Origin: a virus
Taxonomy: Duplodnaviria > Caudoviricetes
Length of the DNA stretch: 64,000 nucleotides
Direction: 5' to 3' (one strand)
Virus record (IMG/VR): IMGVR_UViG_2920693923_000001
Span: 64,001-128,000 of that record
Below, in pieces: positions 1-64,000 of this stretch. The translations under genes were made by a program, and so were the position numbers. The notes below the pieces were generated by a model. That model saw only the letters and a list, made by a program, of their open reading frames with translations, was not told the DNA's origin and did not search any database. The number at the start of each line of letters is the position of its first letter. Within the stretch, counting starts at the first letter, position 1.

Positions 1-2215
1 ACTTCATTAAATCCAAATCATATAAGTAATTCATAGGACATTTTAAATCTTTATTTATGTTTTTATCATTAAATCTATGTTTGATTATTTTCCAAAAAGA
101 AGGATAAAGATTTGTCTTAATATCCATGTCATCTTTTATTCTTTTAATCTCACCAGTTAAGTCAATATCAAATCTTCTTTTTGCATTATCAATAGCAACT
201 TGCGCTAAAACACTCAATATGCATACATAGTCAATGTATTTTTTATCATCAAAATTGCAAGCATATGTTTGAGCAATTTGAGCCAAATTACTTGATTCCC
301 CAATATCCAATTGTGATTTTGCTAAATTGTTGTCAATGCCAGCATAATCATCCATTGATTTACCATATATATTTTTTTCCTTTGGAATATTGTTTTTAAT
401 TGTAGGATAATTCTGATAACAGTTTCTTGCATGTTCAACAATATCAGACTGATTTGTTGTATATCCGCTATCAGAATCTTGATCGCTTCCATTATTTCTA
501 TCCTGAAAATCTGTTCCATTCATATTTACTGCAATGCACTGTTTTCCAAGATTAAAATATTTTTCAAGATTTTTATGGTATACATTGTGAAGATATGTAA
601 GATTATTTTTGCTATTGAAAGGACTTCTAAAGAAAGCTAGATATTCGCCACTATTAAATCTTTCAGTGTAACATTGGATTGTATTGTTTTCTGTAAAGAA
701 TGTATTATCATTATCCACATCAGATTCGTTTCCAGTAGCGGCATATAAAAGCATTGCATATGGAGATCCAACTATTACTAGATTTTCTGCATTTTGAATG
801 ATACGTCCACTTTTCATATTTAACACGTATCCTTTAATAATAGCTTTTTTTCTGTCACGAAAGTATGAACTTCTTACAAAATCTGGATTTTGATTACACA
901 AAGCAATTAAAACTTCATAATCATTTGAAAAATTTTTATTCTTTTCAAGATATTTCAGAAACTCAGAATTGTCCTGTTTGAGTTTATTAATATACTCAAC
1001 ACTTTCTTTTACAACATTTGGCATTATTTCTTCATCAAGAGAGTTCACCATTTGATAACTCATTCTCTGAACTTCACCAAGCTTACTTTCATGTGCTGTC
1101 TTCACAATGCCAAACATGCAACCATTTTCATAAACTCTGTCACACCAATATTCATACGACTTATCAAATTTCAACCATTTCATAGCATTGTCAGTTGTGA
1201 TCAACTCAATATCCTTGACAAAATGCTCAACTCCAAACATATCTTTTACAATGGCAGAGTAATAGTTTTCTCCAAAATAATCTCTGAAAAACTGTTGAAT
1301 ATTTGTACTGAACGCTGCCATTTTACAAAAATGATGTCTTAATAGGATATATCCATTCCCCCAAGTTGGAAAAATACTAGAATCAATTAGAGCTTGTCCA
1401 TCAAACATTGTATTCTTCAATTCATAATTATCAATATGTTTTGCGTAACAATGTTTATTTTCATCAGTCTCAATACTGACAACTTTAGTAAAAAACGACC
1501 TGTCAACATCTTTTAATATTAAAATATTCTTGGGATTAATTTTGACTTTACCAACAATGGCACTTGATATAAGTGGGGCATATGCACTGATTTCGACTGT
1601 AGGAGAATTCCTTTTCGGAAGCCGAATGCCCATATATAAGAATTTAATTGCTTTTTTATAAAGACGATCACATATAAACATACATGATCCTTTTTTCGCT
1701 TTTCCTGTACTTCTATAAAGCATTTTATAATGAATAATTTCTCGTTTTATAATATCACCATTTTTCTTTCTGGTGATATATTCAACATTCACACCATCAT
1801 TGTAAAATAACTTTCTGATTTCTTCCTTGGTATGTTTATGGTAACGATCTTTATTTTTATTTGCTTCTTGAAATAATTGTGAAAGTTTTTTGCGCTTATT
1901 TCTTTGCTTTTGAATTTGGCTTTTGTAACCATATGATTTTGCTAATTTGTATTCAGTTCTAGCATTTTTGGCAACTTTTTGTAAATGTGCAATTTCTTCT
2001 TCATATGAACGAGAACCAAAGTTAAATTCTAAACAAATTATATCTCGTGTAGATTCTTCCTTCCATACTTTTAATCCGTTTTCTTTTAGAAAGTCACTAA
2101 AAAGGCTATTTGTAAACATTGCATCTTTATACTCATAATGATCTCTGACACCATTGTTATACTCATAAAGAGTGCTTGCTTCAATGTTTTTAATTTTGAT
2201 TCCAAATTCACTCAT
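1..2215 (-). CDS. YonO-like DNA-dependent RNA polymerase (eukaryotic RdRP-like fold), truncated by the window edge
   Basis: Manual translation: open frame of more than 730 aa from ATG 2215 (MSEFGIKIKNIEAST...), RBS AGGTGGTGA. Motifs FDGQALI, FRSPFN and catalytic-type GSDQDSD (470-490). Absent from the ORF track. Confidence 0.82.
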   Translation of the reverse strand, partial: MSEFGIKIKNIEASTLYEYNNGVRDHYEYKDAMFTNSLFSDFLKENGLKVWKEESTRDIICLEFNFGSRSYEEEIAHLQKVAKNARTEYKLAKSYGYKSQIQKQRNKRKKLSQLFQEANKNKDRYHKHTKEEIRKLFYNDGVNVEYITRKKNGDIIKREIIHYKMLYRSTGKAKKGSCMFICDRLYKKAIKFLYMGIRLPKRNSPTVEISAYAPLISSAIVGKVKINPKNILILKDVDRSFFTKVVSIETDENKHCYAKHIDNYELKNTMFDGQALIDSSIFPTWGNGYILLRHHFCKMAAFSTNIQQFFRDYFGENYYSAIVKDMFGVEHFVKDIELITTDNAMKWLKFDKSYEYWCDRVYENGCMFGIVKTAHESKLGEVQRMSYQMVNSLDEEIMPNVVKESVEYINKLKQDNSEFLKYLEKNKNFSNDYEVLIALCNQNPDFVRSSYFRDRKKAIIKGYVLNMKSGRIIQNAENLVIVGSPYAMLLYAATGNESDVDNDNTFFTENNTIQCYTERFNSGEYLAFFRSPFNSKNNLTYLHNVYHKNLEKYFNLGKQCIAVNMNGTDFQDRNNGSDQDSDSGYTTNQSDIVEHARNCYQNYPTIKNNIPKEKNIYGKSMDDYAGIDNNLAKSQLDIGESSNLAQIAQTYACNFDDKKYIDYVCILSVLAQVAIDNAKRRFDIDLTGEIKRIKDDMDIKTNLYPSFWKIIKHRFNDKNINKDLKCPMNYLYDLDLMK

Positions 2216-2398
2216 GTATATTATATCACCACCTGTTTATTCATTTAAAATTCCTCCTTGCATTCATCATTTATCGGATTATTCTCTTCATAACACACAT
2301 GCAAAGATTCACAACCAGTACAATCAACCATATTACTCATCGGACACTCTGATAGAGGAAGAGTCGCTGCCATATTATACAAATCTTCGCTATTATAT

Positions 2399-2650
2399 TT
2401 ATTCTCCATAATCGTCCTCCGTCATTTCATAAATCCTATAGCCTAGAAAAATAGCCATATCTTTAGTTCTATCAAAACAATCTACATGAGCATATTGTCC
2501 AACATCATTTCGCACATATTTGTCTCCAATGCAAATTTCTTCGCCACATTCGGCACATATAACATTGCTTTTATATTCTTTATAATTAGGGCATCCTGGA
2601 ATATGATGAAGTTGTCCGCAATACTCACATGTACAGTTCATAATATTCAT
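2399..2650 (-). CDS. Small Cys-rich putative zinc-binding protein
   Basis: CEYC, CAEC and HVDC motifs. Confidence 0.6.
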   Translation of the reverse strand: MNIMNCTCEYCGQLHHIPGCPNYKEYKSNVICAECGEEICIGDKYVRNDVGQYAHVDCFDRTKDMAIFLGYRIYEMTEDDYGE

Positions 2651-3021
2651 TTATTTAATTCCTCTCTAGTAACAATTTCCAAGCCTCTATCGAAACATTT
2701 TTGTTCAAGATCGTAGCGATCCATGTAATATTTGAATGAATCGTGATCATTTAATTTCGATACTTCCTGTAATATATCATTACGGATAGAAGAGGAGTCT
2801 GAAGCAAATTCGACATCTTTATATTTTTCCATGAGATCAAGCAGCTCTACACTATTTTCTTTTAAATATAATGTAGTCATATATTTTTCTGTCTCTTTAT
2901 TCCATTTAGCAATAGCAATTACTGAATAATTCCTATTATGTAAGTCAATTTTTATACAAACTGTTCCAATATTTTCGTATCTAAGCATTTTTAATACCTC
3001 TCTTATATGTATATTGATCAT
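2647..3021 (-). CDS. Hypothetical protein (start probably ATG 2988)
   Basis: ORF track; GAGG RBS before MLRYEN. Confidence 0.6.
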   Translation of the reverse strand: MINIHIREVLKMLRYENIGTVCIKIDLHNRNYSVIAIAKWNKETEKYMTTLYLKENSVELLDLMEKYKDVEFASDSSSIRNDILQEVSKLNDHDSFKYYMDRYDLEQKCFDRGLEIVTREELNK

Positions 3022-3510
3022 AGACTTTCCCTAACCGACATGCTCGATTGAACCGCATATCTGATTCAATTCTCGCCGCAATATTGTGGGAAGTAGCGTT
3101 AGTAGTGTCAAAATCTGATTCGTAGATCAGCCCTCTATATTCTGATGGATCTACATAAATTTTTGGTGTAGTATAATTCATATAATTTTTTGTTTCCTTT
3201 CTCTGTTAAATATTTTTCCATGTATGTCGCTCCTTTTATAGTGTTGCGTTAATTTGTGTCATATGTTTATTCTCTTATTTACAATTCGTTTTCTAATAAC
3301 TTAATAATCTTAGTTTTTACGTTATCAGAAAATAAACAATTTTTATCAGACTCTAATAAATCTAATACTGTTTGATATGAAATATTGGATGATTTTAATG
3401 TGTTAATATAATGTTCTTTGTTCTTGAACCATTTTGTGCCAATTTTATATAATTGATTTGAATCACCTATTTCATTTGTTCCTGTAATTTTTACCATTCT
3501 TCCCATACTT

Positions 3511-4320
3511 TTATTCTCCTTTCATTTTTGTTAAATATCTTATTTCACCAGGCACGTCATCCTTGTTATATATTCTCTTTCCATAAATTCTTTCTAATTC
3601 GATTAAAACAGAATCACCTTCTAATTCCATTGGATCAAGAGCATATACATTTCTTGTAGGAACAAACACACCTTCTTCTTTTTTATTCTCCACAAACATA
3701 TCTCTTCTTATATAAATTAGTTTATAGGATTCTAAAACAGATAATCCGTTTTCAACTGTTGAGATAGAGGTATCTAATCCTTTGGCAATTTGAGATTTAG
3801 ATGGAAAAGAAATCTTAGCAGGTGCAATATCTCCTGGATAATTCATGATAAATTGCTTTATATAGAGATAAATGCCCAATAGAATAGATTTATTAATTTT
3901 AGATGAGAGAGAACAGATTTTTTCATATTCAGAAATAGTAATCTGTACAAAACTGTCCTCTGTAAAAAAAACATTACGTTCATAAGATAATTGAAGATAA
4001 AATAAATCATTTGGTTTAACAACAAAAATGTCTGTATTACAGCTTGCATAACCTTTGTTTATTAGTTCTGTTTTAATAATTTCTCGAAAATCAGAGTATA
4101 TGGATTTATTATTTGTTTTTGTAGAATATCCAATTTCTTGTAGCAAATCATTAAGTGTGAGAGTAACTTGTCCAAATGTTTGTACATGTTTCCTTAGATA
4201 TAATATGATGAGATAGTATTTTAAACCTGAAATACCTTTGTGATTTTTGATTTCTTTTTTTGAAAATCCAACTGATGTTATTTTTTTATCTTTTTCGGAT
4301 AGATAAATATAGTTGTCGAT
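3511..4320 (-). CDS. wHTH putative replication initiator (Rep-like), probable ATC start
   Basis: Frame stays open 58 codons upstream of the track start, to ATC 4320, 8 nt after AAAGGAG. HTH-like FPSKSQIAKGLDTSISTVENGLSVLESYKLI. Iterons lie directly upstream. Confidence 0.6.
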   Translation of the reverse strand: MDNYIYLSEKDKKITSVGFSKKEIKNHKGISGLKYYLIILYLRKHVQTFGQVTLTLNDLLQEIGYSTKTNNKSIYSDFREIIKTELINKGYASCNTDIFVVKPNDLFYLQLSYERNVFFTEDSFVQITISEYEKICSLSSKINKSILLGIYLYIKQFIMNYPGDIAPAKISFPSKSQIAKGLDTSISTVENGLSVLESYKLIYIRRDMFVENKKEEGVFVPTRNVYALDPMELEGDSVLIELERIYGKRIYNKDDVPGEIRYLTKMKGE

Positions 4321-4348
4321 TTTAATCGCTCCTTTCGTTAAAAAATTC

Positions 4349-4445
4349 TGTGTGAAAATTTTCCCAAAGATTTAACACTACCTATTAAGTTTGTGTGAAA
4401 ATTTTCCCAAAGGGGTACTTAATTCTGTGTGAAAATTTTCCCAAA
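4349..4445. repeat. Three identical 20-bp direct repeats TGTGTGAAAATTTTCCCAAA (iteron-like)
   Basis: Copies at 4349-4368, 4392-4411 and 4426-4445, followed by an AT-rich tract (about 4455-4515). Confidence 0.9.
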
Positions 4446-4626
4446 AAGTAGGTATATAGTATAAAAGCATAAAGAGTTATATAAAAAAAGCATAAATATA
4501 TAAAAAAGTATAATAACTTCGTAAATGGTCTAACGCCCATTTACTCCGTAAAAATTTGATTGCTTGTTATTGGTTGATAATTTTCATTTGGGTGCATATG
4601 AGATGTACCTATATGATTATTTTTCA

Positions 4627-5004
4627 TTAATTTTCTCTCTGATTAAGATCTATATATTTATCACTAAACTCAGCATTGAATACAGGTAATATGTCATGAT
4701 ATTGTTCATATATTTCTTTACCAGACATATGAGTTAGGTATTTCATTCCATTAGGTAACTGCTTATGAATAGTTTTTTCTTCTACAATACTTTTCTCTTT
4801 GCTAAATCTATCACCTATTTTTCCACAGATAGTACAATAGCTACTTAATTCTGTATGAAGATTATTCTTTCCCATAAAAGAAAACTTATATCTTATAATA
4901 CATTCCTCATATTGATGCTTGTGTTTTGATTTCTTCTCAATCTTAGAAATATTACTTCCTGTATTCTTCCTGTACTTTGATATTTCTTGATCAAAATTGT
5001 TCAT
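4627..5004 (-). CDS. Hypothetical protein (HxH...CxxC)
   Basis: ORF track, GAAAGGA RBS. Confidence 0.6.
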   Translation of the reverse strand: MNNFDQEISKYRKNTGSNISKIEKKSKHKHQYEECIIRYKFSFMGKNNLHTELSSYCTICGKIGDRFSKEKSIVEEKTIHKQLPNGMKYLTHMSGKEIYEQYHDILPVFNAEFSDKYIDLNQREN

Positions 5005-5104
5005 AATTATTCCTTTCGATGATAAATTGGTTGTATAATAGATTTTTTATTTGGTATTAAAATCTTGTTGTGAATTCAGTAATTTCCTATGGATAGGATA
5101 GTGA

Positions 5105-5491
5105 TTAGATTATAATAATTGGATTATCTTCATCTGGTAATGATAAATTAAATGTACTAGGTTTTATCATTTGTATTAGAGTGATACATCTGTAGTACAT
5201 TACTTCTGTTGCTGATTTTAATTTACGGCTATTCCATTTGTAAGATTCTAACACTGTTGGTTGAAAGAGATACATTGCTAATGATGAATCTCTTTTGATT
5301 GCTTCTAATACTGTTGGTTTTATGTATACCTTAAATATAAATTCTATTGGAAGTAACGAAACTTGAATATTTCCTCTTCTGTAACATGAATTGTAATATG
5401 AACTAAGTGCGTCTAATTTTGTTTCATGTTTAGATTTATCATAGTGTCCTTTGCAAATCAGAATTATATCTGTCATTGTTTTATTATCCAT
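5105..5491 (-). CDS. Hypothetical protein
   Basis: ORF track, AGGAGG RBS. Confidence 0.65.
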   Translation of the reverse strand: MDNKTMTDIILICKGHYDKSKHETKLDALSSYYNSCYRRGNIQVSLLPIEFIFKVYIKPTVLEAIKRDSSLAMYLFQPTVLESYKWNSRKLKSATEVMYYRCITLIQMIKPSTFNLSLPDEDNPIIII

Positions 5492-5518
5492 TTTTATGTC
5501 CTCCTTGATAATTGATAG

Positions 5519-6094
5519 TTATTTATTCTCTATTTCTACACATCTATTAATATAATTATTGTAACCTGCCTGAAGAATTGCTTCGGTTTCTTCTATGATT
5601 TGATAAAAGAAACTTGGCTTCTCGTAATAAATTCCTTTTTCTTTATCTATAGGAACATGATCTATTTTAGTCTTTGAGTTTTCTTTTATTAAATGATAAA
5701 TTGTCATATCTTCATCAGTAACTACACCTTCAATATATCTTCTAGTAAGCCTGTTTATAATATGATCACTGTGAGTTTCAACTATTGTTATCTGTGATCG
5801 GTTCATTAATTCAATTATTTTGTCGGCTATCTCTAATTGTAGAATAGGATGTAATGCGCATTCTGGCTGCTCTAATATAACTACACTATTGATCATAATA
5901 TTATGTTCTATATCTGCCAAAGCAATAGAGCATTCTTTCCATTTAAAATATTGTGCTGAAGAGTATTGTGATCGACATTGTTGTAGAATTGTTGTTTTAC
6001 CAGTATTGTTATAACCAGTTAATACTGTTAATGGTGTTAAATTTAATGTTTGTGTTTCAAAATATGTAGGTAACTGTATTTTAAATGTTGACAT
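5519..6094 (-). CDS. Minimal ABC-type ATPase (AAA_21/DUF3696-like)
   Basis: Walker A GYNNTGKT, Walker B/D-loop VILEQPECALHP, H-loop VETHS. Confidence 0.75.
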   Translation of the reverse strand: MSTFKIQLPTYFETQTLNLTPLTVLTGYNNTGKTTILQQCRSQYSSAQYFKWKECSIALADIEHNIMINSVVILEQPECALHPILQLEIADKIIELMNRSQITIVETHSDHIINRLTRRYIEGVVTDEDMTIYHLIKENSKTKIDHVPIDKEKGIYYEKPSFFYQIIEETEAILQAGYNNYINRCVEIENK

Positions 6095-6895
6095 AGTATT
6101 ATGTTCCTTTCTGTTGATTAATCTTTCTTATTTTTATTCTCTGTTTGTGTTGACATATATTTAGTAATTGATATGGTCTATCCCAAAATTATTTTCTTGC
6201 TACGCTGCGAAACTACCATCCCTTATCAAAGGGACTATTTTTATACTGGCGTATGTCATTACATTCTTTATATGAAGTTATGGGAACTAAATCGATCGTT
6301 TTGAGGGTAAATTTCTATTTTTATATCTTTGTTGATAGATTGGTAGGGTAGAAGATAAAGTCGATTTTAGAGTCGATTTGATACGAATTAGTCAAGTAAT
6401 TATGTTTTAAATAAAAATAAGACAGTGCAATTACTGTCTTAATAGTTTTGTGTATAGTTTTATGGTAGCCCCTATATGGGGATTATATGATTTGGAATTT
6501 TTACTGGGAAATCGTTATCGATGAAAGTGCTTATAAATAAGGAAGATTTTGAATTTGTGGGTGGATTTTTGGTGAGATGGGAGTTTGATTTTGGGTTGTG
6601 AAGTGGCTGAAATGCTTGATTTTAATAGGGTTTTACGATATGGGGTACGATAAAGGGTTTTGATGAGTGAAATTTAGGATTTTGCTTGATTTTGTTGGGA
6701 TTTTGATGATATCAGTAAGATGAAATTTTGAAGAAAGTCTGTGGATAAATCAGCTTATTGTAATTCCAGGAAATATAAGGCTTCTTTTAGTTTTTGCTAC
6801 CCCCTATACCCTTAAAGCTACGGTATTTCTATATTTTTCCGTGATAGAACAAACGTTTTATAAAATCATCCTGGACTCTCAGAGCAGAACATACT

Positions 6896-6909
6896 CGAAC
6901 AAGTGTTTG
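6896..6909. promoter_or_regulatory. LexA/DinR (SOS)-box-like site CGAACAAGTGTTTG
   Basis: One core mismatch from Bacillota GAAC-N4-GTTC; second near-match GAACAAACGTTT at 6847-6858. Confidence 0.45.
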
Positions 6910-6943
6910 AATTATAATTTTATCGTATTTTTAAAATTTATTA

Positions 6944-7173
6944 TTGACAATCACATTGTCATGTGATAATATAGATAATGTCAAAAGGACATAGAACAAC
7001 ACGAACACAACTTTAAAATTTTTCTCAAAAAGTCCTTGACAAACACACAAACGTGTGATAACATAATCTCAACAAAACAAAGAACGATACAACAAAGTGT
7101 TAAGGCTCGGCAAACTCACATAGTTGATAATTCAAAAGTTTTTGTTGACAATCACATGAAAGTGTGATACACT
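6944..7173 (+). promoter_or_regulatory. Three tandem sigmaA promoters, each with an ATCACA-N6-TGTGAT operator in the spacer
   Basis: TTGACA at 6944, 7036 and 7145, each 17 bp before TG-n-TAATAT/TAACAT/TACACT. Confidence 0.85.
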
Positions 7174-7696
7174 TTAAACAAGTCAAGCAACAACGACTTG
7201 AAAAAATAGGGTGCAAAGTCTAGCACACCTTACACCCTTACATAGTGGAACGCATGAAACGCTACACCATAGCATTACATATTCTAGCATATTTCATGCA
7301 AAAATTCCACACATTTTTACATCTACATAACGATTGTTTGATGGTTCGCCTGATGACATAGTGGGTTATTGTAACCTACGCACCTTGTAGATTGTTCCTT
7401 GAAAAATACAAAATAAATCGGCGGTTGTGAGCTATACAAGGATCTGAGTAGATAATGACTTATAACAAAGTCGCTCCATCCAAGGATACAACTAGACAAG
7501 TGCGTGAGAACCGTACAATCAGGGAATAAACCGACTGCTAGTTAGGAATCGTAACAACTTGAGCCGTATAACTGGACTTAGAAGTAATGCTACCAGATCA
7601 CACAATAAGTCTGTCCGTTCCAAGTCGGATTAAAGCAGAGGACTTCACACAAAAACAATTTTGCACCTATGCGTAAAATAGGAGAAGGAGTACATT

Positions 7697-8287
7697 ATGT
7701 CAAAGAATCAGATTAATTTTTCAAAAATGAGCAAAGAAGCAACTACACAGTTAAACACTTTTAAAGAATCCGCACATGCGATTGCTGTAGAAGATTTACG
7801 GTTCAAAGCTGAGATTAAACCACTTAAAGCACAGTTAGAATCTATTCTTGCAAACCGTCAAAATGACATTGATAATGGCATGAATGTTGATGATGTTATT
7901 GCAAAATTTCCGCGGATTGAAGTGGATAATGCTATTCGCAAGGCTGAGACAGCACACAAAGCTATTGTTGAGCCACTCTCAAAATCTATGAAAGATACTT
8001 ATACATTCATTCCAGACGGTATGCATGACGCTTACACTAAAAAAATCACTGAGCATAAACGTGGTGACTTTCTTACAGCCATTAAAACATTCCTTGAAAA
8101 CTTAGGTATTGAAGGATGTTCTCAGGCTCAGATCAGCAAACTGGCAGAAAATATGTCTGATATGTTTGGAGCAAGATACGCTCAGAGTAAGAAGATTGTC
8201 AATGATAATATACTTGTAACAGCTATTAGCAAAGCACAGTTTAACAAACTTTTCATGGCTGTATTCTGTGAAATGTATATCAAATAA
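7697..8287 (+). CDS. Hypothetical helical protein, first gene of the rightward transcript
   Basis: 196-aa ORF, AAGGAG RBS. Confidence 0.8.
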   Translation: MSKNQINFSKMSKEATTQLNTFKESAHAIAVEDLRFKAEIKPLKAQLESILANRQNDIDNGMNVDDVIAKFPRIEVDNAIRKAETAHKAIVEPLSKSMKDTYTFIPDGMHDAYTKKITEHKRGDFLTAIKTFLENLGIEGCSQAQISKLAENMSDMFGARYAQSKKIVNDNILVTAISKAQFNKLFMAVFCEMYIK

Positions 8288-8344
8288 GTAGCTTGTAAAC
8301 ATGCAATAAATCCGCTATACTGTAAGTAGGAAGGCGGTGAAAGG

Positions 8345-8485
8345 ATGGAAGAAATGAGTAGTCGTGAAATGTATAACTTAATAATCAAACTTGAAAAAGA
8401 GGGAATGAGTGCCGAAAAAATCATTGAAATCATCAAATTTATTGAAGAGAATAAACTAACCGAAAGTCAACTAAATGATAAATAG
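8345..8485 (+). CDS. 46-aa small protein with its own promoter and terminator
   Basis: MEEMSSREMYNLIIKLEKEG...; TTGTAA-17-TATACT upstream; hairpin terminator downstream. Confidence 0.65.
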   Translation: MEEMSSREMYNLIIKLEKEGMSAEKIIEIIKFIEENKLTESQLNDK

Positions 8486-8498
8486 CACATAGTTAGAG

Positions 8499-8529
8499 GA
8501 GCAGATCAACACAAAAGGTCTGCTCTTTT
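8499..8529 (+). terminator. Intrinsic terminator
   Basis: GAGCAGATC...GGTCTGCTC-TTTT. Confidence 0.7.
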
Positions 8530-8553
8530 ATAGTGCACATTATCACAAATTAC

Positions 8554-8582
8554 TTGTGAATCACACAGTTATGTGATAGAAT
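8554..8582 (+). promoter_or_regulatory. Promoter of the HTH gene, containing the operator ATCACACAGTTATGTGAT
   Basis: TTGTGA-17-TAGAAT; operator 8560-8577 matches those at 6950-7168. Confidence 0.7.
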
Positions 8583-8611
8583 GGAGGTGTATCTAATGGA
8601 GGTAAAATAAT

Positions 8612-8899
8612 ATGATTGTATATAAAAAATTAGAAAAAATATTGCAAGATAGAAATATGCAATGGAAATCATTGTGCGATGCTGGAATTTCTGTAAATAT
8701 GCCAGCTAAATTTTCAAAAAACAAACCAATGAATACGGACATTATAAATAAAGTCTGCGAATATTTGCAAGTCCAACCATCTGAAATTATGGAATGGATA
8801 CCAGATGCAGAATATAACAAGGCAAACGAAGAAATTGCATCAATCGAGCAGCAAATAGCAGAACTAGAGGCAAAGAAAAAGCAATTACAAGGCAAATAA
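8612..8899 (+). CDS. Cro/CI-type (HTH_26/XRE) transcriptional regulator
   Basis: IVYKKLEKILQDRNM...IINKVCEYLQVQPSEIME pattern with a coiled-coil tail. Confidence 0.85.
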   Translation: MIVYKKLEKILQDRNMQWKSLCDAGISVNMPAKFSKNKPMNTDIINKVCEYLQVQPSEIMEWIPDAEYNKANEEIASIEQQIAELEAKKKQLQGK

Positions 8900-8922
8900 T
8901 AATGCGTCATAAACGCACCACA

Positions 8923-8953
8923 AGCACCCATTATCAAATAGGGTGCTATTTTT
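8923..8953 (+). terminator. Intrinsic terminator
   Basis: AGCACCC...GGGTGCT-ATTTTT. Confidence 0.75.
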
Positions 8954-9672
8954 ATACAAAAAAAATAAATAGTATCCAGTCAAAAAGGCAGAGTAAAAAA
9001 TACTCTGTCTTTTTTAGTGCATACTATTAGCACAAAATAAAACAAAAAGGAGAGTTGATTAAAATGGCAAAGGTAAACGTAGTATGGAAAGGAATGTATG
9101 TAGGCACAGAAAAGATGTCTACCGATCAGATCCGCAAGGCAGAATATGCAGGTTTTACAATTACATACGCAGAATAAATCTGTGTACGGATAGTGAGTTC
9201 GATTATAACTCACACAACTACGGATGCAGATTTAAAGGCAAATGTAGTTATTACATAGTAAAAGGCAGACTATTTCGGTCTGCCTCAATCCCAAGAACAC
9301 AAAATGAATTGAATAAAACATATTTGCGTTGCACACAAATTATAAACGATTCAAACGCAAATTACAAGAGTGAATAATAAGGAGGAAGCAATCATGGCAA
9401 ACTGGGCAAGAGAAATCATGGTGTTAGCAAATGATTTTTGTTTAAACACATCAAAGGCAAAAGAAATTATTAAACAGGTAGACAGTTTATCTGTTCCAAG
9501 TGGAAAGATAGAAGATTCATGGAAATATGACAGAGCATATTCACGGCTTAAACCAATGATTATGTCTGCATAAAAGAATGTAAATGTCGAGAAAGTGAAA
9601 ACTAAAGGCAAAATTATTTTAAGCGACTGCAATTAAGTAGTCGCTATTTTAATTAAAAGAAAGGTTAAAAAG

Positions 9673-10608
9673 GTGAATATTATGTGTAAGAGAGTTTATT
9701 TAACAGCAAAAGAGGCAGAAATGGAAATGCAGGAATTACGGAATAAAGAAGGTTTTACTGGAAAAATGGAAACCGATTATATTTCACGAATGATTAAGGA
9801 TGCAAAGCGAAACTCCATGATCGGAGACAAGCTTCAGCTTGTAGTAGATCCAATGTATATCCACATTCCTGAATGGCAGAGAAGATTAAAGCTTGCTAGA
9901 GCATACACAATCGGAAACACATATAACAAGTATAAATGGGATGTTCCGAAGGTACTATTCCACAAAGGCAGACTGTATGTTATTGATGGTCAGCACAGAA
10001 TATATGGCGCATTTAAAGCAAAAATGGATGCTGTTGTCGTAGAAATCATGGAATGTTCACTTGAAGAAGCGATTGATTTGTTTATTAATCAGTCCCAAGA
10101 TAGAGCAAAAATGCAGCCAATGGACATTTATAAAGCAGCTATTGCAGGCGGCAAAATAGATTATGTTAAATTACAGGAAATTTGTCACAGAAATAATGTT
10201 GCAATAAAGGGAGATGATGATAATGAAAACACAGTAGGGACGCTTACATCTATCTCAGATGGTGTTAAATTATCAAAGACAAATCCTGAATTATTGAATG
10301 CAATGCTTGTATTACTTGGAAAACTCGGTTGGAATGGATATGCAGATAGTTATAATGGAAAGGCATATACAGCGAAGATAATTCGTGCATTAAAGGCATT
10401 ATATGCTTATTGCGAAGGTAGAACAGATGAAATGGAACAGGCGTTAATTGAAAGATGTAAAGGAACAGAGTTCTTCGTGGATAATATTATGGATAAAACA
10501 CAAGCGCAGATATTTGATTATTTATCAGACATTGTGAGATATGAGATGGAGAACCCATTTAAACAGGAAAAACCAAAGCGTAAAACAAGAAAAATACAGG
10601 CAATGTAA
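9673..10608 (+). CDS. ParB/Srx-fold protein (DUF6551-like)
   Basis: YVIDGQHR motif, preceded by WQR. Confidence 0.7.
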   Translation: MNIMCKRVYLTAKEAEMEMQELRNKEGFTGKMETDYISRMIKDAKRNSMIGDKLQLVVDPMYIHIPEWQRRLKLARAYTIGNTYNKYKWDVPKVLFHKGRLYVIDGQHRIYGAFKAKMDAVVVEIMECSLEEAIDLFINQSQDRAKMQPMDIYKAAIAGGKIDYVKLQEICHRNNVAIKGDDDNENTVGTLTSISDGVKLSKTNPELLNAMLVLLGKLGWNGYADSYNGKAYTAKIIRALKALYAYCEGRTDEMEQALIERCKGTEFFVDNIMDKTQAQIFDYLSDIVRYEMENPFKQEKPKRKTRKIQAM

Positions 10609-10631
10609 AAGAGAATAAACAACAGAAGGGA

Positions 10632-10838
10632 GTGATATTTATGGGATCTATGTATAGAAAGACAAAACAGATGCGTGATTTTGAACCTATTCTTAAACGG
10701 AATGGGTTCAGATATTTGCGAAGTCACGGAAGCCATTTTACATACATAAATACAGAAACGCATAAGAGAATTACAATTAACAAAGATCTCAATCGGATGG
10801 TGGCAGAACGATTGATGAAGGAATACGACTTAATATAG
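10632..10838 (+). CDS. hicA: HicA-family mRNA interferase-like protein (orphan)
   Basis: ILKRNGFRYLRSHGSHFTY. Confidence 0.75.
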   Translation: MIFMGSMYRKTKQMRDFEPILKRNGFRYLRSHGSHFTYINTETHKRITINKDLNRMVAERLMKEYDLI

Positions 10839-12866
10839 GAGGAAAACAGAAATGGAAAATACAGTACGGTTATATACATATCAGGAAGCAGTACATATAT
10901 ATAAGAAGAAACAGGCTCGTAAAAAGGCAAAAAGGAAGGCAATCATCAAACGGAAATTAATCTGGTTATTACGTGCAAATTGGACATTGCTTACCATCGT
11001 GCCAATGATATTTATATCAAAATGGTGTTTTGATGGTTCACCAGATTACATATTATACATGATTGTATATAGTTTCTTATGTATATTATGTTGCTACGGA
11101 CATGTAAAGGGATATTAAAGCAGAAAGAAAGGATGGTTATTTTATGAATCCAGATTATGAACAAATTAAACATATAGCGTTAGAGAATGTAATGCAGAAA
11201 AAGAACAGAAAGGCAGTATATGATTTTCAGTGCCTCCACGCAGGAAAACATTGCAATAGAAAACGGAACAGAAAATAAAAGAGAATAAATGGATATTTCA
11301 TAGTGAAAGGCAGGTAAAAGTTATGTATAAATGGATGTATGACAGAGTTGTAACGGAACATAGTAAAAAGTCAAAAGAAGAACTTGCACAGGAGATTATG
11401 GCATTAGAAAAAATTGAGTGCTCTGATAGATGCTTTGCAAATGAATGCCAGGCAGGGGCGACTATCTATAATATCAATGAGTTATTTTCAGCATTGAAAG
11501 AACTGAAAGCGGGATTTACATATGAAAAAGCTGCTAAAGTTTATGAGTTGATGGAATCAGCGGAGAGTAGTTGGAATTATATTAAAAGAGAAATTTCTGC
11601 AATGAATGATAATTCAAGATGTAATAAGGTATTAGAAGATTTTAAAAACAAAGTTGCCAACGCAACTGATAGTAATGATAGTATCTGAAATGCGTGTTTC
11701 ATATGGAAAGGAGAAAATAAAATGAATGAATCATTATTAGCATTATTGAAAAAAGAGGATGGTCTTGTAAGAGATGTACGGTTAAATAAGGAAACTTATG
11801 AGATGTTGAGAGATAAAAATAAGCATCTTGCATCTGAATATATGGGAAAACTAGAAGAGTCTAAAGAGGTGCTTTTGGAGTGTCGAAAAGAAATCTCGCA
11901 GTATTTGGATTTTTTGGAGGTTTTAAAAGAGAGCTAAATTCGCATTTCAAAGGAAAGGAGCAAATTATGAATAGATACTTAGTTGTGTGGTTAAGAGAAG
12001 GCAGAGAGAATGTTGATGTCATTGATAATGCTATCACTCCGCATGAAGCAGCTAATAAGGTAAGAGAAGTGCATGTAAATGCTAACGTAGTAGCAGTAGG
12101 CATTATGTTAGACAACGAACAGTGGAATTACTTGTAGTAGTTGAAACTAAGATTTACAGGGAAAAGGAGTGATAATATGTGGAATACACCACATTCAAAA
12201 ACAGGATGGAATTTAGGAACAGAAGATGAATCTATAGAATATTTTACATTAAATGGTGTAACTTGTTATCATGATTTATTAATAGATAAATATTATGCTT
12301 TTCTTGGAATAGCAGGTGATAGAAAAGTAGAATTTGAAACTATAAAAGATTTACAAAATGGAGTGAATTGGCATCCAATGAGTGTGAATTATAAGAAGGA
12401 GTGAAGGCATATGAATATTAAAGAACAAAAGGCAGAAGCGCGAGACAGAAACGATTTAATAGATCACTTAATCAAGCTCATTGAATCAGATGATAAGCGG
12501 TATTCGTTTGAGTGGTCATGTGGTAATGCAATGGAAATTTTTGATAAAGAAAAGGAAGTCGGATATGTGTTACACATTGATAAGATTGAATATGATGTAG
12601 ATGGAAATGCAACTAATTTATAACGATTGGAGTGATTAAGATAAATAATAAACCATGTGCAATTGCAGTACGAATTTATGATGAAAATGGAATTACAAAG
12701 GCAGATGTAAAAACTTCTCCATGTGATGGTTTGAGAACAGAAACAATTATCTGGACTAAACTAGATGAGCGAGAGCGGTTTTATTATAATGGGTATACGT
12801 TGTATTATGATGAACGAATCAAAAATACAAAACCTTTTGCAGAAATTAAATAATAACGCAAATCAA

Positions 12867-12904
12867 AGGCAGTTAGGAGAATAAATACCTAGCTGCCTAT
12901 TTTA
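12867..12904 (+). terminator. Intrinsic terminator with GAGAATA in the loop
   Basis: AGGCAGTTAGG...CCTAGCTGCCT-ATTTT. Confidence 0.75.
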
Positions 12905-13142
12905 TTACAAGAAAGCAAGGTTGATTATGATGAAAAAATTTAGAAGTGCAGAAATGCAAACCGCATATAAAAATGGTGGATATAGAGAACAGTTTGCAAT
13001 GGTGAACGGAAATAAAGCAGAAATATATGTAAATGGACATAAATGTTTTAAGTTTACATATTCATCACGGAAAGAGTATCAGGATGCAAATGGAGCTACA
13101 TATGACACAGTAACAAAAAGTTGGATTGATTAGAAAGGCAGG

Positions 13143-14867
13143 TTGATATATATGGGTAATTTGAAAAAATTCGTAGGAGATTATGCGTATTCTTATATTA
13201 AAAACATTGCAGTAGATCAAGAGAAACTTCGTAAAGCATTAGTAACACCACAGAATGCCAGGAATGTGTTTTCTGAATTGGACGAGTTCCAGATAAAGTC
13301 CATCTGTGCTGAAATAAGTGCAAATGATACCTTTGGAACAATAAGGGAAACTACGCAGGAAGAAATCATTGAAGATTTTAAGAAGGTTGGATATGACACT
13401 GTAATTTTTGATGATGAAGAGAAAATAGCAGAATGCAAAAAGTATTATGCAGCAGGAGAAGTAATTTGCACTTATAATAATCTTTCTGGTCGTATGAGTC
13501 AGTATCATATGTTGGTTGCAATTAAGAAAGATATTGACAAAATACAGAGAAGTAAAACTCCACAAAGGGAAGATGAATATGGTACATCTATTCTTAATAT
13601 TCAGATAGCAAAAAACGGAAGTCATATGTCTATTAAAAATCGCTATAATCACACTGTAAATGAATGCGATAGTACACTTAATAATAATCTGGATTTGTTA
13701 GTTCCTGGATTACAGGCAAAGGTACTTGGATATTATAACATAGCTTCTCTTAATAAGAATAAAACCTATTATAGAAACATTGCTAAAATAAACGGAGTTT
13801 ATCTAAAATGTGTCGCAGAAGTTGAAAATGTGTATTTTGGCAACTTTGTTCTTGATAGTAAAAACGGAGTAAGATTTGCAGACAACGGAAGATATTATGT
13901 GAATACTGATCGTGATAATCTTTGCGTTCTTGATTTTCATGATAAAAAAGTAATCAAACTTTTCAATGAAAGAAATCAAATTAGTAAAGGAACTTTGTTG
14001 ACAAGAGCAATGAAAGAGAATTTGTTACATAGTGGCAATAAAGAATGTATAGATGAACTCAATATTGTTTTTGACAATGCTTTGAAAGAGTTATTACAGT
14101 GTAGAAGAAAGGCATTACAATTCCTTGCTTGTTGTTATGGTTACGATTTTCAAAAGCCATTCAAGGTAACTGGTTTACTTGGAAAATTTACAGCTAATAG
14201 TATTAAAAAAATAACAGGAAGCAATAACGGAATATTATTAGTCTGTAAGGGAACGGAGGTTCGTTGTGTTGAATTAAACACAGGGAAGTTTAAAGTAGAA
14301 GTGCCAAGAGACAAATATAAATATTCAATTGATGATTATTATGCAAAATATAACTTTGAAGAAGATAGAAAAAGCGGAAAACTTGGAGTGTTTATCATTC
14401 AGCAAGATGCAAAATATAAAAGGAAAATAAAAAGAACTTCTAGTTCTTACTATTGTTATAACAATCGCAGCTCAGATGAATTTGATAAAAGTGGTTGTAA
14501 TATCACAGAAGCAAGACAAGCGTTAAAATATCGTCTCAATACTTATAAGGCAGATAAGCGAAAAAGAGAGGTTGATTCGATTAGTTACGAAGCAGATCTG
14601 AAAGAGATTAAGGAAATGTTTCAGACATTAAAAGAAAAGCTTCTTGTTAAGTTAAGCGAGGCAAAAACTAGCAAAGACTATAAAAATATTGAGAACATAT
14701 TTGATTATAGTTTTGCATGGATGGTAAGTGATATAGAGAAATTCGAGAAGAAAGTCACGCAAAATAATTTCCGTACTATAGAAGAAGCAACTGATAGTAT
14801 TAAAAGTTTAAAGGAACAAATTGAAGTGAAAATAAGAAAGATAAACGGGAAAGAGGAGGAATATTGA
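13143..14867 (+). CDS. 574-aa hypothetical protein
   Basis: Long ORF, helical C-terminus, no motif recognised. Confidence 0.8.
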   Translation: MIYMGNLKKFVGDYAYSYIKNIAVDQEKLRKALVTPQNARNVFSELDEFQIKSICAEISANDTFGTIRETTQEEIIEDFKKVGYDTVIFDDEEKIAECKKYYAAGEVICTYNNLSGRMSQYHMLVAIKKDIDKIQRSKTPQREDEYGTSILNIQIAKNGSHMSIKNRYNHTVNECDSTLNNNLDLLVPGLQAKVLGYYNIASLNKNKTYYRNIAKINGVYLKCVAEVENVYFGNFVLDSKNGVRFADNGRYYVNTDRDNLCVLDFHDKKVIKLFNERNQISKGTLLTRAMKENLLHSGNKECIDELNIVFDNALKELLQCRRKALQFLACCYGYDFQKPFKVTGLLGKFTANSIKKITGSNNGILLVCKGTEVRCVELNTGKFKVEVPRDKYKYSIDDYYAKYNFEEDRKSGKLGVFIIQQDAKYKRKIKRTSSSYYCYNNRSSDEFDKSGCNITEARQALKYRLNTYKADKRKREVDSISYEADLKEIKEMFQTLKEKLLVKLSEAKTSKDYKNIENIFDYSFAWMVSDIEKFEKKVTQNNFRTIEEATDSIKSLKEQIEVKIRKINGKEEEY

Positions 14868-17342
14868 TATGCTGAAAATTGAAATTAAAACAGGTGGTGC
14901 AGCTTATAGAAATGAAGATGGCGAACTTGACAGAAGTGCATATGAGTTAAGGCGAAATTTAAAAGAAATTGAAGAAAAACTTGAATACGGATATCAAGCT
15001 GGTTACATAATGGATATCAACGGAAATAAAGTTGGTAATTGGACACTTGAAGATTAGCAGGAAATTGTAATTTCAGGAGGTAATAAACATGGCAGAAAGA
15101 TACATAAAAGAGTATGCAAATGATTGTAAGAGAAAAATTGAAGAAAATAATCTAATTAGGAGTAATTTAAAAAATAAGATAATTGCAAAAATCAATAAGG
15201 CTGTAAAGCTAAGGGATAAAGAGCTGATTACAGCAGATGAAGCGATTAAAATAATATTGGAACGATTTGAGGCTTAATACAGAGAATAATAAGGCAGACG
15301 CAAACAAATGTGTCTGTCTTATTTTATTGGAAAGGAGAATGTGAAATGAAACAGAATCAGGTTTGCTATTACATTGAAGATAGTCAGTTTGCAATGTATG
15401 TATCATATGGAATATATGAGTATAAAACAATGTGTACTCACAAAGTATCACGGTTGAAAGCACCAGAAATCAGATTAATAAATGGAGTCCCATTTGATGA
15501 TTTCCAGTCAGAAACGGAATTTAAGAAAGTTCCTAAAGGATGGACTTATAGCACAGATTTATATACAGTCACAGAGGATCTGGAAAAGAAAAAGAAAATT
15601 AATGTTGCAATGAAAGGCAGATACATCAAAAATCCTTCAGATATTCAGTGGTTATTTGATAATGGTTATCTTGTAAAAATGGAAGATGTAGAACCTATTA
15701 TTGAACCTGAGTTTGATCATAATACATATAGACTTGTAAAAAAATATCCTGCATGGACACAGTGTTATGGAAGTCATAATGATGCATATCCAAATGAAGT
15801 GTTCGAGACTTATGAGGCTGCTGAAAAGCGAATGGATGAAATTAAGGAAAATAGGCATAGAAAAGCGGTTGAATGTGCATTATTAGACTTTTATGAGAAT
15901 TTAGAATGGGCATTAGAAAAATATGAAGCTGAACATGGTGGAAGAGAAATTGAAAAAATAAGGCAGAAAATTTTAGCAAGACCACATTTAGATGACATTA
16001 TGTTTAGATACTACAAGGGAGAAATTCTTGTCGTATCAAGGGAAGCACATAGAAAAGACACACATATTGAATGGGAAAAGATAGCATAGAAAGTGAGGTT
16101 GATTGATATGTTGGAAAGTTATGTTATGGAAAGTGCAGATTATGCAAAGATTAAGAAATTAATGACACTACACAATATGGAAACATTTTGGGATGACGTT
16201 AGAAAATTCACAAAGAATGTGAGATCGGATCATAGTTTAGGTAGATGGCAGATATTATCAGAAGCGAGATATGGTGAATTAATGCAAGCGAAACGTAGTT
16301 TTTATGAAGATTAAAATGAGGTGATTGATAATGATATGTGAAATAAGCAAGAAAATATTAAATGAAGTATATGGTGGAGATACAAAAGAATCAAGAGAAA
16401 AAGCGATTAAAGATGGATATTTTATGGAATGGACAAAAGAAAGAATTAAAAATGCATTTAAAGCAGGAAATGGAACAGAAAAGGATTTAAAAAGATATAT
16501 GAATGATAATAAACAATATTGTGTATTTGTAGAAATTTAAACCCAGTTGATAGAACTGTTTCTTGAAAAGAAAGTGAGGTACAAAATATGAAAACAATAA
16601 TTAATAGAAGCGAATGTAAACCATTAAGTGACAACATTGAAGGTAAGTTGGTAGTAATTAAACCAGATTTTTTCAAACCAGAATTTAGAGAAGCAAAATA
16701 TCAGATTGTACTTGCAACTGGAGGTTTTGGTTGTGATGCAAATAAGATGGGAAATGCGGTATATATAGAAGAAGTTCATACTGATAATCCAGAGCATTAC
16801 AGACAGGAAAGATACAACCTTATTGGTGAACCAACAGAAGAGATTATTAAGGAATGGAAATCAATGTATGGTGAATTTAATGAAAAAGTACAGAAAGCAT
16901 TGGAGGTGTAGGAATTATGATGACAAGAGAAAGATTTGCGGAGACAAACTGGAAAATGAGTTATGAGGAATATCAGAAATGCTATTGTCCTGAATGTAAA
17001 AAAGAAGAATGTCCACACAGAGGAGCAATAAGAAGAGTACCTGAAATTGATGGTGGACTTGGTTTATGTCCTAATCTGAAGGGAGAGTGATTAAAATGGT
17101 AGTAGAACGTAGATGTATTAATCTTTATTCTGATATGAATCCGTGGATGAATTTAGTTTTATTGGTAAATGATGAAGATTTTGATAAGGCAAAAGAAGTA
17201 ACAGAAAAAGCCTTTGATGATTTTTGGAATGATCCAAAAGTTGAAGAAGAATGTTGGTCTTATGGAGATTGGATTGGATGGAAACTGAAAGAAGTAGGTA
17301 TCGAATATGATATGTATTTTAGAGATGGAAAGGATGATTAAA

Positions 17343-17537
17343 ATGTGCAAACATAAACCGAAGAATCTAAGAGAATTTGAACCGATTCTTAAGGCAAATG
17401 GCTATCACGAAATTAGAAGTCGTGGTAGTCATTTTATTTATGGAAATGGAAAGAATCAGATTACAGTGAACAAGGATTTGAATAAGATGGTTCAGTTACG
17501 GTTGATTAAAGAGAATAACTTAATGGAGGTGAAATAA
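17343..17537 (+). CDS. hicA: Second HicA-family protein (orphan)
   Basis: LREFEPILKANGYHEIRSRGSHFIY; clear paralog of the 10632 gene. Confidence 0.75.
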   Translation: MCKHKPKNLREFEPILKANGYHEIRSRGSHFIYGNGKNQITVNKDLNKMVQLRLIKENNLMEVK

Positions 17538-18128
17538 ATGGAACTACGTGGCGTAATTGTGGATGAATGTGGAACTATTAAAAGATATTTCAGTGATTAT
17601 TCTGAAACCGAAAATGAAAAATATTTAGAAGATCATCCTGAGTATCATGTATCTGTTATAGAAAGCGAGGAATAGGTATGACAAGCACAATAACGAGAGA
17701 TTTTGTAGTTAAAAACGGAATCGCAAGCTTCCCGATGAAAGAATATCCAAACTATTGCGGGATTGAAGATATTGGATATATTTCACACGGAGAATGGGCA
17801 GACGCAGAACTTGAATACAAGGGAAGATTGTTCAACGAAAATGTGGTGTCAGATGTAATGTGGGAAAGATTTATTGAAGAATTTCCTGATAAAGATGGAG
17901 ATTACGAAGTCTTTAATCAGTATATATATGACAATAAGGACGAAGTGTATGAGTTATTAGAAGATTGGAGTGATGAAAATGAAGAATAATGATTATCCAA
18001 TATATTTTAAAAGTAAAGGTAATGATATATATGCAAGCTATGATGGTGTGCGATGGTTTTGGTATGGAAATATGGAATGTTGTTAGTAAGAAATAGCAAT
18101 TTCAAATGGAAAGGATGGTTGATTTATT

Positions 18129-18302
18129 ATGGCAAAATTTAATGTTAGATATTATGAATGTTATGAAAGATATTATGAAGTAGAGGCAAACAGTAAAGAA
18201 GAAGCAGAAGAAAAGTTAATTGATGCTATTAAGGAAGGTAGAGAAAATGCACCAGATCAGTGTTATGACAGTGACGCAGAAGCTACGGAAATGGAGGAAT
18301 AG
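18129..18302 (+). CDS. DpnD/PcfM-like small protein
   Basis: MAKFNVRYYECYERYYEVEANSKEEAEEK; below the track length cutoff. Confidence 0.55.
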   Translation: MAKFNVRYYECYERYYEVEANSKEEAEEKLIDAIKEGRENAPDQCYDSDAEATEMEE

Positions 18303-21130
18303 ATATGGAAAATATTACAGTAAGAGAATGGGTAAATAAATTTAATAATAAAGAATTTGAGTCTAAAAACAGAGCAGTTCAGTGTAATGCAGGTTGGTAT
18401 GATTGGTTTTGTTCAGATGATGCGTTGGCTGGAAGATTAAAGAAAATGGGAAACATTATAAAGGATATTAAGAATGATTACATTCTTGATAATTTCAGAG
18501 TGTGGTTTAAAAATAATTGTCCTTGTTCTTATCCGCTATATGATGATTTTAGATTTGAGCCAATAATGGAAAACGGAGAAGATTCGGACGATACAATTCG
18601 TGACCAACTATATTTTGGAGTGCAATGCGGACATCCATTTGGAAGTGACTATATGTATGAAGTTTTTACAGCAAGAAATGGATATAGAACTGAGTTTAAA
18701 TGCAAAAATAAAAGAGAAGTTCTAAATGTAATTGAACAACTTGCAGAAGATTTTCAGAAAGAAATAGAGGTGTGAGTTGCGATAAAGAGTTAGAAATGGA
18801 GTGATGATATATGGATTTTACAGAATATATTGAAAAACAAAAGAAAAATTCACATAAAGATATTTTATCAGATATTTGTTTACTGTTACATAATTGTGCA
18901 GAATGTAAAGAATGCAATCCATCAGACATTTTGTATAGAGATGTTCAAAAAGCGACACAGAGTTGTTTTTATTTAGAACCATATGATAGCAAAACTAATA
19001 TTAAACTATTAGATATTGCAAAGAAACATAATTATCATGCAGGTTTTGTTAATTGGAAAGATGGAATGATGATTAAATTTTGGAGATGAATCAAGAGTTT
19101 CATTGAAAGAATGGAGGAAATGATATGACCTATTTAGAATTAGCAAGAAAAATAAAGAGTGCATATAAGGAATTAAAGCAAGATGAAGTATATAAATTTT
19201 TCAATGTCATATGGAATAATGACCTTGGAGAGTCAGAAATTACAGTTGAAAATGATGCTGGATTTAGAGCAATTATTATTGGTAATACAAGTAGTGTAAA
19301 AAAATCAAGAGGTTACATGTATTTGTTTTATACCAATGATGACACAGGATCATTTCCGACTATTAAAGAAATAGAACACAGATTAAAAGTAGTTGCAAAT
19401 CAAGAAATTTTAACAGATAAAAATGCGGATTATTTTGATTGGAAACAGTATGGTTCTTTAGAAGAACAGAGAAAATATTTTTCAGAAATAATTTTAAATA
19501 CAATGAAACGATGATTTACTGTGAAATTGGAGGGAATATTATGTTGAATATAGTTGTTATTAATTGTGATAGGAAATATGTGGAATATGAATGGGATTCA
19601 AAGAAAGCATTTGTACAGGATATGCAAAGTGATAATGAAAATATTCCAATGCTCGATGATCCTTTGGCAGAAGTCAACACACAAGACAATAATTTACAGT
19701 TATGGTGGAGAAATACAGATGGAATGACTGTAGACGATTTGTTAGAAGAATGTAAACAGGAATTAAATTAGATAGGAGTGATAAAATGGAATGTCCGATA
19801 TGCAAAAATAAACTAGGCTTTAATTGTGGAACATGTATTGAGTGTGGATATAATTATCTGAATGGAAAGTTTGAACATATAAGAGTTTATGTTGATGATT
19901 TAACAAATATTGTTCCGTTGGATATTTTAGAAGAATTGATAGAAGAACATAAAAAATTTAAGAAAAGATGAAACGGAAATTTATTTGGAGGTGATGCAAT
20001 GAAAATGAATATCCATATATCAGAAACGAAGAATGAATCACTCGCATATAAGCTAATCAGAAGAAAGGCAAGAAACATGTTAGAACCTTGTACGGATCAG
20101 GAACTTGGACAATATGTGCGAGGTATAGTTGACATGCAAAGCGAAATCTATGGAGAAGGAATTAGTCAGCAATCAATGAAATAATGTAGTTAATAACCTG
20201 TAGGCAACAATTGCTCGCAGGTTTTATTATTAAGGAGGAATTTATATGTTAGATATTACAGTCTTAAATAATATGGAATACGCAGATGCGGAAAATTTTG
20301 TACATGACAACGGCTATATTAATACTATCGGAGCGGATGAAGTTGCAGCTAGTAAATCCGATAGGGTAGCAGATACATACTATGAGTTATATGATAACGA
20401 TGGAAACATGGTTGATATGATAAGTTTCTATCAGTATTATAACGGCGAAAACATAAATAACCCTGATCTGAACGCAGAAATTGTAGAACAGGGATGGGAA
20501 AGAGTCGCCTAGTATGGTATAATAGTTACATATATAAGAGAAAGGAGGGAGACAAATGGAAGTTGATGCAATGACAAAATACAAAGGTTGGTATACGAAA
20601 GCATTAAATGCTTCAGAAAGACATGATGTGAATGATTTCTTGAATTATACATTAACGATTTATAATGGGACATCATTAAATGCACCAGACGACTTGTTAA
20701 AGTTGACTGAAGATGATGCAGATGTAAGCAAAGATGAAAAGCATAAAATCATGGTCAAGACATTATTAACATTACAGAATCAGCTAAAGACAAGAAAATA
20801 TTTATAATTTTTTAACTAATAGTTTAATAGGCACATATTGGAATGTAAATATTAATCTTTTATTGAAAAATGTTTTTAATTAATAGATACATTTTGGAAC
20901 GTATAATTTAAAGCTGTATATAAAGAAAAAGGAGATGATGATATGGACAGTCTAGCATTGATTATTACAATCGCTCTTATTTGTATAGGACGCAAGATAT
21001 ACATTGAAGCAAAAGTAAATAGCTATGATCTTGATAAGGTGTCAATCGGAAAAATGGCTATGGATGCTGGTAAAAGCCCATCACAGATAAAAAGTAAGAT
21101 GGTATCTGGTGGTTACAACAAAGATAGTAA

Positions 21131-21379
21131 ATGGAAAATATAGGAGAACAAATGGAGATTATTAATCCTTATGAGGTATATGGATGTGATGGAACGGAAA
21201 TGGTGGTTGTATCTAAGGTAGAACGTAATATAACAGATGATATTGTATTATTGATGCAGCTCGAAAATCTTGATCGGATCTATCATAAACAGAAAACGGA
21301 AATCGGTCGATACTTACGGTATTGTACAACGGCAGAAATAATGAAAATTAATAAAGCAGTAAACAGAATATTGGGATGA
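21131..21379 (+). CDS. Possible degenerate PemK/MazF-fold protein
   Basis: C-terminus IGRYLRYCTTAEIMKINKAVNRILG resembles the MazF tail; lacks the RP motif. Confidence 0.3.
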   Translation: MENIGEQMEIINPYEVYGCDGTEMVVVSKVERNITDDIVLLMQLENLDRIYHKQKTEIGRYLRYCTTAEIMKINKAVNRILG

Positions 21380-22506
21380 AAGGGTGGTAGATATTATGAA
21401 TAATACTATTATATTATTAGAGAGTAAAGCAAATTTAACACGGAGGGAATATCAAAAATTTGCAAAGAGAGATACAATTAGGAGGTAAAGACTTATGAAT
21501 GATTTTACAATATATAGGAATTATGGAGTACTTGGGGCTGAAAAAAGAAATATATATACATATGGAGCACCGCATCTTAGAGGAGTCTGTAATGATGAGT
21601 TAAAAGTTAAGTTACCTGATGATTGCAATTGGAAGTTATGTGAGAATAATTTTGGTCAGACTATGATAGAAGCCCCTTGGGGTTGGACATATAATCTCAA
21701 TGAAGTGTTACAGGGAAATGAAAATCCATGTTTGTATGCTTTGGATAAAGATCAGAAGGCACATAGAGTTGAATTAGTAATTATTGAAGAGAAATAGAGA
21801 ATATAAAAGTAGAGCAAGCCATCGGAAATTAATCTGATGGCTTTTATCAAAAAAGGAAGGTAATTATTATGGAAGAACTTATATGTGGAGTAATATGGTT
21901 TGCATTATGTTTTTTTGCTATATGGATTACAAGAGATAAGGACACAATAGAGGAAAATAGAAAAAGACAATTCCAAGAACAGGTTCACGAGTTGTATAAA
22001 ATTGGTGATGTGGAAGATGTTATTTTAAAAGAAAAGAGGTAATCATTATGGCGCAGTTAATCGGATGTTTAGTAGCAATGTATTTATGTATTTATCTTCC
22101 TTGGAAAGCGAACCAAAGGGAAGAATCTCGTAAGAGACAAGATATGTATAATAACTTAAACAAGAAGTCTGTAGATGAAATGGGAAAGTGGAGAAAATAA
22201 GAAGGGTGGTGTATTATATGAAAAGAGAAGATTTTAAGAAGATTATTAAACTGCGTAGTTTCTGGAAAATTGATAAACGAAAAGGCAATTATGAATTACC
22301 TAACGGAAAGCATTTGTCAGATTATGTATCAGATCTTATTGAGTCTCAAATGAAACTCGACACTTTAGGCATTAGAAAAAATGGGGATTTATGTTTTGTT
22401 TCTGGTGGCACATGGAACGTTGAAACAAAAGAATTTGAAGACTATACTCTTATGCCATCATTTAAAAATAATGAGATGTGTTCATATGATGAAATGCAAA
22501 AAAGGA

Positions 22507-22938
22507 TTAATTGTTTAATTCGTGAATTATTATATTAATTCTATTGTCAATAGCATTGATAACCTTATCAGATAATCCATTCCATTGTGGTTTCATTGAA
22601 AAATATTCAACCATTATAATAGAAGCGAAAGCGTTTGCATCAACTTCTGCAATTTGAAGGTTATATTCTTCGATAGATGAACATTTGTTAGATGGTTTAT
22701 ATCCTGATAAATAGAATTCATCATCAGTTTGGTATTGATAAATATGACGAAGTTCATGAGCAATGGAAAATATATAATCTGTATTTGGTTTGTCTATTTT
22801 AGTTAAATAAATTATATTAACAGTTGGTTCACATTGAGCCAATGTAGTTTTAGTATGGAAATGAGAAGTATCATATGAAATTTTTGGTACTTCTATTTTA
22901 AGTAACTCACAAATATCTGTTATAAATTCTTCTATCAT
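22507..22938 (-). CDS. HExxH zinc metallopeptidase (ImmA/IrrE-like)
   Basis: IAHELRHIYQ...EVDANAFA; GGAGG RBS. Confidence 0.7.
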   Translation of the reverse strand: MIEEFITDICELLKIEVPKISYDTSHFHTKTTLAQCEPTVNIIYLTKIDKPNTDYIFSIAHELRHIYQYQTDDEFYLSGYKPSNKCSSIEEYNLQIAEVDANAFASIIMVEYFSMKPQWNGLSDKVINAIDNRINIIIHELNN

Positions 22939-25427
22939 GGTTAATTCCTCCGATAGAGGATAGTATAACAGAATATTAAAAGAAAGAAAAGGTGGTTGAT
23001 GAATATGTTCGGTGGACTGTTAGCGTTCTTAGGTATTTATGGAGCAAGTGCTGCAAAGGCAGCTAAAGATAACTATGATATGAAGAAAACTACTCGTACA
23101 GTTGATGAAAACGGAAATGTTCATTATATGGATAGACTTTGCAATGATTACATCAATGGAGAGCAAGTAAAGAGAGTTGAAACAACAGACAGGAACGGAG
23201 TTAAATTATATTCTACAGTTGGTGTTAATAGCAGTAAGGTGTACGACACTTCTTATGGAAGAGGTACACAGCAGTTATTTGCAATGAGTGAACATGATAA
23301 ACAGGAAAATCTAAAATACGGAAAAAATGTATATAGTCAATACAATCCATATTTCGGAAAAACTGTTACAACTGAAATTAGTTCAGGCAGAACAATTACT
23401 TGTTTGTTTAGTGGGAAGAATCAAAAGACTGGCAAAGAGTTCTATAGAGTATGGTATTTCCGTCCAGAATGTCAAGGAAAGCTTGATTATAATACGACTG
23501 TTGATGGCGATATGGGAATTGAAATTACAAAAGAAGAATTTAATAAGTTAAATTTTGGAGCTTTGACATGTACATGTATGCCAAGTGATTATGATGTAGT
23601 CCATGCATTATGGGGTGATAGGTAATGAATAAACAGAGAAGAGAAAAGATAAGGCAACTCAAAACTCAAATTGATTTGATTAAAACTGATTTGAAGAAAG
23701 TTTCAAGCGAGTTGTCTTCTATATTAAGTGAAGAACAGGATACATTCGATAACATGCCGGAAGGATTACAAAGTAGTTATAGAGGAATGTGTTCTGAAGA
23801 TGCTATTGATAATATGGAAGGAGCGAACGAGAAACTTGATGAAGTGATTGAGTTGTTGAATGATATTGTGTAGAATGGAAACAAGTAAATAATAGTTTCA
23901 TTTGAAGATTGGAGGTAAAAAATATATGAAATATGGAGATATAGTTGTATATAAAAATCAGATTGGAACAGTAGTAAAAAGCGAAAATGATTTTAAGTTC
24001 CATCCGTGTAATTATGGAAGTTGCTATTTTAGCGAGTTAAATACAATTACAGACGAGGATGTAAGAGAAGCAACACATGATGAAAAGTTGGAACTGATAG
24101 AAAAAGAATTTACATGGGGCAATGTGATTAAAATACATTACATTGGAGAATATCAGATTGTAGAGTATATTGATAAAAGAGATAAGAAAACATTTTATCA
24201 CGGATACATTAACTACAGCGATATAAATCGTTCGTACTCATCTCTTGATTCTGCATTGATTGGATGTATTGGATACAAACGTGAGGGTGGAAATGGTAAA
24301 GCTGCAATGTATTTTGATAAAATGATTGGTTTGGAATAAATTTATTAGAAGATTGGAGAATAAAAATATGATTTGTTTAGATTGCGGAAATATGGATATT
24401 CGATATGATGAAAAAGAGAAATCATATCATTGTAATAATTGTGGTTCGAGAAATATTGGTACAAGAAAAGAAGGGTGTAAATATATGCTAGGAAATGGAT
24501 TGTGTGGTAAAAATCCTGCATGTACGTCATCTGGAAAATGTGAAGCACCATGTAGCTATTATGAAAAATAGTAGGAAACCAGAAATGCAAATTAGCCAGG
24601 ATGAGTTTTTAGAGTTGTGTAAGGAAGCTGGAATTAAATAGATTGGAGAGTGAATGACATGTTATATACAATAGTACATACAGTAATTAATAATAGAGGA
24701 GAACACCCAGAAGCAAACGCAAGAGTGCTTGGAATATTTTCTGATAGAGAAACCGCAATCCAAGAAGCTGAGAAATGGATTGACAACACAAAAACATCTG
24801 ATGTAAATATTAAGAGAGTAACGGAAACTGAATGGTATTTCTGGTATGAAGAAAACGGAAATACTTATGGTGGATATGTTAATGTGTATGGAAATGAATT
24901 AGATAAGAAAGTAGTGTAGAAAGGAGCATGATTGTATGAATAGCAATTTTAGGGAATATAAAGGATATGTAATAAAAAAGATAACTATTCACACAGTAAA
25001 TGGTGCTTGTCTTGCATCATATGAAGTATATGCAAATAAATATAAAGATAGATTATGGATCGGAGATAAATTGAAAGATGCAAAAGCATGGATTGACAAT
25101 AACGGAAATAAATTAGATGAATTTTAACAAACAAGTCTTATTAGAAAGGAGAAAATATTATGACGAATTATGAATTGATTAAGAACATGAGTATTGAAGA
25201 TATGGCAAAGATGAATGTAAGAGCTTTTCATTATATGGGTGGATATAGAGCACAGACTGATTTTTATACAACGGATCAGCACATATTTGATACAAGAGAA
25301 GAAGCAGAGAATTATGAGTTGGAATGGTTGAAGTCGAATGAAGATATTGATACATTCAATACAATTACTTTAAAAAAATAACGATGTAATTAAATTTAAC
25401 TTTTATGTGCAATGTTAATACATTGTA

Positions 25428-25456
25428 TTGACAAAGGCAAAAATGGAGAATATAAT
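25428..25456 (+). promoter_or_regulatory. Consensus sigmaA promoter of the TA operon
   Basis: TTGACA-17-TATAAT. Confidence 0.85.
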
Positions 25457-25480
25457 AATATTAAGAAAGGAGTGATATAT

Positions 25481-25798
25481 ATGGCAAATACAAATGTAAC
25501 AATGAGAATTGATGAAGCACTGAAAGTACAATTACAGGAACTGATGTCTAATCTTGGAATGGATATGACTACTTTCTTTACAATGGCTGCTAAACAAGCC
25601 GTAAGAGAACAGGCTTTACCATTTCATCCTGATATGAATACGGGAATATATGGTTTGAAATCATATCAGTTAGCAATGAAAAATACAAATTACAATAAAG
25701 AAGGGAAAGCAACAATATCTTCTGTTGACGATTGGGCAACCGAATCAGAATGGGATGATATGTTTGAGCAAATGAAAAAAGAAAGAGGTATCGAATAA
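25481..25798 (+). CDS. RelB/DinJ-family antitoxin
   Basis: MANTNVTMRIDEALK...LGMDMTTFF...AVREQALPF. Confidence 0.85.
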   Translation: MANTNVTMRIDEALKVQLQELMSNLGMDMTTFFTMAAKQAVREQALPFHPDMNTGIYGLKSYQLAMKNTNYNKEGKATISSVDDWATESEWDDMFEQMKKERGIE

Positions 25799-26133
25799 TG
25801 AACAAAGGAGAAGTGTGGTTTGTTGAATTTCCGTTAGAAGAAGATCCAAGTAGAATACTGAATAGACCTGTTGTTGTGCTTGATGAAAATTTACTTGGTG
25901 TATTATCTGTCAAGATAACAAAGCATAAGGCAAGAAAAGAAGATCCTTATGATACTCCTATTATCTATTGGGAAGAAGCGAGTTTGAGATTGGCTTCAAC
26001 TGCGAGAGTATCAAAAGTAACGCTACTTACAAAAGATAGCTTTATATTCAAAATCGGTGATTTACACAAAGATGATTTGAATAGAATTGAAAACATGTAT
26101 AGAAAATTTTTAGAAGATAATGGTGCTGTATAA
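25798..26133 (+). CDS. PemK/MazF-family toxin
   Basis: KGEVWFVEFP...RPVVVL...ITK; TAATG coupling to the antitoxin. Confidence 0.85.
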   Translation: MNKGEVWFVEFPLEEDPSRILNRPVVVLDENLLGVLSVKITKHKARKEDPYDTPIIYWEEASLRLASTARVSKVTLLTKDSFIFKIGDLHKDDLNRIENMYRKFLEDNGAV

Positions 26134-27265
26134 ATTATAGCACCATTACTTATTAAAACAGAGAATATTAAAGTAACAAGAAACCAAGTTTTCTTGTGAC
26201 ATGGAGGTGTTTATAATTGATATATCGTTTACCCAGAACGGAAATATTTAATAATTCAAACAAAATTATTTTTGAAAGTATAAATTTTGGAGAAATTATA
26301 ATAGATAAGACAAAGAAGATAATAATTAATAATGATGTGGATATTACTGACAAAATAGATAAACTATTTTGCGGAAACACATTAGATTATAATCTTGCGA
26401 CAGTTTTACATAAAATATTACATAACAAAATTGATGAAAAATGCCGAGATTATTTACGGAAATTTGATAAAGTAACAGTAAAATAAAAAAGAAATCTAAG
26501 TTTACTATGGAAGGAGAATATCATGATGAATAATTTTTTATTAACGTATTCTGTTCCAGATCTAAATGGAATGGGTAGAATAAACATGTACAAATGGTTT
26601 GAGAATGAAGACGAACTTCATAGTTTTGTAGTCAAAGAGAAAAATTTGTATCAAAATGGTTTTATAGTTAATGAAGCAATGGAGATTTTGAATGACCGTC
26701 AAATTTTTACTGGCGGTGATTTGCCAAAAAGAAATTGAAATTTAACTTTCCTTGGAGGTGATATGTCATAAAAGAACACAAAAAGCAATGGATACTCAAT
26801 TATATGTCACAACATAAAGATGAGTTTATTGATATTGTATCAGAGAATTTTGTAAACGCATATATAAATGAGTTTAATCCGAAAATAGTAGAATGGTATC
26901 TATATGGAGCGCCGAAAGTTCCTGAAATTGGTAGGCTGCTCGCAGAATTATACAAAGAGAATAAAGTAAGTAGATATAGGCATTATTGCGAATTTTGGCA
27001 AGACGGATATCCAAAATGGTTTTATATTTACTTTTTACAAGGATAAAAAGAAAGAATGATTTACTTGGAAGATTGGAAGAGGTGATATAGATGGATAGAA
27101 AACGAAATAATCCTACATGGTGTTGCGATCAAATTGAAGAGAAGATTAATGATTATAAAAGTTCACTTGCAGAAATTAAAGAAGAAGAAGTAAAAAGACA
27201 GTTGGAAATTGTAATTGATGATTTGGAAACAATTTTATATGGGTAGATTGGAAGAGGTGATATGA

Positions 27266-27931
27266 ATGAACAAAAAAGAAGAATTAAAAAGATTAATTGA
27301 CAATCCTTTAAAACCAAATGCAGTTGAATGGGCAATGGATTCTGAAGATGTTTTGTCAAACATGAATTTACTTTCACCAGAAACTAAAAATTGCATTAAC
27401 ACGATAAAAGATCATGGAGGTGCATTTAAGCAATATAATGATGCTCTTGTTGCTATTTTAAAACGGGCGTATAAATCTATTGCAAATGTAATAACTCCTC
27501 CACCAATTAAGTCAAGACATCAAGTGTTTGTTGCAATGTGCTTTGATGATGAAAGAGAACGTCTGTATAAAGATGTTCTTACACCAATCGTACAAGCTGC
27601 TAATTATTCTATCGTCAAGGTGAACGACCAAGAATACGAAGGTTCTATTATTGGAAAAATTGTGGATGATATAACTGACTCAACTATTTTAATTGCCGAT
27701 CTTACAGGGAATCGTGGTGGAGTTTATTATGAGCTTGGTATTGCCAAAGGATTGCAGCTTTGTAATCATCCAATAAGAACTATACTTACTTGTGATAAAG
27801 CATTTTTTGATGATGAAAAGGTTCATTTTGATGTACAAGGTGATAATATTATTCTTTATACATCTGACGAGGATTACAAAGAAAAATTATCTCGCAGAAT
27901 TCAATCATATAAAAATGAAATGAATGGTTAA
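27266..27931 (+). CDS. Nucleoside-deoxyribosyltransferase/TIR-like fold protein
   Basis: VFVAMCF...IVDDITDSTILIADLTGNRGGVYYELGIA...HFDV. Confidence 0.65.
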   Translation: MNKKEELKRLIDNPLKPNAVEWAMDSEDVLSNMNLLSPETKNCINTIKDHGGAFKQYNDALVAILKRAYKSIANVITPPPIKSRHQVFVAMCFDDERERLYKDVLTPIVQAANYSIVKVNDQEYEGSIIGKIVDDITDSTILIADLTGNRGGVYYELGIAKGLQLCNHPIRTILTCDKAFFDDEKVHFDVQGDNIILYTSDEDYKEKLSRRIQSYKNEMNG

Positions 27932-28601
27932 AATGACGATATCTTTGAAAAAGAGGGATATTATGTTTGATAATAAACAAGATAATAAAATTGAACTTAT
28001 AAGGAATTTATTCATTGCAGGTTCAAGTGCAATTCCTGTAGTTGGTGGTACTCTTTCTGTTTTACTAGATAAATATTTACCTAGTGCAATAGAGAAAAGA
28101 AGGACTGATTTCTTAAAACAATTAGAAATAGATTTTAATAAACTACCGTATGAAATAATTAATAGTTTGGAGTCAAATGAGTGTTTTTATTCTATTTTCT
28201 TAAAAGTTTTAAGTCAGGTAACATATGAACATAAAACAGAAAAAATAAATGCATTTAGAAATATCCTTATAAATTCAACGCTAATAACAGATATCGAATT
28301 CAATGAAGTGGAGTATTTTATTAAACTAATAAATTCTTTGTCGATAGATCAAATAAAAATATTACATCTATTTTATTTAAGAGATTATAAAAAGGAAATA
28401 GAATTTACTGATATTAACAAATTTATCGACAAGCATTGGAAAGTAGATCCATCATATCGTTGGAGTCTAGTAACAGAACTTATTAGAGATGGGCTTATTT
28501 CTTCTTCAATAGAACGGCAACATAAAAAAGGAAAGGGCATTCAATTATCAAAAATGGGAGAAGATTTTATAAATTACATATTTAACCCGGTTTCAATTTA
28601 A
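27924..28601 (+). CDS. Abi-alpha/DUF4393-like protein
   Basis: IPVVGG...EKINAFRNILIN...LSIDQIKIL and a C-terminal wHTH-like LSKMGEDFI. Confidence 0.45.
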   Translation: MVKMTISLKKRDIMFDNKQDNKIELIRNLFIAGSSAIPVVGGTLSVLLDKYLPSAIEKRRTDFLKQLEIDFNKLPYEIINSLESNECFYSIFLKVLSQVTYEHKTEKINAFRNILINSTLITDIEFNEVEYFIKLINSLSIDQIKILHLFYLRDYKKEIEFTDINKFIDKHWKVDPSYRWSLVTELIRDGLISSSIERQHKKGKGIQLSKMGEDFINYIFNPVSI

Positions 28602-28667
28602 TAAATATTTAGAAATGAAAAATTGCTTTCTTGTTGAAGGCGAATCAAATATAGAAATAAGCATTAG

Positions 28668-28692
28668 AAGCAGAAACAACTGCTTCTTTTTT
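28668..28692 (+). terminator. Intrinsic terminator
   Basis: GAAGCAG-AAACAA-CTGCTTC-TTTTT. Confidence 0.75.
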
Positions 28693-28693
28693 A

Positions 28694-28993
28694 TTGCAAA
28701 AAAATGAGGTGATAAACATGAAATGCAAAAATGGAAATCCAAAGCGAAGCAGTAGATTTATATGTTTGAAATGTATGCAACTTAATCCATGCGGATCAGG
28801 TATACAACGAGGTGGACATCAACGTGAAAAATATCATATTAAAGATTTGATGTGCTTATATTGTAAAGATGAGAAAGCAACTAAAAATATAGAAATCCGT
28901 TGGTGCGATAATTATGATGAAATTTATGCAAAAGCAATGGAAATCAGAGAAAAATATTATAAAGAAGATAATAATGATAGAAGGGTAGGTTGA
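28694..28993 (+). CDS. Zinc-ribbon protein
   Basis: CLKC...HIKDLMCLYC. Confidence 0.6.
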   Translation: MQKNEVINMKCKNGNPKRSSRFICLKCMQLNPCGSGIQRGGHQREKYHIKDLMCLYCKDEKATKNIEIRWCDNYDEIYAKAMEIREKYYKEDNNDRRVG

Positions 28994-30030
28994 TAAATAT
29001 GACACAGAGTAGAAATTATGCAAATAAGAAGGCAGGTTATGACACTGAGGGAGATCCATTGTGGAATATGGATGATATTAAGCGTTTAGTTGAATGGTTC
29101 GAGAAGCATAATGATTGGGATGGCTATTTAATAACGTTATTTGAGCTTTTGCTCGGTAGACGAATAGGTGATATCGTATGCTTGAGATGGTCTGACTTCT
29201 ACAAAAAAGATGGAAGAAAAGAAAATGAATTAAATCATTTTGTTGAGCAGAAAACAGGCAAAAATAATAAAATGCCGATCAGTAAAATGGTATTTGAGTC
29301 TATAGAAAATTATCTGGAGCATACCAAAATTGATCCTATGCAGCATTATGATGAGGAGATTTTCAAACATTCCGCTAAAGAAAAATGGAACAATATTGAA
29401 CATCAGTATTTTGCGAATGGGAAAAACACTATTACAAACGTTGATCATACAGTTGAAAATTGGATAAATATGTTCAATAGAGACTGGGGAGACAGAAGGA
29501 TTAAGAAAATTCAAGAAGGATTTAATGAACAATTAGGCAAACAATCGAGAAAATATGGTTGTTACGATGATATATTTGATTACATCCATTATGTAGTGGA
29601 ATTAAAGGACGCTATTAAATGGCATACGGATTCATATAGGAAGAGATTTAACCATGCAATTAGAGACATGAACCTGGATTATCGTGTAACAACACATGGC
29701 TTGCGTAAGAGCTTTGCATATTGGATTTATACAATGCACCAGTTTGATCCCAATTGTGTATATTCTATTCAGAAGATGTTTGGACATGTTAACGTATTAC
29801 AGACATATGACTATATGGGTGTTACCAAAATGAGAAACAGAAAATACATTGAAGATCATGGAGATTTTGTGCGGAATGTATTGGCAGGTAAGGGTGACGA
29901 AATTGTAAAGAATATGCCAGTCATTTCTTTAAAATCAGATGATTTTGGAAAGATTATTAGAATGCTTACTGATGATGTTGACAAATATCAAAAAGCAATT
30001 AATATGGCAAATGAAATGAGAGTTGTGTAA
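28990..30030 (+). CDS. Tyrosine recombinase/integrase
   Basis: LLGRRIGD (R), EQKTGK (K), HGLRKS (HxxR), MFGH, TYDY (Y); all catalytic residues present. Confidence 0.9.
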   Translation: MINMTQSRNYANKKAGYDTEGDPLWNMDDIKRLVEWFEKHNDWDGYLITLFELLLGRRIGDIVCLRWSDFYKKDGRKENELNHFVEQKTGKNNKMPISKMVFESIENYLEHTKIDPMQHYDEEIFKHSAKEKWNNIEHQYFANGKNTITNVDHTVENWINMFNRDWGDRRIKKIQEGFNEQLGKQSRKYGCYDDIFDYIHYVVELKDAIKWHTDSYRKRFNHAIRDMNLDYRVTTHGLRKSFAYWIYTMHQFDPNCVYSIQKMFGHVNVLQTYDYMGVTKMRNRKYIEDHGDFVRNVLAGKGDEIVKNMPVISLKSDDFGKIIRMLTDDVDKYQKAINMANEMRVV

Positions 30031-30098
30031 AATAAATTTCCATAAATTACCATGATACAAACTGAGAAAAAAGATGTAAAATTATGTAAAGACGATAC

Positions 30099-30272
30099 TT
30101 ACTGGGTATCGTCTTCATAATGTTTTTTTACTTCATTTGTTATGAGATTGCGTACCCAACCAGAAAGTGATCTACCATCTGAATTAGCTATTATATCAGC
30201 TTTTGTTTTTATCTCTTTTGGAAGTACAATCACAATTCTTGTATTGGTATCGCTAATTTGTCCTTGTGCCAT
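30099..30272 (-). CDS. 57-aa ribbon-helix-helix (CopG-like) regulator
   Basis: MAQGQISDTNTRIVIVLPKEIK...DGRSLSGWVRNLI; AAAGGAG RBS; below the track length cutoff. Confidence 0.8.
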   Translation of the reverse strand: MAQGQISDTNTRIVIVLPKEIKTKADIIANSDGRSLSGWVRNLITNEVKKHYEDDTQ

Positions 30273-30299
30273 TTTTTCTCCTTTCTATTCGAATTAATT

Positions 30300-30395
30300 G
30301 GTATAAGTTGATTATAAGTTGCTATAAGTCTTGTGTCAATTATTTAAAAAAACTGATACAAACCTGTTGACAAGTTGATAGCAACTTGCTATAAT
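30300..30395. promoter_or_regulatory. Divergent promoter region with AAGTTG operator repeats
   Basis: TTGACA(30367)-17-TATAAT whose spacer is the palindrome CAAGTTG..CAACTTG; TATAAGT x3 at 30302-30329. Confidence 0.8.
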
Positions 30396-30427
30396 AAGAA
30401 CAATCAAAGGAAAGGAGGATGTGAGTC

Positions 30428-30778
30428 ATGAATATTAATACATTTGATATTCTATTAATCAATTTTGGCAAAGTAGAATTTGATGGAGAGCAAGCTGGCA
30501 TAAGACCTGCAATAGTTATACAAAATACACTTGGAAACAGATTTAGTGATACAACTATAGTAATACCATTTACTACTAAAATAAAGAATATTGATCAATC
30601 TACACATTCTCTTTTTATGAGAGGAACTGGCGGTTTAACACAAAGTTCAATGTTATTAGGGGAATGTGTTAGACAAGTTTCCAAACAGAGAATAATAAAG
30701 AAGATTGGTTCAATTAGTGATAGGGCGACTAAATTGGAAGTTAAAAGAGTGTATGAATCAAACTTCGGGGAGGTGTAA
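30428..30778 (+). CDS. mazF: PemK/MazF-family endoribonuclease
   Basis: GEQAGIRPAIVIQNTLGNRFSDTTIVIPFTT. Confidence 0.85.
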   Translation: MNINTFDILLINFGKVEFDGEQAGIRPAIVIQNTLGNRFSDTTIVIPFTTKIKNIDQSTHSLFMRGTGGLTQSSMLLGECVRQVSKQRIIKKIGSISDRATKLEVKRVYESNFGEV

Positions 30779-31099
30779 TGTATGGCATACATAATGATGA
30801 CTGTTGAAGAGGCAAAAAAATATGCGAAAAAAGATGCAATCGTCCTTGTTGCAACACAGGATTTAGCATCGCAAGATTGTAATGTTGATTTCGTAAAAAA
30901 GAAATTTGGAGAATGTACTGATATAATTGGATCTGCAAAAACTATTGCAAATATATGTGATGAATTTGTGAATCAACTCAGAGTATTTTCAGATATTCAA
31001 ACAGATCCAATCAACTATGAGTCAACTGGATATCTTAATACGATATTGTTTCGTTCGATGTCCAGAAAAACGGACACTCCATAAGGTATAAATAATACA

Positions 31100-31149
31100 G
31101 AACATATTTTCGATGCAATGTTGACATGTTCGAACAAGTGTTCTATAAT
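31100..31149 (+). promoter_or_regulatory. Consensus sigmaA promoter with an overlapping LexA box
   Basis: TTGACA(31121)-17-TATAAT(31144); GAACAAGTGTTC at 31132-31143; near-box GAACATATTTTC at 31100. Confidence 0.8.
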
Positions 31150-31358
31150 AAGACAAGAAAACAGCCTAACCGATTGATATAAGGTATTGCGAGTACCTTA
31201 AACGGATAGGCTGCCGTACATAACGTGTATACGCTACAACTGTATTGTTACATATTTTCAAATAAATGTCAAATGACATTATCTTTATTTATTTTTATCA
31301 TTGTTGCGTATCGCACATAAATTCATTTACACATAATTCATTCATGGAGAATTAATAA

Positions 31359-31431
31359 TGGGCTGTGGTGAAGCGGTTAACACCCCAGATTTTGACTCTG
31401 GTATTCGTGGGTTCAATCCCCACCAGCCTAG
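31359..31431 (+). tRNA. tRNA-Gln (UUG)
   Basis: Acceptor TGGGCTG/CAGCCTA, anticodon arm CCAGA-TTTTGAC-TCTGG, T-loop GTTCAATC; no encoded CCA. Confidence 0.85.
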
Positions 31432-31463
31432 CTAAAATTAAATATAAGGGAGGTTGTATATGG

Positions 31464-32093
31464 TTGGATTATATTATCAAAAATAGCAAAAAGGTGTATA
31501 TCCGGCTGACTAATAATGGGAAAACAGAAACATGTAATGAAACCAATATGGGTAGGTTTACAGAGCAAAAAGCGAAGAATATTCTAAAGGCTTTACCCAA
31601 AACTCTGAAAAATCTGAATTTCTATGTTGAGTGCATACCAGATATTAAAGTTGAGACACCTGTACAGAAAATTGTCAGAGAAGAGTCTAAGCATGTGATT
31701 GAAAATACTGACTATCATCCATCGGATAATGTGACACAATGGATTGAAAAATTTGGCACATGTTATGACATATTTAAAGAAGCTAGAGACAGATATGAAT
31801 ACTTAGAGAAAGAATTAAGGATGTCTGATTCTAGTTTGATGGATATTTTACATAGTATTGAGCTTGAAACTTCAAAGGATTTGTATTCTGCTTGGCTTCT
31901 ATATAAGAAGATCAGGGAGAATAGAAGGAATAGACGACAGCTCAAGGATGAAATGATGATTATACATAATATTCTGCGAGAAATCGATGAAACCAAGATC
32001 AATCGTGAACGGACAGAAAAGGCGATTGAAGGACTGTTCGATCGTAAATACAGATACAGGATTGTGGAGGAAAATGAAGATGACAATATGTAG
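31464..32093 (+). CDS. Hypothetical coiled-coil protein (TTG start)
   Basis: GGGAGG RBS before TTG 31464; the track start lies inside the tRNA. Confidence 0.7.
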   Translation: MDYIIKNSKKVYIRLTNNGKTETCNETNMGRFTEQKAKNILKALPKTLKNLNFYVECIPDIKVETPVQKIVREESKHVIENTDYHPSDNVTQWIEKFGTCYDIFKEARDRYEYLEKELRMSDSSLMDILHSIELETSKDLYSAWLLYKKIRENRRNRRQLKDEMMIIHNILREIDETKINRERTEKAIEGLFDRKYRYRIVEENEDDNM

Positions 32094-32249
32094 AACATGT
32101 AATGTTCCAATGACAGAAGTGAGAAGATTTACATCGGAACGTAATGAAAAATTCCAGCGTTGTCCGAAGTGCTATGGCGAAACGAAGCACTTAAAGATTT
32201 TTGAGAGAGAATTATATATTGACAATTATTTACATAACAAAGGGGCAAA

Positions 32250-32813
32250 ATGATGAACATTGATCAAATATTATTTATGTACTGTGACAACAATATGGCT
32301 AAGTTAAAGCGTATATGTCAGCCAATGATTGTTAAAATTGGTGGTGTATCAAATAAAGATTATGATGATTTTTATTCTATCGCACTTGATGTATTAAATG
32401 ATACGGCACTTAGATACGATGAAGATCAAGAATGTAATTTTGATGGGTTTTTGGCAAGTAATATTAAGCGTAAATTTAATACAGAGATTCGTGATCGAAA
32501 TAGAGAGAAGAGAATACCTGCAAAAATGGTGGATAGCATACATAATTTAATCACAGAAGATGGACTTACTCTTGAAGATATTATTCCATCTAATTTTGAC
32601 ACATACGAATCTGCGTGTGGAGATCATTTCGAAGGTACAAAAATTGAACGATATCTGAATAATTTGTCTAATATTCAAAGGGAAATAGTCAAATATCTTG
32701 TTCAAGGGTATGATGAGAAGGAGATAAGAGAATCATTACATATGAGTAAAAAAGATTACTCAAATAATTTGTCTGTAATACAGGCTTATGAAAATGTGAA
32801 AATATTAATGTAA
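32250..32813 (+). CDS. Sigma70/ECF-like sigma factor
   Basis: Region-2-like DDFYSIA...YDEDQECNFDGFL and region-4 LSNIQREIVKYLVQGYDEKEIRESL. Confidence 0.7.
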   Translation: MMNIDQILFMYCDNNMAKLKRICQPMIVKIGGVSNKDYDDFYSIALDVLNDTALRYDEDQECNFDGFLASNIKRKFNTEIRDRNREKRIPAKMVDSIHNLITEDGLTLEDIIPSNFDTYESACGDHFEGTKIERYLNNLSNIQREIVKYLVQGYDEKEIRESLHMSKKDYSNNLSVIQAYENVKILM

Positions 32814-32889
32814 CTATATAAGGACTAATTGTTAAGTAATTAAAAACATAGAAATATGTATACAAACATAGGCAAAAGTGAACACATTA

Positions 32890-33135
32890 AATCTTTTGTT
32901 TTATGGCTTAACAATAGGTTTCAAGTCTAAGTGACTGCTACTATTGAAAAATATGTTGCAGATATGAACTATGTTAAGTAGTAAGGTAAAAACACACCTT
33001 TAGATGTAATCTTCAGTCTGAAGCTCTGTGAGTACAAACCAAGAAACAATGCTAATGTTCTGCATTGATAACAGGGAAATACATGTCCTCTACTCGACCT
33101 TGACACGAAGAAAAATTCTCCGAAAGGAAGGTGTC
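32890..33135 (+). ncRNA. omegaRNA/HEARO-like RNA of IscB (boundaries approximate)
   Basis: Lies directly upstream of iscB; HEARO-like blocks CTATGTT, CACC..GATG..CAGTC..GCTCTGTG and CCTTGACACGAAG. Confidence 0.7.
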
Positions 33136-33139
33136 AGAA

Positions 33140-34378
33140 ATGACAAATTATGTTTTTGTATTGGATGCTGCCGGCAAACAGTTAGCCCCAACAAAAGAAA
33201 CAAAAGCATGGTTTTTTATCCGTAAGGAACATGCAACATTGGTTAGTAAATATCCAATGGTAATACAACTGAATAAAGAAGTTTCAGATGACGAAATCTG
33301 TAAAGATGAGATTCGTTGTGGAATTGATGACGGTGGACTTCATGTGGGTATTGCTTTAGTTCAGAAATGTCAAACAAAAAACAAAGTGGTTTTTAAAGGA
33401 ACGATTGAACAACGCAATGATGTAAAACATCTTATGGATGTCAGACGTGGATGCAGACATTATCATCGTTATCATAAACGGTATAGACAATCAAGATTCA
33501 ATAATCGCTCTTCGTCAAAAAGAGGAAGAATTGCTCCAAGTATTTTACAAAAGCGTCAAGCCACAGTAAGAGTTATAAATCAGCTTAATAGATGGATACA
33601 TATAACAAATTATTGGTTGGAAGATGTTTCTATTGATATACGAGCATTAACCGATAGTTATAAATCTTATAGCTGGCAATATCAAAAATCTAATAGGCTG
33701 GATGAAAACATCCGTAAAGCAGTGATTCTAAGAGATGAGTGTAAATGTATGGAATGTGGAAAATCTAATTGCAGATTAGAAGTTCATCATATAAGACCGA
33801 GAAGATTAAATGGCTCAAACACACTTAGTAATCTTATTACATTATGTGAAAAGTGTCTTCAGAAAACAGAAGGTAGTGAAGAACTATTTATGGATAAATA
33901 TTTCTCTCTGTTAAAATCTTCTGATAATAAAAATCTTAATTATGCTCAACATGTAATGATTGGTAAGAAATGGCTTAGAGAACAATTGTCAAATTTAGGA
34001 TTATTATATCTGACAAATGGTGGAGATACAGCAAATAAACGTATTGACTGGAATATTGAGAAATCACATTCTAATGATGCTATATGTATCACTGATTTAC
34101 AACCTGATACATGTGATGTAAAAGAATGGACTATTAAACCTATGCGTAGACAGAGTAAAGCAAAAACAGATAATGTTTTAGGAATCAAGCATAGGGATTT
34201 AGTAGAATATACATTCAAAAATGGTGAAACTCATAAAGGGTATGTAACGGCGTTGTATCCAAAACAAAACGCAATAAATTTTCAAAGTCCTACAAAACAT
34301 TGTAAGAAAGTTAATGCAAAGAAATGTAGGTTACTTTGGAAATTTAATAAAATATATTGGTTAGATAATGTGTCTTGA
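33140..34378 (+). CDS. iscB: IscB RNA-guided endonuclease (OMEGA)
   Basis: PLMP-like VFVLD..GKQLAPT, RuvC-I GIDDG, Arg-rich helix [10 protein letters not shown], RuvC-II LEDV, HNH EVHHI..GSN..NLITLC, RuvC-III KSHSNDA. Confidence 0.92.
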
Positions 34379-34436
34379 ACACATTTGTCTATATTTGAAC
34401 ACAATTACTTATATTTAATCAAGGAGGAAGATATTT

Positions 34437-35894
34437 ATGATGGCAGTAGGAAAAATTAGAGAAGAAAATATTCCAGTAATCAATTACACAGAGGAAGTAA
34501 AAGAGGGTGATGTCAATGATAATCAGGACGTGCAGCGATACTTTTGTAGTGATGATCCATTTGTTAATGGAATTGGTGTTACTGTCTTAACAGGAGATTA
34601 TCTTCCTCCATTGATTTTAGCAGAAGTTCCTATTAAAGATGGAATTGTTCAAAAATATATTGGTGACGGATTACAGCGCACCACTGCATTGATGCAGATT
34701 CGTTATGGAAATTACAAATTTACTAAAAACATTGAAGACAGCGAGATTGAGTATCAATCAAAAGTCTTCGATGAAAATGGCGTGGCAGTTAGAGACGAAG
34801 ATGGGAATTTTGTATGGGAAAAGAAAATATTTGATATAAAAAATAAGACATATGATGATTTTCCAAAAGAACTAAAAAAGAGATTTGATAACTATCAGCT
34901 TCGGATTGTAACATATCAGAATTGTACTATGGAAAAGGTTAGTAAATTAGTTAGAAAACTAAATAACCACAAAGGAATGAATGCAAGTCAGAAAGCATTG
35001 ACTTGGATTCCTACATATGCCAGACAAGCAAAAAGTATTGGAGAAGAAGGTTTCTTCAAAAATTCAATGACATACTCAGGTACAGATAGAAAAAATGGAA
35101 ATTATATTCAGCTGGTTTGCAATAGTGTAATGGCTCTTTTCCATATAGATGAATTTAAAAAAGATTCAAAATCGGCGAATGCTATGCTTGAAGAAAAAAG
35201 TAATCATCAGGAATTTGAAACAGTAAGGAATATCCTTCAGAGAATGGAAAAATGTTGTAGATCATCTTGTAAAGATGTTTTTGTAAAGAAAGACATATCG
35301 ACATGGGTAGTTGTATTTGATAAGTTCAGCAGATTAAATCTTCCAGATGCTAAATTTGCTGAGTTTGTACAGGCGATTCCAACAAAATTACATAATGTCA
35401 AAGTAGGCGACTGGTCATACGATTTATTATATAAAGAACCAGGTACAACAGGTAAAAAACTTGTTGCTCAGAAAATTGATACATATACAGCATTAATGAT
35501 GGATTATTTACATATTACAGAAAATCAGACAGAGAATAATTCAATAGACAATGTTGAGTTGTCAGAAGAAATTACGCCATTGCAGTTCATTAGAGAGAAT
35601 GTATCAGAGAGAGTATCAGAAGATGATGTGGATGATTATTATACTTTAATGGATGACTTCAAAAATTTAGATGGAGTAAACAAAGAATCACCATTTTTTG
35701 ACTACCATAATGAATTGGCATTTTTAGGTATGATTGCATATTCATTTAAGAGTGACAAAGATCTGGATAATTGGTTAGTTACATATACTAACAAAGATAT
35801 TTCTTATAGTAATGATCAGGTGGTAAATTTGGATAATATGTTGGCTGATTTTAAAGAATTTGATAAGAAATTAACTCAAAAATTATCAGCATAG
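34437..35894 (+). CDS. DUF262-like (ParB-fold) protein
   Basis: VQR...LPPLIL...IGDGLQRTTAL...LNN. Confidence 0.7.
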   Translation: MMAVGKIREENIPVINYTEEVKEGDVNDNQDVQRYFCSDDPFVNGIGVTVLTGDYLPPLILAEVPIKDGIVQKYIGDGLQRTTALMQIRYGNYKFTKNIEDSEIEYQSKVFDENGVAVRDEDGNFVWEKKIFDIKNKTYDDFPKELKKRFDNYQLRIVTYQNCTMEKVSKLVRKLNNHKGMNASQKALTWIPTYARQAKSIGEEGFFKNSMTYSGTDRKNGNYIQLVCNSVMALFHIDEFKKDSKSANAMLEEKSNHQEFETVRNILQRMEKCCRSSCKDVFVKKDISTWVVVFDKFSRLNLPDAKFAEFVQAIPTKLHNVKVGDWSYDLLYKEPGTTGKKLVAQKIDTYTALMMDYLHITENQTENNSIDNVELSEEITPLQFIRENVSERVSEDDVDDYYTLMDDFKNLDGVNKESPFFDYHNELAFLGMIAYSFKSDKDLDNWLVTYTNKDISYSNDQVVNLDNMLADFKEFDKKLTQKLSA

Positions 35895-36546
35895 AAATGG
35901 AGAATACATGAAAGTACAAACAGAACATAGTGGTACGATAACATTTCGCCCGGAGTATTGTTATATGAACCGAAAATTGCTTATACAGATGATCAATCAT
36001 AATAATAAGAAATCATTGGAAAGGGATAAGAATATGAATAAAAGGCAGCGTAAGAAATGGTTAAAGAAACATGGTGAATATGTTAATCCGAAGGAAACTT
36101 GGGATTTGAGCTATACCATTGCAAAGTTTATCATTCCGAGATTAAAATATTTCAAAGAAGAATCATGTTGTTATCCTGGAACTGGTGATATGAATACACC
36201 TGAGAAATGGGATGCTGCCCTCGATAAAATGATTCATGCATTTGAACTAACACTGATGACCGATGATTATTATGGTGTTTGGGACATAAATACGCAACCA
36301 TATAAAGAAGTTAAGCACTTAATCGATCAGAAGCAAGCAGAAGTTGATGAAGGTTTGCAATTGTTTGGCAAATGGTTTCAAGCATTGTGGTGGTGATATT
36401 AACAGGGATTATACATATCATTACCTCACCTCTTATATCTAATACATATGCCAAATCTGGCAATTCTTTGTGTATGATTCCTGTTTAATATATATGAATA
36501 AGAGAGAATAAGTAAGTAGATGACTTGACTAAAGTTGTCTGCCTAA

Positions 36547-36618
36547 TGGGTTATAGCCAAGCGGTAAGGCACAGGACTTTGACTCCTGCATTCGCTGGTT
36601 CGAATCCAGCTAGCCCAG
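36547..36618 (+). tRNA. tRNA-Gln (UUG)
   Basis: TGGGTTA/TAGCCCA acceptor, CAGGA-CTTTGAC-TCCTG anticodon arm, GGTTCGAATCC. Confidence 0.92.
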
Positions 36619-36883
36619 CTATAGGTTTCAAGATTTGAAACTCTTAATCTGTTTTTGTTCATGAGTGCGATGGTAGCACGACAGAAATGACTGACACTAT
36701 AAGATGTGGTTCAATTTTACAATGAACAAACGATATATCCAAATAGAAAGGAGAACAAAACATGGGAATTACATGTAACCCAACTGGATCATTCAAGGGA
36801 GATCTTGCCAAAGTAGATAACAAGATTGCTAAAGCAAAAGCAGAAAAGATTGCTAAGAAGAATTAATGGAGTAGGAGGTCATC

Positions 36884-37110
36884 ATGGATAAATTAGTTGG
36901 TACATACAAACCACAAAAATTGTATTGCTATTCAAAACCGAATGCCATGGAAGGACATAATATTCAGATGATGTGGCAATATGTTATGCAGATTCACTTA
37001 AAGATGCGATGAGTAAATTTAATAGGCTTTACGATTTGAGTTTGTTAGTGGGTAATGTCAAAGAAGTCAGATTCAATGATTTTGGTATATATATTGCCAC
37101 AGATTACTAG
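36884..37110 (+). pseudogene. Frameshifted small gene
   Basis: Good RBS and ATG; a protein-like frame (YSDDVAICYADSLK...ATDY*) continues after an apparent 1-bp loss near 36960. Confidence 0.5.
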
Positions 37111-38123
37111 AAAAAATTCTTTTCTTTGGAAAACTAGGAGGTTTACAGATGGAAATGTTAAAAGAATATTCAGAAAAATACGGATTAAAAGAAGTGGTAA
37201 ATGATTATGGAGAGCATCGCCAGACACGAGAAAGAAGCATTGTATTTCCGAATGGATGGGTTGCTTCTATTGTAGAAAATAATGGTGTTGATACATATAA
37301 GCCAAACGGAGAACACATAAAAGAATTTAAGTCGGATAAGAACTATTCTGTTGCAATGTGTGATTACAATGGATACTTCGATTGGGATATTCTTAATAAA
37401 TATGGAGCAATTGATGGATGTATTTATTGTGACACAGAACTTGAACTACTGGTTGCTTGTGAGACAATCAGGAGATTATAGAATGGTGTGCTTTTTTGGA
37501 TTGTGAGGTGAAAAGATGAGTATTGTGTTATTCGCAATGATTGGAGCTGCCATAAAAGCAGGTATAGACTATTGGATTTGTTATGGAGTGTATTGTACAA
37601 TTGCAGTTTTGAAAATGATAATAAATTTGGTAGAGAATAATTAACAGTAAAGTTCGATTTCATATGGAAGCGAGGTGAAAGTAGATAGTGTCAAAAGGAA
37701 AGAAATTTAACGCTGCCGAAAAACATTTTGAGAAAAAATGTGTAGAGTGGCGAAAGAGGATAAAAGAATTAGAAGAAACGAATAAGCTTCTACACAAACG
37801 AATAAGCGATAACTGTGATGAAATAGAAAAATTACAGATGAAAAATGAATGCTTAGAACAACAGAACCAAGTGCTTATGGAATTAAAAGATATGTCTGTT
37901 GATGATGTTAAAACCTTGATTGCATCAAAAGAGTCAGTTAATAAATTGTCTGGATTGTTTGATGCAATGTCAAAGAGAATGTTTTAACAAGAAAACTTCG
38001 TTTCATTGTAAAAAATTTCTGAGCGATTCAGCTCAATAAAATTCCCAAATTAAAAAGAGAATATAGATATGTAACCAATTAACATTCATATATAAAAATT
38101 ATAGAAAAGGAGAGTACAAACAG

Positions 38124-40724
38124 ATGAATGGATTGAGTAGTAAAGAAGTTCTCAAAAGTAGAGAGCTTCATGGAAGTAATAAGCTTCCTGAACCAAAGTT
38201 GGACAAGTGGTATGACTTCGCAAAGGAGGCATTAAGTGAGAAAATCACAATGATTCTTATTGCAATTGCGGTATTGCAGTTATTCCTTGGAGTCATGGGA
38301 GTAATGGATTTGTCAGATCCAATTATGATTCTTGTCGTATTAGCAATTGTAACATGTATTGCTGTTAAGACTGGACTTGGTGTTCAGAAATCAGCAGCAG
38401 AGTTGAGAGCCAAAACATCAGTCAGGTATTGTGATGTAATTCGTGATGGTAAAGTTCAAACGATTAACAAGGATGAACTTGTAGTTGGTGATCTCGTTTG
38501 TATAGGAATGGGACAAGAGATTTTTGCAGATGGTTATCTCATTGAAGGTAAGATTTCTGTAAACAATGCAGCTATTAACGGAGAAACAAAAGAGTGCAAG
38601 AAAACACCAGTTGAAGGATACGTTCATAAGAAAACTACTTCAACAGATGCTTATACGAATCAGAATTGTTTATTCGCTGGCACAACAGTAATGTCAGGTG
38701 AAGGAAAGATGATTGTCACCGATGTAGGTGTGAATACAGTAAATGGTGATACACTCGTTAAAATGCAAACACTTGAAGCACCAAAGACAGCACTTGATAT
38801 TGCACTTGATAATCTGAGCGACTTCATTTCTAAGTGGGGAACAATCGCAGCCGTTATTACATTTGCAGTGCTTACAATTTCAGGAATTGCACAGGTTGGA
38901 TTTGGAGAATATTTTAGCGGTGGCGTTCTGAATATTATTCAGAAGATCGCACAGAACTTCTCAGTAGCATTAACAATTATTGTAGCTGCTGTTCCCGAAG
39001 GATTGCCTCTTATTGTAAAACTTGTAACAAAACAGAATGTAAAGACAATGGAGAAATTCAATATTCTTGCTAAGAATCCTGGTAAAATTCCAGAGTTAGC
39101 ATATGTTGATATTATCTGTACTGATAAGACAGGTACTCTTACGACAGGTATTATGACTCCAAAGAAGATTATTGATGGCTTTGGTAATGATGTAAATAAG
39201 GATTCAGTTCTTTGGAATAATATCAAGGCAAACATTTCTTTAAATAATAGTGCAACATTTGATTCAGAAAACAATATTACAGGTGGTAATTCAATTGATA
39301 GAGCAGTTCTTAGCCTTGTAAATCCTGAAACATATGCTGACATTCAGAAAAAATATCCAGTTAAGTTAAAGCAGGTATTTAATAGTAGCAATAAGTATTC
39401 AGCTTTTACGACAAAGGATGGAGTTACATACTATAAAGGCGCACCTGAGAAACTGATTGAGCATTGCACAAAAGTAATGGATTCAAGTGGTGAAATTATA
39501 GAGAATAACGACAATGACACATTAAGTAATGCAATTACAGCGATGACAAGTAATGCGATGAGATGCATTGCAGTTACAATGGCAGATGGCGATTTAGTAG
39601 AGAATGAAATACCAAATGACATGACATTCCTTGGAATTATCGGTGTTGTAGATCCTGTAAGAGATGAAGTACCGAGTGCAGTAAAAACAGCACATAAGGC
39701 TGGTATTCAAGTTGTTGAAATCACAGGCGATTGTATTGAGACAGCAGTTGCAGTTGCTACAGAGTGTGGAATTTACAAAGATGGAGATTTAGCACTTACA
39801 AATGATGAATTTGAAGCGATGTCAGATGATGAAGTAAAGAGTATAATTCCTCGATTGAGAGTTATTTCAAGATGCTCACCAAACACAAAACTCAGACTTG
39901 TCACATTAGCACAAGAGATTGGAAAGTCAGTTGCAATGACAGGTGATGGTGTAAATGATAGTCCTGCTTTAAAGAGAGCTGATGTTGGTTTTGGTATGCA
40001 AGGTGGATCAGATGTAGCAAAAGAAGCTTCAGACATTGTATTGACAGATGATAACTTTGCAAGCGTTGTAAAGGCAGTAGAACTTGGAAGAACATTTATG
40101 CACAATATTATGATGTTCCTTGAATTTCAGTTACCTATCAATATTTCACTTCTGATTCTCAGTGTTATCTATCCAATGATTGCAACAGGTGCATTACTTG
40201 CATCGGTTCAGATTCTGATTGTAAATATCATTATGGACTCTCTTAATTCATTATCATTTGGTGGCGAACCTCCAAAGGATGAATATATGACTGAGAAACC
40301 TATTAAGAAAGGTTCTGGCTTATTCATCAGAGGTGCAAAGAAACGTATTGCATTAAGTACAGTAGCATTTATTGCACTTTATGGAATTATTACATTCAGT
40401 CCTATTGCAAATATGTTTGCATCTGAAACAGAAGCTATGACAGCGAGATTCGCATTGTTATGCTTTATGGCAGTATTTAATGGATTTAACATTCGTACAG
40501 AGCATATTAATTTGTTCAATGGTATTGGGAAGAACAAACTGTTCTCAGCCATTGCAATCGGAATTTTTGTAATGACTTTTGCTCTTTGCAACTTTGCAGA
40601 AAATCTTATTAAGGTTACAGCTTTAGATTTCAAACATTGGGTAGTAGTTGTAATTCTAGCGTTTATGGTTATTCCAATTGATCTTATTAGAAAGATTATT
40701 AAGAAGAAAAGAGAGAATAAGTAA
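38124..40724 (+). CDS. P-type (P2, Ca2+-type) ATPase
   Basis: VPEGL, DKTGTLT, KGAPE, ITGD, TGDGVND; about 10 TM segments. Confidence 0.95.
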   Translation: MNGLSSKEVLKSRELHGSNKLPEPKLDKWYDFAKEALSEKITMILIAIAVLQLFLGVMGVMDLSDPIMILVVLAIVTCIAVKTGLGVQKSAAELRAKTSVRYCDVIRDGKVQTINKDELVVGDLVCIGMGQEIFADGYLIEGKISVNNAAINGETKECKKTPVEGYVHKKTTSTDAYTNQNCLFAGTTVMSGEGKMIVTDVGVNTVNGDTLVKMQTLEAPKTALDIALDNLSDFISKWGTIAAVITFAVLTISGIAQVGFGEYFSGGVLNIIQKIAQNFSVALTIIVAAVPEGLPLIVKLVTKQNVKTMEKFNILAKNPGKIPELAYVDIICTDKTGTLTTGIMTPKKIIDGFGNDVNKDSVLWNNIKANISLNNSATFDSENNITGGNSIDRAVLSLVNPETYADIQKKYPVKLKQVFNSSNKYSAFTTKDGVTYYKGAPEKLIEHCTKVMDSSGEIIENNDNDTLSNAITAMTSNAMRCIAVTMADGDLVENEIPNDMTFLGIIGVVDPVRDEVPSAVKTAHKAGIQVVEITGDCIETAVAVATECGIYKDGDLALTNDEFEAMSDDEVKSIIPRLRVISRCSPNTKLRLVTLAQEIGKSVAMTGDGVNDSPALKRADVGFGMQGGSDVAKEASDIVLTDDNFASVVKAVELGRTFMHNIMMFLEFQLPINISLLILSVIYPMIATGALLASVQILIVNIIMDSLNSLSFGGEPPKDEYMTEKPIKKGSGLFIRGAKKRIALSTVAFIALYGIITFSPIANMFASETEAMTARFALLCFMAVFNGFNIRTEHINLFNGIGKNKLFSAIAIGIFVMTFALCNFAENLIKVTALDFKHWVVVVILAFMVIPIDLIRKIIKKKRENK

Positions 40725-40933
40725 TTGAGGAGATGAGAACATGGTAATGAGAGATAAAAGTTATAAAACAGTAGAGATTATTACTCTTATATGTTTTTCA
40801 ATTAGTGTTATTACAGTATGTATTACACGCTTTATTCCATTTATTTTTCTGATATTACTCACATTCCCAATTTCTTTTAAATTATTAAAAGGGAAGGTTG
40901 ACAGCCTTCCCAAGAATAAGGAGGACAAAAAAT

Positions 40934-41512
40934 ATGTCAATTAGTTTAGTTAAAGGTCAGAAGATTGACCTTACAAAAGGCAATGCAGGTTTAAACAAAG
41001 TCGTATTTGGTCTTGGATGGGATACAAATAGATACGATGGTAATGCAGATTTCGATTTGGATGTATCAGCATTTTTTACTGATGATTCAGGAAAGGTAAC
41101 AGGCGAACAGGATTTTGTATTTTATGGTCAGCCACAGCACCCAAGCGGAGCATTGATTTATTCTGGCGATAATAGAACAGGTGTAGGTGATGGCGATGAC
41201 GAGACAATGATTGTTGAGTTAAATAAGATTCCATCTAATATTACAAAGATTAGTTTCTCAGCGACAATTTATGATGCAGAAAATCGTTTACAGAATTTCG
41301 GAATGGTTGATAATTCGTACATTAGAGCATACAACGCTGATACAAATGAGGAACTTTTCAAATATGAACTTAATGAGGATTTCTCATTAGAGACAGGTGT
41401 TATTGCAGGTGAGTTGTATCGTAAGAACGGTGAATGGAAGTTTAATGCAGTTGGTTCAGGTTACAATGGTGGTTTAGCTGCTATTGGTAGAAATTTTGGT
41501 TTGGATTTATAA
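40934..41512 (+). CDS. terD: TerD-family protein
   Basis: SLVKGQ, GLGWD, DLDVSA, GDNRTGVGDGDDE, GEWKFNAVG. Confidence 0.95.
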   Translation: MSISLVKGQKIDLTKGNAGLNKVVFGLGWDTNRYDGNADFDLDVSAFFTDDSGKVTGEQDFVFYGQPQHPSGALIYSGDNRTGVGDGDDETMIVELNKIPSNITKISFSATIYDAENRLQNFGMVDNSYIRAYNADTNEELFKYELNEDFSLETGVIAGELYRKNGEWKFNAVGSGYNGGLAAIGRNFGLDL

Positions 41513-41530
41513 AATGGAAGGAGAATATAT

Positions 41531-42106
41531 ATGTCAGTAAATTTAGTCAAAGGACAGAAAATTAATTTATCTAAGGAAGTAGCAGGTGGTCTTACAAAGA
41601 TTATGGTAGGACTTGGATGGGATGCTGTTAAGAAAGGATTATTTGGCTCTAAGCCAAACATTGATTGCGATGCTTCGGCAATTATTTTGGGAAAAGATGA
41701 TAAGTATCGTACATGTGTTTATTATGGTGACAGATCAGCGGAAGACAGATGTGTGTATCATCATGGCGACAACCTCACAGGAGATGGAGACGGTGATGAT
41801 GAGCAGATTACAGTTGATCTTGCGAATATTACAAATAAGGTTGAGAAGATTGTATTTGTAGTAAATATCTATGATTGTATTTCAAGAAAGCAGGATTTTG
41901 GACTTATCAAGAATGCGTACATTAGACTTGTTGATGAGTCAACTGGTAAGGAAATTTGTAAATACAATCTTTCAGATGATTATGCTGGCAAAACAGCAAT
42001 GGTATTTGCAGAGGTTTATAAGAAAGACGGAGAGTGGAAATTTAACGCTATCGGTCAGGGAACAAATGATTCAAGTATTAGCGAATTAACAAGAAGATAC
42101 AAATAG
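41531..42106 (+). CDS. TerD-family protein (TerZ/YceC-like)
   Basis: GLGWD, GDNLTGDGDGDDE, GEWKFNAIG. Confidence 0.92.
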   Translation: MSVNLVKGQKINLSKEVAGGLTKIMVGLGWDAVKKGLFGSKPNIDCDASAIILGKDDKYRTCVYYGDRSAEDRCVYHHGDNLTGDGDGDDEQITVDLANITNKVEKIVFVVNIYDCISRKQDFGLIKNAYIRLVDESTGKEICKYNLSDDYAGKTAMVFAEVYKKDGEWKFNAIGQGTNDSSISELTRRYK

Positions 42107-42118
42107 GAGGATTTAATT

Positions 42119-42700
42119 ATGTCAGTTTCGTTAAGTAAAGGACAGAGAGTAGATTTAACAAAGGGTAGACCGTCATTAAAAAACATTCTTGTTGGACTTG
42201 GATGGGATATTAATCATTATGACGGAGAAGCAGATTTTGATCTCGATGCCTCAGTGTTTATGACAAAAGAGAATGGCAAGGTTGGCAAGGATGAGGATTT
42301 CATTTTCTATGGTAATCTTGAACATAGTTCAAAGAGTGTAAAGCATATGGGAGACAACCGTACAGGTGAGGGAGATGGAGATGATGAGGTTATTAAGATT
42401 AAACTTGATAAAATCCCATCAGACTATGAGACTCTTGCTGTGACGGTTACAATTTATGATGCTGAGAGCAGACTTCAGAATTTCGGTATGGTTGGAAATG
42501 CATATGTGCGTGTAGTAGACGAAGAGACAGGCGAGGAACTTATTCGTTTCGATTTAAGCGAAGACTTCTCTACGGAGACTGCGTTAGTCGTAGCTGAAAT
42601 TTATAAACATAATGGCGAATGGAAGTTTAAGGCTGTAGGAAGTGGCTATAATGGTGGATTAAAAGCATTATGTAATCAGTATGGAATTGATGCAGAGTAG
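42119..42700 (+). CDS. terD: TerD-family protein
   Basis: GLGWD, DLDASVF, GDNRTGEGDGDDE, GEWKFKAVG. Confidence 0.95.
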   Translation: MSVSLSKGQRVDLTKGRPSLKNILVGLGWDINHYDGEADFDLDASVFMTKENGKVGKDEDFIFYGNLEHSSKSVKHMGDNRTGEGDGDDEVIKIKLDKIPSDYETLAVTVTIYDAESRLQNFGMVGNAYVRVVDEETGEELIRFDLSEDFSTETALVVAEIYKHNGEWKFKAVGSGYNGGLKALCNQYGIDAE

Positions 42701-42709
42701 GAGGACTGT

Positions 42710-43459
42710 ATGACAAATTTTATGTTTATTGTAATTGTGGCGATTGTATTAATTGCACTGGTTCTTTTCTTTACTCCTTTTGGTAAACAGCTTCGAGTAA
42801 AGTTTAAAGGAAGAACGGATGAAGTAATGCGTCAGGATGCACAGACACCAGAAGGTGCTAGAGATTATTACAACGCAGCTATTAGAGAAAAGGAAGATTT
42901 TTATAACAGGGCATCTGCTACATATGCTGAAATCTCAGGAAAACGTGATACAGCAGAAAAAGACTTGTATCAGGCGAATAAAGATATTATGCGTGTTACA
43001 CAGCAGATTAACGCTTGTCTTGATGAAAACAAAGAGGATGAGGCAATGCAGTATGCAATGAAGAAGTCTACTTTGGAGAATAAGATTAATGTACTAAAAG
43101 ATACAATCGAAGAGATGAAAGAAGCACAGGCTCACCAGAAAGACATTCGTGATCAAGCAGCCGAAGAATTGCAGAAACTTAAAGAGGAAAAGGAACAGGT
43201 TCTTTTTCAGATGGAAGCCGATAGCCAGATTATTGAACTTCATCAGAGTATGGATAGTCTTAATACGAATAATGAGAGCGATAGAATGCTTGAAAGAGTT
43301 CGTGAAGGCGCAAGAAAGACAAGAGAACGTGCAGAAGGAAGTAGAATTGCATATGATTCTAGCGCACAGGCTAATGAGAGAAGACTTGCTAATTCTGAAA
43401 GAGAGCGTAATGCTCGTCAGATCCTTGATGATATGAAGAGACAGAGAGGTAATAAGTAA
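42710..43459 (+). CDS. PspA/IM30-like coiled-coil protein with an N-terminal TM helix
   Basis: TM helix, TPE..YNAAIRE, long coiled coils, EDEAMQYA. Confidence 0.65.
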   Translation: MTNFMFIVIVAIVLIALVLFFTPFGKQLRVKFKGRTDEVMRQDAQTPEGARDYYNAAIREKEDFYNRASATYAEISGKRDTAEKDLYQANKDIMRVTQQINACLDENKEDEAMQYAMKKSTLENKINVLKDTIEEMKEAQAHQKDIRDQAAEELQKLKEEKEQVLFQMEADSQIIELHQSMDSLNTNNESDRMLERVREGARKTRERAEGSRIAYDSSAQANERRLANSERERNARQILDDMKRQRGNK

Positions 43460-43593
43460 TGATTGTATTAAACATTGGAGTTTTCGTAATCTGTCTCGGT
43501 GTATGCTTTGGAGCAGGTTTTATTGTAGGAAAACGTAAGAAGAATAAATAATTCAAGAGTTGGTAGGTGTCATAGCCTACTGACTCTATCAAT

Positions 43594-43640
43594 ACACCAT
43601 ATGTAGTGATTGCAAAACACAATACATACTATATATGGTG
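43594..43640. promoter_or_regulatory. Tandem NrdR-box-like pair
   Basis: ACACCATATGTAGTG and ATACTATATATGGTG, starts 32 bp apart. Confidence 0.7.
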
Positions 43641-44107
43641 TATAAATTGTATTAGAAAGAAACGCACATTTCTTGCGGAATTTTGGAGGTGAAAAACATG
43701 AAGATAATTGGCTGGGAAAGAAAAGGTAATGTAGTTAAATTTGCGTTGGGCGATAATCATTTAAAGGATTGGAGTGGCGATGATTGGAATGATGCTCCAT
43801 ATGAACATAATGCATGTACAACTCCTTTATTTGGCATTGAAAAATACTTAGAAGTTGCATTTACATATGAATCATCAATATTAGAACCATGTGATGATTA
43901 TAATTATCACGGTAATTCTCCGTTTTGTATGGATGATTTTAAGGAAAGAAAAGTGCCATTTATGATAATTGATACGACTGGAGAAGAGATGTATTATTCG
44001 AAAGCATTATTGAACAATAAAAATGCTTTTGTTTTTATGGGTGATAATATTGATAAAATTCAATGGGATAAACTCAATGGAACAATTATAGGATAATGAG
44101 GTGAGCA

Positions 44108-44671
44108 ATGTCAAACTTATATGTATATTTAATATGTTCTCGCAACAAGGACAATAAGGATATTCCAAACTTTAAGGAACGAGCCAAGACAATTCTTGAG
44201 TACAAAGAAAATGGAGATAAAGTAATTGAGGCTTTTAAGAGTTTTGCAGCTAAAGGACTTCCTGGTGAACAGACAAGACTATATAGATCAGTCAATTCAA
44301 GGAACGAAGAAAAAATCAGAGAAGAATTTATTATCCGTCTGTTGAGAGACAAACCAAGTATGACACAGCTTAATCGTACATTGGCATCTGTTGCACAGCA
44401 GGTACAAAATCGTGATGAGAGTAAATGGATGTTTGATTTTGATGTAGATGATGAGCTATTGATGAATGATTTTGTCCACGAGATAGCTATGTATTCGGAA
44501 ATTCCATTGTTAGATATACAGGTATATAAAACTCCTCATGGTTATGCAATTATTGTCCCACATGGTTTTGATATAAGAGGGCTTATGGAAGAATGGAAAG
44601 ATTATGACATCACATTGAAAAAAGATGAGTTGTTGTTTTTGAACATGATAACGAATGAGGTGGAAGAGTGA
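44108..44671 (+). CDS. Phage protein with AEP/primase-polymerase-like motifs
   Basis: LYRSVNSR, FDFD, KTPHGY. Confidence 0.4.
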   Translation: MSNLYVYLICSRNKDNKDIPNFKERAKTILEYKENGDKVIEAFKSFAAKGLPGEQTRLYRSVNSRNEEKIREEFIIRLLRDKPSMTQLNRTLASVAQQVQNRDESKWMFDFDVDDELLMNDFVHEIAMYSEIPLLDIQVYKTPHGYAIIVPHGFDIRGLMEEWKDYDITLKKDELLFLNMITNEVEE

Positions 44672-45147
44672 AATTAACAATTGATATTCCAAAAGGATAT
44701 GAAAGAGATTTTATAGCTGATAAGTTTAAAGATTTCTTTTCAAGAGTAATTACAGATATAGACTATAGCGATCTGTGTGGTAATTATGAAAAAGAAATTG
44801 CAGAAATGTTTTTAGAAGCATTTGACAAAGCTATTATTGGTGATACTAATCTAAATGCTAATGTTATTCCAGTTGAAAATATATCTTTTGACAAAGAAGA
44901 TATGAAGAAGATGATTCAAGACGAATTAAAGAAGTTCCAAGTAGAGAATAATCTAATATAGAAGTAATTCTATTCACGGCTGATCAGCCAAATTTCCCCA
45001 AAAAGTAACAAGAAATATTTTTTTCATTCGATTAGGCAAACGTGCCTATTTTCGGGTGATTTTACAACAAAATAATATTAAAAAGAAAGGATTTAACAGT
45101 AAATTCTAGGTAATTATGGTTACGTAACCTCTGTAGATTAAAGGATT

Positions 45148-46584
45148 TTGACAGAGAATAAAGAAAAAAATAATTATTATGAGAAGAACTGGAAGTTAGT
45201 AAACTTCTGTGAGTTCGATAAATATGCAACACGTTCTTATTGTGCTATTCACAATGAGAATGAAAGTAAAAATCTTGGCGATATTACTAAAGTTGATGAG
45301 ACAAAACTTGAACCATTTAATATGATTTGTGGAGGGTCACCCTGCCAAGATTTTTCGGTCGCTGGTAAGCAGAAAGGTTCTATGTGGACTTGTAAAGATT
45401 GTGGACATGAGTATAATCCACTGACAGTTCATTGGTCAGAAAGAGATAAATGTCCATGCTGCGGAAGTAATAATATTGAGAAGACTCGATCTTCTTTACT
45501 TGTAGAATATCTGAGAGTTATCAGAGCAAATAAACCAAATTTCGGTATGTATGAGAATGTAAAGAATATTGTAGGGAAACAGTTCAAAGATACATTCAAA
45601 ATGTTTACAGATGAGTTGGACGAGTATGGTTACAATGTGTACTGGAAAGTTCTCAACGCAAAAGACTATGGTATTCCACAGAATCGAGAGCGTGTGTATC
45701 TGATTTTTATTAAAAAAGAATTGGATAACGGTAAGTTTACATATCCTGAACCATTTGATAATGGAATGAGATTAAAAGATATTCTTGAAGAGAATGTTGA
45801 TGAAAAATTCTATATTTCAGAAGATAAAGTGCAGAAAATTCTCAATAGTAATTTTATGCAAGAAAAATTAAGAATTCAGGATGTGAATTCATCTTGCAGT
45901 TGTTTGCTTGCGAGAGATTACAAAGATCCAAAATGTGTACCAATGAATAATTCAGATACAAATCATCCTATGAGGATTGGTAATATTTATGGAGAACAAT
46001 TTGGTACTGGATATGCGGGCAACGTATGGGATGAAAACGGTGTATCACCAACTCTAATGACTTGTACAGATGGCGGTAGACAACCGCATATTACAGAAAT
46101 AATGAATAATAAAGTGGCAATTAAACAAGCTACGAAGAAAGGTTACATTGAATGTGAGGTAGGTGGTGTAGCAGATTTATCATATCCTGAATCTAAGACT
46201 AGAAGAGGAAGAGTTCAAGAAGATGGTAATATTTGTCCAACGATTACTGCAACAGAGACAGGTGTTTGCAGGATTGAATCACCTATTCGTGTCAGAAAGC
46301 TTACTCCGAAGGAATGTTTCAGACTTATGGGACTCTCAGATGAAAATTTTGATGCTGCTGAAAAGATGGTTAGTAATAGTCAGTTGTACAAGCAAGCAGG
46401 TAATTCCATCGTAGTAGATGTTTTGTATTACATATTAGTTGAGTTATATAAGGTTATGCCATATTTATTTGATGATTTAAAACTAAGTAGTTTCTTCTCA
46501 GGAATTGGTGCTTTTGAGATTGCATTGAATAGATTATATGAGAGCATTAATACTGGAAATTTTCGTCAGCCACAAGTGGATTAA
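45148..46584 (+). CDS. DNA (cytosine-5) methyltransferase, circularly permuted, multi-TRD
   Basis: GDITK, GGSPCQDFS, ENV, GIPQNRERVY, RKLTPKECFRL, YKQAGNSI; motif I FSGIGAF lies at the C-terminus. Confidence 0.92.
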   Translation: MTENKEKNNYYEKNWKLVNFCEFDKYATRSYCAIHNENESKNLGDITKVDETKLEPFNMICGGSPCQDFSVAGKQKGSMWTCKDCGHEYNPLTVHWSERDKCPCCGSNNIEKTRSSLLVEYLRVIRANKPNFGMYENVKNIVGKQFKDTFKMFTDELDEYGYNVYWKVLNAKDYGIPQNRERVYLIFIKKELDNGKFTYPEPFDNGMRLKDILEENVDEKFYISEDKVQKILNSNFMQEKLRIQDVNSSCSCLLARDYKDPKCVPMNNSDTNHPMRIGNIYGEQFGTGYAGNVWDENGVSPTLMTCTDGGRQPHITEIMNNKVAIKQATKKGYIECEVGGVADLSYPESKTRRGRVQEDGNICPTITATETGVCRIESPIRVRKLTPKECFRLMGLSDENFDAAEKMVSNSQLYKQAGNSIVVDVLYYILVELYKVMPYLFDDLKLSSFFSGIGAFEIALNRLYESINTGNFRQPQVD

Positions 46585-46853
46585 GTTCTGCTTGTGGTGA
46601 TTTAGATAAGAAAATTTATGTATATGATGACTATAATAGCAGGTTTATAAAAGATTAAGAACGAATGGGAACTATCACAACAAACATCGGAGCAAGTGCA
46701 TTACGAAATGGAATAAAACTTATTGAAATATCAAATGTTTGTATTGATGATACACAAGGTTTTGATGGAGTAAGATTTTATAATGGCTACACGCCAACTT
46801 TAAGAAGCCAACGAAGCGGATTAAAAGTTTTTGAAGATACAAGTAGAGAATAA
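46563..46853 (+). pseudogene. -1-frame extension of the MTase with two TRD-like modules, interrupted by TAA at 46656
   Basis: Same frame as track ORF 46665-46853; GTITT and TPTLRS motifs. Confidence 0.55.
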
Positions 46854-46876
46854 TACAATAAGTAGTTGAAAAAACA

Positions 46877-46923
46877 AAACAATATATAGTGTGGAAATAT
46901 TGTAATACATCCTATATATTGCA
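46877..46923. promoter_or_regulatory. Second tandem NrdR-box-like pair
   Basis: AAACAATATATAGTG and ATCCTATATATTGCA, starts 32 bp apart. Confidence 0.6.
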
Positions 46924-48603
46924 TAAAAATTAAGACCGATTGAAAGCGGAACTTCTTTTTTAACGAAAGGAGAGAATATGGAAGGAATAACTAGGAATAT
47001 AAAAGACGAAAAACAGTCTATCCGTAATGAACTTATTCAGAGAATTAAATATTGTGGACAATATATAGTAGACAACGCTGAAATAATCCTTGGAGAAGAT
47101 AAATATCTTGCCGATTTATATTTGACATGTAACTTTTTTGATAGAAGTGAAGCTCCATATGTAACTGTCAATAAAGATATAATCCCAGATGGTTTTATTG
47201 AAGAAAGATAACTTGTGAAGACGATAGGAGAATAAGTATGTATCCAGAATACGATGATTTTTATGAGCCAAGTGAAGGTGAAATGTTTTTTGATGAAATG
47301 AAAGAAAAGTTCAGAGAGATTTTACGTGAAGATGTAAACTCTGAAATTAACAGATTAACAAAAGAAAATGCAGAATTAAGACAGAAAGTTAAAGAGTACA
47401 ATGATAAAAATTGGGATCTGTCTCGTAGAGAAAATGATTTACAGTACAAGATAGACAATTACAAACGAGAGGTAGAAAACGATTTTTACAATAAAACAAT
47501 GGAAGAAGTTTTTGAAAAATTATTAGAAGACTCAGAAGTGTGGTATGCAGAACATGTTCCTCATGAGAAACCAAAATGTAATTTATGTAACGAGGAAAGA
47601 AAACTTATTGCAGTATATCCAAATGGTGAAACTGTAACCAAGGATTGTGAATGTTCTCGACCAGTATATATTTATGAGCCAGCTATTTCATTGAATAAAG
47701 AGATTAAATTTCATAAAGCATATAAGCCAAGATACAGTGATAAAAAGAAAATCTATTTTACTAAAAATCACGAACCAAACAAGGATTATGCAGATGTATA
47801 CGATTATTATAGTGAATTTAGGATAGAGAGTATTTTTGATGATTTTAACGATGATGTAATTCTATGTCACAATGGTAAAAGATATGGAGAAAAAATTGCA
47901 TTCAGAAGTAAAGAGGCTTGTCAGAAATATTGTGATTGGCTTAATAAGGAGAATAAGTAAATGAATAAAGCTGTTTTAGTGTTAGATATGCCAAGTAGTT
48001 GTGATAAATGTCCATGTTTTTGTGGTCATTATTCTGATATGTGCTGCATGGCTTTAAATAACCGTACAATTGATTATCCATATCCGAAAGATTTTAGACA
48101 AAGATGGTGTCCATTGAAAGAATTATCAGATGAAAAACACAATGATGAATATATGGATGAATATTGTGATGGCTATGATGATGGATGGAACTCATTAAGA
48201 AAGAAAATTTTAGGTGAAGATAATGAATAAACTATGTGAAATTTGTGATACAAGAAATAGACTTGGGATGTGTAAAGGCAGAGACGGAGATTTTCAATAT
48301 TGTTTTAGAAGAGTTGGTTCTACGAACGGATTGGAAGAAACAATTACTCCATTTAATACGTTACATGAATTATATGAGAAGTGTAGTTGGCTTAAATGGA
48401 TTGTTCCTGAAACACTTGTACTGGAAAATGAACCATATGGTAGAGGAAACGATATGGTGTTGCTTTGGGGACAATCCGAAAGACAATTAGGAACAAATGA
48501 AGGTCAGCCAGTAGGTTATGTTATAGCTAATGTAACAGAAGATATGGAGGGAATTTTGTATTCGGAAGAATCATAGATTTCATAGGAAGAAAAGGAGACA
48601 ACA

Positions 48604-50430
48604 ATGGCGGTTGAATTAAAAGTAAACGTTATCAATCAATTAAAACTATTAAGGCAAAGCACGTTTAAGGACATATATTGCTTTCTTGACGAAGATGTGC
48701 AAAATGCCCAAAGAGCAAAAGCAACAGAAGTTAAAGTTACAATTGATAGATATGAAAATAAAGTGGTTATAGAGAACAATGGAAATATTTTAACAAATCC
48801 GCAAGCATTATTTTCTATTGCAGAAAGTGGTTGGGATGAGAGTGTGAGAAGTTCTGAAAATCCTTTTGGCATGGGGTTCTTTAGTAATATTACAGTCAGT
48901 AATTTAATCAATGTTCATTCTGGAAACACATATATTACATTTGATGTAGAAAAAATGATTGCAACCAGTAACACAGAAATTGAAGTTGAAGAATTAGATG
49001 ATTACTATAATGGTTTCAAGCTTGTTTTGAACAATTTTGATTTTGAAACAGCAAATAGTTGGGATATTGAAGAAAGAGTAAAAATACTTGGAAAATATGT
49101 TCATGAATTGGATATTTATTATAATGGAGAATTAGTTGAAAAGAAAGATTTAACTGAAGGAGATGATAGTGAATACCAATTTTCAATAGAAGATAATGAT
49201 TGTAGTGGATGGATTGCTCTTGCAGGTAACTATAGTTGGGGAGAGAATGTTAATATTTTCTATAAGGGTAGGTTAGTCTCAAAATTAGAAAACTTGCCAT
49301 ATTTAAAAGGAGACTTACATGTAAGTGATAAAACATTAAACCTTACTTCACCTGATAGAAAAAATATTATAAAAGATGAAAAATTGAATGCGTTTCGAGA
49401 TTTGGTTAAATTGTATGTAGAAGAATATTGTAATTCCTTGTTAATGAAAGGAATTGAAGATATAAACAACTATTCATCATGTATTGGATATTATGTGAAT
49501 AAAAAGAATGTAAAAAATCTTATAAAATTTATGACTTTTAAAAGTAATAATGAGGAAGATATAAAATATTTAAAAGGGGTAGCGATTGCAAGAAGAAAAG
49601 ATAAAAATATTGATAGTTTCAAAGGATATGAATTGTTTTTAAGAAAAGAAGCAGCCTCACAAAATGAACAGATTGTGCAAGAAGTAACAATAATCCCTGA
49701 ATTGCAGAATAGACCTAGTGAGGCAAGAGGACGTATATATCATGAAGGATCTTATTCAAGTAGAGATGGATATGTAGAAATTCCAGAAATTAAAGAGCAA
49801 GATTTGATTGAGCAGAAAGGTTCAGTAATTTTAAAAGAAAAAGAACCAGTATTTTTCATAGCCTTTAATGAAGTAGAACAGTATGAATACAAATTGAATA
49901 TAGCAAAACATTATGATTTAAAAATTATTGTGAGCAGGAATGATGTTGAAACTTCAATCTTAAAAATAATGAAGGAATCAGATAATGTTTTACATATTTC
50001 TGAATTAAAGGAAGATGTCATAGTAAAGGGTTGTTTATCTAATACAGAACTCTCTGTTCAGGAAAACAGAGCAATGATGTTATTTGATATGATTAGCAGG
50101 ATACTTGGATTTGATCATAATGTGTTTTCCATTGGAGATTTAATGGTAACAAAATCCATAACAATTGAAACACTTAATGTAGACGAGGAATTAGTGGAGT
50201 CTGATATTGTTGCGCTGAAAGATAGTTTAAATAAAAAGGTATATATTGACAGAAGTATTCTTAATAAGAATCACTTGAGAGAAGATATAAACGAAAACTT
50301 AGATGTCAGAGATTATCAATTTATTATGGCAAATTTTAAGCAATTAATGAAGGAAGTATCTTTGATTGCAGATATGAACGAAGATGATTGCGAAGAAAAG
50401 GTACTTAATATTTTGGGTAACTGCGCATAA
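48604..50430 (+). CDS. GHKL (HATPase_c/Hsp90-MORC-like) ATPase-domain protein
   Basis: EDVQNAQRA, IENNG, FGMGFFS, GFKLVL. Confidence 0.75.
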   Translation: MAVELKVNVINQLKLLRQSTFKDIYCFLDEDVQNAQRAKATEVKVTIDRYENKVVIENNGNILTNPQALFSIAESGWDESVRSSENPFGMGFFSNITVSNLINVHSGNTYITFDVEKMIATSNTEIEVEELDDYYNGFKLVLNNFDFETANSWDIEERVKILGKYVHELDIYYNGELVEKKDLTEGDDSEYQFSIEDNDCSGWIALAGNYSWGENVNIFYKGRLVSKLENLPYLKGDLHVSDKTLNLTSPDRKNIIKDEKLNAFRDLVKLYVEEYCNSLLMKGIEDINNYSSCIGYYVNKKNVKNLIKFMTFKSNNEEDIKYLKGVAIARRKDKNIDSFKGYELFLRKEAASQNEQIVQEVTIIPELQNRPSEARGRIYHEGSYSSRDGYVEIPEIKEQDLIEQKGSVILKEKEPVFFIAFNEVEQYEYKLNIAKHYDLKIIVSRNDVETSILKIMKESDNVLHISELKEDVIVKGCLSNTELSVQENRAMMLFDMISRILGFDHNVFSIGDLMVTKSITIETLNVDEELVESDIVALKDSLNKKVYIDRSILNKNHLREDINENLDVRDYQFIMANFKQLMKEVSLIADMNEDDCEEKVLNILGNCA

Positions 50431-51492
50431 GAAATTGGATTTCTTTTGGAGGTTTAAATGGGATTAATTGAAAAATATGAAAAAAGAAAACTAAGATATG
50501 AGAAGCAACTTTCTCAAATGTCAGATGATAGTGAACTATCAGAGTATGGATTTTGGGATAAAGGGTATCTGCGTGGGAAAATTGCAATATGTGATGATAT
50601 TATAGACGATTTGAATAATATCTTAATTAAGTACAATGAAAAGTAATGACATCAAGTTTAAAGGAGAATAAAACAACAGGAGGTAAGCAACATGGAATAT
50701 AGAGAGATTGATTTTGTTCATGGTTGGACTATTGAACGAGCCGTAAAGGAATTACATGAAAGAGCAAATGATGGTAATAAATATTGTGGTAAATTCAATG
50801 AGAATAAACTAACATCTGATATGTCTTTAGATGATGCTTATATGCTTTGCACCGGAAAAACTTTAGAGCAATTTAATAAAGAACAAGAAGAGAGTCGTCA
50901 AAGATTAATTCAAGAAGAGGAAGAACATAAAAGAAAAATTCCTGAATTATCAAAGTATTGGATAGAAGAAGGTCATAAGGTTTTATCTAAAGATAAATGG
51001 GAGATGTGGGATAAATGCGTTCCTGTTCGACTTGGTGATCTATATAGGGGAATGGAGCTTGGTCAGTGCTTAGATATTATTAAAACTGTTAAAGAAAAAT
51101 CTATCCAAGACGGAATTGATGTTATGAATAATCTGCATTCTGGCATCTCATGGGGATTAATGAAGTCTATGATTAGAGAATTTTGTGATCGTGGTAATGA
51201 GTTCTTAGAACAGTTAGGAGAATAATATGGCAGGATTTGTCTCAAAACAACCAAATGGATTATATTGTAGATTTTCGACTGTCACAGATTGTCCTACGAC
51301 ATGGAATATGACAAGAGAAGATTATATCAATATGAAAATGCAGGAAGCAAAAGAAGACGCTGAAGATGTGTTGGATAATTATTTGAAGCCGTTTGATATG
51401 GTGATGGATATGTATTATCCAAACAATATGACAAAAGAGGAATTTGATAAATTCCTTGAAGAGACTGGATATAGTAAAGGAGAATAAATCAT

Positions 51493-51765
51493 ATGAAGAA
51501 GAAAATTTTAGTAGTTGCATTAGGCTTAACATTATGTTTTGGAATGACAGGATGTCAGTCTGTTACAAAAGATTTTGGTGGATCAACAACAATCGAGCTT
51601 GAACCAAACCAGAAACTTGAAGAGATTACATGGAAAGATGATTCATTATGGTATCTTACAAGACCTATGACAGATGACGACATTGCAGAGACACATACAT
51701 TTCAACAGTCATCAAATTTTGGAGTGTTTGAGGGTACTGTAACAGTTATTGAGAAGAAGGAATAA
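51493..51765 (+). CDS. Lipoprotein
   Basis: MKKKIL...MTGC lipobox. Confidence 0.7.
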   Translation: MKKKILVVALGLTLCFGMTGCQSVTKDFGGSTTIELEPNQKLEEITWKDDSLWYLTRPMTDDDIAETHTFQQSSNFGVFEGTVTVIEKKE

Positions 51766-53190
51766 CATGATAGACAACGAATTACGTCAGCAATATAGAC
51801 AAGCTGTTGATGATTTGAGAGTAGCATTTAAGAAGACTTGTTTGTACAGATTTTGCGAAGAAGTTGTAAAGAGATTAAGTAAGATTTTGAGATAGTAAAG
51901 GAGAAGAATTGAATATGAAATTTAAAGGAATTGAATTAAAGGATAATACAGAAGCGGAATTATTAATCGCAATTGAAATAGTAAATATTAGCGATGAAGA
52001 CGAATTAGACGAATATGGTGAAGAACTGGAAGAAACATTATATGATGAGGTTTTTGATTATGATAACTGCGATGTTTATACTGAATTTTTAGATGGTGAT
52101 CTTTTAAATGTGCGTTGTGATGATATTACATTTGATGAGAAAGGTGTTGAGCTTATTACAACAATTTACAAAGATATTATAGAAGCAAACTTAGATAATA
52201 TTAATGTAATGATAGGTGTTCATGTTGATGGCGGTGAATGGTTTAAAAGAGAAGATGGTTCTGAATATAATGAAGATGTTGTTACTTTGGAAGAGTTTTT
52301 AAGTAATATTGAATATTAAAAAGTAACAGTAAAACCACGTTTCATTCGAGGAGGTGATTGAGTGGATACATCATGTGAAACTTGTAAATGTAATACCTGT
52401 AAGATGAATGAAAATGGTGGCATTTATGGTGGATGCTTTGATTGTGAAGATTGTAAAGAGCAAAATCTGTACTGTGAAGATTGTTCAATGTATGAATACG
52501 ACAAATACAGATTGAGTAATTAGGAGAACAACAGTATGAATAAGAGACAGAAAGAGAAATTCATTAAAAAGAATATGACGAAACTAAGGAAGATACATCC
52601 AAATGAAGGCGATGTTGTAGTTCTTCAGTGGAATCCAGATAGTGAATATATAGATTTTGATACCATTGTTGAGTTTTATAAAGCATGGGAGAACGCAGGA
52701 ACTTTTGATAAATGTGGTGCTGCTATTGTTCCATGTGATTTTAAGATTTTCAACAAGGAAGAAGCTCAGATATTTATTGATAAGTTACAGAGCATTGTAG
52801 ATCGGATGGGAGAATAAATGAATATACAAACAATTGAAGGTTTAGGTTATAAAATCCTCATAACTGAGTATATCACTAAAGATGTTCAAAGAAGAACTCA
52901 CAAGAAAAAGCGTATTAACAAGAAGTGGTTGAAAAGATACGGCATAAAAATTATACCAGATAACACGAAAATACTTCTAGTGAATAATACACTTATGATG
53001 ACAGGAAAATGTTATGAAAAACTAAGAAAATTCGCAGATAAAGATGCTGATAGTATGGAAAAATTTTTGAAAGAAGCTACTAAGAAACAATCTCAATAAA
53101 GAAGCATTTCAAATGATTTTATCTAAGAGCGTTTCTGCTCACAATTTCCAAATAAAAGAGAGAATAATTAAATATAAGGAGGTATAAAAC

Positions 53191-53453
53191 TTGCAGATAA
53201 GAATTGTTGGTTTTAGTGACAGATATGATGATTATAAGCTTCTTGGATACACAGAAGCAGAGAATATATCAGAAGTTTTTAAGACACTAGATTACATGAG
53301 AAAGAATGAAATTCCGCTAATAATCAACACAAACGATATGATATCATTGATACAGATGGAGAAGAATATTACATAGATAGTATTACAATGGTATTTCCAA
53401 AAGTGAGTGGTGAGATTGGAAGTTGTATTACTGTTTATGTAGAAGATGTTTAG
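53191..53453 (+). pseudogene. Gene frameshifted by a GATAT tandem duplication
   Basis: GATAT-GATAT at 53335-53344; removing one copy restores a frame ending ...VYVEDV* at 53453. Confidence 0.6.
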
Positions 53454-55533
53454 GAGAATAAATATGTGTAACCGTTGTAATTATGACTCGCCTGACAATC
53501 GGATATATTTAGATCCACTGACGAATGAATATTATTTAGACATAGAAACTTCTGAATGGGATGAATATGATGACGGATTTGTTCATCAGCGAGAATATAT
53601 TGCATATTGTCCTTGGTGTGGAAGAAAATTAGAAGAATAAAATACAAGAGGTGATTCGATGAGATGCAGAGATTGTCCTTATGGGATTGAAGATTTTACA
53701 TTAAGAACAGAAATGTATAAATCTGTATATGGTGAATATCCAGATGAAGATAGAGCCAATCAATCAGAACAGTTTGTTTGGTGTGATAAAGTTGGTGGTA
53801 AAGTATATTCTTTTGGTCATTGTAGTGATTGGTATGAACAAGACGAAGAAAATTATAAGAATCATTCTAAGAAAAAGAGAATAAATAAACGTGAGAGATA
53901 TTTGAAACATCAGAATCACCTCAGATATTTATATGAAACTGTTGGTGGTTATTATCCAACGCCTGTTAGATATGTGGATGAAATATGGATTAAGGGTATT
54001 GGTTATATTAAAAATCCAAAGCCATATTATCAGAGATTGTATCGTGGCAAGAAAAGTAAATATTTAAAACAGTTATCTAATAGGAAAATACGTAAATATA
54101 AAGGTGAGTTGCATAATGGCTATCAGCACATCCATAAAATTTTTGATTGGTGGAATGAATTTTGTTAGGAGAATAAATATATGAAGATAGAGTTAATCAA
54201 ATTAAAATTCAATGATACTTGTGCATATAAGTATAAGCCATTTAAGTATTGTTGTGATGAAATTCAAAATGATAAAGCTATTGTATTTACAGGTGAAGAT
54301 TTGGTATGTAACGATACTTTTGGATTAGTAGTAAGAGATTCAGATGACACTATAATTCCTCAATTTTGCAATTCATACACCGAAACATTTAACTCTTGGG
54401 GTGATGAGTATGAGCAGACAGACAATTATCCAATTCAGTTCTGTCCTCATTGCGGAGAGAAGATTGAAATTTCAGTCGTAGAAGAGATTGATGTATCTGA
54501 TAAATATGAAGAATTAACTAAGCAGCGTGATGAATTATGGAAGAAGTGTCGGAGAACAGATAGCAAAAAGAAAGAATCTGAGCTAAGAGAGCAAGTCAGA
54601 AAGCTGGATGACCAGATTAACGGTTTTTATTGGTTAGATGAGTGGAAAGGAGAATATTAAAATGGAAAACAGATTATTATGGGAAAATGACGTAATTAAA
54701 GCAATTAGAAATCATACCAATATCATTGGACAGTTAGAGGATGATATAACTCATGTTCTTGATGATGTGCAATCAGTAACAATAGTTGGCTCAAAACAAG
54801 CATTAGATAACTTACAAGTAGAGTATAAGCAAGTACAGAAACAGAAGCGAGTTGAACTATTCGAGAATAAAGATGTCGTTTTAGAGCAGAGAGGAAATAA
54901 ATATTACTTATCTCTGTACGATAAGAAGGGAAATTTCCAGAGAGAAGTCACTATTTAGGTCAAGGATAATTACAAGGTTGGACTTGGAAATTGTAAGTAA
55001 ATTCAGGATTCCTTTGACTTTAAGTAACTTCACAGTAAAGCAACATATCATTTGAAAAATAAAAATTATAAAGGAGAATATTAAACATGGAAACAATTTT
55101 AAAATTATTAGCAGAGAACCCAGAAAGTTTAGGAGAGGTAGTAAAGACATATATTACAAAATATAAAAAGCCTGTATATGATGTTCTGAAGGAACTCATG
55201 ATTATTGCAAAGGATTATTCTGAGAATACTGAGTATCCTGCAATTCAGGCTAGAACTAAGAAGAATATGTTTGATGCATATGTAAGTGTTGGTTTTACAG
55301 AGGATCAGGCATTAGCACTTATGATTAACGACAATATTCAGCTTATGAAGAATATTCAGAAGTCAGTTAATAATACTTCTGTAAAGAAGAGCAAGTAGTG
55401 GTTTCGCAGTAAACCAATCTTTCTTGTGAAAATTTTTAATCATATCTAAGCCATTCGGCTATGGGAATCCCGACAAATAAGAGAATATTACAGTGTAACT
55501 AATAAAAATATTACATATAAAGGAGATTTTTAA

Positions 55534-56085
55534 ATGAAGAACACAAATTGGAAAGTGCCAGTAATTATTGGCGTAGGAGTATTAGCAGTTATTTTGATGA
55601 TTGTATTTGGTGTACAGAGTTCACAGAATAAGGCTATTGCACTTGAGGAGCAGGTAAACACAGCATCATCAGATATTAAGGTACAGGAAAAGCGAAGAGT
55701 TGACCTTGTATATAACCTTGCTGATTGCGTAAAACAGTATGACAAACATGAAGCTGATACATTAACAGCAGTTGCAGATGGTCGTGGATCAACAGGAGAT
55801 ATTGAGAATGTAACAACAGCTATTACAGCAGTTGCAGAAGCATATCCTGAATTGAAGTCCAATGAGAACTACAAGACTCTTATGAATGAGTTATCTATGA
55901 CAGAGAATATGATTGCAGAGTATCGCAGCAATTACAATAAGCAGATTAAGGAATACAAGAGATATATAAGAAAGTTCCCTACAAAACAGTTTCTTGGATT
56001 ACTTGGATATGAAGTGCAGGAATATGAGTATCTGGATTACAATGCACCAGTTGATGCTCCACAGTCGTTGTTCAAAGAGGATTAG
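55534..56085 (+). CDS. lemA: LemA-family protein
   Basis: N-terminal TM, KRRVDLVYNL, AEAYPELKSN, YN...FP. Confidence 0.9.
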   Translation: MKNTNWKVPVIIGVGVLAVILMIVFGVQSSQNKAIALEEQVNTASSDIKVQEKRRVDLVYNLADCVKQYDKHEADTLTAVADGRGSTGDIENVTTAITAVAEAYPELKSNENYKTLMNELSMTENMIAEYRSNYNKQIKEYKRYIRKFPTKQFLGLLGYEVQEYEYLDYNAPVDAPQSLFKED

Positions 56086-56088
56086 TAT

Positions 56089-56841
56089 ATGAAATATGGT
56101 TTTGATTTTGGCAATTTTGAAATAACAAAACGTGAAATCTTGGCTAGTATTTCTATCATTGCAGTTATGATTCTGTTTGGTATTCTGATTTCTTCTAAGA
56201 TTTCAGAATATCAAATGGATAAAAATGAAATTTATAACAAAGCTGTTAAGATAGAAAGTCAAGAAATGTTCCAATATGGAATGGATACAAATGTTGGTAA
56301 TGCGTTTGTATATGGTGATTTGAAAGCAGTTGATACAGTTACATATCCTGAAATTGGTGGAGAATATATGTATGTAGAAAAAGTCAAAGAGCGATACACA
56401 ATGCATACAAGACAAGTAGCTCATACAAGAACTGTTAATGGCAAATCACAAACTTATTATACAACAGAAACATATTGGACTTGGGATAGAGTCGGGAGTG
56501 AAGATATTAAGTGTAAAGAAATATCATTTTGTGGAGTAAATTTCACAAGTAATAAAATTGATTTACCTGGTACTGATTATATTGACACTATCAAGGAATC
56601 AAGTAATGTGAGATATAAGTATTATGGTGTTGGAACTGAATATAAAGGAACAATTTTTACAGATTTAAGAGATAAAACTATTCCAGATAATACATCCTTT
56701 TATAATAATTCAACTATTGATGAGACGATAGAAAGGCTAGAATCTGATTTTCCAATTATTATTTTCTGGATCTTTTGGGTTATTTTAATCGGTGGAATAG
56801 TGTTTGGTTTCTATTATTTAGATAATAGATGGTTGGATTAG
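56089..56841 (+). CDS. Membrane protein (2 TM) coupled to lemA
   Basis: Hydrophobic N- and C-terminal helices. Confidence 0.7.
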   Translation: MKYGFDFGNFEITKREILASISIIAVMILFGILISSKISEYQMDKNEIYNKAVKIESQEMFQYGMDTNVGNAFVYGDLKAVDTVTYPEIGGEYMYVEKVKERYTMHTRQVAHTRTVNGKSQTYYTTETYWTWDRVGSEDIKCKEISFCGVNFTSNKIDLPGTDYIDTIKESSNVRYKYYGVGTEYKGTIFTDLRDKTIPDNTSFYNNSTIDETIERLESDFPIIIFWIFWVILIGGIVFGFYYLDNRWLD

Positions 56842-58066
56842 GATTTTTTCAAGTGAGGTTAGAGGATAAATGGACAAAAAAAATTAAAAATAAATTAATT
56901 GAATGGGTAAAGAACAATTATAGTCCAAAGGCATGTGGATATACAGAAATGAGATCTTCTGGAAATGAATCCGATGTATTTTGTGACGGATATGATTGTG
57001 GCATATCAAACGCTGCATATGAAATTGGTTGTATTCTTGGTATGAAATTAAAAGAACCTGAAGAGCAGGACTATGGCTTCTAAAATTTAAATGAAATTTT
57101 TCTTTCCCTTGGACAGATTGGAGGTGTGAAATGAAAAAGTATTATAGACAAGTAATCGCATTTCTTTTGGTATGGTTTTGTAGTGGTATAACGATGTATT
57201 CATATCAAGTAGAAAATAAAATACTTGGAATTACTTTTACATTTTTAAGTTTTTTATATTGGTTCATTATAGATAAAGATGATTAGGAGAATAAGTACAT
57301 GACACAATTACCAAAAACAAGTTGTAGTATTCCGATGCCAGAAGTTATAGCTATTCGTGACACTAGAATTATTGCAAAAATTAAGTTATGTGGTGGTGCT
57401 GTAACGATTAATGTTAATGAAACAATGGCATGGAAAAAACCAACTGATGAGCAGATTAAAAATTTACACGATTTATTCTGTATTGATGTTGAAATATTAG
57501 ACAGGGGAGAATAACATTATGAAAGCATATTTAGTAGAGCGACCTGCAAGTGGTTGGTGTCAAGATTATGTAATGGTAATTATCGCACAAGATGAAAGAC
57601 ACGCTGAAAGAAAAGCAAGAGTAAGTTCAGATGACTTCAAGAAGTGTCAAGAGATTACCATTACAGAAATTGATATGAATGAAGAACAGTGTGTTTTGAC
57701 AGCAAATACAGGTGCATAGGAGGATAGTAACATGAGAACAGAGAATATAGAAGTAACATTTAAAATTCCAATTCCAGTTGATAAACCTGATTTGAACGGT
57801 GTCATATATTCCAAAGAAGCAATTAGAAATGCTTATAAAAATGTAAAGGATGTTCCGATTGAAATGTCATGTAGTGATGGTCAGTTTCTTCCTATTGGAG
57901 TAGCACAGGAAGTTGAGTTAATTGAAGACGAAGATGGTATGTATATTACAGGCGTTGGTCTTGTTTGGCATGGTGGTACAGAAGAAAGTGTTGAAATTAA
58001 GGATAGTAAGGTAACTAGCTTTAAAGTGAATGGCATTGGAATTGTAAAAGAGTAGGAGATAAAGAT

Positions 58067-58807
58067 ATGGATAATTTAACACACAGAGAAGAAGTAAATC
58101 TTTATGAAGCAATTCAAAAATCGTTTCCTAAAATTCTAATCAAAGATCTTACAGAGCATGAAAGAATTTGTCCTGTATGTAATGGTCTTGGAATGAGAAT
58201 TGAAGACAATGTTTATGGGATTAAAGGTGACAACTCTGAAGCTGGTAGAAAATACCATTTTCCATATAAGCATCAAGCACTTTCGTTTTGTCAGAGTTGT
58301 TATAACGGAGTGCAGCGATTGTGTCCTTATTGCGGAGAGCCTTATAAAAATCAGGCTTATTTACATTGCGACTGTGAAGGACAGAAGAAAGTTGACGAAG
58401 AAGAGAGAATAAAGAAGTGGAATGATAAAGTATCTAAAGCAGTTCCAGTTGATGAAAAAGATGTAAGCACAATGCTTTACTGTGAGGAATTTGACGAGTA
58501 TTACGCCACTGTTGATGATTTCTTTGATGATTATGCATGTAATCATGAAGAAGATAGTGAAGAAGATAGCGATGAAAGACCCGTAAGATTATGGGTAACT
58601 TCTGTTGAGACGATTTCTATTGATGCAACCAATGTCATTGAAAATGCTTGTAGCGATTTACATGAAAATGCATATGAACGGTGTGATGAGGGTTCTTTAC
58701 AGAAATTATTGGATGATTGGTGTAAGGAACAGACAGGAACAACTACATATTATCCTTGTTTTAAGCAGTATGTAGAGATCGATTGGAGTAAATATTCAGA
58801 GGAATAA
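58067..58807 (+). CDS. Protein with DnaJ-like zinc-finger repeats
   Basis: CPVCNGLG, CQSCYNG, CPYCG. Confidence 0.55.
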   Translation: MDNLTHREEVNLYEAIQKSFPKILIKDLTEHERICPVCNGLGMRIEDNVYGIKGDNSEAGRKYHFPYKHQALSFCQSCYNGVQRLCPYCGEPYKNQAYLHCDCEGQKKVDEEERIKKWNDKVSKAVPVDEKDVSTMLYCEEFDEYYATVDDFFDDYACNHEEDSEEDSDERPVRLWVTSVETISIDATNVIENACSDLHENAYERCDEGSLQKLLDDWCKEQTGTTTYYPCFKQYVEIDWSKYSEE

Positions 58808-58836
58808 CAGAAAATAAATATCTGTGAGGTGATGAA

Positions 58837-59733
58837 GTGAAATATATAGAACGAAAAAATTATAACAAGGTGATAACAGTTAAACTTGTAATTCCAGGTG
58901 GTTGTAATGCGAAATGTCCGTTTTGTTACAATAAAGACAAAGATATGTCGTGTGATAAACAACAGTTTTTAGATAATTTCATCGAATCACTTGATGATAT
59001 TATAACAAGAATAGGTGGTAAAAATCCTATATCAGTTGATATAACTGGCGGTGAACCTACTTTAGATCCTGAATATTTATCAAAAATATTTATCAAACTG
59101 AAAGAGTTCAATATTAAATCAAAGGTTCTTAGAGTAACTATGACAACAAATGGTTCTCATCTAAAAGAAGTAATCCCATATATGAAAGATGTTGTTGATT
59201 ATGTAAATATTTCAATTCACGATTGGCAACCAATAAGGAGAGAAGAAATACTTGGATTTTGTTTCAATAGAATTGACTACAAGGATATGATTCAGCAGCT
59301 CAACGATATTGGAATTACAGTATCAGCATGTGCAGTTATATTTAAGAAAATTCCAAACTTTGTAAAGTGGAGAGATTTCTTCATTGATTGGGCGAAAGAT
59401 GTAGGGTTTATTGCAGTAAGATTTAGATGTGATGTTTTCTGGAATGATGCTGATGTGTTTGATTCCTATTTAACAGAGTCAATGAGTGAGACTGATAAAT
59501 TTGATGTTATAGATTATGAAAACACAACGGATTCTCATTGGTGTAGACTTCGCAGAAAAGATAAGATGAGAGTATTTTTCTTGCATGGTGTTTTAGACAC
59601 CTCAATCAAGACAAAAGGTATTGAATATGTAATAGATACTGATGGTCGCTGTTATTGTGATTATTACAGAAGGACAAAAGTAGAAGATTATCAATATGAA
59701 GTTGGAAAGATTTATGATGCAGTGAGTGATTAA
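58837..59733 (+). CDS. Radical SAM protein
   Basis: CNAKCPFC, TGGEPTL, TTNG. Confidence 0.92.
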   Translation: MKYIERKNYNKVITVKLVIPGGCNAKCPFCYNKDKDMSCDKQQFLDNFIESLDDIITRIGGKNPISVDITGGEPTLDPEYLSKIFIKLKEFNIKSKVLRVTMTTNGSHLKEVIPYMKDVVDYVNISIHDWQPIRREEILGFCFNRIDYKDMIQQLNDIGITVSACAVIFKKIPNFVKWRDFFIDWAKDVGFIAVRFRCDVFWNDADVFDSYLTESMSETDKFDVIDYENTTDSHWCRLRRKDKMRVFFLHGVLDTSIKTKGIEYVIDTDGRCYCDYYRRTKVEDYQYEVGKIYDAVSD

Positions 59734-60100
59734 ATAGAGAATAAATATTTGTGAGGTAGTATTTAAAATGGGTTATTGTTTTAATTTATATACACCAGAT
59801 ATGAAAGAACAGGATAGTGGAAAATTTGTAGCTTGTGAGAGATTGTTGTTTTCTAATAATGTACCATTTACTGTTAATACAATTGGATATTACGAACAGT
59901 ATATTGGTGGTAAATATTTGGATATTTATAACAGTGTTTGTATTTTAAATGAGCAACAATGTGAAATTGCAGATGAATATACAGGAACGACATTCTTTAC
60001 AGATTTTATTAAAAAACATGACTGTAATGGAATGTTCATACAGATAACATGAAAAAAGATTCATTTCTTTAGGAAGTTTTAACAGATAGGAGTGATATAA

Positions 60101-61231
60101 ACGAGAGTATATAAAGATAAACAGTATCTCATTTTTGATTATGAAGATGGACGTACTGTAAAATATGATTTCGCAACAAAGACTGCTATTGGAATTAAGG
60201 GTAAGCCAGTAAAGAACTTATGTAGTCAGTTAAGTGGATTTACCTTAAATGAGTTATTTGATTGTTGTGATGATGAGAAATATGCAAAGTTTTTACGATT
60301 TATTAGAAATTCAGAAACATACTCATATTCAATAAGTAACATAGGAACAATTCTTGATAGAGTTCCAAGATATGATAGATTTGAACAAATCTTCTCAGCA
60401 GGATTTGATGACATTATCAAAGATGGTTATCGGTTTAAATATTCTATAAATGAGATTCCAAAATCTCTAATCAAATTATGTCGTAAATATCCCATTAAAT
60501 TATCCAACAATACTGTTAAGTATTATAAAGAAAACCAAGATGCTCATTACATAGCATACAATCTTGATTATCTTAGTTTATCTCTTAATGACATTTACAC
60601 TGTTTGGAACACAGAGATATATTGTAGGGTGAATGATATTTATACTTATTATTCATTTTTCAATAAATTAGTAAATGAATATGACTACAATGCCAAAGAT
60701 TTATGGCTGTATTTGGATAGAATTAAGACATTTGAGGCAGTTGAAGATATGAGTTTCTTGATTCGTGAATTGTGCGATTATGCTAATATGATGAATCAAC
60801 TTAGTTCAAAATATGATAAATATCCACGACATTTCCTTACTACACATAAGATTGCCTGTAGAAATTACAATCGAATGAAGAAAGAGTTCTCAGAAGAATT
60901 ATTTAAAAAGAGAATAAATAAGCAGTATGAATGCTCTTTTGGTGATTACATATTCATTTATCCAGATTCTACACAGGATATAAAGGATGAGGCGACTATG
61001 CAAAACAACTGCGTAGCTTCATACATAGATAAGGTTATTGACGGTGAGTGCCACATTCTTTTCTTGAGAAAGAGGAACAAACCAGACGAGAGTTTGGTAA
61101 CGATTGAAGTAAGAAATAATCATATCGTACAGGCTAGACGAAGATTTAATGATGATGTAACAGCAGAGGATCAGAAAACTATTGATGCATTTAATAAAAA
61201 GTTTGCGAATAAGGAGGATAAAGCAGCATGA
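60101..61231 (+). CDS. PcfJ-like domain protein (376 aa from an ACG start)
   Basis: EATMQNNCVASY...ILFLRK...LVTIEV...IVQA; frame open 176 codons upstream of the track start. Confidence 0.8.
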   Translation, partial: TRVYKDKQYLIFDYEDGRTVKYDFATKTAIGIKGKPVKNLCSQLSGFTLNELFDCCDDEKYAKFLRFIRNSETYSYSISNIGTILDRVPRYDRFEQIFSAGFDDIIKDGYRFKYSINEIPKSLIKLCRKYPIKLSNNTVKYYKENQDAHYIAYNLDYLSLSLNDIYTVWNTEIYCRVNDIYTYYSFFNKLVNEYDYNAKDLWLYLDRIKTFEAVEDMSFLIRELCDYANMMNQLSSKYDKYPRHFLTTHKIACRNYNRMKKEFSEELFKKRINKQYECSFGDYIFIYPDSTQDIKDEATMQNNCVASYIDKVIDGECHILFLRKRNKPDESLVTIEVRNNHIVQARRRFNDDVTAEDQKTIDAFNKKFANKEDKAA

Positions 61232-63585
61232 TTAAAGGTGATAAAATTAAACTCGTTCATAAGATGGGCGTGTTTGATAACATTGGTGAGATTTGTGAAG
61301 TAACTGATATTCAGGAAGGTGGAGTAATTTGCTTTAAGTTTGGTGGTTGCCATCTTGGTTGTATGTCATATGACGAGTACGAGAAGTATTTTGAGAAAGT
61401 TGAGATATCTACAAAGAGGACTTGGAGTAAATGGTACTTAAATGAAATTAGGTTTACAGATATTAATGGCAAAGATGTAAGATGTAACTATCTTTATCGA
61501 ACTAATGGGAAGAAAGTTCAGGTTAGAAGTGGATCATTTAAAGCAGAAGCTACCTGTTGTAAAGATGATGAATTTGAAATTGAAAAAGGTTTGAATCTTG
61601 CTAAGAAACGTCTGGTCGTAAAATACCTTGATAACCAGGTTAAGTCGATTGCAAAGGCGATGTAAGAGGAGAATAAATATATGAAAGTATTTGATAAAAT
61701 TTTTGATGCAATTAGCAGTCTTAATAACAACATTATACATTTAATTGATTGCTATAAGAGAGAACATGATGATGTGATTGGAACATATAACAGCTACAGA
61801 GATATTATTCAGGAACAGGATAGAATCATACAGTCGTTACTGAAATCACAGACAACCAATAAAGATATGGAATGTATGGTGTTTGTTCCATATAGAGGTA
61901 AGCCAGTTGTAATTAAAAATGGCGAAGTAGTCAGTACAGATAATATGACTTCATTTGATGTTGATTGGGCTTACGATAGACGAACTGATGTAACTGTGAG
62001 AGGAGAATAAATATATGGTTGGTAAAGAATTATGCAAAGTACAGTTCATGAAAGCTTTTGAAGATAGTTGTTATGATCTTGAACAGAAAAACATTATCTT
62101 AGATTCAATCAGGGTAGCAACATTAGATGATGATAAGCATTTTAAAAAAATTATCCCATTTGATATTCAAGTAGCAGGTGAAAATGGATTTCGTATTAGA
62201 CCATGTTTTTCAAAAGGAAAGTTTCTTGTAATGTATGAATGTATGATGAAAGCATATAAGGTTACAATTCCAGCTAATGCGTTTCCTTATCATATGAATG
62301 AGAATGGAGATTTTGAAATCTGCATTCCGAGTGAAGAGAATAAATAAGTAGGAATTATCGGTTTACTTGGGAGGTGAAATAAATGAGTTGTAAATATCCA
62401 GTCAATAGTAGAAGTTATAAGTTTTGTTTAGGCTGTAGCGATATAGGTTGTTGTGAAGATGCAGTTACTTCTAATATACCTATGCCAGAAGTTCAGCCAC
62501 CAAAGAATGTTATTCCGTCTGCATCAGAAGCAAATAAGATGACAAATAACGCAATTGATAACCGCACTACGCAACAATTAGCAGAATTATCTAAATTAAT
62601 TAGAGATGCGATTGCAGATGGCAAATTTTCAATCAGTGAAGATGGTTGTTTAAAACCTGAAACACGGACGAAATTAGAGGGACTTGGTTATAAAGTCGAG
62701 ACTGGCACTCGGTACAATGAGCCATATTACAGTATTAGTTGGAGAAAAACAAAGTAAATTTCGATTTCATTGGCTTCGCAAACCCAGTATTTACAAGGGT
62801 TTCAGAGATTAAAAAAATCAAAAATGCTCAAATCGAGTGAAAATCCATAATTTTCAATGATTTTTAGAGAATAACAAAAATGAGGTGCTGAAAACCCTTA
62901 TAAATCAAGGGTTTTGCAGTATCAATATCAAGAAACAGAGAATATAAGAATAACAAGAAATCACTGTTTCCTGTGGATTTCGAGGAGGTGAGAAAGATAG
63001 AGAATCTTATAAACTTATCAGATATTATTCTTGATAAATTAGAGAATATACATATAGATGCAAAAGGTACTATTAAAGACAAATCAGAAAGTACAAATAT
63101 CGGAATTGATATTTCAAATTTAAATGATGCAAAGATAGAAATTACTTGTTGGGATGAATGGAATTCTATAACTGGAAAAATTGAGCATAAGAAAAAGGCA
63201 ACAATTAGTTTTACAGATTATGAAATGGACTATAAATTCCAAGATAAAAACAAAACTAATATATTAGAATGTTTATGGAAAGCAAGTAAAAAGTAATTAA
63301 AATATCTAATCAGTCTTGAACAATTCAGTTCAAAAAATTCCAAAACAAGATGTCTCGAAAATTATATAAAAATCGAGACAAAGCAAGAGAACAAATAAAT
63401 GCGGAAAACATTTGTGAGGGTGGAAGAACAGCATACCCTTGGGTTTTTATACTCAAAAATCACTGTTGAAGATAGATTTTTACATAAATTTATTTTCTGT
63501 GTTCCGTCCTTTTTGGGCGTTTAGATAGATTGTTTTATTAACAATATTTACATAAATTTTTAAATTTTAAGGAGGATAAGTAATT

Positions 63586-64000
63586 TTGGCAAAGACAAAG
63601 GAAAGAAAGGCATTAAAAAAAGGTAAGGCAACATTCAATCTTATTGGTCGTGTAAAAGTAACAGATAAGACATTCAATCTTGACAATAGTTATGATTCTG
63701 GTTGGACAGATAATAGTATGTATGTAGGTGTTGATTGTGGAAACGGCAACACAGTATATGCAGAGATGAGAAGTGGTTTCTTCCCTGATAAGGATAATGT
63801 AATTCGTGCTTACAGTAAGGATGAGAAGGACGATGCAGGAAAGAGTAAGTCAGTAGAGATTGCGTGGGAGGATCGTCTTGATGAATCCCTGTATGATAGC
63901 ATTTCAGATTCTTCATTCTTAACAGTTGGTGTTGAGAAAGATGTAAAGGATAAGACTGTATATAAGAAGTTCCTCACAGCTTATGATGCAGTAGAGTATC
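63586..64000 (+). CDS. Hypothetical protein (partial, TTG start), probably highly expressed
   Basis: AAGGAGG RBS; open frame MAKTKERKALKKGKATFNLIGRVK... to the window end; not in the track. Confidence 0.75.
   Translation, partial: MAKTKERKALKKGKATFNLIGRVKVTDKTFNLDNSYDSGWTDNSMYVGVDCGNGNTVYAEMRSGFFPDKDNVIRAYSKDEKDDAGKSKSVEIAWEDRLDESLYDSISDSSFLTVGVEKDVKDKTVYKKFLTAYDAVEY

Follow-up and report, generated by a model that had tools for sequence, protein, structure and literature searches.

The 64,000-nt stretch analysed here (the window, meaning the whole stretch) belongs to a 160-kb SPbeta-like gut prophage, whose early genes are interspersed with about 45 copies of a 26-bp site of two-fold symmetry. 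The window also encodes two overlapping genes:

28694–28993, + strand: Zn-ribbon protein (99 aa); the gene overlaps the recombinase start; homologue in 6/6 genomes, 47–60% identity
28990–30030, + strand: type A tyrosine recombinase, 346 aa, candidate site enzyme (Pfam Phage_integrase, 1e-12)

A first-pass annotation had listed 34 palindromes of the form KAAA-N6-TTTM in the window, and the motif is present in the sequence at these coordinates. They were compared with six whole genomes (G000–G005) and 80 further phage contigs. Each line below gives the core coordinates, strand (.), spacer and matrix score; relatives are related genomes (of five) having a called site with that spacer, and loci are counted among the 80 contigs:

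11286–11299 (.): junction site, TGGATA, 18.8; 3/5 relatives
11687–11700 (.): junction site, TGCGTG, 15.4; 3 relatives; homology with G003 in the right flank only
11935–11948 (.): junction site, TTCGCA, 13.6; 3 relatives
12143–12156 (.): junction site, CTAAGA, 16.2; 3 relatives; 4 left-flank classes
15061–15074 (.): junction site, TTGTAA, 17.3; G001/G005 homology stops at core +12
16549–16562 (.): junction site, GAACTG, one arm mismatch (GATA), 5.9; 3 relatives, 19/80 loci
18090–18103 (.): junction site, TAGCAA, 19.0; 4 relatives, 33 loci
19088–19101 (.): junction site, CAAGAG, GAAT arm, 12.7; 2 relatives, 31 loci
19505–19518 (.): junction site, CGATGA, 24.0; 2 relatives, 27 loci
19970–19983 (.): junction site, CGGAAA, 19.9; 1 relative, 30 loci; G002 and G003 breakpoints at the core
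23886–23899 (.): junction site, TAATAG, 20.1; 3 relatives, 54/80 loci
25391–25404 (.): doubtful match, TAAA-TTTAAC-TTTT, 8.6; spacer same as 26737
26180–26193 (.): junction site, CCAAGT, perfect 8-bp arms, 25.9; 5/5 relatives, 54 loci; 5 left- and 5 right-flank classes
26491–26504 (.): junction site, TCTAAG, 22.1; right flank alone shared with G002, left alone with G003
26737–26750 (.): junction site, TTTAAC, 20.2; 5 relatives, 41 loci
27050–27063 (.): junction site, GAATGA, 25.2; 5 relatives, 30 loci; leader copy at 27246
28617–28630 (.): junction site, AATTGC, about 75 nt before the Zn-ribbon and recombinase genes, 17.6; 46/80 loci (median position -662 relative to the recombinase start)
37111–37124 (.): junction site, AATTCT, AAAA arm, 15.2; 2 relatives
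37648–37661 (.): junction site, GTTCGA, 25.1; 4 relatives, 53 loci
37991–38004 (.): junction site, ACTTCG, 19.7; 5 relatives, 47 loci; 5 left- and 5 right-flank classes
43659–43672 (.): junction site, CGCACA, 23.0; 3 relatives, 23 loci
45012–45025 (.): junction site, TATTTT, 20.3; 4 relatives
46942–46955 (.): junction site, GCGGAA, one arm mismatch (CTTC), 6.7; spacer with intact arms in 4 relatives
48568–48581 (.): junction site, CATAGA, GAAT arm, 21.9; 4 relatives; 3 left- and 5 right-flank classes
52330–52343 (.): junction site, unique spacer ACCACG, 23.6
53097–53110 (.): junction site, GAAGCA, 12.7; 3 relatives
54998–55011 (.): possible site, ATTC arm, 15.0; counterpart in 0/5 relatives
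55036–55049 (.): possible site, TATC arm, 18.4; counterpart in 0/5 relatives
55410–55423 (.): junction site, CCAATC, 12-bp arms, 23.6; 2 relatives
57093–57106 (.): junction site, TTTTTC, 16.8; 3 relatives
60054–60067 (.): possible site, AAAA arm, 14.0; counterpart in 0/5 relatives
62352–62365 (.): junction site, TATCGG, GAAT arm, 21.8; 3 relatives
62755–62768 (.): junction site, TTTCGA, 19.8; 4 relatives
62957–62970 (.): junction site, TCACTG, 24.3; 3 relatives

The bare 14-bp core alone was only weakly enriched, with 39 copies in the window against 22.8–23.7 expected (Markov simulations, sd 4.4), so about 40% of its matches are due to chance, as the first-pass annotation had warned; its curated list of 34 is much better. 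GAAA-N6-TTTC occurred 11 times in the window against 3–4 expected, and the core excess was confined to the 6-bp spacing. The full motif has inverted arms of about 10 bp around GAAA-N6-TTTC (arm consensus TCNCAAGAAA), and the refined, nearly symmetric matrix T[A/C]N[A/C]A[A/G][G/T]AAA-N6-TTT[C/a]NT[T][T/G]G[A/G]A gave 37 matches on the + strand of the early block, where third-order Markov simulations yielded 1.1 ± 1.2. The reported placement at gene junctions was likewise confirmed: 31 of the 37 matches fall in the 16.5% of the block that is junction-like (p = 4e-19), with a stop codon within or immediately before the left arm and, at most sites, a start codon 28–41 nt downstream of the core start. 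No junction sites were found at 7–11 kb or 28.7–36.9 kb, as had been noted, the only matrix matches there being intracoding (9744, 34321). At the variable mirrored arm positions, Watson-Crick pairs were no commoner than under independence (e.g. G..C 74, T..C 47, G..A 22, T..A 7), and since these positions show no base-pair covariation, we read the sites as double-stranded DNA.

Comparison between genomes showed that the most telling feature, absent from the first-pass annotation, lies in the 6-bp spacers: each belongs to one position, their order is collinear between genomes, and they are conserved. For 30 of the 34 listed sites, one or more of the five related genomes have a called site with the identical spacer; this count includes 25391, matched solely via the address of 26737. 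The six genomes hold 79 distinct spacers, 46 of them shared and fully collinear; none is repeated within one genome, a uniqueness equal to the chance expectation for about 45 random 6-mers. Each of the ten addresses flanking the recombinase gene occurs in 23–54 of the 80 contigs, save AATTCT at 37111 (3 contigs), whose 1-nt-shifted variant ATTCTC is present in 32. Where the homologous flank was 9–10% diverged, the spacer was identical in 81–88% of pairs, compared with 54–55% for control 6-mers from the flanks; the spacers are thus more conserved than the adjacent coding DNA. Among the listed sites, 16549 and 46942 score low through arm mismatches yet are conserved, and 52330 is strong despite its unique spacer; 54998, 55036 and 60054 lack support from relatives. 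The match at 25391 is weak: the spacer it shares with 26737 is no more than chance would give, as with within-genome spacer repeats in general at that threshold, and a sigma-A consensus promoter lies downstream of it at 25428.

While the spacers persist, the adjoining genes change. Among 240 same-spacer pairs, which are not independent events, neither flank was alignable in 128, one in 69 and both in 43, and protein-level comparison agreed with these counts. The 46 shared addresses carry at least 64 extra left-flank and at least 59 extra right-flank classes. Homology broke mostly at core 0/-1 on the left and 13/14 on the right, which are the edges of AAA-N6-TTT. In G002 the left half of the 18090 site (TAGCAA) is fused to the right half of the 19970 site, in G003 the right half of the 62352 site (TATCGG) is fused to a CATAGA left half, and 52330 and the CCGAAG site of G004 have a common left flank, the crossover lying at the spacer's left edge. 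Left arms at the same address with unrelated flanks had an identity of 0.48, against 0.40 for random arms; being nearly as unlike as random arms, they leave exchange partners with a common tract of often only about 12 bp, which we judge, given known minimal homology lengths, too short for ordinary homologous recombination. Breakpoints were present at 42 of 53 scored motif junctions and at 96 of 203 motif-less ones (47%; odds ratio 4.3). About 28% of right-side breaks lay farther out, within the leader, as far as the start codon, and one leader is duplicated (27050/27246); these leader events and the breaks at motif-less junctions indicate that other exchange routes also operate in these phages. 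Because gene replacements show homology ending at the AAA-N6-TTT edges, the accessory region behaves as exchangeable slots of one to several genes, as the first-pass annotation had proposed from the window alone. With ordered spacers of their own kept while adjoining genes swap exactly there, the sites look like fixed gene-exchange joints.

Candidate enzymes for the sites are a mid-genome tyrosine recombinase, perhaps with the Zn-ribbon protein (only a weak PHROG match), or a host Xer-like enzyme. Residues R58, K88, H236, R239, H266 and Y275 of the type A recombinase are invariant among 22 homologues, and the predicted model of the protein matches tyrosine recombinases only. Type A is encoded in G000 and G002–G004 and is absent from G001 and G005, where an unrelated tyrosine recombinase (type B) occupies the same position; both types occur in the further contigs. 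In addition to the 427-aa prophage integrase, each of the six genomes encodes a further tyrosine recombinase in mid-genome, its R-K-H-R-H-Y set intact. Type A and type B genomes share one motif and even the same addresses, so that neither type is easily seen as the specific reader.

We favour, at about even confidence, the explanation that the junction sites are tyrosine-recombinase-type sites for in-register cassette replacement. The anatomy agrees with the suggestion of the first-pass annotation: a free 6-bp spacer, which would be the overlap region of a recombinase core, lies between inverted arms of some 10 bp each, and the duplex would be the target of a putative two-fold symmetric protein. 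The arms resemble those of the published single-recombinase Xer sites difSL (TTTTCTTGAAA) and difH (AGTTATGAAAA) (PMC5357621). Strand exchange would be conservative and, because each junction has its own spacer, productive mainly between same-position copies in two co-infecting or co-resident relatives. Paired exchanges at two addresses would then replace the intervening genes in register, neither deleting nor scrambling the genome. From these sequence comparisons we infer that the crossovers are the work of a recombinase and require identical spacers. The interpretation of the first-pass annotation as a whole is thereby partly supported, and its integron label is not supported: in contrast to the folded attC, these are 26-bp sequence-conserved duplex sites with no folded-hairpin signature, and some slots have their own promoter.

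A possible but less convincing alternative is that the sites are punctuation or operators, like mycobacteriophage stoperators or KorB operators, on every one of which a dimeric phage DNA-binding protein (repressor, roadblock or silencer) would sit to control early genes. Swapping would be a by-product of short-homology recombination, the conserved junction sequences acting as homology or microhomology patches and selection retaining intact-site products. This would suit the two-fold symmetric duplex, its fixed place between stop codon and ribosome-binding site, its absence from the lysogeny/regulatory blocks, the constancy of the motif under a switching recombinase, and the frequent breakpoints at motif-less junctions and conserved leaders. 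Stoperators are a precedent for numerous dispersed repressor sites in other phages (PMC9283540), and homologous recombination makes laboratory SPbeta-phi3T hybrids, 15 of 16 crossovers reportedly lying in ordinary homologous regions (bioRxiv 10.1101/2020.05.06.055103). However, a spacer-blind dimer accounts neither for spacers more conserved than flanking coding DNA nor for their persistence when both flanks are replaced, and the tract of about 12 bp is very short for homology-dependent exchange. Moreover, promoters are not associated with the sites and no regulator candidate was found, the ParB-like gene being missing from G002.

It is unlikely that the sites belong, in other sequence guise, to the SPBRE/MrpR(SroF) system, with the 28990–30030 protein as a recombinase-fold repressor. 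The SPbeta-like layout, the tyrosine-recombinase-fold protein encoded in the lysogeny region and the precedent of MrpR binding about ten dispersed SPBRE boxes (PMC10516654) would fit, but this membership, raised in the first pass, was rejected. SPBRE (AAATACAAAWAATATGTAT) lies within promoters, where the junction sites do not, and is unrelated in sequence; the present matrix run on SPbeta gave nothing above chance; and SPbeta has its own junction palindrome besides SPBRE. Type A showed no BLASTP similarity to YopR or YopP and retains the catalytic tyrosine and other catalytic residues, whereas SroF has no catalytic tyrosine and binds as a monomer to an asymmetric 24–26-bp box (bioRxiv 10.1101/2025.11.27.690993). 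Very improbable, too, is a role as promoters or promoter-proximal elements for host RNA polymerase acting with the sigma-like phage protein (32250–32813): its gene is present in 6/6 genomes and start codons follow at 28–41 nt, but the symmetric logo has no -35/-10-like spacing, nothing conserved was found upstream of the sites, a separate gene-sense motif (ACAGAGAATA) is the better promoter candidate, and a promoter needs no position-specific conserved spacer. RNA or single-stranded-DNA hairpins (processing sites, as suggested earlier, terminators or attC-like folded sites) are hardly credible and were rejected: the sequence is palindromic and some copies (26180) could form 8-bp stems, but no mirrored position shows excess Watson-Crick pairing, the compensating T..A is the rarest combination, stems would be short and A/U-rich, there is no T-tract, and a terminator scan found nothing at the sites.

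The favoured explanation, in-register replacement at recombinase-type sites, may extend to other phages. We found no published description of such junction palindromes. SPbeta carries 34 TAAAA-N6-TTTTA sites at junctions, against 0–3 at other spacings, and this sister motif behaves like the present junction sites: SPbeta and phi3T have six spacers in common, which follow one order in both, and at two of the six neither flank is related.

The window corresponds to bases 64001-128000 of an IMG/VR provirus. The provirus measures 159.9 kb in total, with a G+C content of 32% in the window, and has an SPbeta-like layout: structural genes lie on the minus strand to ~70 kb and are followed by ~87 kb of small early genes, mostly on the plus strand. 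A 427-aa integrase is located at the right end of the provirus, and the host genes adjoining it are common in human-gut metagenome contigs; the host is a human-gut Firmicute. A megablast search found no close DNA-level relative among cultured phages. Five relatives of 98-161 kb (G001-G005; G000 denotes the window's own genome) were recovered via a neighbouring gene, and the contigs were taken whole. They were strongly mosaic, and the ends of their BLAST segments often coincided with the palindromic sites (core KAAA-N6-TTTM; positions are counted from the core start, and the N6 spacer of a site is called its address). With a profile of the family of a mid-genome tyrosine recombinase (type A), we recovered 80 further loci from viral contigs of 90-215 kb, with recombinase identities of 46-99%. 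The motif was present in all 80 loci, at ~10 sites per 21 kb, and at least 85 contigs of this size belong to the phage family.

Features in the window outside the sites
2-2215 (-) (genome 63606-66215): 869-aa protein with no Pfam match; it sits where SPbeta has yonO (single-subunit RNA polymerase)
9673-10608: ParB-like protein
28694-28993 (+): 99-aa Zn-ribbon protein, overlapping the start of the type A gene
28990-30030 (+): 346-aa tyrosine recombinase, type A
30089-30117: bidirectional terminator-like hairpin, just before the promoter pair
30339-30311 (minus) and 30367-30395 (plus): back-to-back perfect sigma-A consensus promoters, between the recombinase and a MazF-like gene
31359-31432: tRNA-Gln (UUG) gene in the site-free regulatory block, overlapping the start of the called ORF 31365-32093
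33131-34378: RRXRR/HNH endonuclease gene
36547-36619: second tRNA-Gln (UUG) gene in the same block
38124-43459: slot between sites 37991 and 43659, with a P-type cation ATPase, three TerD-domain proteins and a PspA/IM30-like protein, an unusual phage cargo

The first-pass annotation had listed 34 palindromes at gene junctions, with the caveat that so short a core would also occur by chance, and both statements held. The bare core KAAA-N6-TTTM was found 39 times against ~23 expected, with the excess confined to the 6-bp spacing, and GAAA-N6-TTTC was found 11 times against 3-4 expected. A wider matrix, obtained by aligning the listed sites and refining the alignment across the whole genome, gave 37 matches in the early block compared with 1.1 ± 1.2 in simulations; 31 of the 37 fell at junction-like positions, which occupy 16.5% of the block. 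Across the six genomes, the logo of 156 unique sites was T[A/C]N[A/C]A[A/G][G/T]AAA-N6-TTT[C/a]NT[T][T/G]G[A/G]A. This site comes close to two-fold symmetry, has a fixed length of 26 bp and arms of ~10 bp, and displayed no conserved element further upstream. The stop codon was mostly within or right before the left arm, and the start codon followed 28-41 nt after the core start. Thirty of the 34 listed sites had the same spacer in relatives, and three (54998, 55036 and 60054) were unsupported; site 52330 is strong and its spacer unique. Site 25391 is counted among the 30, yet its matches are solely those of the 26737 address, and it is probably a chance match.

We then considered the spacers, which gave the central result. 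The 195 sites of the six genomes carried 79 distinct spacers, none of which was repeated within a genome, and even with a lax threshold such repeats did not exceed chance. The spacer repeat between 25391 and 26737 was also at chance level, and this pair was rejected as a direct-repeat footprint of circle integration. Forty-six spacers were shared among the six genomes, in perfectly collinear order. Around the recombinase, the 80 further loci displayed the same addresses in the same order: TAATAG, CCAAGT, TCTAAG, TTTAAC, GAATGA, AATTGC, the recombinase block, ATTCTC/AATTCT, GTTCGA, ACTTCG and CGCACA. Each recurrent address was present in 23-54 of the 80 loci, the exception being AATTCT itself (3 of 80). 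Scanning the collection with one 14-mer address returned mostly chance matches. Where the homologous flank was 9-10% diverged, the spacer was identical in 81-88% of site pairs compared with 54-55% for control 6-mers from the flanks; the pairs counted are not independent of one another, and any clock is blurred by the mosaic history. Many arbitrary 6-mers, each kept at its own position, point to function by matching between DNA partners rather than by protein recognition.

The first-pass annotation had asked whether gene gain and loss would break within the spacers. We aligned the relatives and scored breakpoints junction by junction in G000: 42 of the 53 scored motif junctions were broken versus 96 of 203 motif-less ones (odds ratio 4.3), which makes the sites preferred joints, yet by no means the sole ones. 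Among 240 same-spacer pairs, neither 200-nt flank was alignable in 128, one was in 69 and both were in 43, and protein comparison of the flanking ORFs agreed. The 46 shared addresses accommodated at least 64 extra flank classes on the left and at least 59 for the downstream ORF. The CCAAGT address had five left and five right neighbours among the six genomes around a constant AAA-CCAAGT-TTTC. The cargo of the slots included RelB/PemK, an Abi-alpha-like protein, a C5 methylase, LemA, a radical SAM protein and PcfJ.

Joint positions were read from natural variants by comparison; a tyrosine recombinase would be expected to leave them at the edges of the overlap. Homology ended mostly at core position 0 or -1 on the left and mostly at 13 or 14 on the right, with a tail reaching the start codon; breaks at least 20 nt further out on the right accounted for 28% versus 2% in the null. 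Left arms of sites with the same address and unrelated flanks had an identity of 0.48 compared with 0.40 for the arms of unrelated sites. They are thus nearly as unlike as unrelated arms, and the unit common to exchange partners is often just AAA-N6-TTT, ~12 bp. Cross-address hybrids were rare, with two clear cases, both joined at the edge between spacer and right arm. Nearly all exchanges were between same-spacer sites, a pattern much of which common descent and synteny would predict too. Separately, the leader GATTGGAAGAGGTGATAT after site 27050 was repeated before the gene at 27266. Since the site leader runs straight into the 27266 gene in five of five relatives, the 51-codon ORF 27091-27246 was apparently inserted here with a duplicated leader.

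We give an even chance to the reading that the sites are duplex sites of the tyrosine-recombinase type, serving as addressed crossover points at which accessory-gene slots are replaced in register, the enzyme being a candidate only. The main rival, in which a protein-binding punctuation or operator site is reused by short-homology recombination, appears rather unlikely: it accounts for the many motif-less breakpoints but leaves both the conservation of the spacers and the very short shared tract unexplained. Three other readings, namely SPBRE-type operators, sigma-specific promoters and hairpins, count as minor or rejected.

Of these three, the operator reading had been raised with reference to SPBRE, the repeated operator box of SPbeta read by MrpR/SroF. 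Like the sites, SPBRE is a dispersed repeat in an SPbeta-like phage that encodes a recombinase-fold protein (PMC10516654); it differs in having ~ten copies located in promoters, another sequence and a monomeric reader (PMC10516654). The boxes taken from ten MrpR-bound promoters of SPbeta gave a different word, AAATACAAAWAATATGTAT, inside promoters, and the matrix was at chance level in SPbeta. A catalytically dead reader would be expected of an MrpR-like system, whereas type A keeps R-K-H-R-H-Y, and the sites do not lie at promoters. For the promoter reading, promoter- and terminator-like matches at the sites were at background level, no conserved -35/-10 was found upstream of them, and perfect sigma-A promoters occurred only at 25428, 30367 and 30339. 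The reading as a hairpin in RNA or single-stranded DNA was rejected: mirrored variable positions had no Watson-Crick excess over independence, and at the K/M position the compensating combination, T..A, was the rarest (7 of 156), so that, with no covariation, each half-site is read on duplex DNA.

A second motif, ACAGAGAATA, was also enriched (40 copies with at most one mismatch, compared with 10.2 ± 3.1 expected). Its copies, for example at 6135-6144 (-) and at 15279, 26158, 30685, 35529, 45151, 55900, 57738 and 62935 (+), are oriented with the genes on both genome arms and are often at junctions; five of them precede a palindrome site by 6-20 nt. The motif may represent the -10-like element of a promoter specific to the phage.

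Turning to candidate enzymes, type A is a divergent tyrosine recombinase with a Pfam Phage_integrase match, and its six catalytic residues (R-K-H-R-H-Y) were invariant in 22 homologues. It is built without the N-terminal core-binding domain and has a long insert and a C-terminal extension. Sequence comparison with solved structures gave no match. The best PDB matches of its AlphaFold model (pLDDT 79) were all generic tyrosine recombinases (IntI, XerA and XerH, at an E of only ~3e-3), and the top Foldseek match among them was IntI (2a3v; E = 3e-3). Type A was present in G000 and G002-G004, with the G002 copy at only 62% identity. At its position, G001 and G005 carry an unrelated tyrosine recombinase, type B, which is of the classical kind, with intact catalytic motifs and a SAM-like domain at the N terminus; neither type had BLASTP similarity to YopR or YopP. 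The mid-genome recombinase is itself a replaceable allele, as seen on comparing 28990-30030 with the loci L045:3721-4749 (-) and L052:7303-8304 (+).

Both types were found in other address-bearing contigs, and motif and addresses were alike in type A and type B genomes. Type A as the sole site enzyme is contradicted by G001, G005 and the other type B contigs. Judged from sequence, either both recombinase types would read the same arms or neither would; such indifference to recombinase type is accounted for by the punctuation or operator reading. If neither type reads the arms, the role would fall to a conserved protein of the phage or to an Xer-like enzyme of the host. The Zn-ribbon protein was the only nearby gene common to all six genomes, at 47-60% identity. 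The ParB-like protein is unlikely to be the reader because G002 has sites but no homologue. With recombinase clade, the arms shifted only slightly (AATGAAA..TTTCAT in the 46-50% identity clade), which is not decisive.

In laboratory recombinase-mediated cassette exchange (RMCE) with Cre or Flp, heterospecific lox or FRT sites share arms and differ in spacer, only like-spacer sites recombine, and a pair of heterospecific sites lets the intervening DNA be replaced cleanly. The phage sites, with their addressed, collinear spacers, suggest the same logic, the spacer-identity rule here being drawn from comparative data, whereas RMCE was engineered as a tool and its enzyme is known. That these sites form a natural counterpart of heterospecific-site cassette exchange, dedicated, addressed and distinct from integrons and dif modules, falls somewhat short of an even chance in our estimate. 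Large SPbeta-like phages would then maintain dozens of recombinase sites as a scaffold, with arms in common and position-specific overlaps, in a gut Firmicutes version (GAAA-N6-TTTC) and a Bacillus version (TAAAA-N6-TTTTA). A tyrosine recombinase could swap any accessory slot in register between co-infecting relatives, without the risk of internal deletions.

The sites share the inverted arms of ~9-13 bp around a 6-8-bp overlap of generic tyrosine-recombinase core sites, and resemble Xer/dif and pdif sites in having inverted arms of ~10-11 bp around a 6-bp centre (PMC6449649, PMC13141974, PMC5357621). The published arms of single-recombinase Xer sites, difSL TTTCCGAAAA / TTTTCTTGAAA and difH AGTTATGAAAA (PMC5357621), are resembled by GAAA..TTTC and by the arm words TTTCTTG / ATGAAA here, a lead rather than a test. 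Many pdif copies on Acinetobacter plasmids likewise bound small accessory modules that move between replicons. However, pdif copies the host dif and is worked by the host XerC/XerD; pdif modules have two different arms and alternate between XerC-XerD and XerD-XerC orientation, whereas here the arms share one consensus, all slots face one way in one conserved order, each with its own conserved spacer, and the element is a phage.

The integron label proposed in the first-pass annotation was not sustained. As in integrons, small and mostly accessory genes form one-directional arrays between imperfect palindromes, exchange points fall within the palindrome and the same element carries a tyrosine recombinase gene. 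In contrast to attC, which spans 57-141 bp, conserves structure instead of sequence and recombines as a folded single strand, the phage site is a sequence-conserved duplex motif of fixed length without covariation. Insertion in integrons takes place at one attI, whereas exchange here is slot-for-slot. The attI/Pc arrangement was also absent: the recombinase lies mid-array in a site-free block, and consensus sigma-A promoters lie inside slots (25428) and beside the recombinase block (30367), with some slots having a promoter of their own.

Two further phage systems place short elements between genes. PeSL cassettes of T4-type phages combine a strong promoter with a terminator stem-loop, and their recombination is homology-based (Arbiol et al. 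2010, PMC2839356). Like the sites, they are short conserved elements that mark spots of gain, loss and replacement between small non-essential phage genes; the sites differ in having position-specific spacers and neither a strong sigma-70-type promoter nor a terminator stem-loop, and no stem covariation was found. In cluster A mycobacteriophages, stoperators are asymmetric 13-bp elements that depend on orientation and are recognised by a monomeric immunity repressor (PMC9283540, PMC6550527). They and the SAS/ESAS elements of cluster K (PMC3203893) similarly comprise dozens of copies of a short motif in short intergenic gaps, often in contact with stop codons or closely preceding starts. A free spacer, addresses and a link to gene swapping are not described for stoperators, and the present site is two-fold symmetric with a free spacer.

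A sister motif was found in SPbeta (AF020713; L009-L011), which has 34 TAAAA-N6-TTTTA junction palindromes compared with 0-3 at other spacings. They are placed between stop codons and ribosome-binding sites, separate from the SPBRE boxes, and this palindrome, not SPBRE, is the true SPbeta counterpart of the sites. The 50-100-kb part of phi3T (KY030782, L254) had six spacers in common with SPbeta, in the same order; both flanks were at background similarity for two of them, and only the right flank was homologous for another two. The motif studied here is thus one sequence version of a broader trait of SPbeta-like phages that is apparently unpublished. For SPbeta-phi3T hybrids made experimentally, 15 of 16 crossovers are reported to lie in ordinary homologous regions (bioRxiv 10.1101/2020.05.06.055103), a reason for caution about a dedicated enzyme. 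Since SPbeta itself carries the sister motif, the idea is directly testable in Bacillus subtilis.

Phage mosaicism is usually ascribed to exchange events, illegitimate or homologous, that are rare and are then sorted by selection. A large gut-phage family, with its sister form in SPbeta and phi3T, shows built-in, position-coded joints for the replacement of accessory genes, and the swapped genes include toxin-antitoxin, abortive-infection-like, methylase and tellurite-resistance-like genes and many of no known function. If driven by a recombinase, this would be a new class of cassette system, would explain the fast turnover of the hypervariable defence and counter-defence regions of temperate phages, and could be a source of naturally orthogonal recombination sites for genome engineering.

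Two minor observations concern gene content and the late region. The RRXRR/HNH endonuclease gene was found only in G000 and G002 among the six genomes, and the stretch that holds it (32824-34421) was skipped exactly by the BLAST segments of G003 and G004. Outside the window, palindromes in gene sense on the minus strand were located at junctions of the late (structural) region, at genome positions 33712, 35349 and 52807, with spacers common to relatives.

Follow-up and report, generated by a model that had tools for sequence, protein, structure and literature searches.

What are the short palindromes that separate the accessory genes of this phage, and how do genes come to be exchanged at them? 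In a 160-kb gut prophage, two-armed sites of the form GAAA, six bases, TTTC lie between accessory genes. A sequence-only reading had taken these sites for the borders of cassette units in a superintegron-like array, held stable by a toxin–antitoxin pair. Coordinates below refer to the window, meaning the whole stretch of 64,000 nucleotides analysed, and all genes and directional features given with both ends lie on the plus strand.

All eight sites named in that reading are found at their positions when the sequence is read directly. Exact copies are GAAA-CCAAGT-TTTC (26180–26193), alone among the sites here in having an 8-bp dyad extension, GAAA-TTTAAC-TTTC (26737–26750), GAAA-AATTGC-TTTC (28617–28630), GAAA-ACTTCG-TTTC (37991–38004), and GAAA-CGCACA-TTTC (43659–43672). 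GAAA-TCTAAG-TTTA (26491–26504) and GAAA-GAATGA-TTTA (27050–27063) depart from the motif in one arm, and TAAA-TTTAAC-TTTT (25391–25404) is degenerate in both. Each site is symmetric, with conserved arms of 4–6 bp around a 6-bp centre and a whole dyad of 14–18 bp. The window contains 11 exact copies of the motif, versus 3.3 expected (sd 1.8) and a count of 11 or more in 0 of 100 shuffles; all 11 are intergenic. Control motifs with mirrored arms, swapped arms, or N4, N5, N7, or N8 spacing give 0–1 intergenic matches. The whole genome holds about 22 exact sites and its relatives 24–42, versus 2–11 for the control pattern. The sites sit inside operons, at gene junctions of the prophage. Their densest run was thought to end just upstream of a recombinase gene, which needs correction, as sites continue on both sides of that gene.

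The palindromes do not behave as RNA elements or promoters. The half-sites have independent symmetric preferences, the flanks lack pairing covariation, and six of seven sites fold no better than shuffles, with no stable stem; the missing covariation and the folding test rule out an RNA or single-strand hairpin. Consensus promoters in the 22–32 kb region are found only at 25428, 30339, 30367, and 31121, none of them at a site, which rules out a promoter function. No known RNA family is detected between 22 and 46 kb, where only two tRNAs are present.

The genes between the sites are small accessory units. A RelB-family antitoxin (25481–25798; PF04221, 25.3 bits against a cut-off of 22.4; possible alternative start at 25412) and a PemK/MazF-family toxin (25798–26133; PF02452, 30.8 bits against 23.1) lie between sites 25391 and 26180, and the toxin start overlaps the antitoxin stop at 25798. 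They are preceded by a sigma-A-type promoter with a perfect TTGACA-17-TATAAT (25428–25456), immediately upstream of which is an AATGT..ACATT inverted repeat, and are followed by a strong hairpin without a T-run behind it (26108–26158; −21.4 kcal/mol, z −8.6). Being adjacent, above both Pfam cut-offs, and under their own promoter, the two genes qualify as a type II toxin–antitoxin pair, arranged as the earlier reading had described. Single ORFs follow between sites 26180, 26491, 26737, and 27050, also as described: ORF89, of unknown function (26217–26486), ORF71 (26523–26738), and ORF80 (26804–27046; phrog_24457). ORF89 is shared with one genome only (G2), the shared block ending at both flanking sites, and ORF71 has no counterpart in the other genomes of the eight compared.

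The interval between sites 27050 and 28617 does hold the claimed pair of defense-like genes, but also an extra 51-aa ORF (ORF51, 27091–27246). The first of the pair encodes a 221-aa TIR/nucleoside-deoxyribosyltransferase-like protein (27266–27931), with matches to a TIR effector of PADLOC (7e-7) and to the Pfam family Nuc_deoxyrib_tr (0.027). The second encodes a weak Abi-alpha-like protein (27963–28601; Abi_alpha at 4e-4, below its cut-off), and the operon is closed by an intrinsic terminator (28666–28687). Farther downstream, a P-type ATPase, a small ORF, three TerD genes, and a weak PspA-like gene (38124–43459) occupy the interval from 37991 to 43659, as had been proposed.

The six-base centre of each site is a fixed address. 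Across more than 30 related phages the addresses keep the same map order and one orientation, the sites being co-oriented, while the genes between them differ; 24 loci have identical addresses in identical order. Genome pairs share 3–23 spacers against 0.2–0.4 expected, and spacer order is collinear in most pairs, with few out-of-order matches in the remainder. The centres do not depend on which genes flank them: of 338 shared-spacer pairs, 193 differ in both flanks, and the TTTAAC address, seen 30 times, has 15 left-flank and 15 right-flank families in combination, ORF80 being the most frequent right-hand neighbor.

Breaks in homology between relatives are concentrated at these addresses. Homology breaks at 26 of 27 exact-site junctions (96%), 30 of 42 relaxed-site junctions, and 117 of 234 site-free junctions (Fisher 8e-7). 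Sequence identity stops 3–8 nt from the inner edge of an arm and in most cases both its limits coincide with the arm edges. Where close relatives have gained, lost, or replaced genes, the changed segment ends at the sites; site 26737 is the start of homology in five relatives, and the ATPase-Ter-PspA block, shared entire with one genome only (G3), is gained or lost whole between the ACTTCG and CGCACA sites, as expected of a cassette. The idea of cassette units thus holds insofar as inter-site units are exchanged among relatives with their ends at sites, but not in its integron-like mechanics. Many unit boundaries in relatives lie at sites, but some lie away from them, at ribosome-binding sites. 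ORF51 comes and goes between two 19-bp copies of a ribosome-binding-site repeat, AGATTGGAAGAGGTGATAT, rather than at a palindrome, and the TIR-like gene occurs without its Abi-alpha-like partner, ending at 27934; the latter is missing in G2 and G3, although both retain the TIR-like gene. Further junctions fall at ribosome-binding-site repeats and between different addresses at GATTTACT. Such junctions fit a homology-driven process that is not strictly site-specific. No inverted segments are found among eight genomes, and no att repeats at the record ends.

The TTTAAC spacer is indeed common to sites 25391 and 26737, the left and right copies of a duplicated address. An identical spacer alone is not significant (P ~0.24–0.33 that 33 relaxed sites include one or more identical pairs), and its meaning comes from comparison with relatives. 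Two nearby sites with the same centre occur in this genome only. The empty-site allele predicted for the 25.4–26.7 kb region exists in three relatives (G4, G5, and G034), where one hybrid site, TAAA-TTTAAC-TTTC, stands in place of 25404–26736. Its left arm is that of site 25391 and its right arm that of site 26737, and it joins ORF73 directly to ORF80. The 1,346-bp block at 25404–26736 (toxin–antitoxin pair, ORF89, ORF71) is probably a derived insertion between two TTTAAC linkers, which could be lost again through their 12 identical bases. Among 36 genomes compared, only this one has the toxin–antitoxin pair, which leaves the proposed stabilizing role without support; in MT836025 the toxin–antitoxin module is joined to a different address.

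These observations are best accommodated, with a probability of roughly one half, if the sites are protein-bound linkers that serve as crossover joints. We infer that the palindromes are double-stranded binding sites of a symmetric dimer, with the consensus A-W-GAAA-N6-TTTC-W-T. The palindromes lie in linkers of 20–45 bp that separate an accessory gene's stop codon from the ribosome-binding site of the gene that follows, within early-region operons of an SPbeta-like prophage. Each linker has its own six-base centre, orthologous clade-wide and fixed in order. Because adjacent accessory alleles are unrelated in sequence, the linker is the sole shared stretch, so crossovers between co-resident relatives would fall within it. 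Crossover may proceed by short-homology recombination or by template switching at the protein-bound site, and genes reassort slot by slot with gene order retained. The specificity of the motif and its strictly intergenic placement speak for protein-bound linkers, as does a site number that is equal whichever type of recombinase is present. Against them, identity blocks of 12–20 bp are below the need of most homologous recombination systems, and the frequent breaks at sites may result from selection on where units can be split rather than from a hot spot. Searches for the binding protein as an Xre-type regulator and by Pfam near the divergent region found none: the genome has one HTH_3 gene, at 35.6 kb, without a link to the sites, and ten genes surrounding the divergent region (2.6–11.7 kb of the window) gave no DNA-binding match in Pfam.

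The neighboring recombinase provides the main alternative, a possible but on balance unlikely one, in which the sites are heterospecific targets of a dedicated enzyme, either the mid-array tyrosine recombinase, of two unrelated types, or a Xer-like gene. GAAA and TTTC would serve as the arms bound by the enzyme, and strands would be exchanged within the six-base centre. Recombination would be restricted to sites that share an address, so that cassettes would be swapped slot by slot with no internal deletions, and the two TTTAAC copies here would make an excisable 1.35-kb unit. The gene at 28990–30030 encodes a tyrosine recombinase whose catalytic residues R, K, H-x-x-R, H, and Y are all kept and are invariant down to 35% identity. 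The dyad with its 6-bp centre suits such an enzyme, and the 4-6-4 geometry also fits a recombinase core site. Junctions at the borders of arm and centre, including that of the toxin–antitoxin module in MT836025, an empty allele that is the exact reciprocal product, and the confinement of paired same-centre sites to this genome also favor dedicated exchange.

The recombinase itself is a variable gene. It is missing in 17 of 28 close relatives, whose corresponding map position is occupied by a tyrosine recombinase of an unrelated type, the two types sharing no detectable similarity. A tyrosine recombinase of some type stands mid-array in 28 of 28 genomes checked, which supports its involvement and counts against the linker proposal. 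It also weakens the argument that the sites are independent of a recombinase because this one can be absent, since the other type always takes its place. However, arms, site number (35.0 versus 32.4 per genome by recombinase type), and even addresses are unchanged between the two unrelated types, which speaks against targets of a dedicated enzyme. The conserved arms are just 4–6 bp, modules also end at ribosome-binding sequences and between different addresses, inversions are missing among the eight genomes, and half of the site-free junctions break too. A second candidate enzyme, the Xer-like gene, is at genome position 57 kb. The specific claim that about 40 natural heterospecific targets are served by the mid-array recombinase, which swaps DNA only between sites of the same six-base centre, is a shade more doubtful still. 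If it were true, single genes would pass between co-infecting or resident relatives one slot at a time with gene order kept, in a natural counterpart of engineered recombinase-mediated cassette exchange; exchange driven by an enzyme would be a new kind of site-specific system.

It is improbable that the sites are purely regulatory, acting as stoperator-like operators or roadblocks with no part in recombination. Boundaries would then coincide with sites as both mark the edges of gene units, and selection would remove recombinants that damage a site. The arm symmetry would fit a dimeric regulator, as would the recurrence of exact sites by the dozen within operons at prophage gene junctions, here and in relatives, and the breakage of 117 of 234 site-free junctions also favors this reading. 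Yet identity mostly stops at the arm edges on both sides, and neither the 15 by 15 combinations at a single 14-mer nor the 96% break rate is easily obtained from random illegitimate events filtered by selection. An integron-like array, in which promoterless cassettes are taken up and cut out by the neighboring recombinase at folded attC-like sites and the toxin–antitoxin cassette lends stability, has next to no chance of being correct: the recombinase adjoins the densest run of sites, its best structural match is the integron integrase VchIntIA (weak, TM 0.34), and an empty allele exists, but the sites are short, folding is missing in six of seven, the addresses are fixed and so is their order, sites flank the recombinase on both sides, and neither that gene (missing in 17 of 28 relatives) nor the toxin–antitoxin pair (1 of 36 genomes) is a constant partner.

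The modular theory of phage evolution by Botstein posited short conserved linkers between exchangeable modules, of which clear examples are, to our knowledge, rare. The present clade of gut prophages is abundant (IMG/VR lists at least 166 related contigs), and its members have dozens of 14-bp linkers, each recognizable and in order, around which unrelated genes reassort freely. They mark the entry and exit points of defense, toxin–antitoxin, and other cargo genes, and make the mechanism of gene-by-gene mosaicism directly testable in a prophage clade.

Several known systems resemble this one in part. Integron attC sites are ~57–141 bp and fold as single-strand hairpins; each integron cassette brings its own attC and travels to attI beside intI, with an IntI-type integrase as obligate partner. 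An integron has, as here, an array of small, mostly promoterless genes with recombination-like sites between them and a tyrosine recombinase adjoining. Unlike attC, the sites here are 14–18 bp, mostly non-folding, and fixed addresses rather than mobile elements, and the recombinase family is missing in 17 of 28 close relatives at equal site density. The superintegron analogy thus fails in site length, folding, mobility, and recombinase partnership alike.

Among regulatory elements, the stoperators of Cluster A mycobacteriophages also number in the tens, as 13–14 bp protein-binding sites in short intergenic gaps throughout the prophage, but they lack symmetry, follow the direction of transcription, and change together with the immunity repressor (PMC9283540, PMC6550527). 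The sites here are symmetric and clade-invariant, and stoperators have no described part in gene exchange (PMC9283540, PMC6550527). In SPbeta-type prophages, the repeated dyad SPBRE lies in promoters and is recognized by MrpR, a repressor with a tyrosine-recombinase fold that lacks catalysis (PMC10516654). SPBRE (~ATACA-N7-TGTAT) has about ten copies, all with one centre; unlike MrpR, the recombinase here keeps every catalytic residue. An equivalence with SPBRE/MrpR is rejected, as the SPbeta element differs in sequence and placement and the recombinase has no similarity to YopP, YopQ, or YopR, nor is any solved repressor matched by sequence.

Acinetobacter plasmid pdif sites, used by XerC/XerD, are 28 bp with two different 11-bp arms, a 6-bp centre, and alternating orientation (PMC13141974, PMC6449649). 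Like the units described here, dif modules are discrete accessory modules, including toxin–antitoxin modules, bounded by two-armed sites with a 6-bp centre and shuffled among related replicons (PMC13141974, PMC6449649). They differ in that the arms here are 4–6 bp and symmetric, and the sites are co-oriented with no inversely oriented flanking sites and no inverted segments among the eight genomes. Finally, the promoter-early stem-loops (PeSLs) of T4-type phages combine a strong early promoter and a terminator stem-loop in ~50–60 bp, with copies alike, and small circles can arise when neighboring copies recombine (Arbiol et al. 2010, PMC2839356; PMC4122927). PeSLs are likewise short, conserved, and intergenic, lie between small dispensable genes in hyperplastic regions, and mark where insertions, deletions, and replacements between relatives end (PMC2839356; PMC4122927). 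The sites of this prophage differ in being 14–18 bp long, neither promoter nor hairpin, each with its own centre in a fixed map order.

The source record is a single sequence of 159,903 bp, classed in IMG/VR as a provirus, with a G+C content of 33% and genes for a portal, a terminase, and a large DNA polymerase. Beyond about 7.6 kb of the window, almost every gene is small and on the + strand; the accessory genes include two tRNA genes (31359-31431 and 36547-36618). The window has 11 copies of the dyad GAAA-N6-TTTC where 3.3 are expected. All 11 exact copies are intergenic, and control patterns (mirrored arms, swapped arms, or N4, N5, N7, or N8 spacing) give just 0-1 intergenic matches. The eight sites of the sequence-only reading are all correctly placed. 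Relaxed to [GT]AAA-N6-TTT[CAT], the motif has a sevenfold higher density in intergenic DNA than within genes. Each site falls between a stop codon, often 0-6 nt away, and the ribosome-binding site of the following gene. Because 25.5-28.6 kb contains no further strong promoter and a terminator lies at 28666, the sites there are inside an operon. A motif, ACAGAGAATATAA, recurs before or after several sites (26155-26170 and 62938-62950, and right of sites in the related genomes G2, G4, and G6) and could be a phage-specific promoter element.

The arms and free bases are laid out 4-6-4, a spacing of one helical turn between half-sites. Of the seven sites folded, six do no better than shuffled sequence, with only 26180 forming a stem, and pairing of arm-flanking positions does not exceed the independence expectation among 160 distinct site copies. 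Together, the spacing and the lack of folding and pairing point to putative double-stranded targets of a symmetric dimer. The flanks carry modest symmetric information (A at -2, W at -1, W at +1, T at +2), plus an unmirrored G at +5. A folded attC is rejected on the folding and pairing results, as is an RNA element, for which an Rfam search of the sites also gave no match.

Related loci were found through the recombinase, 7 and later 24, and 80-kb stretches were examined from seven relatives. Any two genomes align over only about one third of the region. Blocks that G2 shares with the window end at sites (26180-26506 and 26737-27102), homology to G3 begins at 26737, 28616, and 37985, and further block ends lie at 11688-11708, 15075, 57090, and 62955-62958. 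Each site has its six-base centre as an address: pairs of genomes have 3-23 centres in common versus 0.2-0.4 expected, in the same order in most pairs and with out-of-order matches in a few. Both flanks are unrelated in 193 of 338 shared-centre pairs, and identity usually stops at a distance of 3-8 nt from the inner arm edge. Across the 24 loci, which include recombinases only 35% identical, the recurrent order is CAAGAG, TGAGGA, CGATGA, CGGAAA, TAATAG, CCAAGT, TCTAAG, TTTAAC, GAATGA, TGACGA, and AATTGC, followed by the recombinase, ATTCTC, GTTCGA, ACTTCG, and CGCACA. This conservation is shallower than it appears because the backbone is closely related, with portal identity of at least 90% in the best 80 of 166 contigs, a closeness that makes the addresses orthologous linkers of a tight clade whose accessory gene pool is very large. 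Gene content between addresses varies, and many ORFs are confined to one genome. The 30 instances of TTTAAC alone combine 15 left-flank with 15 right-flank families.

The TTTAAC unit at 25.4-26.7 kb holds the RelB/PemK toxin-antitoxin pair. Both proteins exceed their cut-offs, and the pair has a perfect TTGACA-17-TATAAT promoter and a downstream hairpin (-21.4 kcal/mol). The other gene calls are also right, namely the TIR/NDT-like, weak Abi-alpha-like, P-type ATPase, three TerD, weak PspA, and tyrosine recombinase genes. Sites 25391 and 26737 have 12 identical bases in common, AAATTTAACTTT. The predicted empty allele exists in G4, G5, and G034, where the small ORFs ORF73 and ORF80 are joined through a single TAAA-TTTAAC-TTTC, composed of the left arm of 25391 and the right arm of 26737. 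A single TTTAAC site occurs in 14 of 28 further genomes and the toxin-antitoxin junction in none of the 28, so the two-copy state of the window is derived. This is the sole short-range identical-centre pair in eight genomes. One identical pair among 33 sites is unremarkable by chance (P 0.24-0.33); its meaning comes from comparison with relatives. In MT836025, an unverified record, a related antitoxin module is attached directly to TAATAG, so that the module has been attached to two different addresses, in both cases where the centre meets the right arm. The proposal that the pair stabilises the array is not supported. Upstream of ORF80, a strong ribosome-binding site precedes a mini-ORF of start, one codon, and stop (ATG TCA TAA; 26755-26771), which G4 and G5 conserve, G5 with another codon in the middle; the PHROG match of ORF80 lacks the first ~20 residues of the family.

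Some boundaries lie away from sites. G2 and G3 have the TIR-like gene and lack the Abi-like gene, the boundary at 27934 having no site. Two copies of a 19-bp ribosome-binding-site repeat delimit the gain or loss of ORF51. In the CGATGA slot, the leader ctgagtttagaaa is constant ahead of three different ORFs, which puts the joint at the ribosome-binding site. One module is preceded by TGAGGA in G1 and by CGATGA in G5, with its junction at GATTTACT. An IscB-like (RRXRR and HNH) nuclease gene of 412 aa and ~300 nt of upstream non-coding DNA form an insertion at 32825-34420; five relatives lack it, 32824 being fused to 34421, and AAGGA stands at both ends.

The most likely reading, with a probability of about 0.5, is that the sites are putative protein-bound linkers serving as short-homology crossover joints. 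The cassette proposal is supported as to exchangeable, site-bounded units and not supported as to integron mechanics. A less likely reading is a dedicated recombinase with heterospecific target sites. Some tyrosine recombinase of one of two types is encoded in 28 of 28 genomes checked, so the exchange may be enzyme-driven. In the window recombinase, R57, K88, H236, R239, H266, and Y275 show no variation among 12 sequences with identities as low as 35%, and its structure model (pLDDT 74) gives only a generic match to tyrosine recombinases. Its family occurs in only 11 of 28 near-complete relatives; the other 17 encode a canonical Xer-like protein (335-346 aa) for which no similarity to the window enzyme is detectable (E above 0.4; no BLAST similarity). 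In the five cases checked, its gene occupies the same position on the map, following TGACGA/AATTGC. Site counts are equal with and without the family (35.0 versus 32.4; controls 2-11). The sites therefore show no co-variation with the type of recombinase. This speaks against the adjacent enzyme as their specific partner, and that partnership is not supported.

Two unrelated tyrosine recombinase types (window 28990-30030; L154-L158) alternate at one position of the address array. Directly after the recombinase is a second toxin-like module: a MazF-like gene (30428-30778), a small ORF on the minus strand, and, in front of them, a divergent promoter pair of perfect consensus (30311-30395). The genome encodes two more tyrosine recombinases and no serine recombinase. 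One, of 447 aa near the right end, is likely the integrase; the other is Xer-like and lies where the structural region meets the early region (57181-58221 of the whole record, 6.8-5.8 kb before the window), its class occurring in nearly all relatives as very divergent alleles (27-98% identity).

Of 27 informative exact-site junctions, 26 show a break in homology, as do 30 of 42 relaxed-site junctions and 117 of 234 site-free junctions (Fisher tests, 8e-7 and 0.012, on phylogenetically non-independent data points). The breaks at half of the site-free junctions are a further limit to the cassette picture. That the sites are purely regulatory and the boundaries incidental is unlikelier still than a dedicated recombinase.

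A known protein with a recombinase fold that binds a repeated element is MrpR, the repressor of SPbeta, whose element is termed SPBRE (PMC10516654). Relatives of YopP, YopQ, and YopR are not detectable in the genome of the window. Read from the SPbeta record, SPBRE is roughly ATACA-N7-TGTAT, lies in promoters, and has one common centre; it and the window sites are different elements.

Follow-up and report, generated by a model that had tools for sequence, protein, structure and literature searches.

The gene at positions 45148 to 46584 of the window (the whole 64,000-nucleotide stretch of viral DNA analysed here; all coordinates below refer to it and to its + strand) encodes a 478-residue cytosine-C5 DNA methyltransferase (MTase) whose sequence and predicted structure support a circular permutation, the chain being opened between motifs I and II, in the SAM-binding half of the large domain. 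C5 MTases are a textbook example of fixed motif order, and this is a natural member of the family with a previously unrecorded break point. Very probably it is an active, multispecific phage enzyme with one continuous, circularly permuted catalytic domain, in which a C-terminal motif I completes the cofactor pocket in cis.

The window corresponds to positions 64001 to 128000 of a 159,903-bp IMG/VR virus record, which is classed as a provirus by IMG/VR and estimated as 99% complete by CheckV. Its GC content is about 31%, and one strand carries almost all of the genes. The 478-residue open reading frame (ORF) is the only C5 MTase gene that we found in the 159.9-kb phage genome. It starts with a TTG codon, to which the ATG starts of the orthologues L024, L026, and L029 align. 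Two observations count against the proposed reading, namely that a Shine-Dalgarno-like AGGA lies just 2 to 3 nt 5' of the TTG, and that a start codon before V18 is absent in some relatives.

Membership in the C5 family is indicated by a PF00145 score of 206.6 bits (E 8.2e-61) against a curated cut-off of 22. A preliminary description made from the sequence had claimed that the protein begins at motif II and carries motif I at its C-terminus, and had proposed an alignment to PF00145 and a structure prediction as checks; both agree with it. The profile aligns in two stretches (positions 22-82 and 80-322 of 324), and its positions 1-21, which hold motif I, have no match at the N-terminus of the protein, where residue 21 lies opposite M.HhaI residue 39. 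In a search against solved structures M.HhaI is matched by sequence with an E-value of 4e-35, and the AlphaFold2 model (mean pLDDT 77.7, pTM 0.79) matches its structure with a Z score of 30.8 and an rmsd of 2.0-2.1 over 291-292 residues, residues 13-439 superposing on M.HhaI 31-324 in the same two-domain fold. The Pro-Cys, ENV, QxRxR, and GN motifs of the catalytic family are all present, and transfer of a methyl group to C5 of cytosine in DNA is the activity to be expected from such a sequence.

The motifs run along the chain in the order II-VIII, target-recognition domains (TRDs), IX, X, and I, as read from the sequence and from an alignment of permuted relatives (alignment A1); no motif I stands ahead of motif II at the N-terminus, as it does in canonical I-to-X enzymes. 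The first ordered element is the motif II strand with E22 (WKLVNFCE, residues 15-22; 45190-45213), from which the M.HhaI alignment starts at residue 39 of that enzyme, and which is modelled as a strand at residues 15-21 with pLDDT 84-96. Motif IV, P65-C66-Q67 with the catalytic cysteine (45340-45348), is invariant in alignment A1, and is followed within the catalytic loop by a Cys4 zinc-ribbon-like insert (45391-45462), placed by weak Pfam matches and by the M.HhaI alignment. Motifs VI (E136-N137-V138) to VIII (Q178-x-R180-x-R182) span 45553-45693, with E136, N137, V138, Q178, R180, and R182 in invariant columns. The variable region (45823-46281) holds three stacked TRD units, at approximately residues 226-266, 267-317, and 318-378, and is succeeded by motif IX (approximately residues 381-396) and the motif X helix, together at 46288-46455, which align with M.HhaI 270-317 and include the invariant G418-N419. 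A linker of eight residues, PYLFDDLK, then leads from motif X to the C-terminal motif I (46477-46554), comprising strand 444-449, the loop FSGIG, and helix 455-469, as delimited by a profile match, conservation, and secondary structure in the model. Its residues read L444...F449-F450-S451-G452-I453-G454-A455-F456-E457, and F450-S451-G452-I453-G454 supplies the FxGxG signature.

We searched for this motif with a purpose-built profile, for which 56 canonical relatives supplied the N-terminal motif I, and which was run on the six frames of the genome. There is a single significant match, at the C-terminal end of the 478-residue ORF (E 3.6e-7); the next-best match has an E-value of 0.078, and no second motif I was found in any of the six frames of the 159.9-kb genome. 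The preliminary description had held that an upstream in-frame FxGxG in relatives would speak against a permutation; six-frame profile searches recovered an upstream motif I at none of 87 related loci, of which many lie on contigs of 150 kb or longer. When 3 kb on either side were considered, 79 of the 87 loci have exactly one motif I, no more than 40 residues from the end of the ORF, and the remainder have truncated or in-frame extended forms. Among the 39 permuted sequences of alignment A1, which are 42-95% identical, G452, G454, A455, and E457 are invariant and F450, S451, I453, and F456 nearly so, placing motif I at the same level of conservation as the catalytic P65/C66, ENV, and QxRxR. 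Residues 441-470 are modelled with pLDDT 92-95, and DSSP assigns a strand at 444-449 and a helix at 455-469. Because DSSP calls a strand only where there are bridge partners, the motif I segment is modelled within a sheet, and the model suggests that it would fit the S-adenosylmethionine (SAM) pocket, the packing on which the preliminary description had made its reading depend. In the AlphaFold2 model of a relative, P0132, the C-terminal motif I has pLDDT values of 96-98.

The permuted architecture is kept across hundreds of related phage genomes. It is present in 118 of the 120 closest protein clusters (70-95% identity; ENA, JGI, and Logan assemblies), in which the closest permuted clusters share a common start and a common end, and the gene occurs at 80 IMG/VR loci, mostly on contigs of 148-165 kb. 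Among GTDB genomes the same architecture is found in those of the isolates Blautia faecis DFI.3.66 and Bacterium D16-76, and in metagenome-assembled genomes of Bacilli, Clostridiaceae, and Lachnospiraceae. At the level of 50%-identity representatives there are at least 32 cleanly permuted clusters, and 62 clusters with canonical order, which are 42-53% identical to the query. Among gut phages the permuted form is both common and long-lived. Errors of assembly or gene calling were considered as an explanation and are ruled out by the recurrence of the architecture in many assemblies, isolates, and loci.

The Cys4 insert and the three TRD units noted in the preliminary description are also recovered, in both cases with additional detail. 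The cysteines are arranged as C82-x2-C85 ... C102-x2-C105, Zn_ribbon_8 and HypA match weakly over residues 43-114, and the insert falls between M.HhaI residues 92 and 94, in the mobile catalytic loop after PCQ, where it is modelled with pLDDT 80-95. Of the cluster representatives, 22 out of 32 with permuted and 24 out of 62 with canonical order carry it; since canonical relatives carry it too, it is not tied to the permutation, and its distribution suggests that it is older than, or independent of, the change in motif order. The division of the variable region into three units follows from where local matches to other MTases terminate: their ends concentrate at the unit boundaries, approximately residues 260-266, 315-320, and 355-385. 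Relatives have two to five units in differing combinations, and among close relatives of 478-555 residues the content of the mosaic block varies and the last unit is constant. There are thus at least two tandem TRD units between motifs VIII and IX, the arrangement of multispecific phage C5 MTases. The TRD regions are modelled with low confidence (pLDDT <50 at 240-268 and 320-378), and comparison with enzymes of cultured phages gave no close match from which targets could be read by similarity (43% identity at most).

How does this permutation relate to those already described? A survey of 20,677 REBASE entries that sought motif X ahead of motif I, the only systematic one that we found, reported 27 natural permuted cases, including M.BssHII, M.Alw26I, M2.Eco31I, M.Esp3I, and M2.BsaI, all with the break in the variable region, and its authors concluded that nature prefers breaks that keep both domains intact (PLoS One 2018, PMC5944983). 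The phage enzyme resembles these five in being a natural permutation of the same fold with motif X ahead of motif I. However, enzymes of the M.BssHII type have motifs IX-X ahead of I-VIII and retain intact domains, whereas the N-terminus of the phage protein does not lie in the variable region and its order is II-VIII, TRDs, IX, X, I, a distinction from M.BssHII that the preliminary description had drawn correctly. The engineered permutants cp35M.MpeI and cp33M.SssI, cut right after the motif I helix, methylate DNA in vivo, and cp35M.MpeI is active yet poorly soluble (PMC5944983). Structural alignment places residue 9 of our model opposite M.MpeI residue 32 (4dkj), and the natural break therefore coincides with that of cp35M.MpeI. 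The two engineered proteins and the phage enzyme share an N-terminus just past the motif I helix and a motif I joined on after motif X, but the former are laboratory constructs of single-specificity CG enzymes, whereas the latter is natural and widespread, and has several TRDs and a Cys4 insert. The phage proteins offer material from nature for testing how far the pocket tolerates changed chain connectivity.

Two further groups share parts of this organization. In plant DRM, an RNA-directed de novo enzyme of eukaryotes, motif I likewise comes directly after motif X. Residues 382-469 of the phage protein align in the same order with DRM/DRM2 chains (PDB 4onj and 7l4c; E ~1e-4), but the break in DRM lies between motifs V and VI, giving the order VI-X, I-V; in the phage protein motifs II-VIII are contiguous from the N-terminus, and the adjacency of X and I is all that is shared. 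The multispecific Bacillus phage enzymes M.SPRI, M.Phi3TI, and M.SPBetaI, studied in the Trautner laboratory, have tandem TRDs between motifs VIII and IX and the canonical order I-X; to our knowledge, neither a Cys4 insert nor recoding has been reported for them. They are similar to the enzyme described here in being phage-borne, in their tandem TRDs between VIII and IX, and in the mosaicism among relatives, and differ from it in their canonical order, the present enzyme being permuted and having a Cys4 insert. Our searches of the literature reachable without subscription gave no natural enzyme broken at this point.

A duplication and fusion of tandem genes is a possible route to such a protein. 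The linker and motif I of the permuted forms resemble the C-terminal tail of one canonical enzyme followed by the N-terminus of another, and the tail of the canonical protein P0206 resembles the linker of the permuted forms. Bacillus phages of the Deep Blue group have two canonical MTase genes in one frame with only a stop codon between them, so that the starting state for this model exists. Our search for cultured phages with an X-to-I junction found none and gave only such stop-separated tandem genes. A maximum-likelihood tree of the core, computed from motifs II-VIII together with IX-X, has 29 permuted and 60 canonical rows; the two orders are interleaved on it, with nine changes of which at least four are forced by well-supported branches, and a single permuted clade is rejected (AU test p 2e-5, delta lnL 213). 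Either the permutation arose more than once, or cores and ends have recombined with each other.

The sequence immediately after motif I has the features of a recoding site. A slippery heptamer, A_AAT_TTT (46557-46563), lies in frame over codons N471 and F472 and the A ahead of them; it is invariant in 34 distinct related sequences, including at synonymous positions, and is in frame at every locus that has it. Six nucleotides downstream, a distance that is always kept in these sequences, begins a 10-bp hairpin (46570-46597) in which 46570-46579 pairs with 46588-46597 and the 0-frame TAA lies in the loop. In the set of 34 sequences, 98.2% of the cells are paired and compensatory changes occur at 5 of the 10 pairs; the covariation score is not reached by any of 500 shuffles, and controls slid along the alignment are 35-53% paired. 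At this position L024, L029, and L032 have a hairpin too, but one whose sequence is unrelated. The C-terminal peptide, G-N-F-x-x-P-Q-x-[D/E], is conserved as well, and is better explained at the RNA level. The site thus has the in-frame heptamer, a 6-nt spacer within the expected range of 5-9 nt, and the stable downstream structure by which a programmed -1 frameshift site is recognized.

Beyond the heptamer the 0 frame invariably stops after 7-8 codons and the +1 frame within 2-24 codons, and at most loci the -1 frame is open for 53-118 codons. In the window the -1 extension (46557-46658) ends after 33 codons at a TAA (46656-46658), at which the relatives L008, L016, and L022 have CAA; a long form would here gain only 33 residues. 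The rest of the cassette, two TRD-like units cut off by this TAA (46659-46853), has homologues among the TRD segments that separate motifs VIII and IX in other MTases (E to 1e-12); in L008, L016, L022, L040, L042, L059, and others it is open and continuous with the extension. The -1 peptides of the family as a whole fall into at least seven types, all homologues of VIII-IX TRD segments (40-85% identity, E to 1e-25). Natural in-frame fusions occur in L025, L058, P0139, P0132, and P0178, and in P0132 and P0178 there is no internal TRD, the TRD standing solely after motif I; in the P0132 model this C-terminal TRD has pLDDT <50. In L061 and L094 a second heptamer with its hairpin and stop closes the first module and precedes a further -1 module; the stop lies 8 codons past each heptamer. 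Among phage MTases of canonical order, L093, L094, and L095 have at their ends this same heptamer together with the spacer, the hairpin, and -1 TRD modules, and L092 has TRD modules fused in frame. These relatives bear on the proposal of the preliminary description that the permutation frees a new C-terminus: a recoding site and TRD modules do follow motif I, but canonical enzymes carry the same device after motif X, and the permutation is not needed for it.

From these observations we propose the following scheme. Translation would begin just ahead of the motif II strand, and the chain would first form motifs II-VIII and then three target-recognition units in tandem, followed by motif IX and the helix of motif X; from there the PYLFDDLK linker would lead to motif I, with its strand, FxGxG loop, and subsequent helix. 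The motif I segment would fold back into the centre of the Rossmann sheet and, with E22 of the N-terminal end, complete the SAM pocket, so that SAM would be bound in cis by a catalytically active and multispecific enzyme; the phage DNA would most likely be protected from several host restriction systems. In relatives, some ribosomes would shift to the -1 frame at the site after motif I and add further recognition modules, an extension that in this genome would be truncated by the nonsense codon.

The tandem genes of Deep Blue-like Bacillus phages invite a different account of the same protein, in which a first MTase gene lost its motif I and then its stop, and the C-terminal motif I is the leftover of a decayed second gene, the product being inactive and without SAM binding. 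Those phages do show the starting state, and TRD-like pieces do follow motif I in the window. Nonetheless, a decaying remnant is hard to reconcile with several observations: the motif I glycines do not vary in 39 sequences as little as 42% identical, hundreds of phage genomes and 32 or more clusters at the 50% identity level retain the architecture, the AlphaFold2 model is confident, and this is the sole C5 MTase gene of a phage genome that is 99% complete. As canonical MTases are also followed by the device to which the downstream TRD pieces belong, those pieces are not debris of a second gene; we regard a relic as very improbable. An active enzyme could also be built in trans, with motif I of one chain filling the pocket of a second in a domain-swapped dimer. 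The linker between the motif X helix and motif I is short, at about 8 residues, and split C5 MTases are able to assemble from separate chains (PMC5944983). However, the N-terminus and the C-terminus sit near each other in canonical structures, engineered permutants with directly fused termini are active with or without a linker (PMC5944983), and the AlphaFold2 monomer model places the motif I strand with confidence; there is thus only a slight chance that the pocket is completed by a second chain rather than in cis.

The sequence after motif I has its own competing interpretation. The main rival to -1 frameshifting is that the hairpin and -1 modules are silent, untranslated TRD cassettes with recombination junctions, serving the exchange of specificities, and that in all of the phages the product is of 478 residues only. 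The junction is indeed the exact point at which modules are exchanged or lost (L012-L019, for instance, end in GNFTK followed by a stop), and the module in this window carries a stop. Against untranslated cassettes, most loci keep the -1 frame open over 53-118 codons, where the +1 frame has 2-24, and the heptamer is invariant at synonymous sites with a hairpin always 6 nt away. The device also repeats in series with a stop 8 codons after the heptamer each time, and L025, L058, L092, P0139, P0132, and P0178 provide natural in-frame fusions. Silent cassettes are therefore a possible but rather unlikely explanation, and at the level of the family programmed -1 frameshifting probably serves to add optional TRDs.

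Programmed -1 frameshifting is known from the lambda G/GT tail chaperone and from dnaX. As in those genes, there is a slippery X_XXY_YYZ heptamer with a downstream stem-loop, and the products would be a short form and a C-terminally extended one; the difference here is that the extension is an MTase DNA-recognition module and that the device can be repeated in series. We found no report of TRDs appended by frameshifting in the literature reachable without subscription. If such recoding cassettes are real, they would provide phages with a new route to broader anti-restriction methylation and would change the view of how TRDs connect to the catalytic core, with relevance to the engineering of chosen specificities. 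Chances seem evenly balanced for the more general idea of a modular system of specificity, in which one core, permuted or not, ends in a heptamer, hairpin, and TRD cassette, repeatable in series, and gives nested enzymes with zero, one, or two extra specificities. Were this so, a TRD would work while tethered at the end of the chain, outside its VIII-IX place, and the permuted form would be one stable solution within the system. Automated annotation labels these proteins as plain cytosine methyltransferases and misses both features.

Window positions 46557-46853 on the plus strand, immediately 3' of motif I of the permuted C5 methyltransferase (MTase) gene, likely constitute a -1 frameshift device. 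This putative device opens with the heptamer A_AAT_TTT; after a 6-nt spacer comes a 10-bp hairpin that shows covariation, and the -1 frame holds a target-recognition (TRD) cassette. In the window copy, the -1 frame is interrupted by a TAA codon at 46656, a position occupied by CAA in relatives. At seven related loci (L012-L015, L018, L019, and L071), the downstream TRD cassette has been cleanly deleted and the open reading frame terminates with G-N-F-T-K, directly behind the heptamer, a pattern that points to recombination at the junction.

Canonical-order MTases of other phages (L093, L094, and L095) likewise have the heptamer, the hairpin, and -1 TRD modules, in their case after motif X; the putative device is therefore independent of the permutation. 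In L092, the TRD modules are joined in frame. Serial repeats of the putative device are present in L061 (5136-5570) and L094 (2961-3360), where a second heptamer and hairpin close the first -1 module; a stop codon lies eight codons on, and is followed by a further -1 TRD module, 75 or 66 codons long.

Two permuted relatives, P0132 and P0178, lack a TRD between motifs VIII and IX, and have a TRD-like module C-terminal to motif I. The arrangement implies that a TRD can function away from the site where it normally lies. In the AF2 model, the TRD-like module after motif I was left unplaced. The observation also concerns a third protein, P0154.

As to the origin of the permuted order, fusion could plausibly have started from a tandem arrangement like that in Bacillus phage Deep Blue (L088:1352-3634), in which two canonical C5 MTase genes, Blue_147 and Blue_146, share one reading frame and have only a stop codon between them.

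A perfect palindrome of 10-12 nt (window 45118-45129; GGTTACGTAACC) precedes the MTase start by approximately 15 nt; it is present at the same place in L001-L087 and is variable in sequence (GATTGCGCAATC, GTTGTACAAC, and GTGTACACAC at other loci). The coding region has a 5' leader with an A7 run (45164-45170); in L016 this run is A6, so that the TTG start is no longer in frame. No start codon precedes V18 in L018, L023, L033, or L080, and L018 has a short open reading frame further upstream, in another frame, that terminates within the A-run. Possible causes of this variation are a second switch, decay, or an error in sequencing the homopolymer.

Some related MTases carry inserted domains. Inteins interrupt motif IV of P0006 (with Pfam matches to Hint_2 and Intein_splicing), P0121, P0129, P0137, and P0139, and in each the residue immediately after the intein is the catalytic Cys of the Pro-Cys motif. 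P0182 has an in-frame insertion of an HNH plus AP2-like endonuclease domain, which comes after the helix that follows motif I and ahead of the conserved C-terminal tail.

Follow-up and report, generated by a model that had tools for sequence, protein, structure and literature searches.

The window, a stretch of 64,000 nucleotides taken from a 159.9-kb IMG/VR provirus of 33% G+C, carries a gene for a C5 cytosine DNA methyltransferase. The end of this gene overlaps a set of elements resembling a -1 ribosomal frameshift signal, and further coding sequence follows in the -1 frame. The features of the locus, given in window coordinates, are as follows.

45148..46584, + strand: C5 cytosine DNA methyltransferase gene, 0-frame product of 478 aa (PF00145, E 8e-61)
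46495..46518, + strand: motif I (FSGIGAFE), the AdoMet-binding loop, C-terminal at residues 450-457 (six-frame scan; invariant in relatives)
46557..46563, + strand: slippery heptamer A_AAT_TTT, 0-frame codons GGA AAT TTT, in frame and upstream of the 0-frame stop
46563..46655, + strand: first 31 codons of the -1 frame after the proposed shift, with the linker SSATSGLSSACGD followed by the first half of TRD module e; relatives are open over the corresponding stretch
46564..46569, + strand: 6-nt spacer from heptamer to hairpin, of fixed length and variable sequence among relatives
46570..46597, + strand: candidate stimulatory hairpin with 11 bp, two of them G-U (arms 46570-46580 and 46587-46597, loop 46581-46586)
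46656..46658, + strand: TAA interrupting the -1 frame; relatives have CAA (Gln)
46659..46853, + strand: remainder of the -1 tail, with the second half of module e (to 46727), module f (46737-46829) and a stop at 46851-46853

The match to PF00145 covers profile positions 22-322 only. The protein begins with motif II (KLVNFCEFDKYA) and continues through motif IV (GGSPCQDF), a Zn-ribbon insert, motifs VI and VIII, a variable region that holds TRD-like units, and motifs IX and X before it reaches motif I, ending in ..TGNFRQPQVD*. The C5 methyltransferase motifs PCQ (IV), ENV (VI), QxRxR (VIII), IX, X and the FxGxG loop (I) are present in this one protein, and a six-frame scan of the 160-kb genome found no second copy of motif I. 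Judged by its motif order, II-VIII, TRDs, IX, X, I in place of the canonical I-to-X order, the methyltransferase is circularly permuted. The same layout runs throughout the alignment with its relatives, and thousands of homologues have the identical layout and share the end ..GNFxxPQxD. A group I intron or split gene behind the missing N-terminal motif I was considered and rejected, since the permuted layout occurs as a single ORF in thousands of proteins. Relatives of 478, 489, 515 and 555 aa differ by whole TRD modules in the variable region, and one homologue contains an intein at the catalytic Cys. The INPHARED phage collection held no close relative of this phage; related prophage copies were found in gut Bacilli MAGs, Blautia faecis, Clostridiaceae and Lachnospiraceae.

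An earlier note on this DNA had proposed that a -1 frameshift signal at the end of the gene would append extra TRD modules to the methyltransferase. The elements on which that proposal was built lie where it placed them: the in-frame heptamer at 46557-46563, then a 6-nt spacer and an 11-bp hairpin that spans the stop codon at 46570-46597, its 6-nt loop holding the methyltransferase TAA (46582-46584). The -1 frame likewise reads exactly as quoted there, including the TAA at 46656-46658. The hairpin folds with -21.1 kcal/mol (z = -5.07 against 200 shuffles). XXXYYYZ heptamers number 1760 on both strands of the 159.9-kb genome, and 8 of these 1760 have structure of -15 kcal/mol or below downstream; a lone site of heptamer and hairpin is not beyond chance, and the case therefore rests on comparison with relatives. 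To our knowledge, A_AAU_UUU lies outside the classic high-efficiency bacterial heptamers. No Rfam family matched the junction, and no repeat tract was found at 46540-46610 of the window. A terminator reading of the hairpin was rejected because there is no T tract.

Conservation of the heptamer and hairpin in homologs, together with an open -1 frame, was one of the checks that the earlier note had suggested, and the comparison supports the proposal. We fetched 80 related loci from contigs of about 150 kb, many of them from one metagenome and related, so that the counts do not represent independent events. In 58 of the 80, heptamer, 6-nt spacer and hairpin were all present and the -1 frame stayed open for 51-116 codons. 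Nine loci kept the heptamer with the hairpin or the TRD tail missing, seven of these nine sharing a deletion just past the heptamer, and in one (L060) the tail was fused in frame by a 5-nt deletion in the hairpin loop. Ten were without the heptamer, among them L027, L041, L051 and L046, in the last of which AAT is replaced synonymously by AAC while the hairpin and the open tail are retained. Two loci gave no result (L058, in which motif I was undetectable, and L069, at a contig end).

The heptamer was invariant across 31 distinct junctions, and the codons xxA/AAT/TTT were present in 43/43 distinct C-terminal sequences, where background codon use is 0.80 for AAT, 0.74 for TTT and 0.42 for GGA. 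Nearby invariant Phe, Asn and Gly codons vary synonymously, unlike those of the heptamer. The hairpin covaries: in the 31 distinct junctions 97.1% of cells were paired, compared with 37-49% in slid registers, and 6 of the 11 pairs showed compensatory changes on both sides, with observed values that were not reached in 500 shuffles. The many G-U pairs point to sense-strand RNA. Replacement hairpins were also found; in L026, L031 and L034 an unrelated hairpin (GGAGAAGAG-TAG-CTTCTTCTCC) keeps the 6-nt spacing and has the stop in its loop, and L094 has another unrelated hairpin with equal spacing and the stop again in the loop. An SD-like AAGGA ending 11 nt 5' of the heptamer was present in 39/43 junctions versus a background of 12.7%, its bases also encoding a conserved E/K-G; this upstream element is absent in the window (GAGAGC). 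The junction occurs once per locus, at the methyltransferase end only, and a general recombination site was rejected because of this confinement to methyltransferase ends.

Beyond the junction the tails fall into at least 8 unrelated TRD module types, all of which carry on in the junction's -1 frame, a frame that is closed a few codons 5' of the heptamer. Within tail types dN/dS was 0.10-0.45, and in the tail type of the window 11, 4 and 30 variable sites fell on the first, second and third codon positions, counted in the -1 frame. By this pattern of substitution the -1 frame is under purifying selection in the relatives.

The earlier note had likened the -1 product to two more TRDs, and modules e and f do match segments that lie just before motif IX in other C5 methyltransferases. 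Module f (46737-46829) matches P0132, a Bacillus cereus group protein, over residues 377-431 (E 1e-14), a segment that adjoins motif IX on its N-terminal side; many canonical C5 methyltransferases have a unit of this type immediately ahead of motif IX. Module e matches the body TRD of L089, again in the segment before motif IX (E 2e-14), and another tail type aligns to the recognition loops of M.HhaI (residues 237-270, E 0.025). Pfam scans of nine tail peptides returned nothing meaningful, TRDs being too short and variable for Pfam.

In several lineages the tail follows motif I in frame, as a natural fusion, and the change responsible differs: a 5-nt deletion in L060/P0122, a 1-nt insertion in L095/P0307 and a C tract in L027/P0367. 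This tract is C9 in the fused L027, whereas shorter or interrupted C runs precede a -1 tail in the related L041 and L051. Further in-frame fusions were found in L089, P0293 and the P0294-P0311 group. P0154 and P0200 have just 17 and 13 residues at the variable-region site between motifs VIII and IX, and their sole TRD follows motif I. An AlphaFold2 model of P0154 gave pLDDT 88 for the core and 97-98 for the C-terminal beta1-alphaA, with M.HhaI as best match (E 2e-18), and a pLDDT of only 46-65 for the tail; the L060 fusion, modelled from a shallow alignment, had a mean pLDDT of 34 and was uninformative as to the position of its tail. Because several of these fusions (L060, L095, and L027 with C9 versus L041/L051) differ from their -1 relatives by small indels, the tails could be the product of mutational on/off switching, in which a normally silent tail is expressed after an indel at the junction and is selected during its fused states. 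We regard this as improbable. The main junction is without a hypermutable repeat, 58/60 out-of-frame tails are still open with dN/dS well below 1, and switching predicts none of the following: an in-frame heptamer with invariant synonymous sites, a fixed 6-nt spacing, a covarying hairpin and an offset that is consistently -1 and not +1.

The junction is not restricted to the permuted methyltransferase. A DNA pattern scan of IMG/VR for the junction gave at least 112 matches, of which 81 were read. The junction followed motif I of the permuted family in 30 of these 81, and in 28 it ended a different, canonical-order C5 methyltransferase (motif I N-terminal; ..GNSIVTTCISLLIEHLYKAQYD..xNF) with the same hairpin, -1 tails of 58 to >250 codons and the same TRD types. 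The cassette thus follows motif X in the canonical-order family and motif I in the permuted one. In the canonical-order methyltransferase the codon before AAT TTT was GTA, GAA, GCA, ATA or GGA; these encode five different amino acids, and the third base is A in every case. An N-terminal TENKEKNNYCE is common to both families, which suggests that they are alternative cores at one phage locus. The cassette can also be chained: in L063 and L094 a second heptamer and hairpin end the first tail, and more TRDs follow in the next -1 frame.

The tandem junction-plus-module units of L063, the nearly identical junction DNA in two different methyltransferase cores and the mosaic distribution of tail types would also suit an untranslated reservoir of TRD cassettes, in which the junction is a recombination linker and the frames are kept open by exchange with expressed copies. 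However, in some 200 members of the family no tail type recurred within the variable region, which argues against a silent-cassette reservoir. Moreover, within one tail lineage the differences fall mainly on third codon positions, indicating selection in place, and a linker for recombination requires neither a G-U-containing hairpin that covaries nor an A at the end of the codon ahead of AAT TTT. We give such a reservoir slightly less credence than mutational switching.

A tail could instead be translated alone, by reinitiation or coupling, as a small specificity protein, which in the window would be the ATG ORF 46665-46853 (62 aa). Gene callers annotate a 62-aa ORF in relatives, and L068 and L094 carry further TRD modules as separate ORFs, each with a good SD and ATG of its own, so that fusion is not the sole way of expressing such modules. 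Most tails, however, lack an SD-backed start near their beginnings: a search for ATG, GTG or TTG with an SD at this place found none in the tails of relatives, and five tails of 53-96 codons have no ATG, GTG or TTG whatsoever. The ATG at 46665 lies in the middle of module e with no SD before it and is ATA or ATT (Ile) in many relatives. Independent translation of the downstream ORF, which the earlier note had named as an observation that would count against frameshifting, is on these grounds unlikely for the tails, and as an account of the junction we consider it very improbable.

In the window itself the -1 frame runs for 31 codons to the TAA at 46656 and then for another 64 codons to the stop at 46851. 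All 10 of the 10 relatives with the window's tail type have Gln at this position. The nearest relative, whose methyltransferase is 95% identical, has CAA at 46656, the very codon that the earlier note had offered as an example of an open frame, and its tail differs from that of the window at 17 further positions, 13 of them third positions, which suggests that the TAA is recent or a sequencing error. Recoding of this TAA to Gln was rejected, as TAA is a normal stop here, the methyltransferase's own included. Compared with the 80 related loci, the window is the sole copy that combines an intact signal with a short (31-codon) -1 frame, and probably no functional long form is made in this phage, the extension being cut after 31 residues. 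Such a broken tail, and the succession of motif I and TRD pieces expected of a truncated second copy, might suggest a decaying methyltransferase copy from a tandem duplication behind the permutation, its heptamer and hairpin being fortuitous or serving mRNA stability, but this is the least credible of the explanations and appears largely refuted already by the purifying selection, open frames and module diversity of the tails in relatives, by the presence of the cassette after a non-permuted methyltransferase without a duplicated motif I, and by a hairpin that, without a T tract, is not terminator-like.

The explanation that we favor, and think probable, is that the junction forms a programmed -1 frameshift cassette which is portable and appends TRDs, its signal intact here and its appended frame carrying a recent nonsense mutation. 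The hairpin, 6 nt downstream of the heptamer, would stall a fraction of ribosomes with tRNA-Asn and tRNA-Phe on AAT TTT. These ribosomes would slip back one base onto AAA TTT, go on in the -1 frame and bypass the 0-frame stop in the hairpin loop, and the shifted product would gain a linker (..SSACG..) and one or more TRDs at its C-terminus. Two isoforms are expected, a short one with the internal TRDs only and a long one with additional TRDs, and the extra TRDs of the long isoform would bring extra methylation targets. In this window a C-to-T change, giving the TAA at 46656, would truncate the extension after 31 residues. The anatomy of the junction, its conservation and covariation, the selection on the -1 frame and the homology of the tails to TRDs are read directly from the sequences compared. 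The recoding proposed in the earlier note draws support from the conservation, the open and selected -1 frame, the lack of separate starts and the identity of the TRDs; our inferences from them concern slippage, how efficient it is, and the gain of specificity.

More tentatively, and as something we hold to be possible though rather short of probable, C5 methyltransferases of large gut phages may use a portable, chainable cassette of heptamer, hairpin and TRD that places TRDs outside the VIII-IX interval, at the C-terminus of a canonical or a motif-I-last core. Serial frameshifting, once or twice, would then set the dose of each specificity, and some TRDs may act as separately translated subunits. 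If true, C5 methyltransferases would have a new principle of architecture and regulation, a translational counterpart of hsdS shuffling.

Our literature search found no report of frameshifting in a C5 methyltransferase gene and no description of frameshift-appended TRDs that widen anti-restriction protection. Should the frameshifting be confirmed, no earlier case of recoding that alters the DNA-sequence specificity of a methyltransferase would be known to us. A single phage gene could then protect against more restriction systems without enlargement of its constitutive product, and TRDs that work after motif I or X would challenge the assumption that they have to be placed between VIII and IX. 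C-terminal plug-in TRDs on a stable core would, if real, also be useful in methyltransferase design. The tails are currently missed by annotation or called as small hypothetical ORFs, and the methylation repertoires of gut phages would in consequence be under-predicted.

The closest known systems include the multispecific C5 methyltransferases of the Bacillus phages SPR, phi3T, rho11s and SPbeta, reportedly the work of Trautner and colleagues. In methyltransferases of the SPR/phi3T type, one core carries independent TRDs in tandem, each about 40-50 aa long, which serve anti-restriction and are exchanged between relatives. The variable region of the window methyltransferase similarly varies by whole modules among relatives. 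In the SPR/phi3T type, however, all TRDs lie between VIII and IX in one frame, whereas here the extra TRDs come after the last core motif and out of frame, and the core is permuted.

The natural permuted C5 methyltransferases M.BssHII, M.Alw26I, M2.Eco31I, M.Esp3I and M2.BsaI are permuted within the variable region (PMC5944983). The M.BssHII type shares with the window methyltransferase a motif X that precedes motif I. In the former IX-X precede I-VIII, while in the latter the termini fall between motifs I and II and TRDs follow motif I. As all natural cases in PMC5944983 are in the variable region, a permutation between motifs I and II would appear to be a new natural kind.

Phase-variable Type I hsdS and Type III mod genes diversify specificity by alternative TRDs, as is proposed here. 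Those genes switch heritably in DNA, by recombination or repeat slippage, whereas the change proposed here would be translational, with both forms in each cell. A repeat tract like those of phase-variable methyltransferases occurs in the L027/L041/L051 clade only, as a C tract of varying length.

Parallels for the frameshift include the phage tail assembly chaperones G/GT and OrfAB of the IS3 family, in which a C-terminal extension arises only when ribosomes slip to -1 on a conserved heptamer and the short and long forms keep a fixed ratio, as may be the case here. Their extension is a single conserved domain, whereas the extensions here comprise at least 8 interchangeable modules that can be chained (L063, L094). 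E. coli dnaX, which makes gamma and tau at A_AAA_AAG, resembles the present site: its X_XXY_YYZ heptamer is in frame, a stable hairpin lies some 6 nt further 3' and, as proposed here, one gene yields two isoforms; most relatives of the window also have a dnaX-like AAGGA, SD-like, about 11 nt upstream, which the window lacks. The heptamer differs, being A_AAT_TTT here, and the appended part is variable and exchangeable. Finally, the shift in dnaX ends the protein early, whereas the shift proposed here would bypass a stop and extend the protein with modules.

The C5 cytosine methyltransferases that carry the 3' junction, a slippery A_AAT_TTT heptamer followed by a hairpin, belong to a circularly permuted family, which includes the window enzyme, and a family of canonical motif order. 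The first 11 residues (TENKEKNNYCE) are identical in the two (related phage locus L135, position 3704 onward, vs window 45148), and the junction is likewise common to both (L135 vs the window). Judged from this common start and common 3' end, one phage locus appears to take alternative catalytic cores between conserved ends.

The TRD-like tail that follows the junction in the -1 frame is stopped by a TAA in the window. Both in L083, from a Bacilli MAG, and in L054 the junction is intact and the tail is interrupted by another frameshift or a stop, and the window is therefore not the sole copy with a decayed tail. In the clade of L027, L041 and L051 (approximately locus positions 4480-4560), a C run that varies in length, present as C9, CCCCACCC or C5, stands in place of both heptamer and hairpin; C9 places the tail in frame, and CCCCACCC and C5 place it in -1. 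This run may serve as a DNA-level phase switch, or may permit single-tRNA slippage on C_CCC.

Further elements were found 3' of the tail, together with a second copy of the heptamer sequence elsewhere in the window:

L068, 4891-5118: small TRD-like ORF 3' of the tail, with its own SD and ATG
L070: the same
L094, approximately 3085-3348: the same
Window 46860-46925: paired palindromic boxes, ACAATATATAGT ... ACTATATATTGT, just 3' of the tail
Window 26104 (genome 90104), + strand: second AAATTTT, with a strong hairpin (-19.7 kcal/mol) 3' of it

The separate ORFs, for which the sequences are GGAGAATAATG and AAGGTGATTACTGATG, may be free-standing specificity subunits that act in trans. Many relatives conserve the palindromic boxes at the same position, directly 3' of the tail; the earlier note had labelled them NrdR-like from sequence alone. 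The AAATTTT and hairpin at 26104 may be a terminator.

The methyltransferase also carries an insert near motif IV:

Window 45388-45483: Zn-ribbon insert (CKDC...CPCC), following motif IV and ahead of the next conserved block

This insert, which weakly matches the Pfam families HypA and Zn_ribbon_8, is kept throughout the family. In some homologues, namely P0007, P0127 and the product of the first L092 gene, motif IV is split precisely at its catalytic Cys (GGSP|CQDF) by an intein that has Hint and intein-splicing domains. L092, the contig with the permuted homologue P0154, has four tandem C5 methyltransferase genes of different subfamilies: one carries the intein, two are canonical, and the fourth is permuted and has its only TRD in the tail. 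The group looks like a phage anti-restriction array.

The window enzyme (45148-46584) is permuted between motifs I and II, so that its motifs run II-VIII, TRDs, IX, X and I. Among the 150 best representatives at the 50%-identity level, at least 19 have this order. Among C5 methyltransferases, this I/II-permuted topology is described in PMC5944983 for engineered enzymes only, and for no natural ones.
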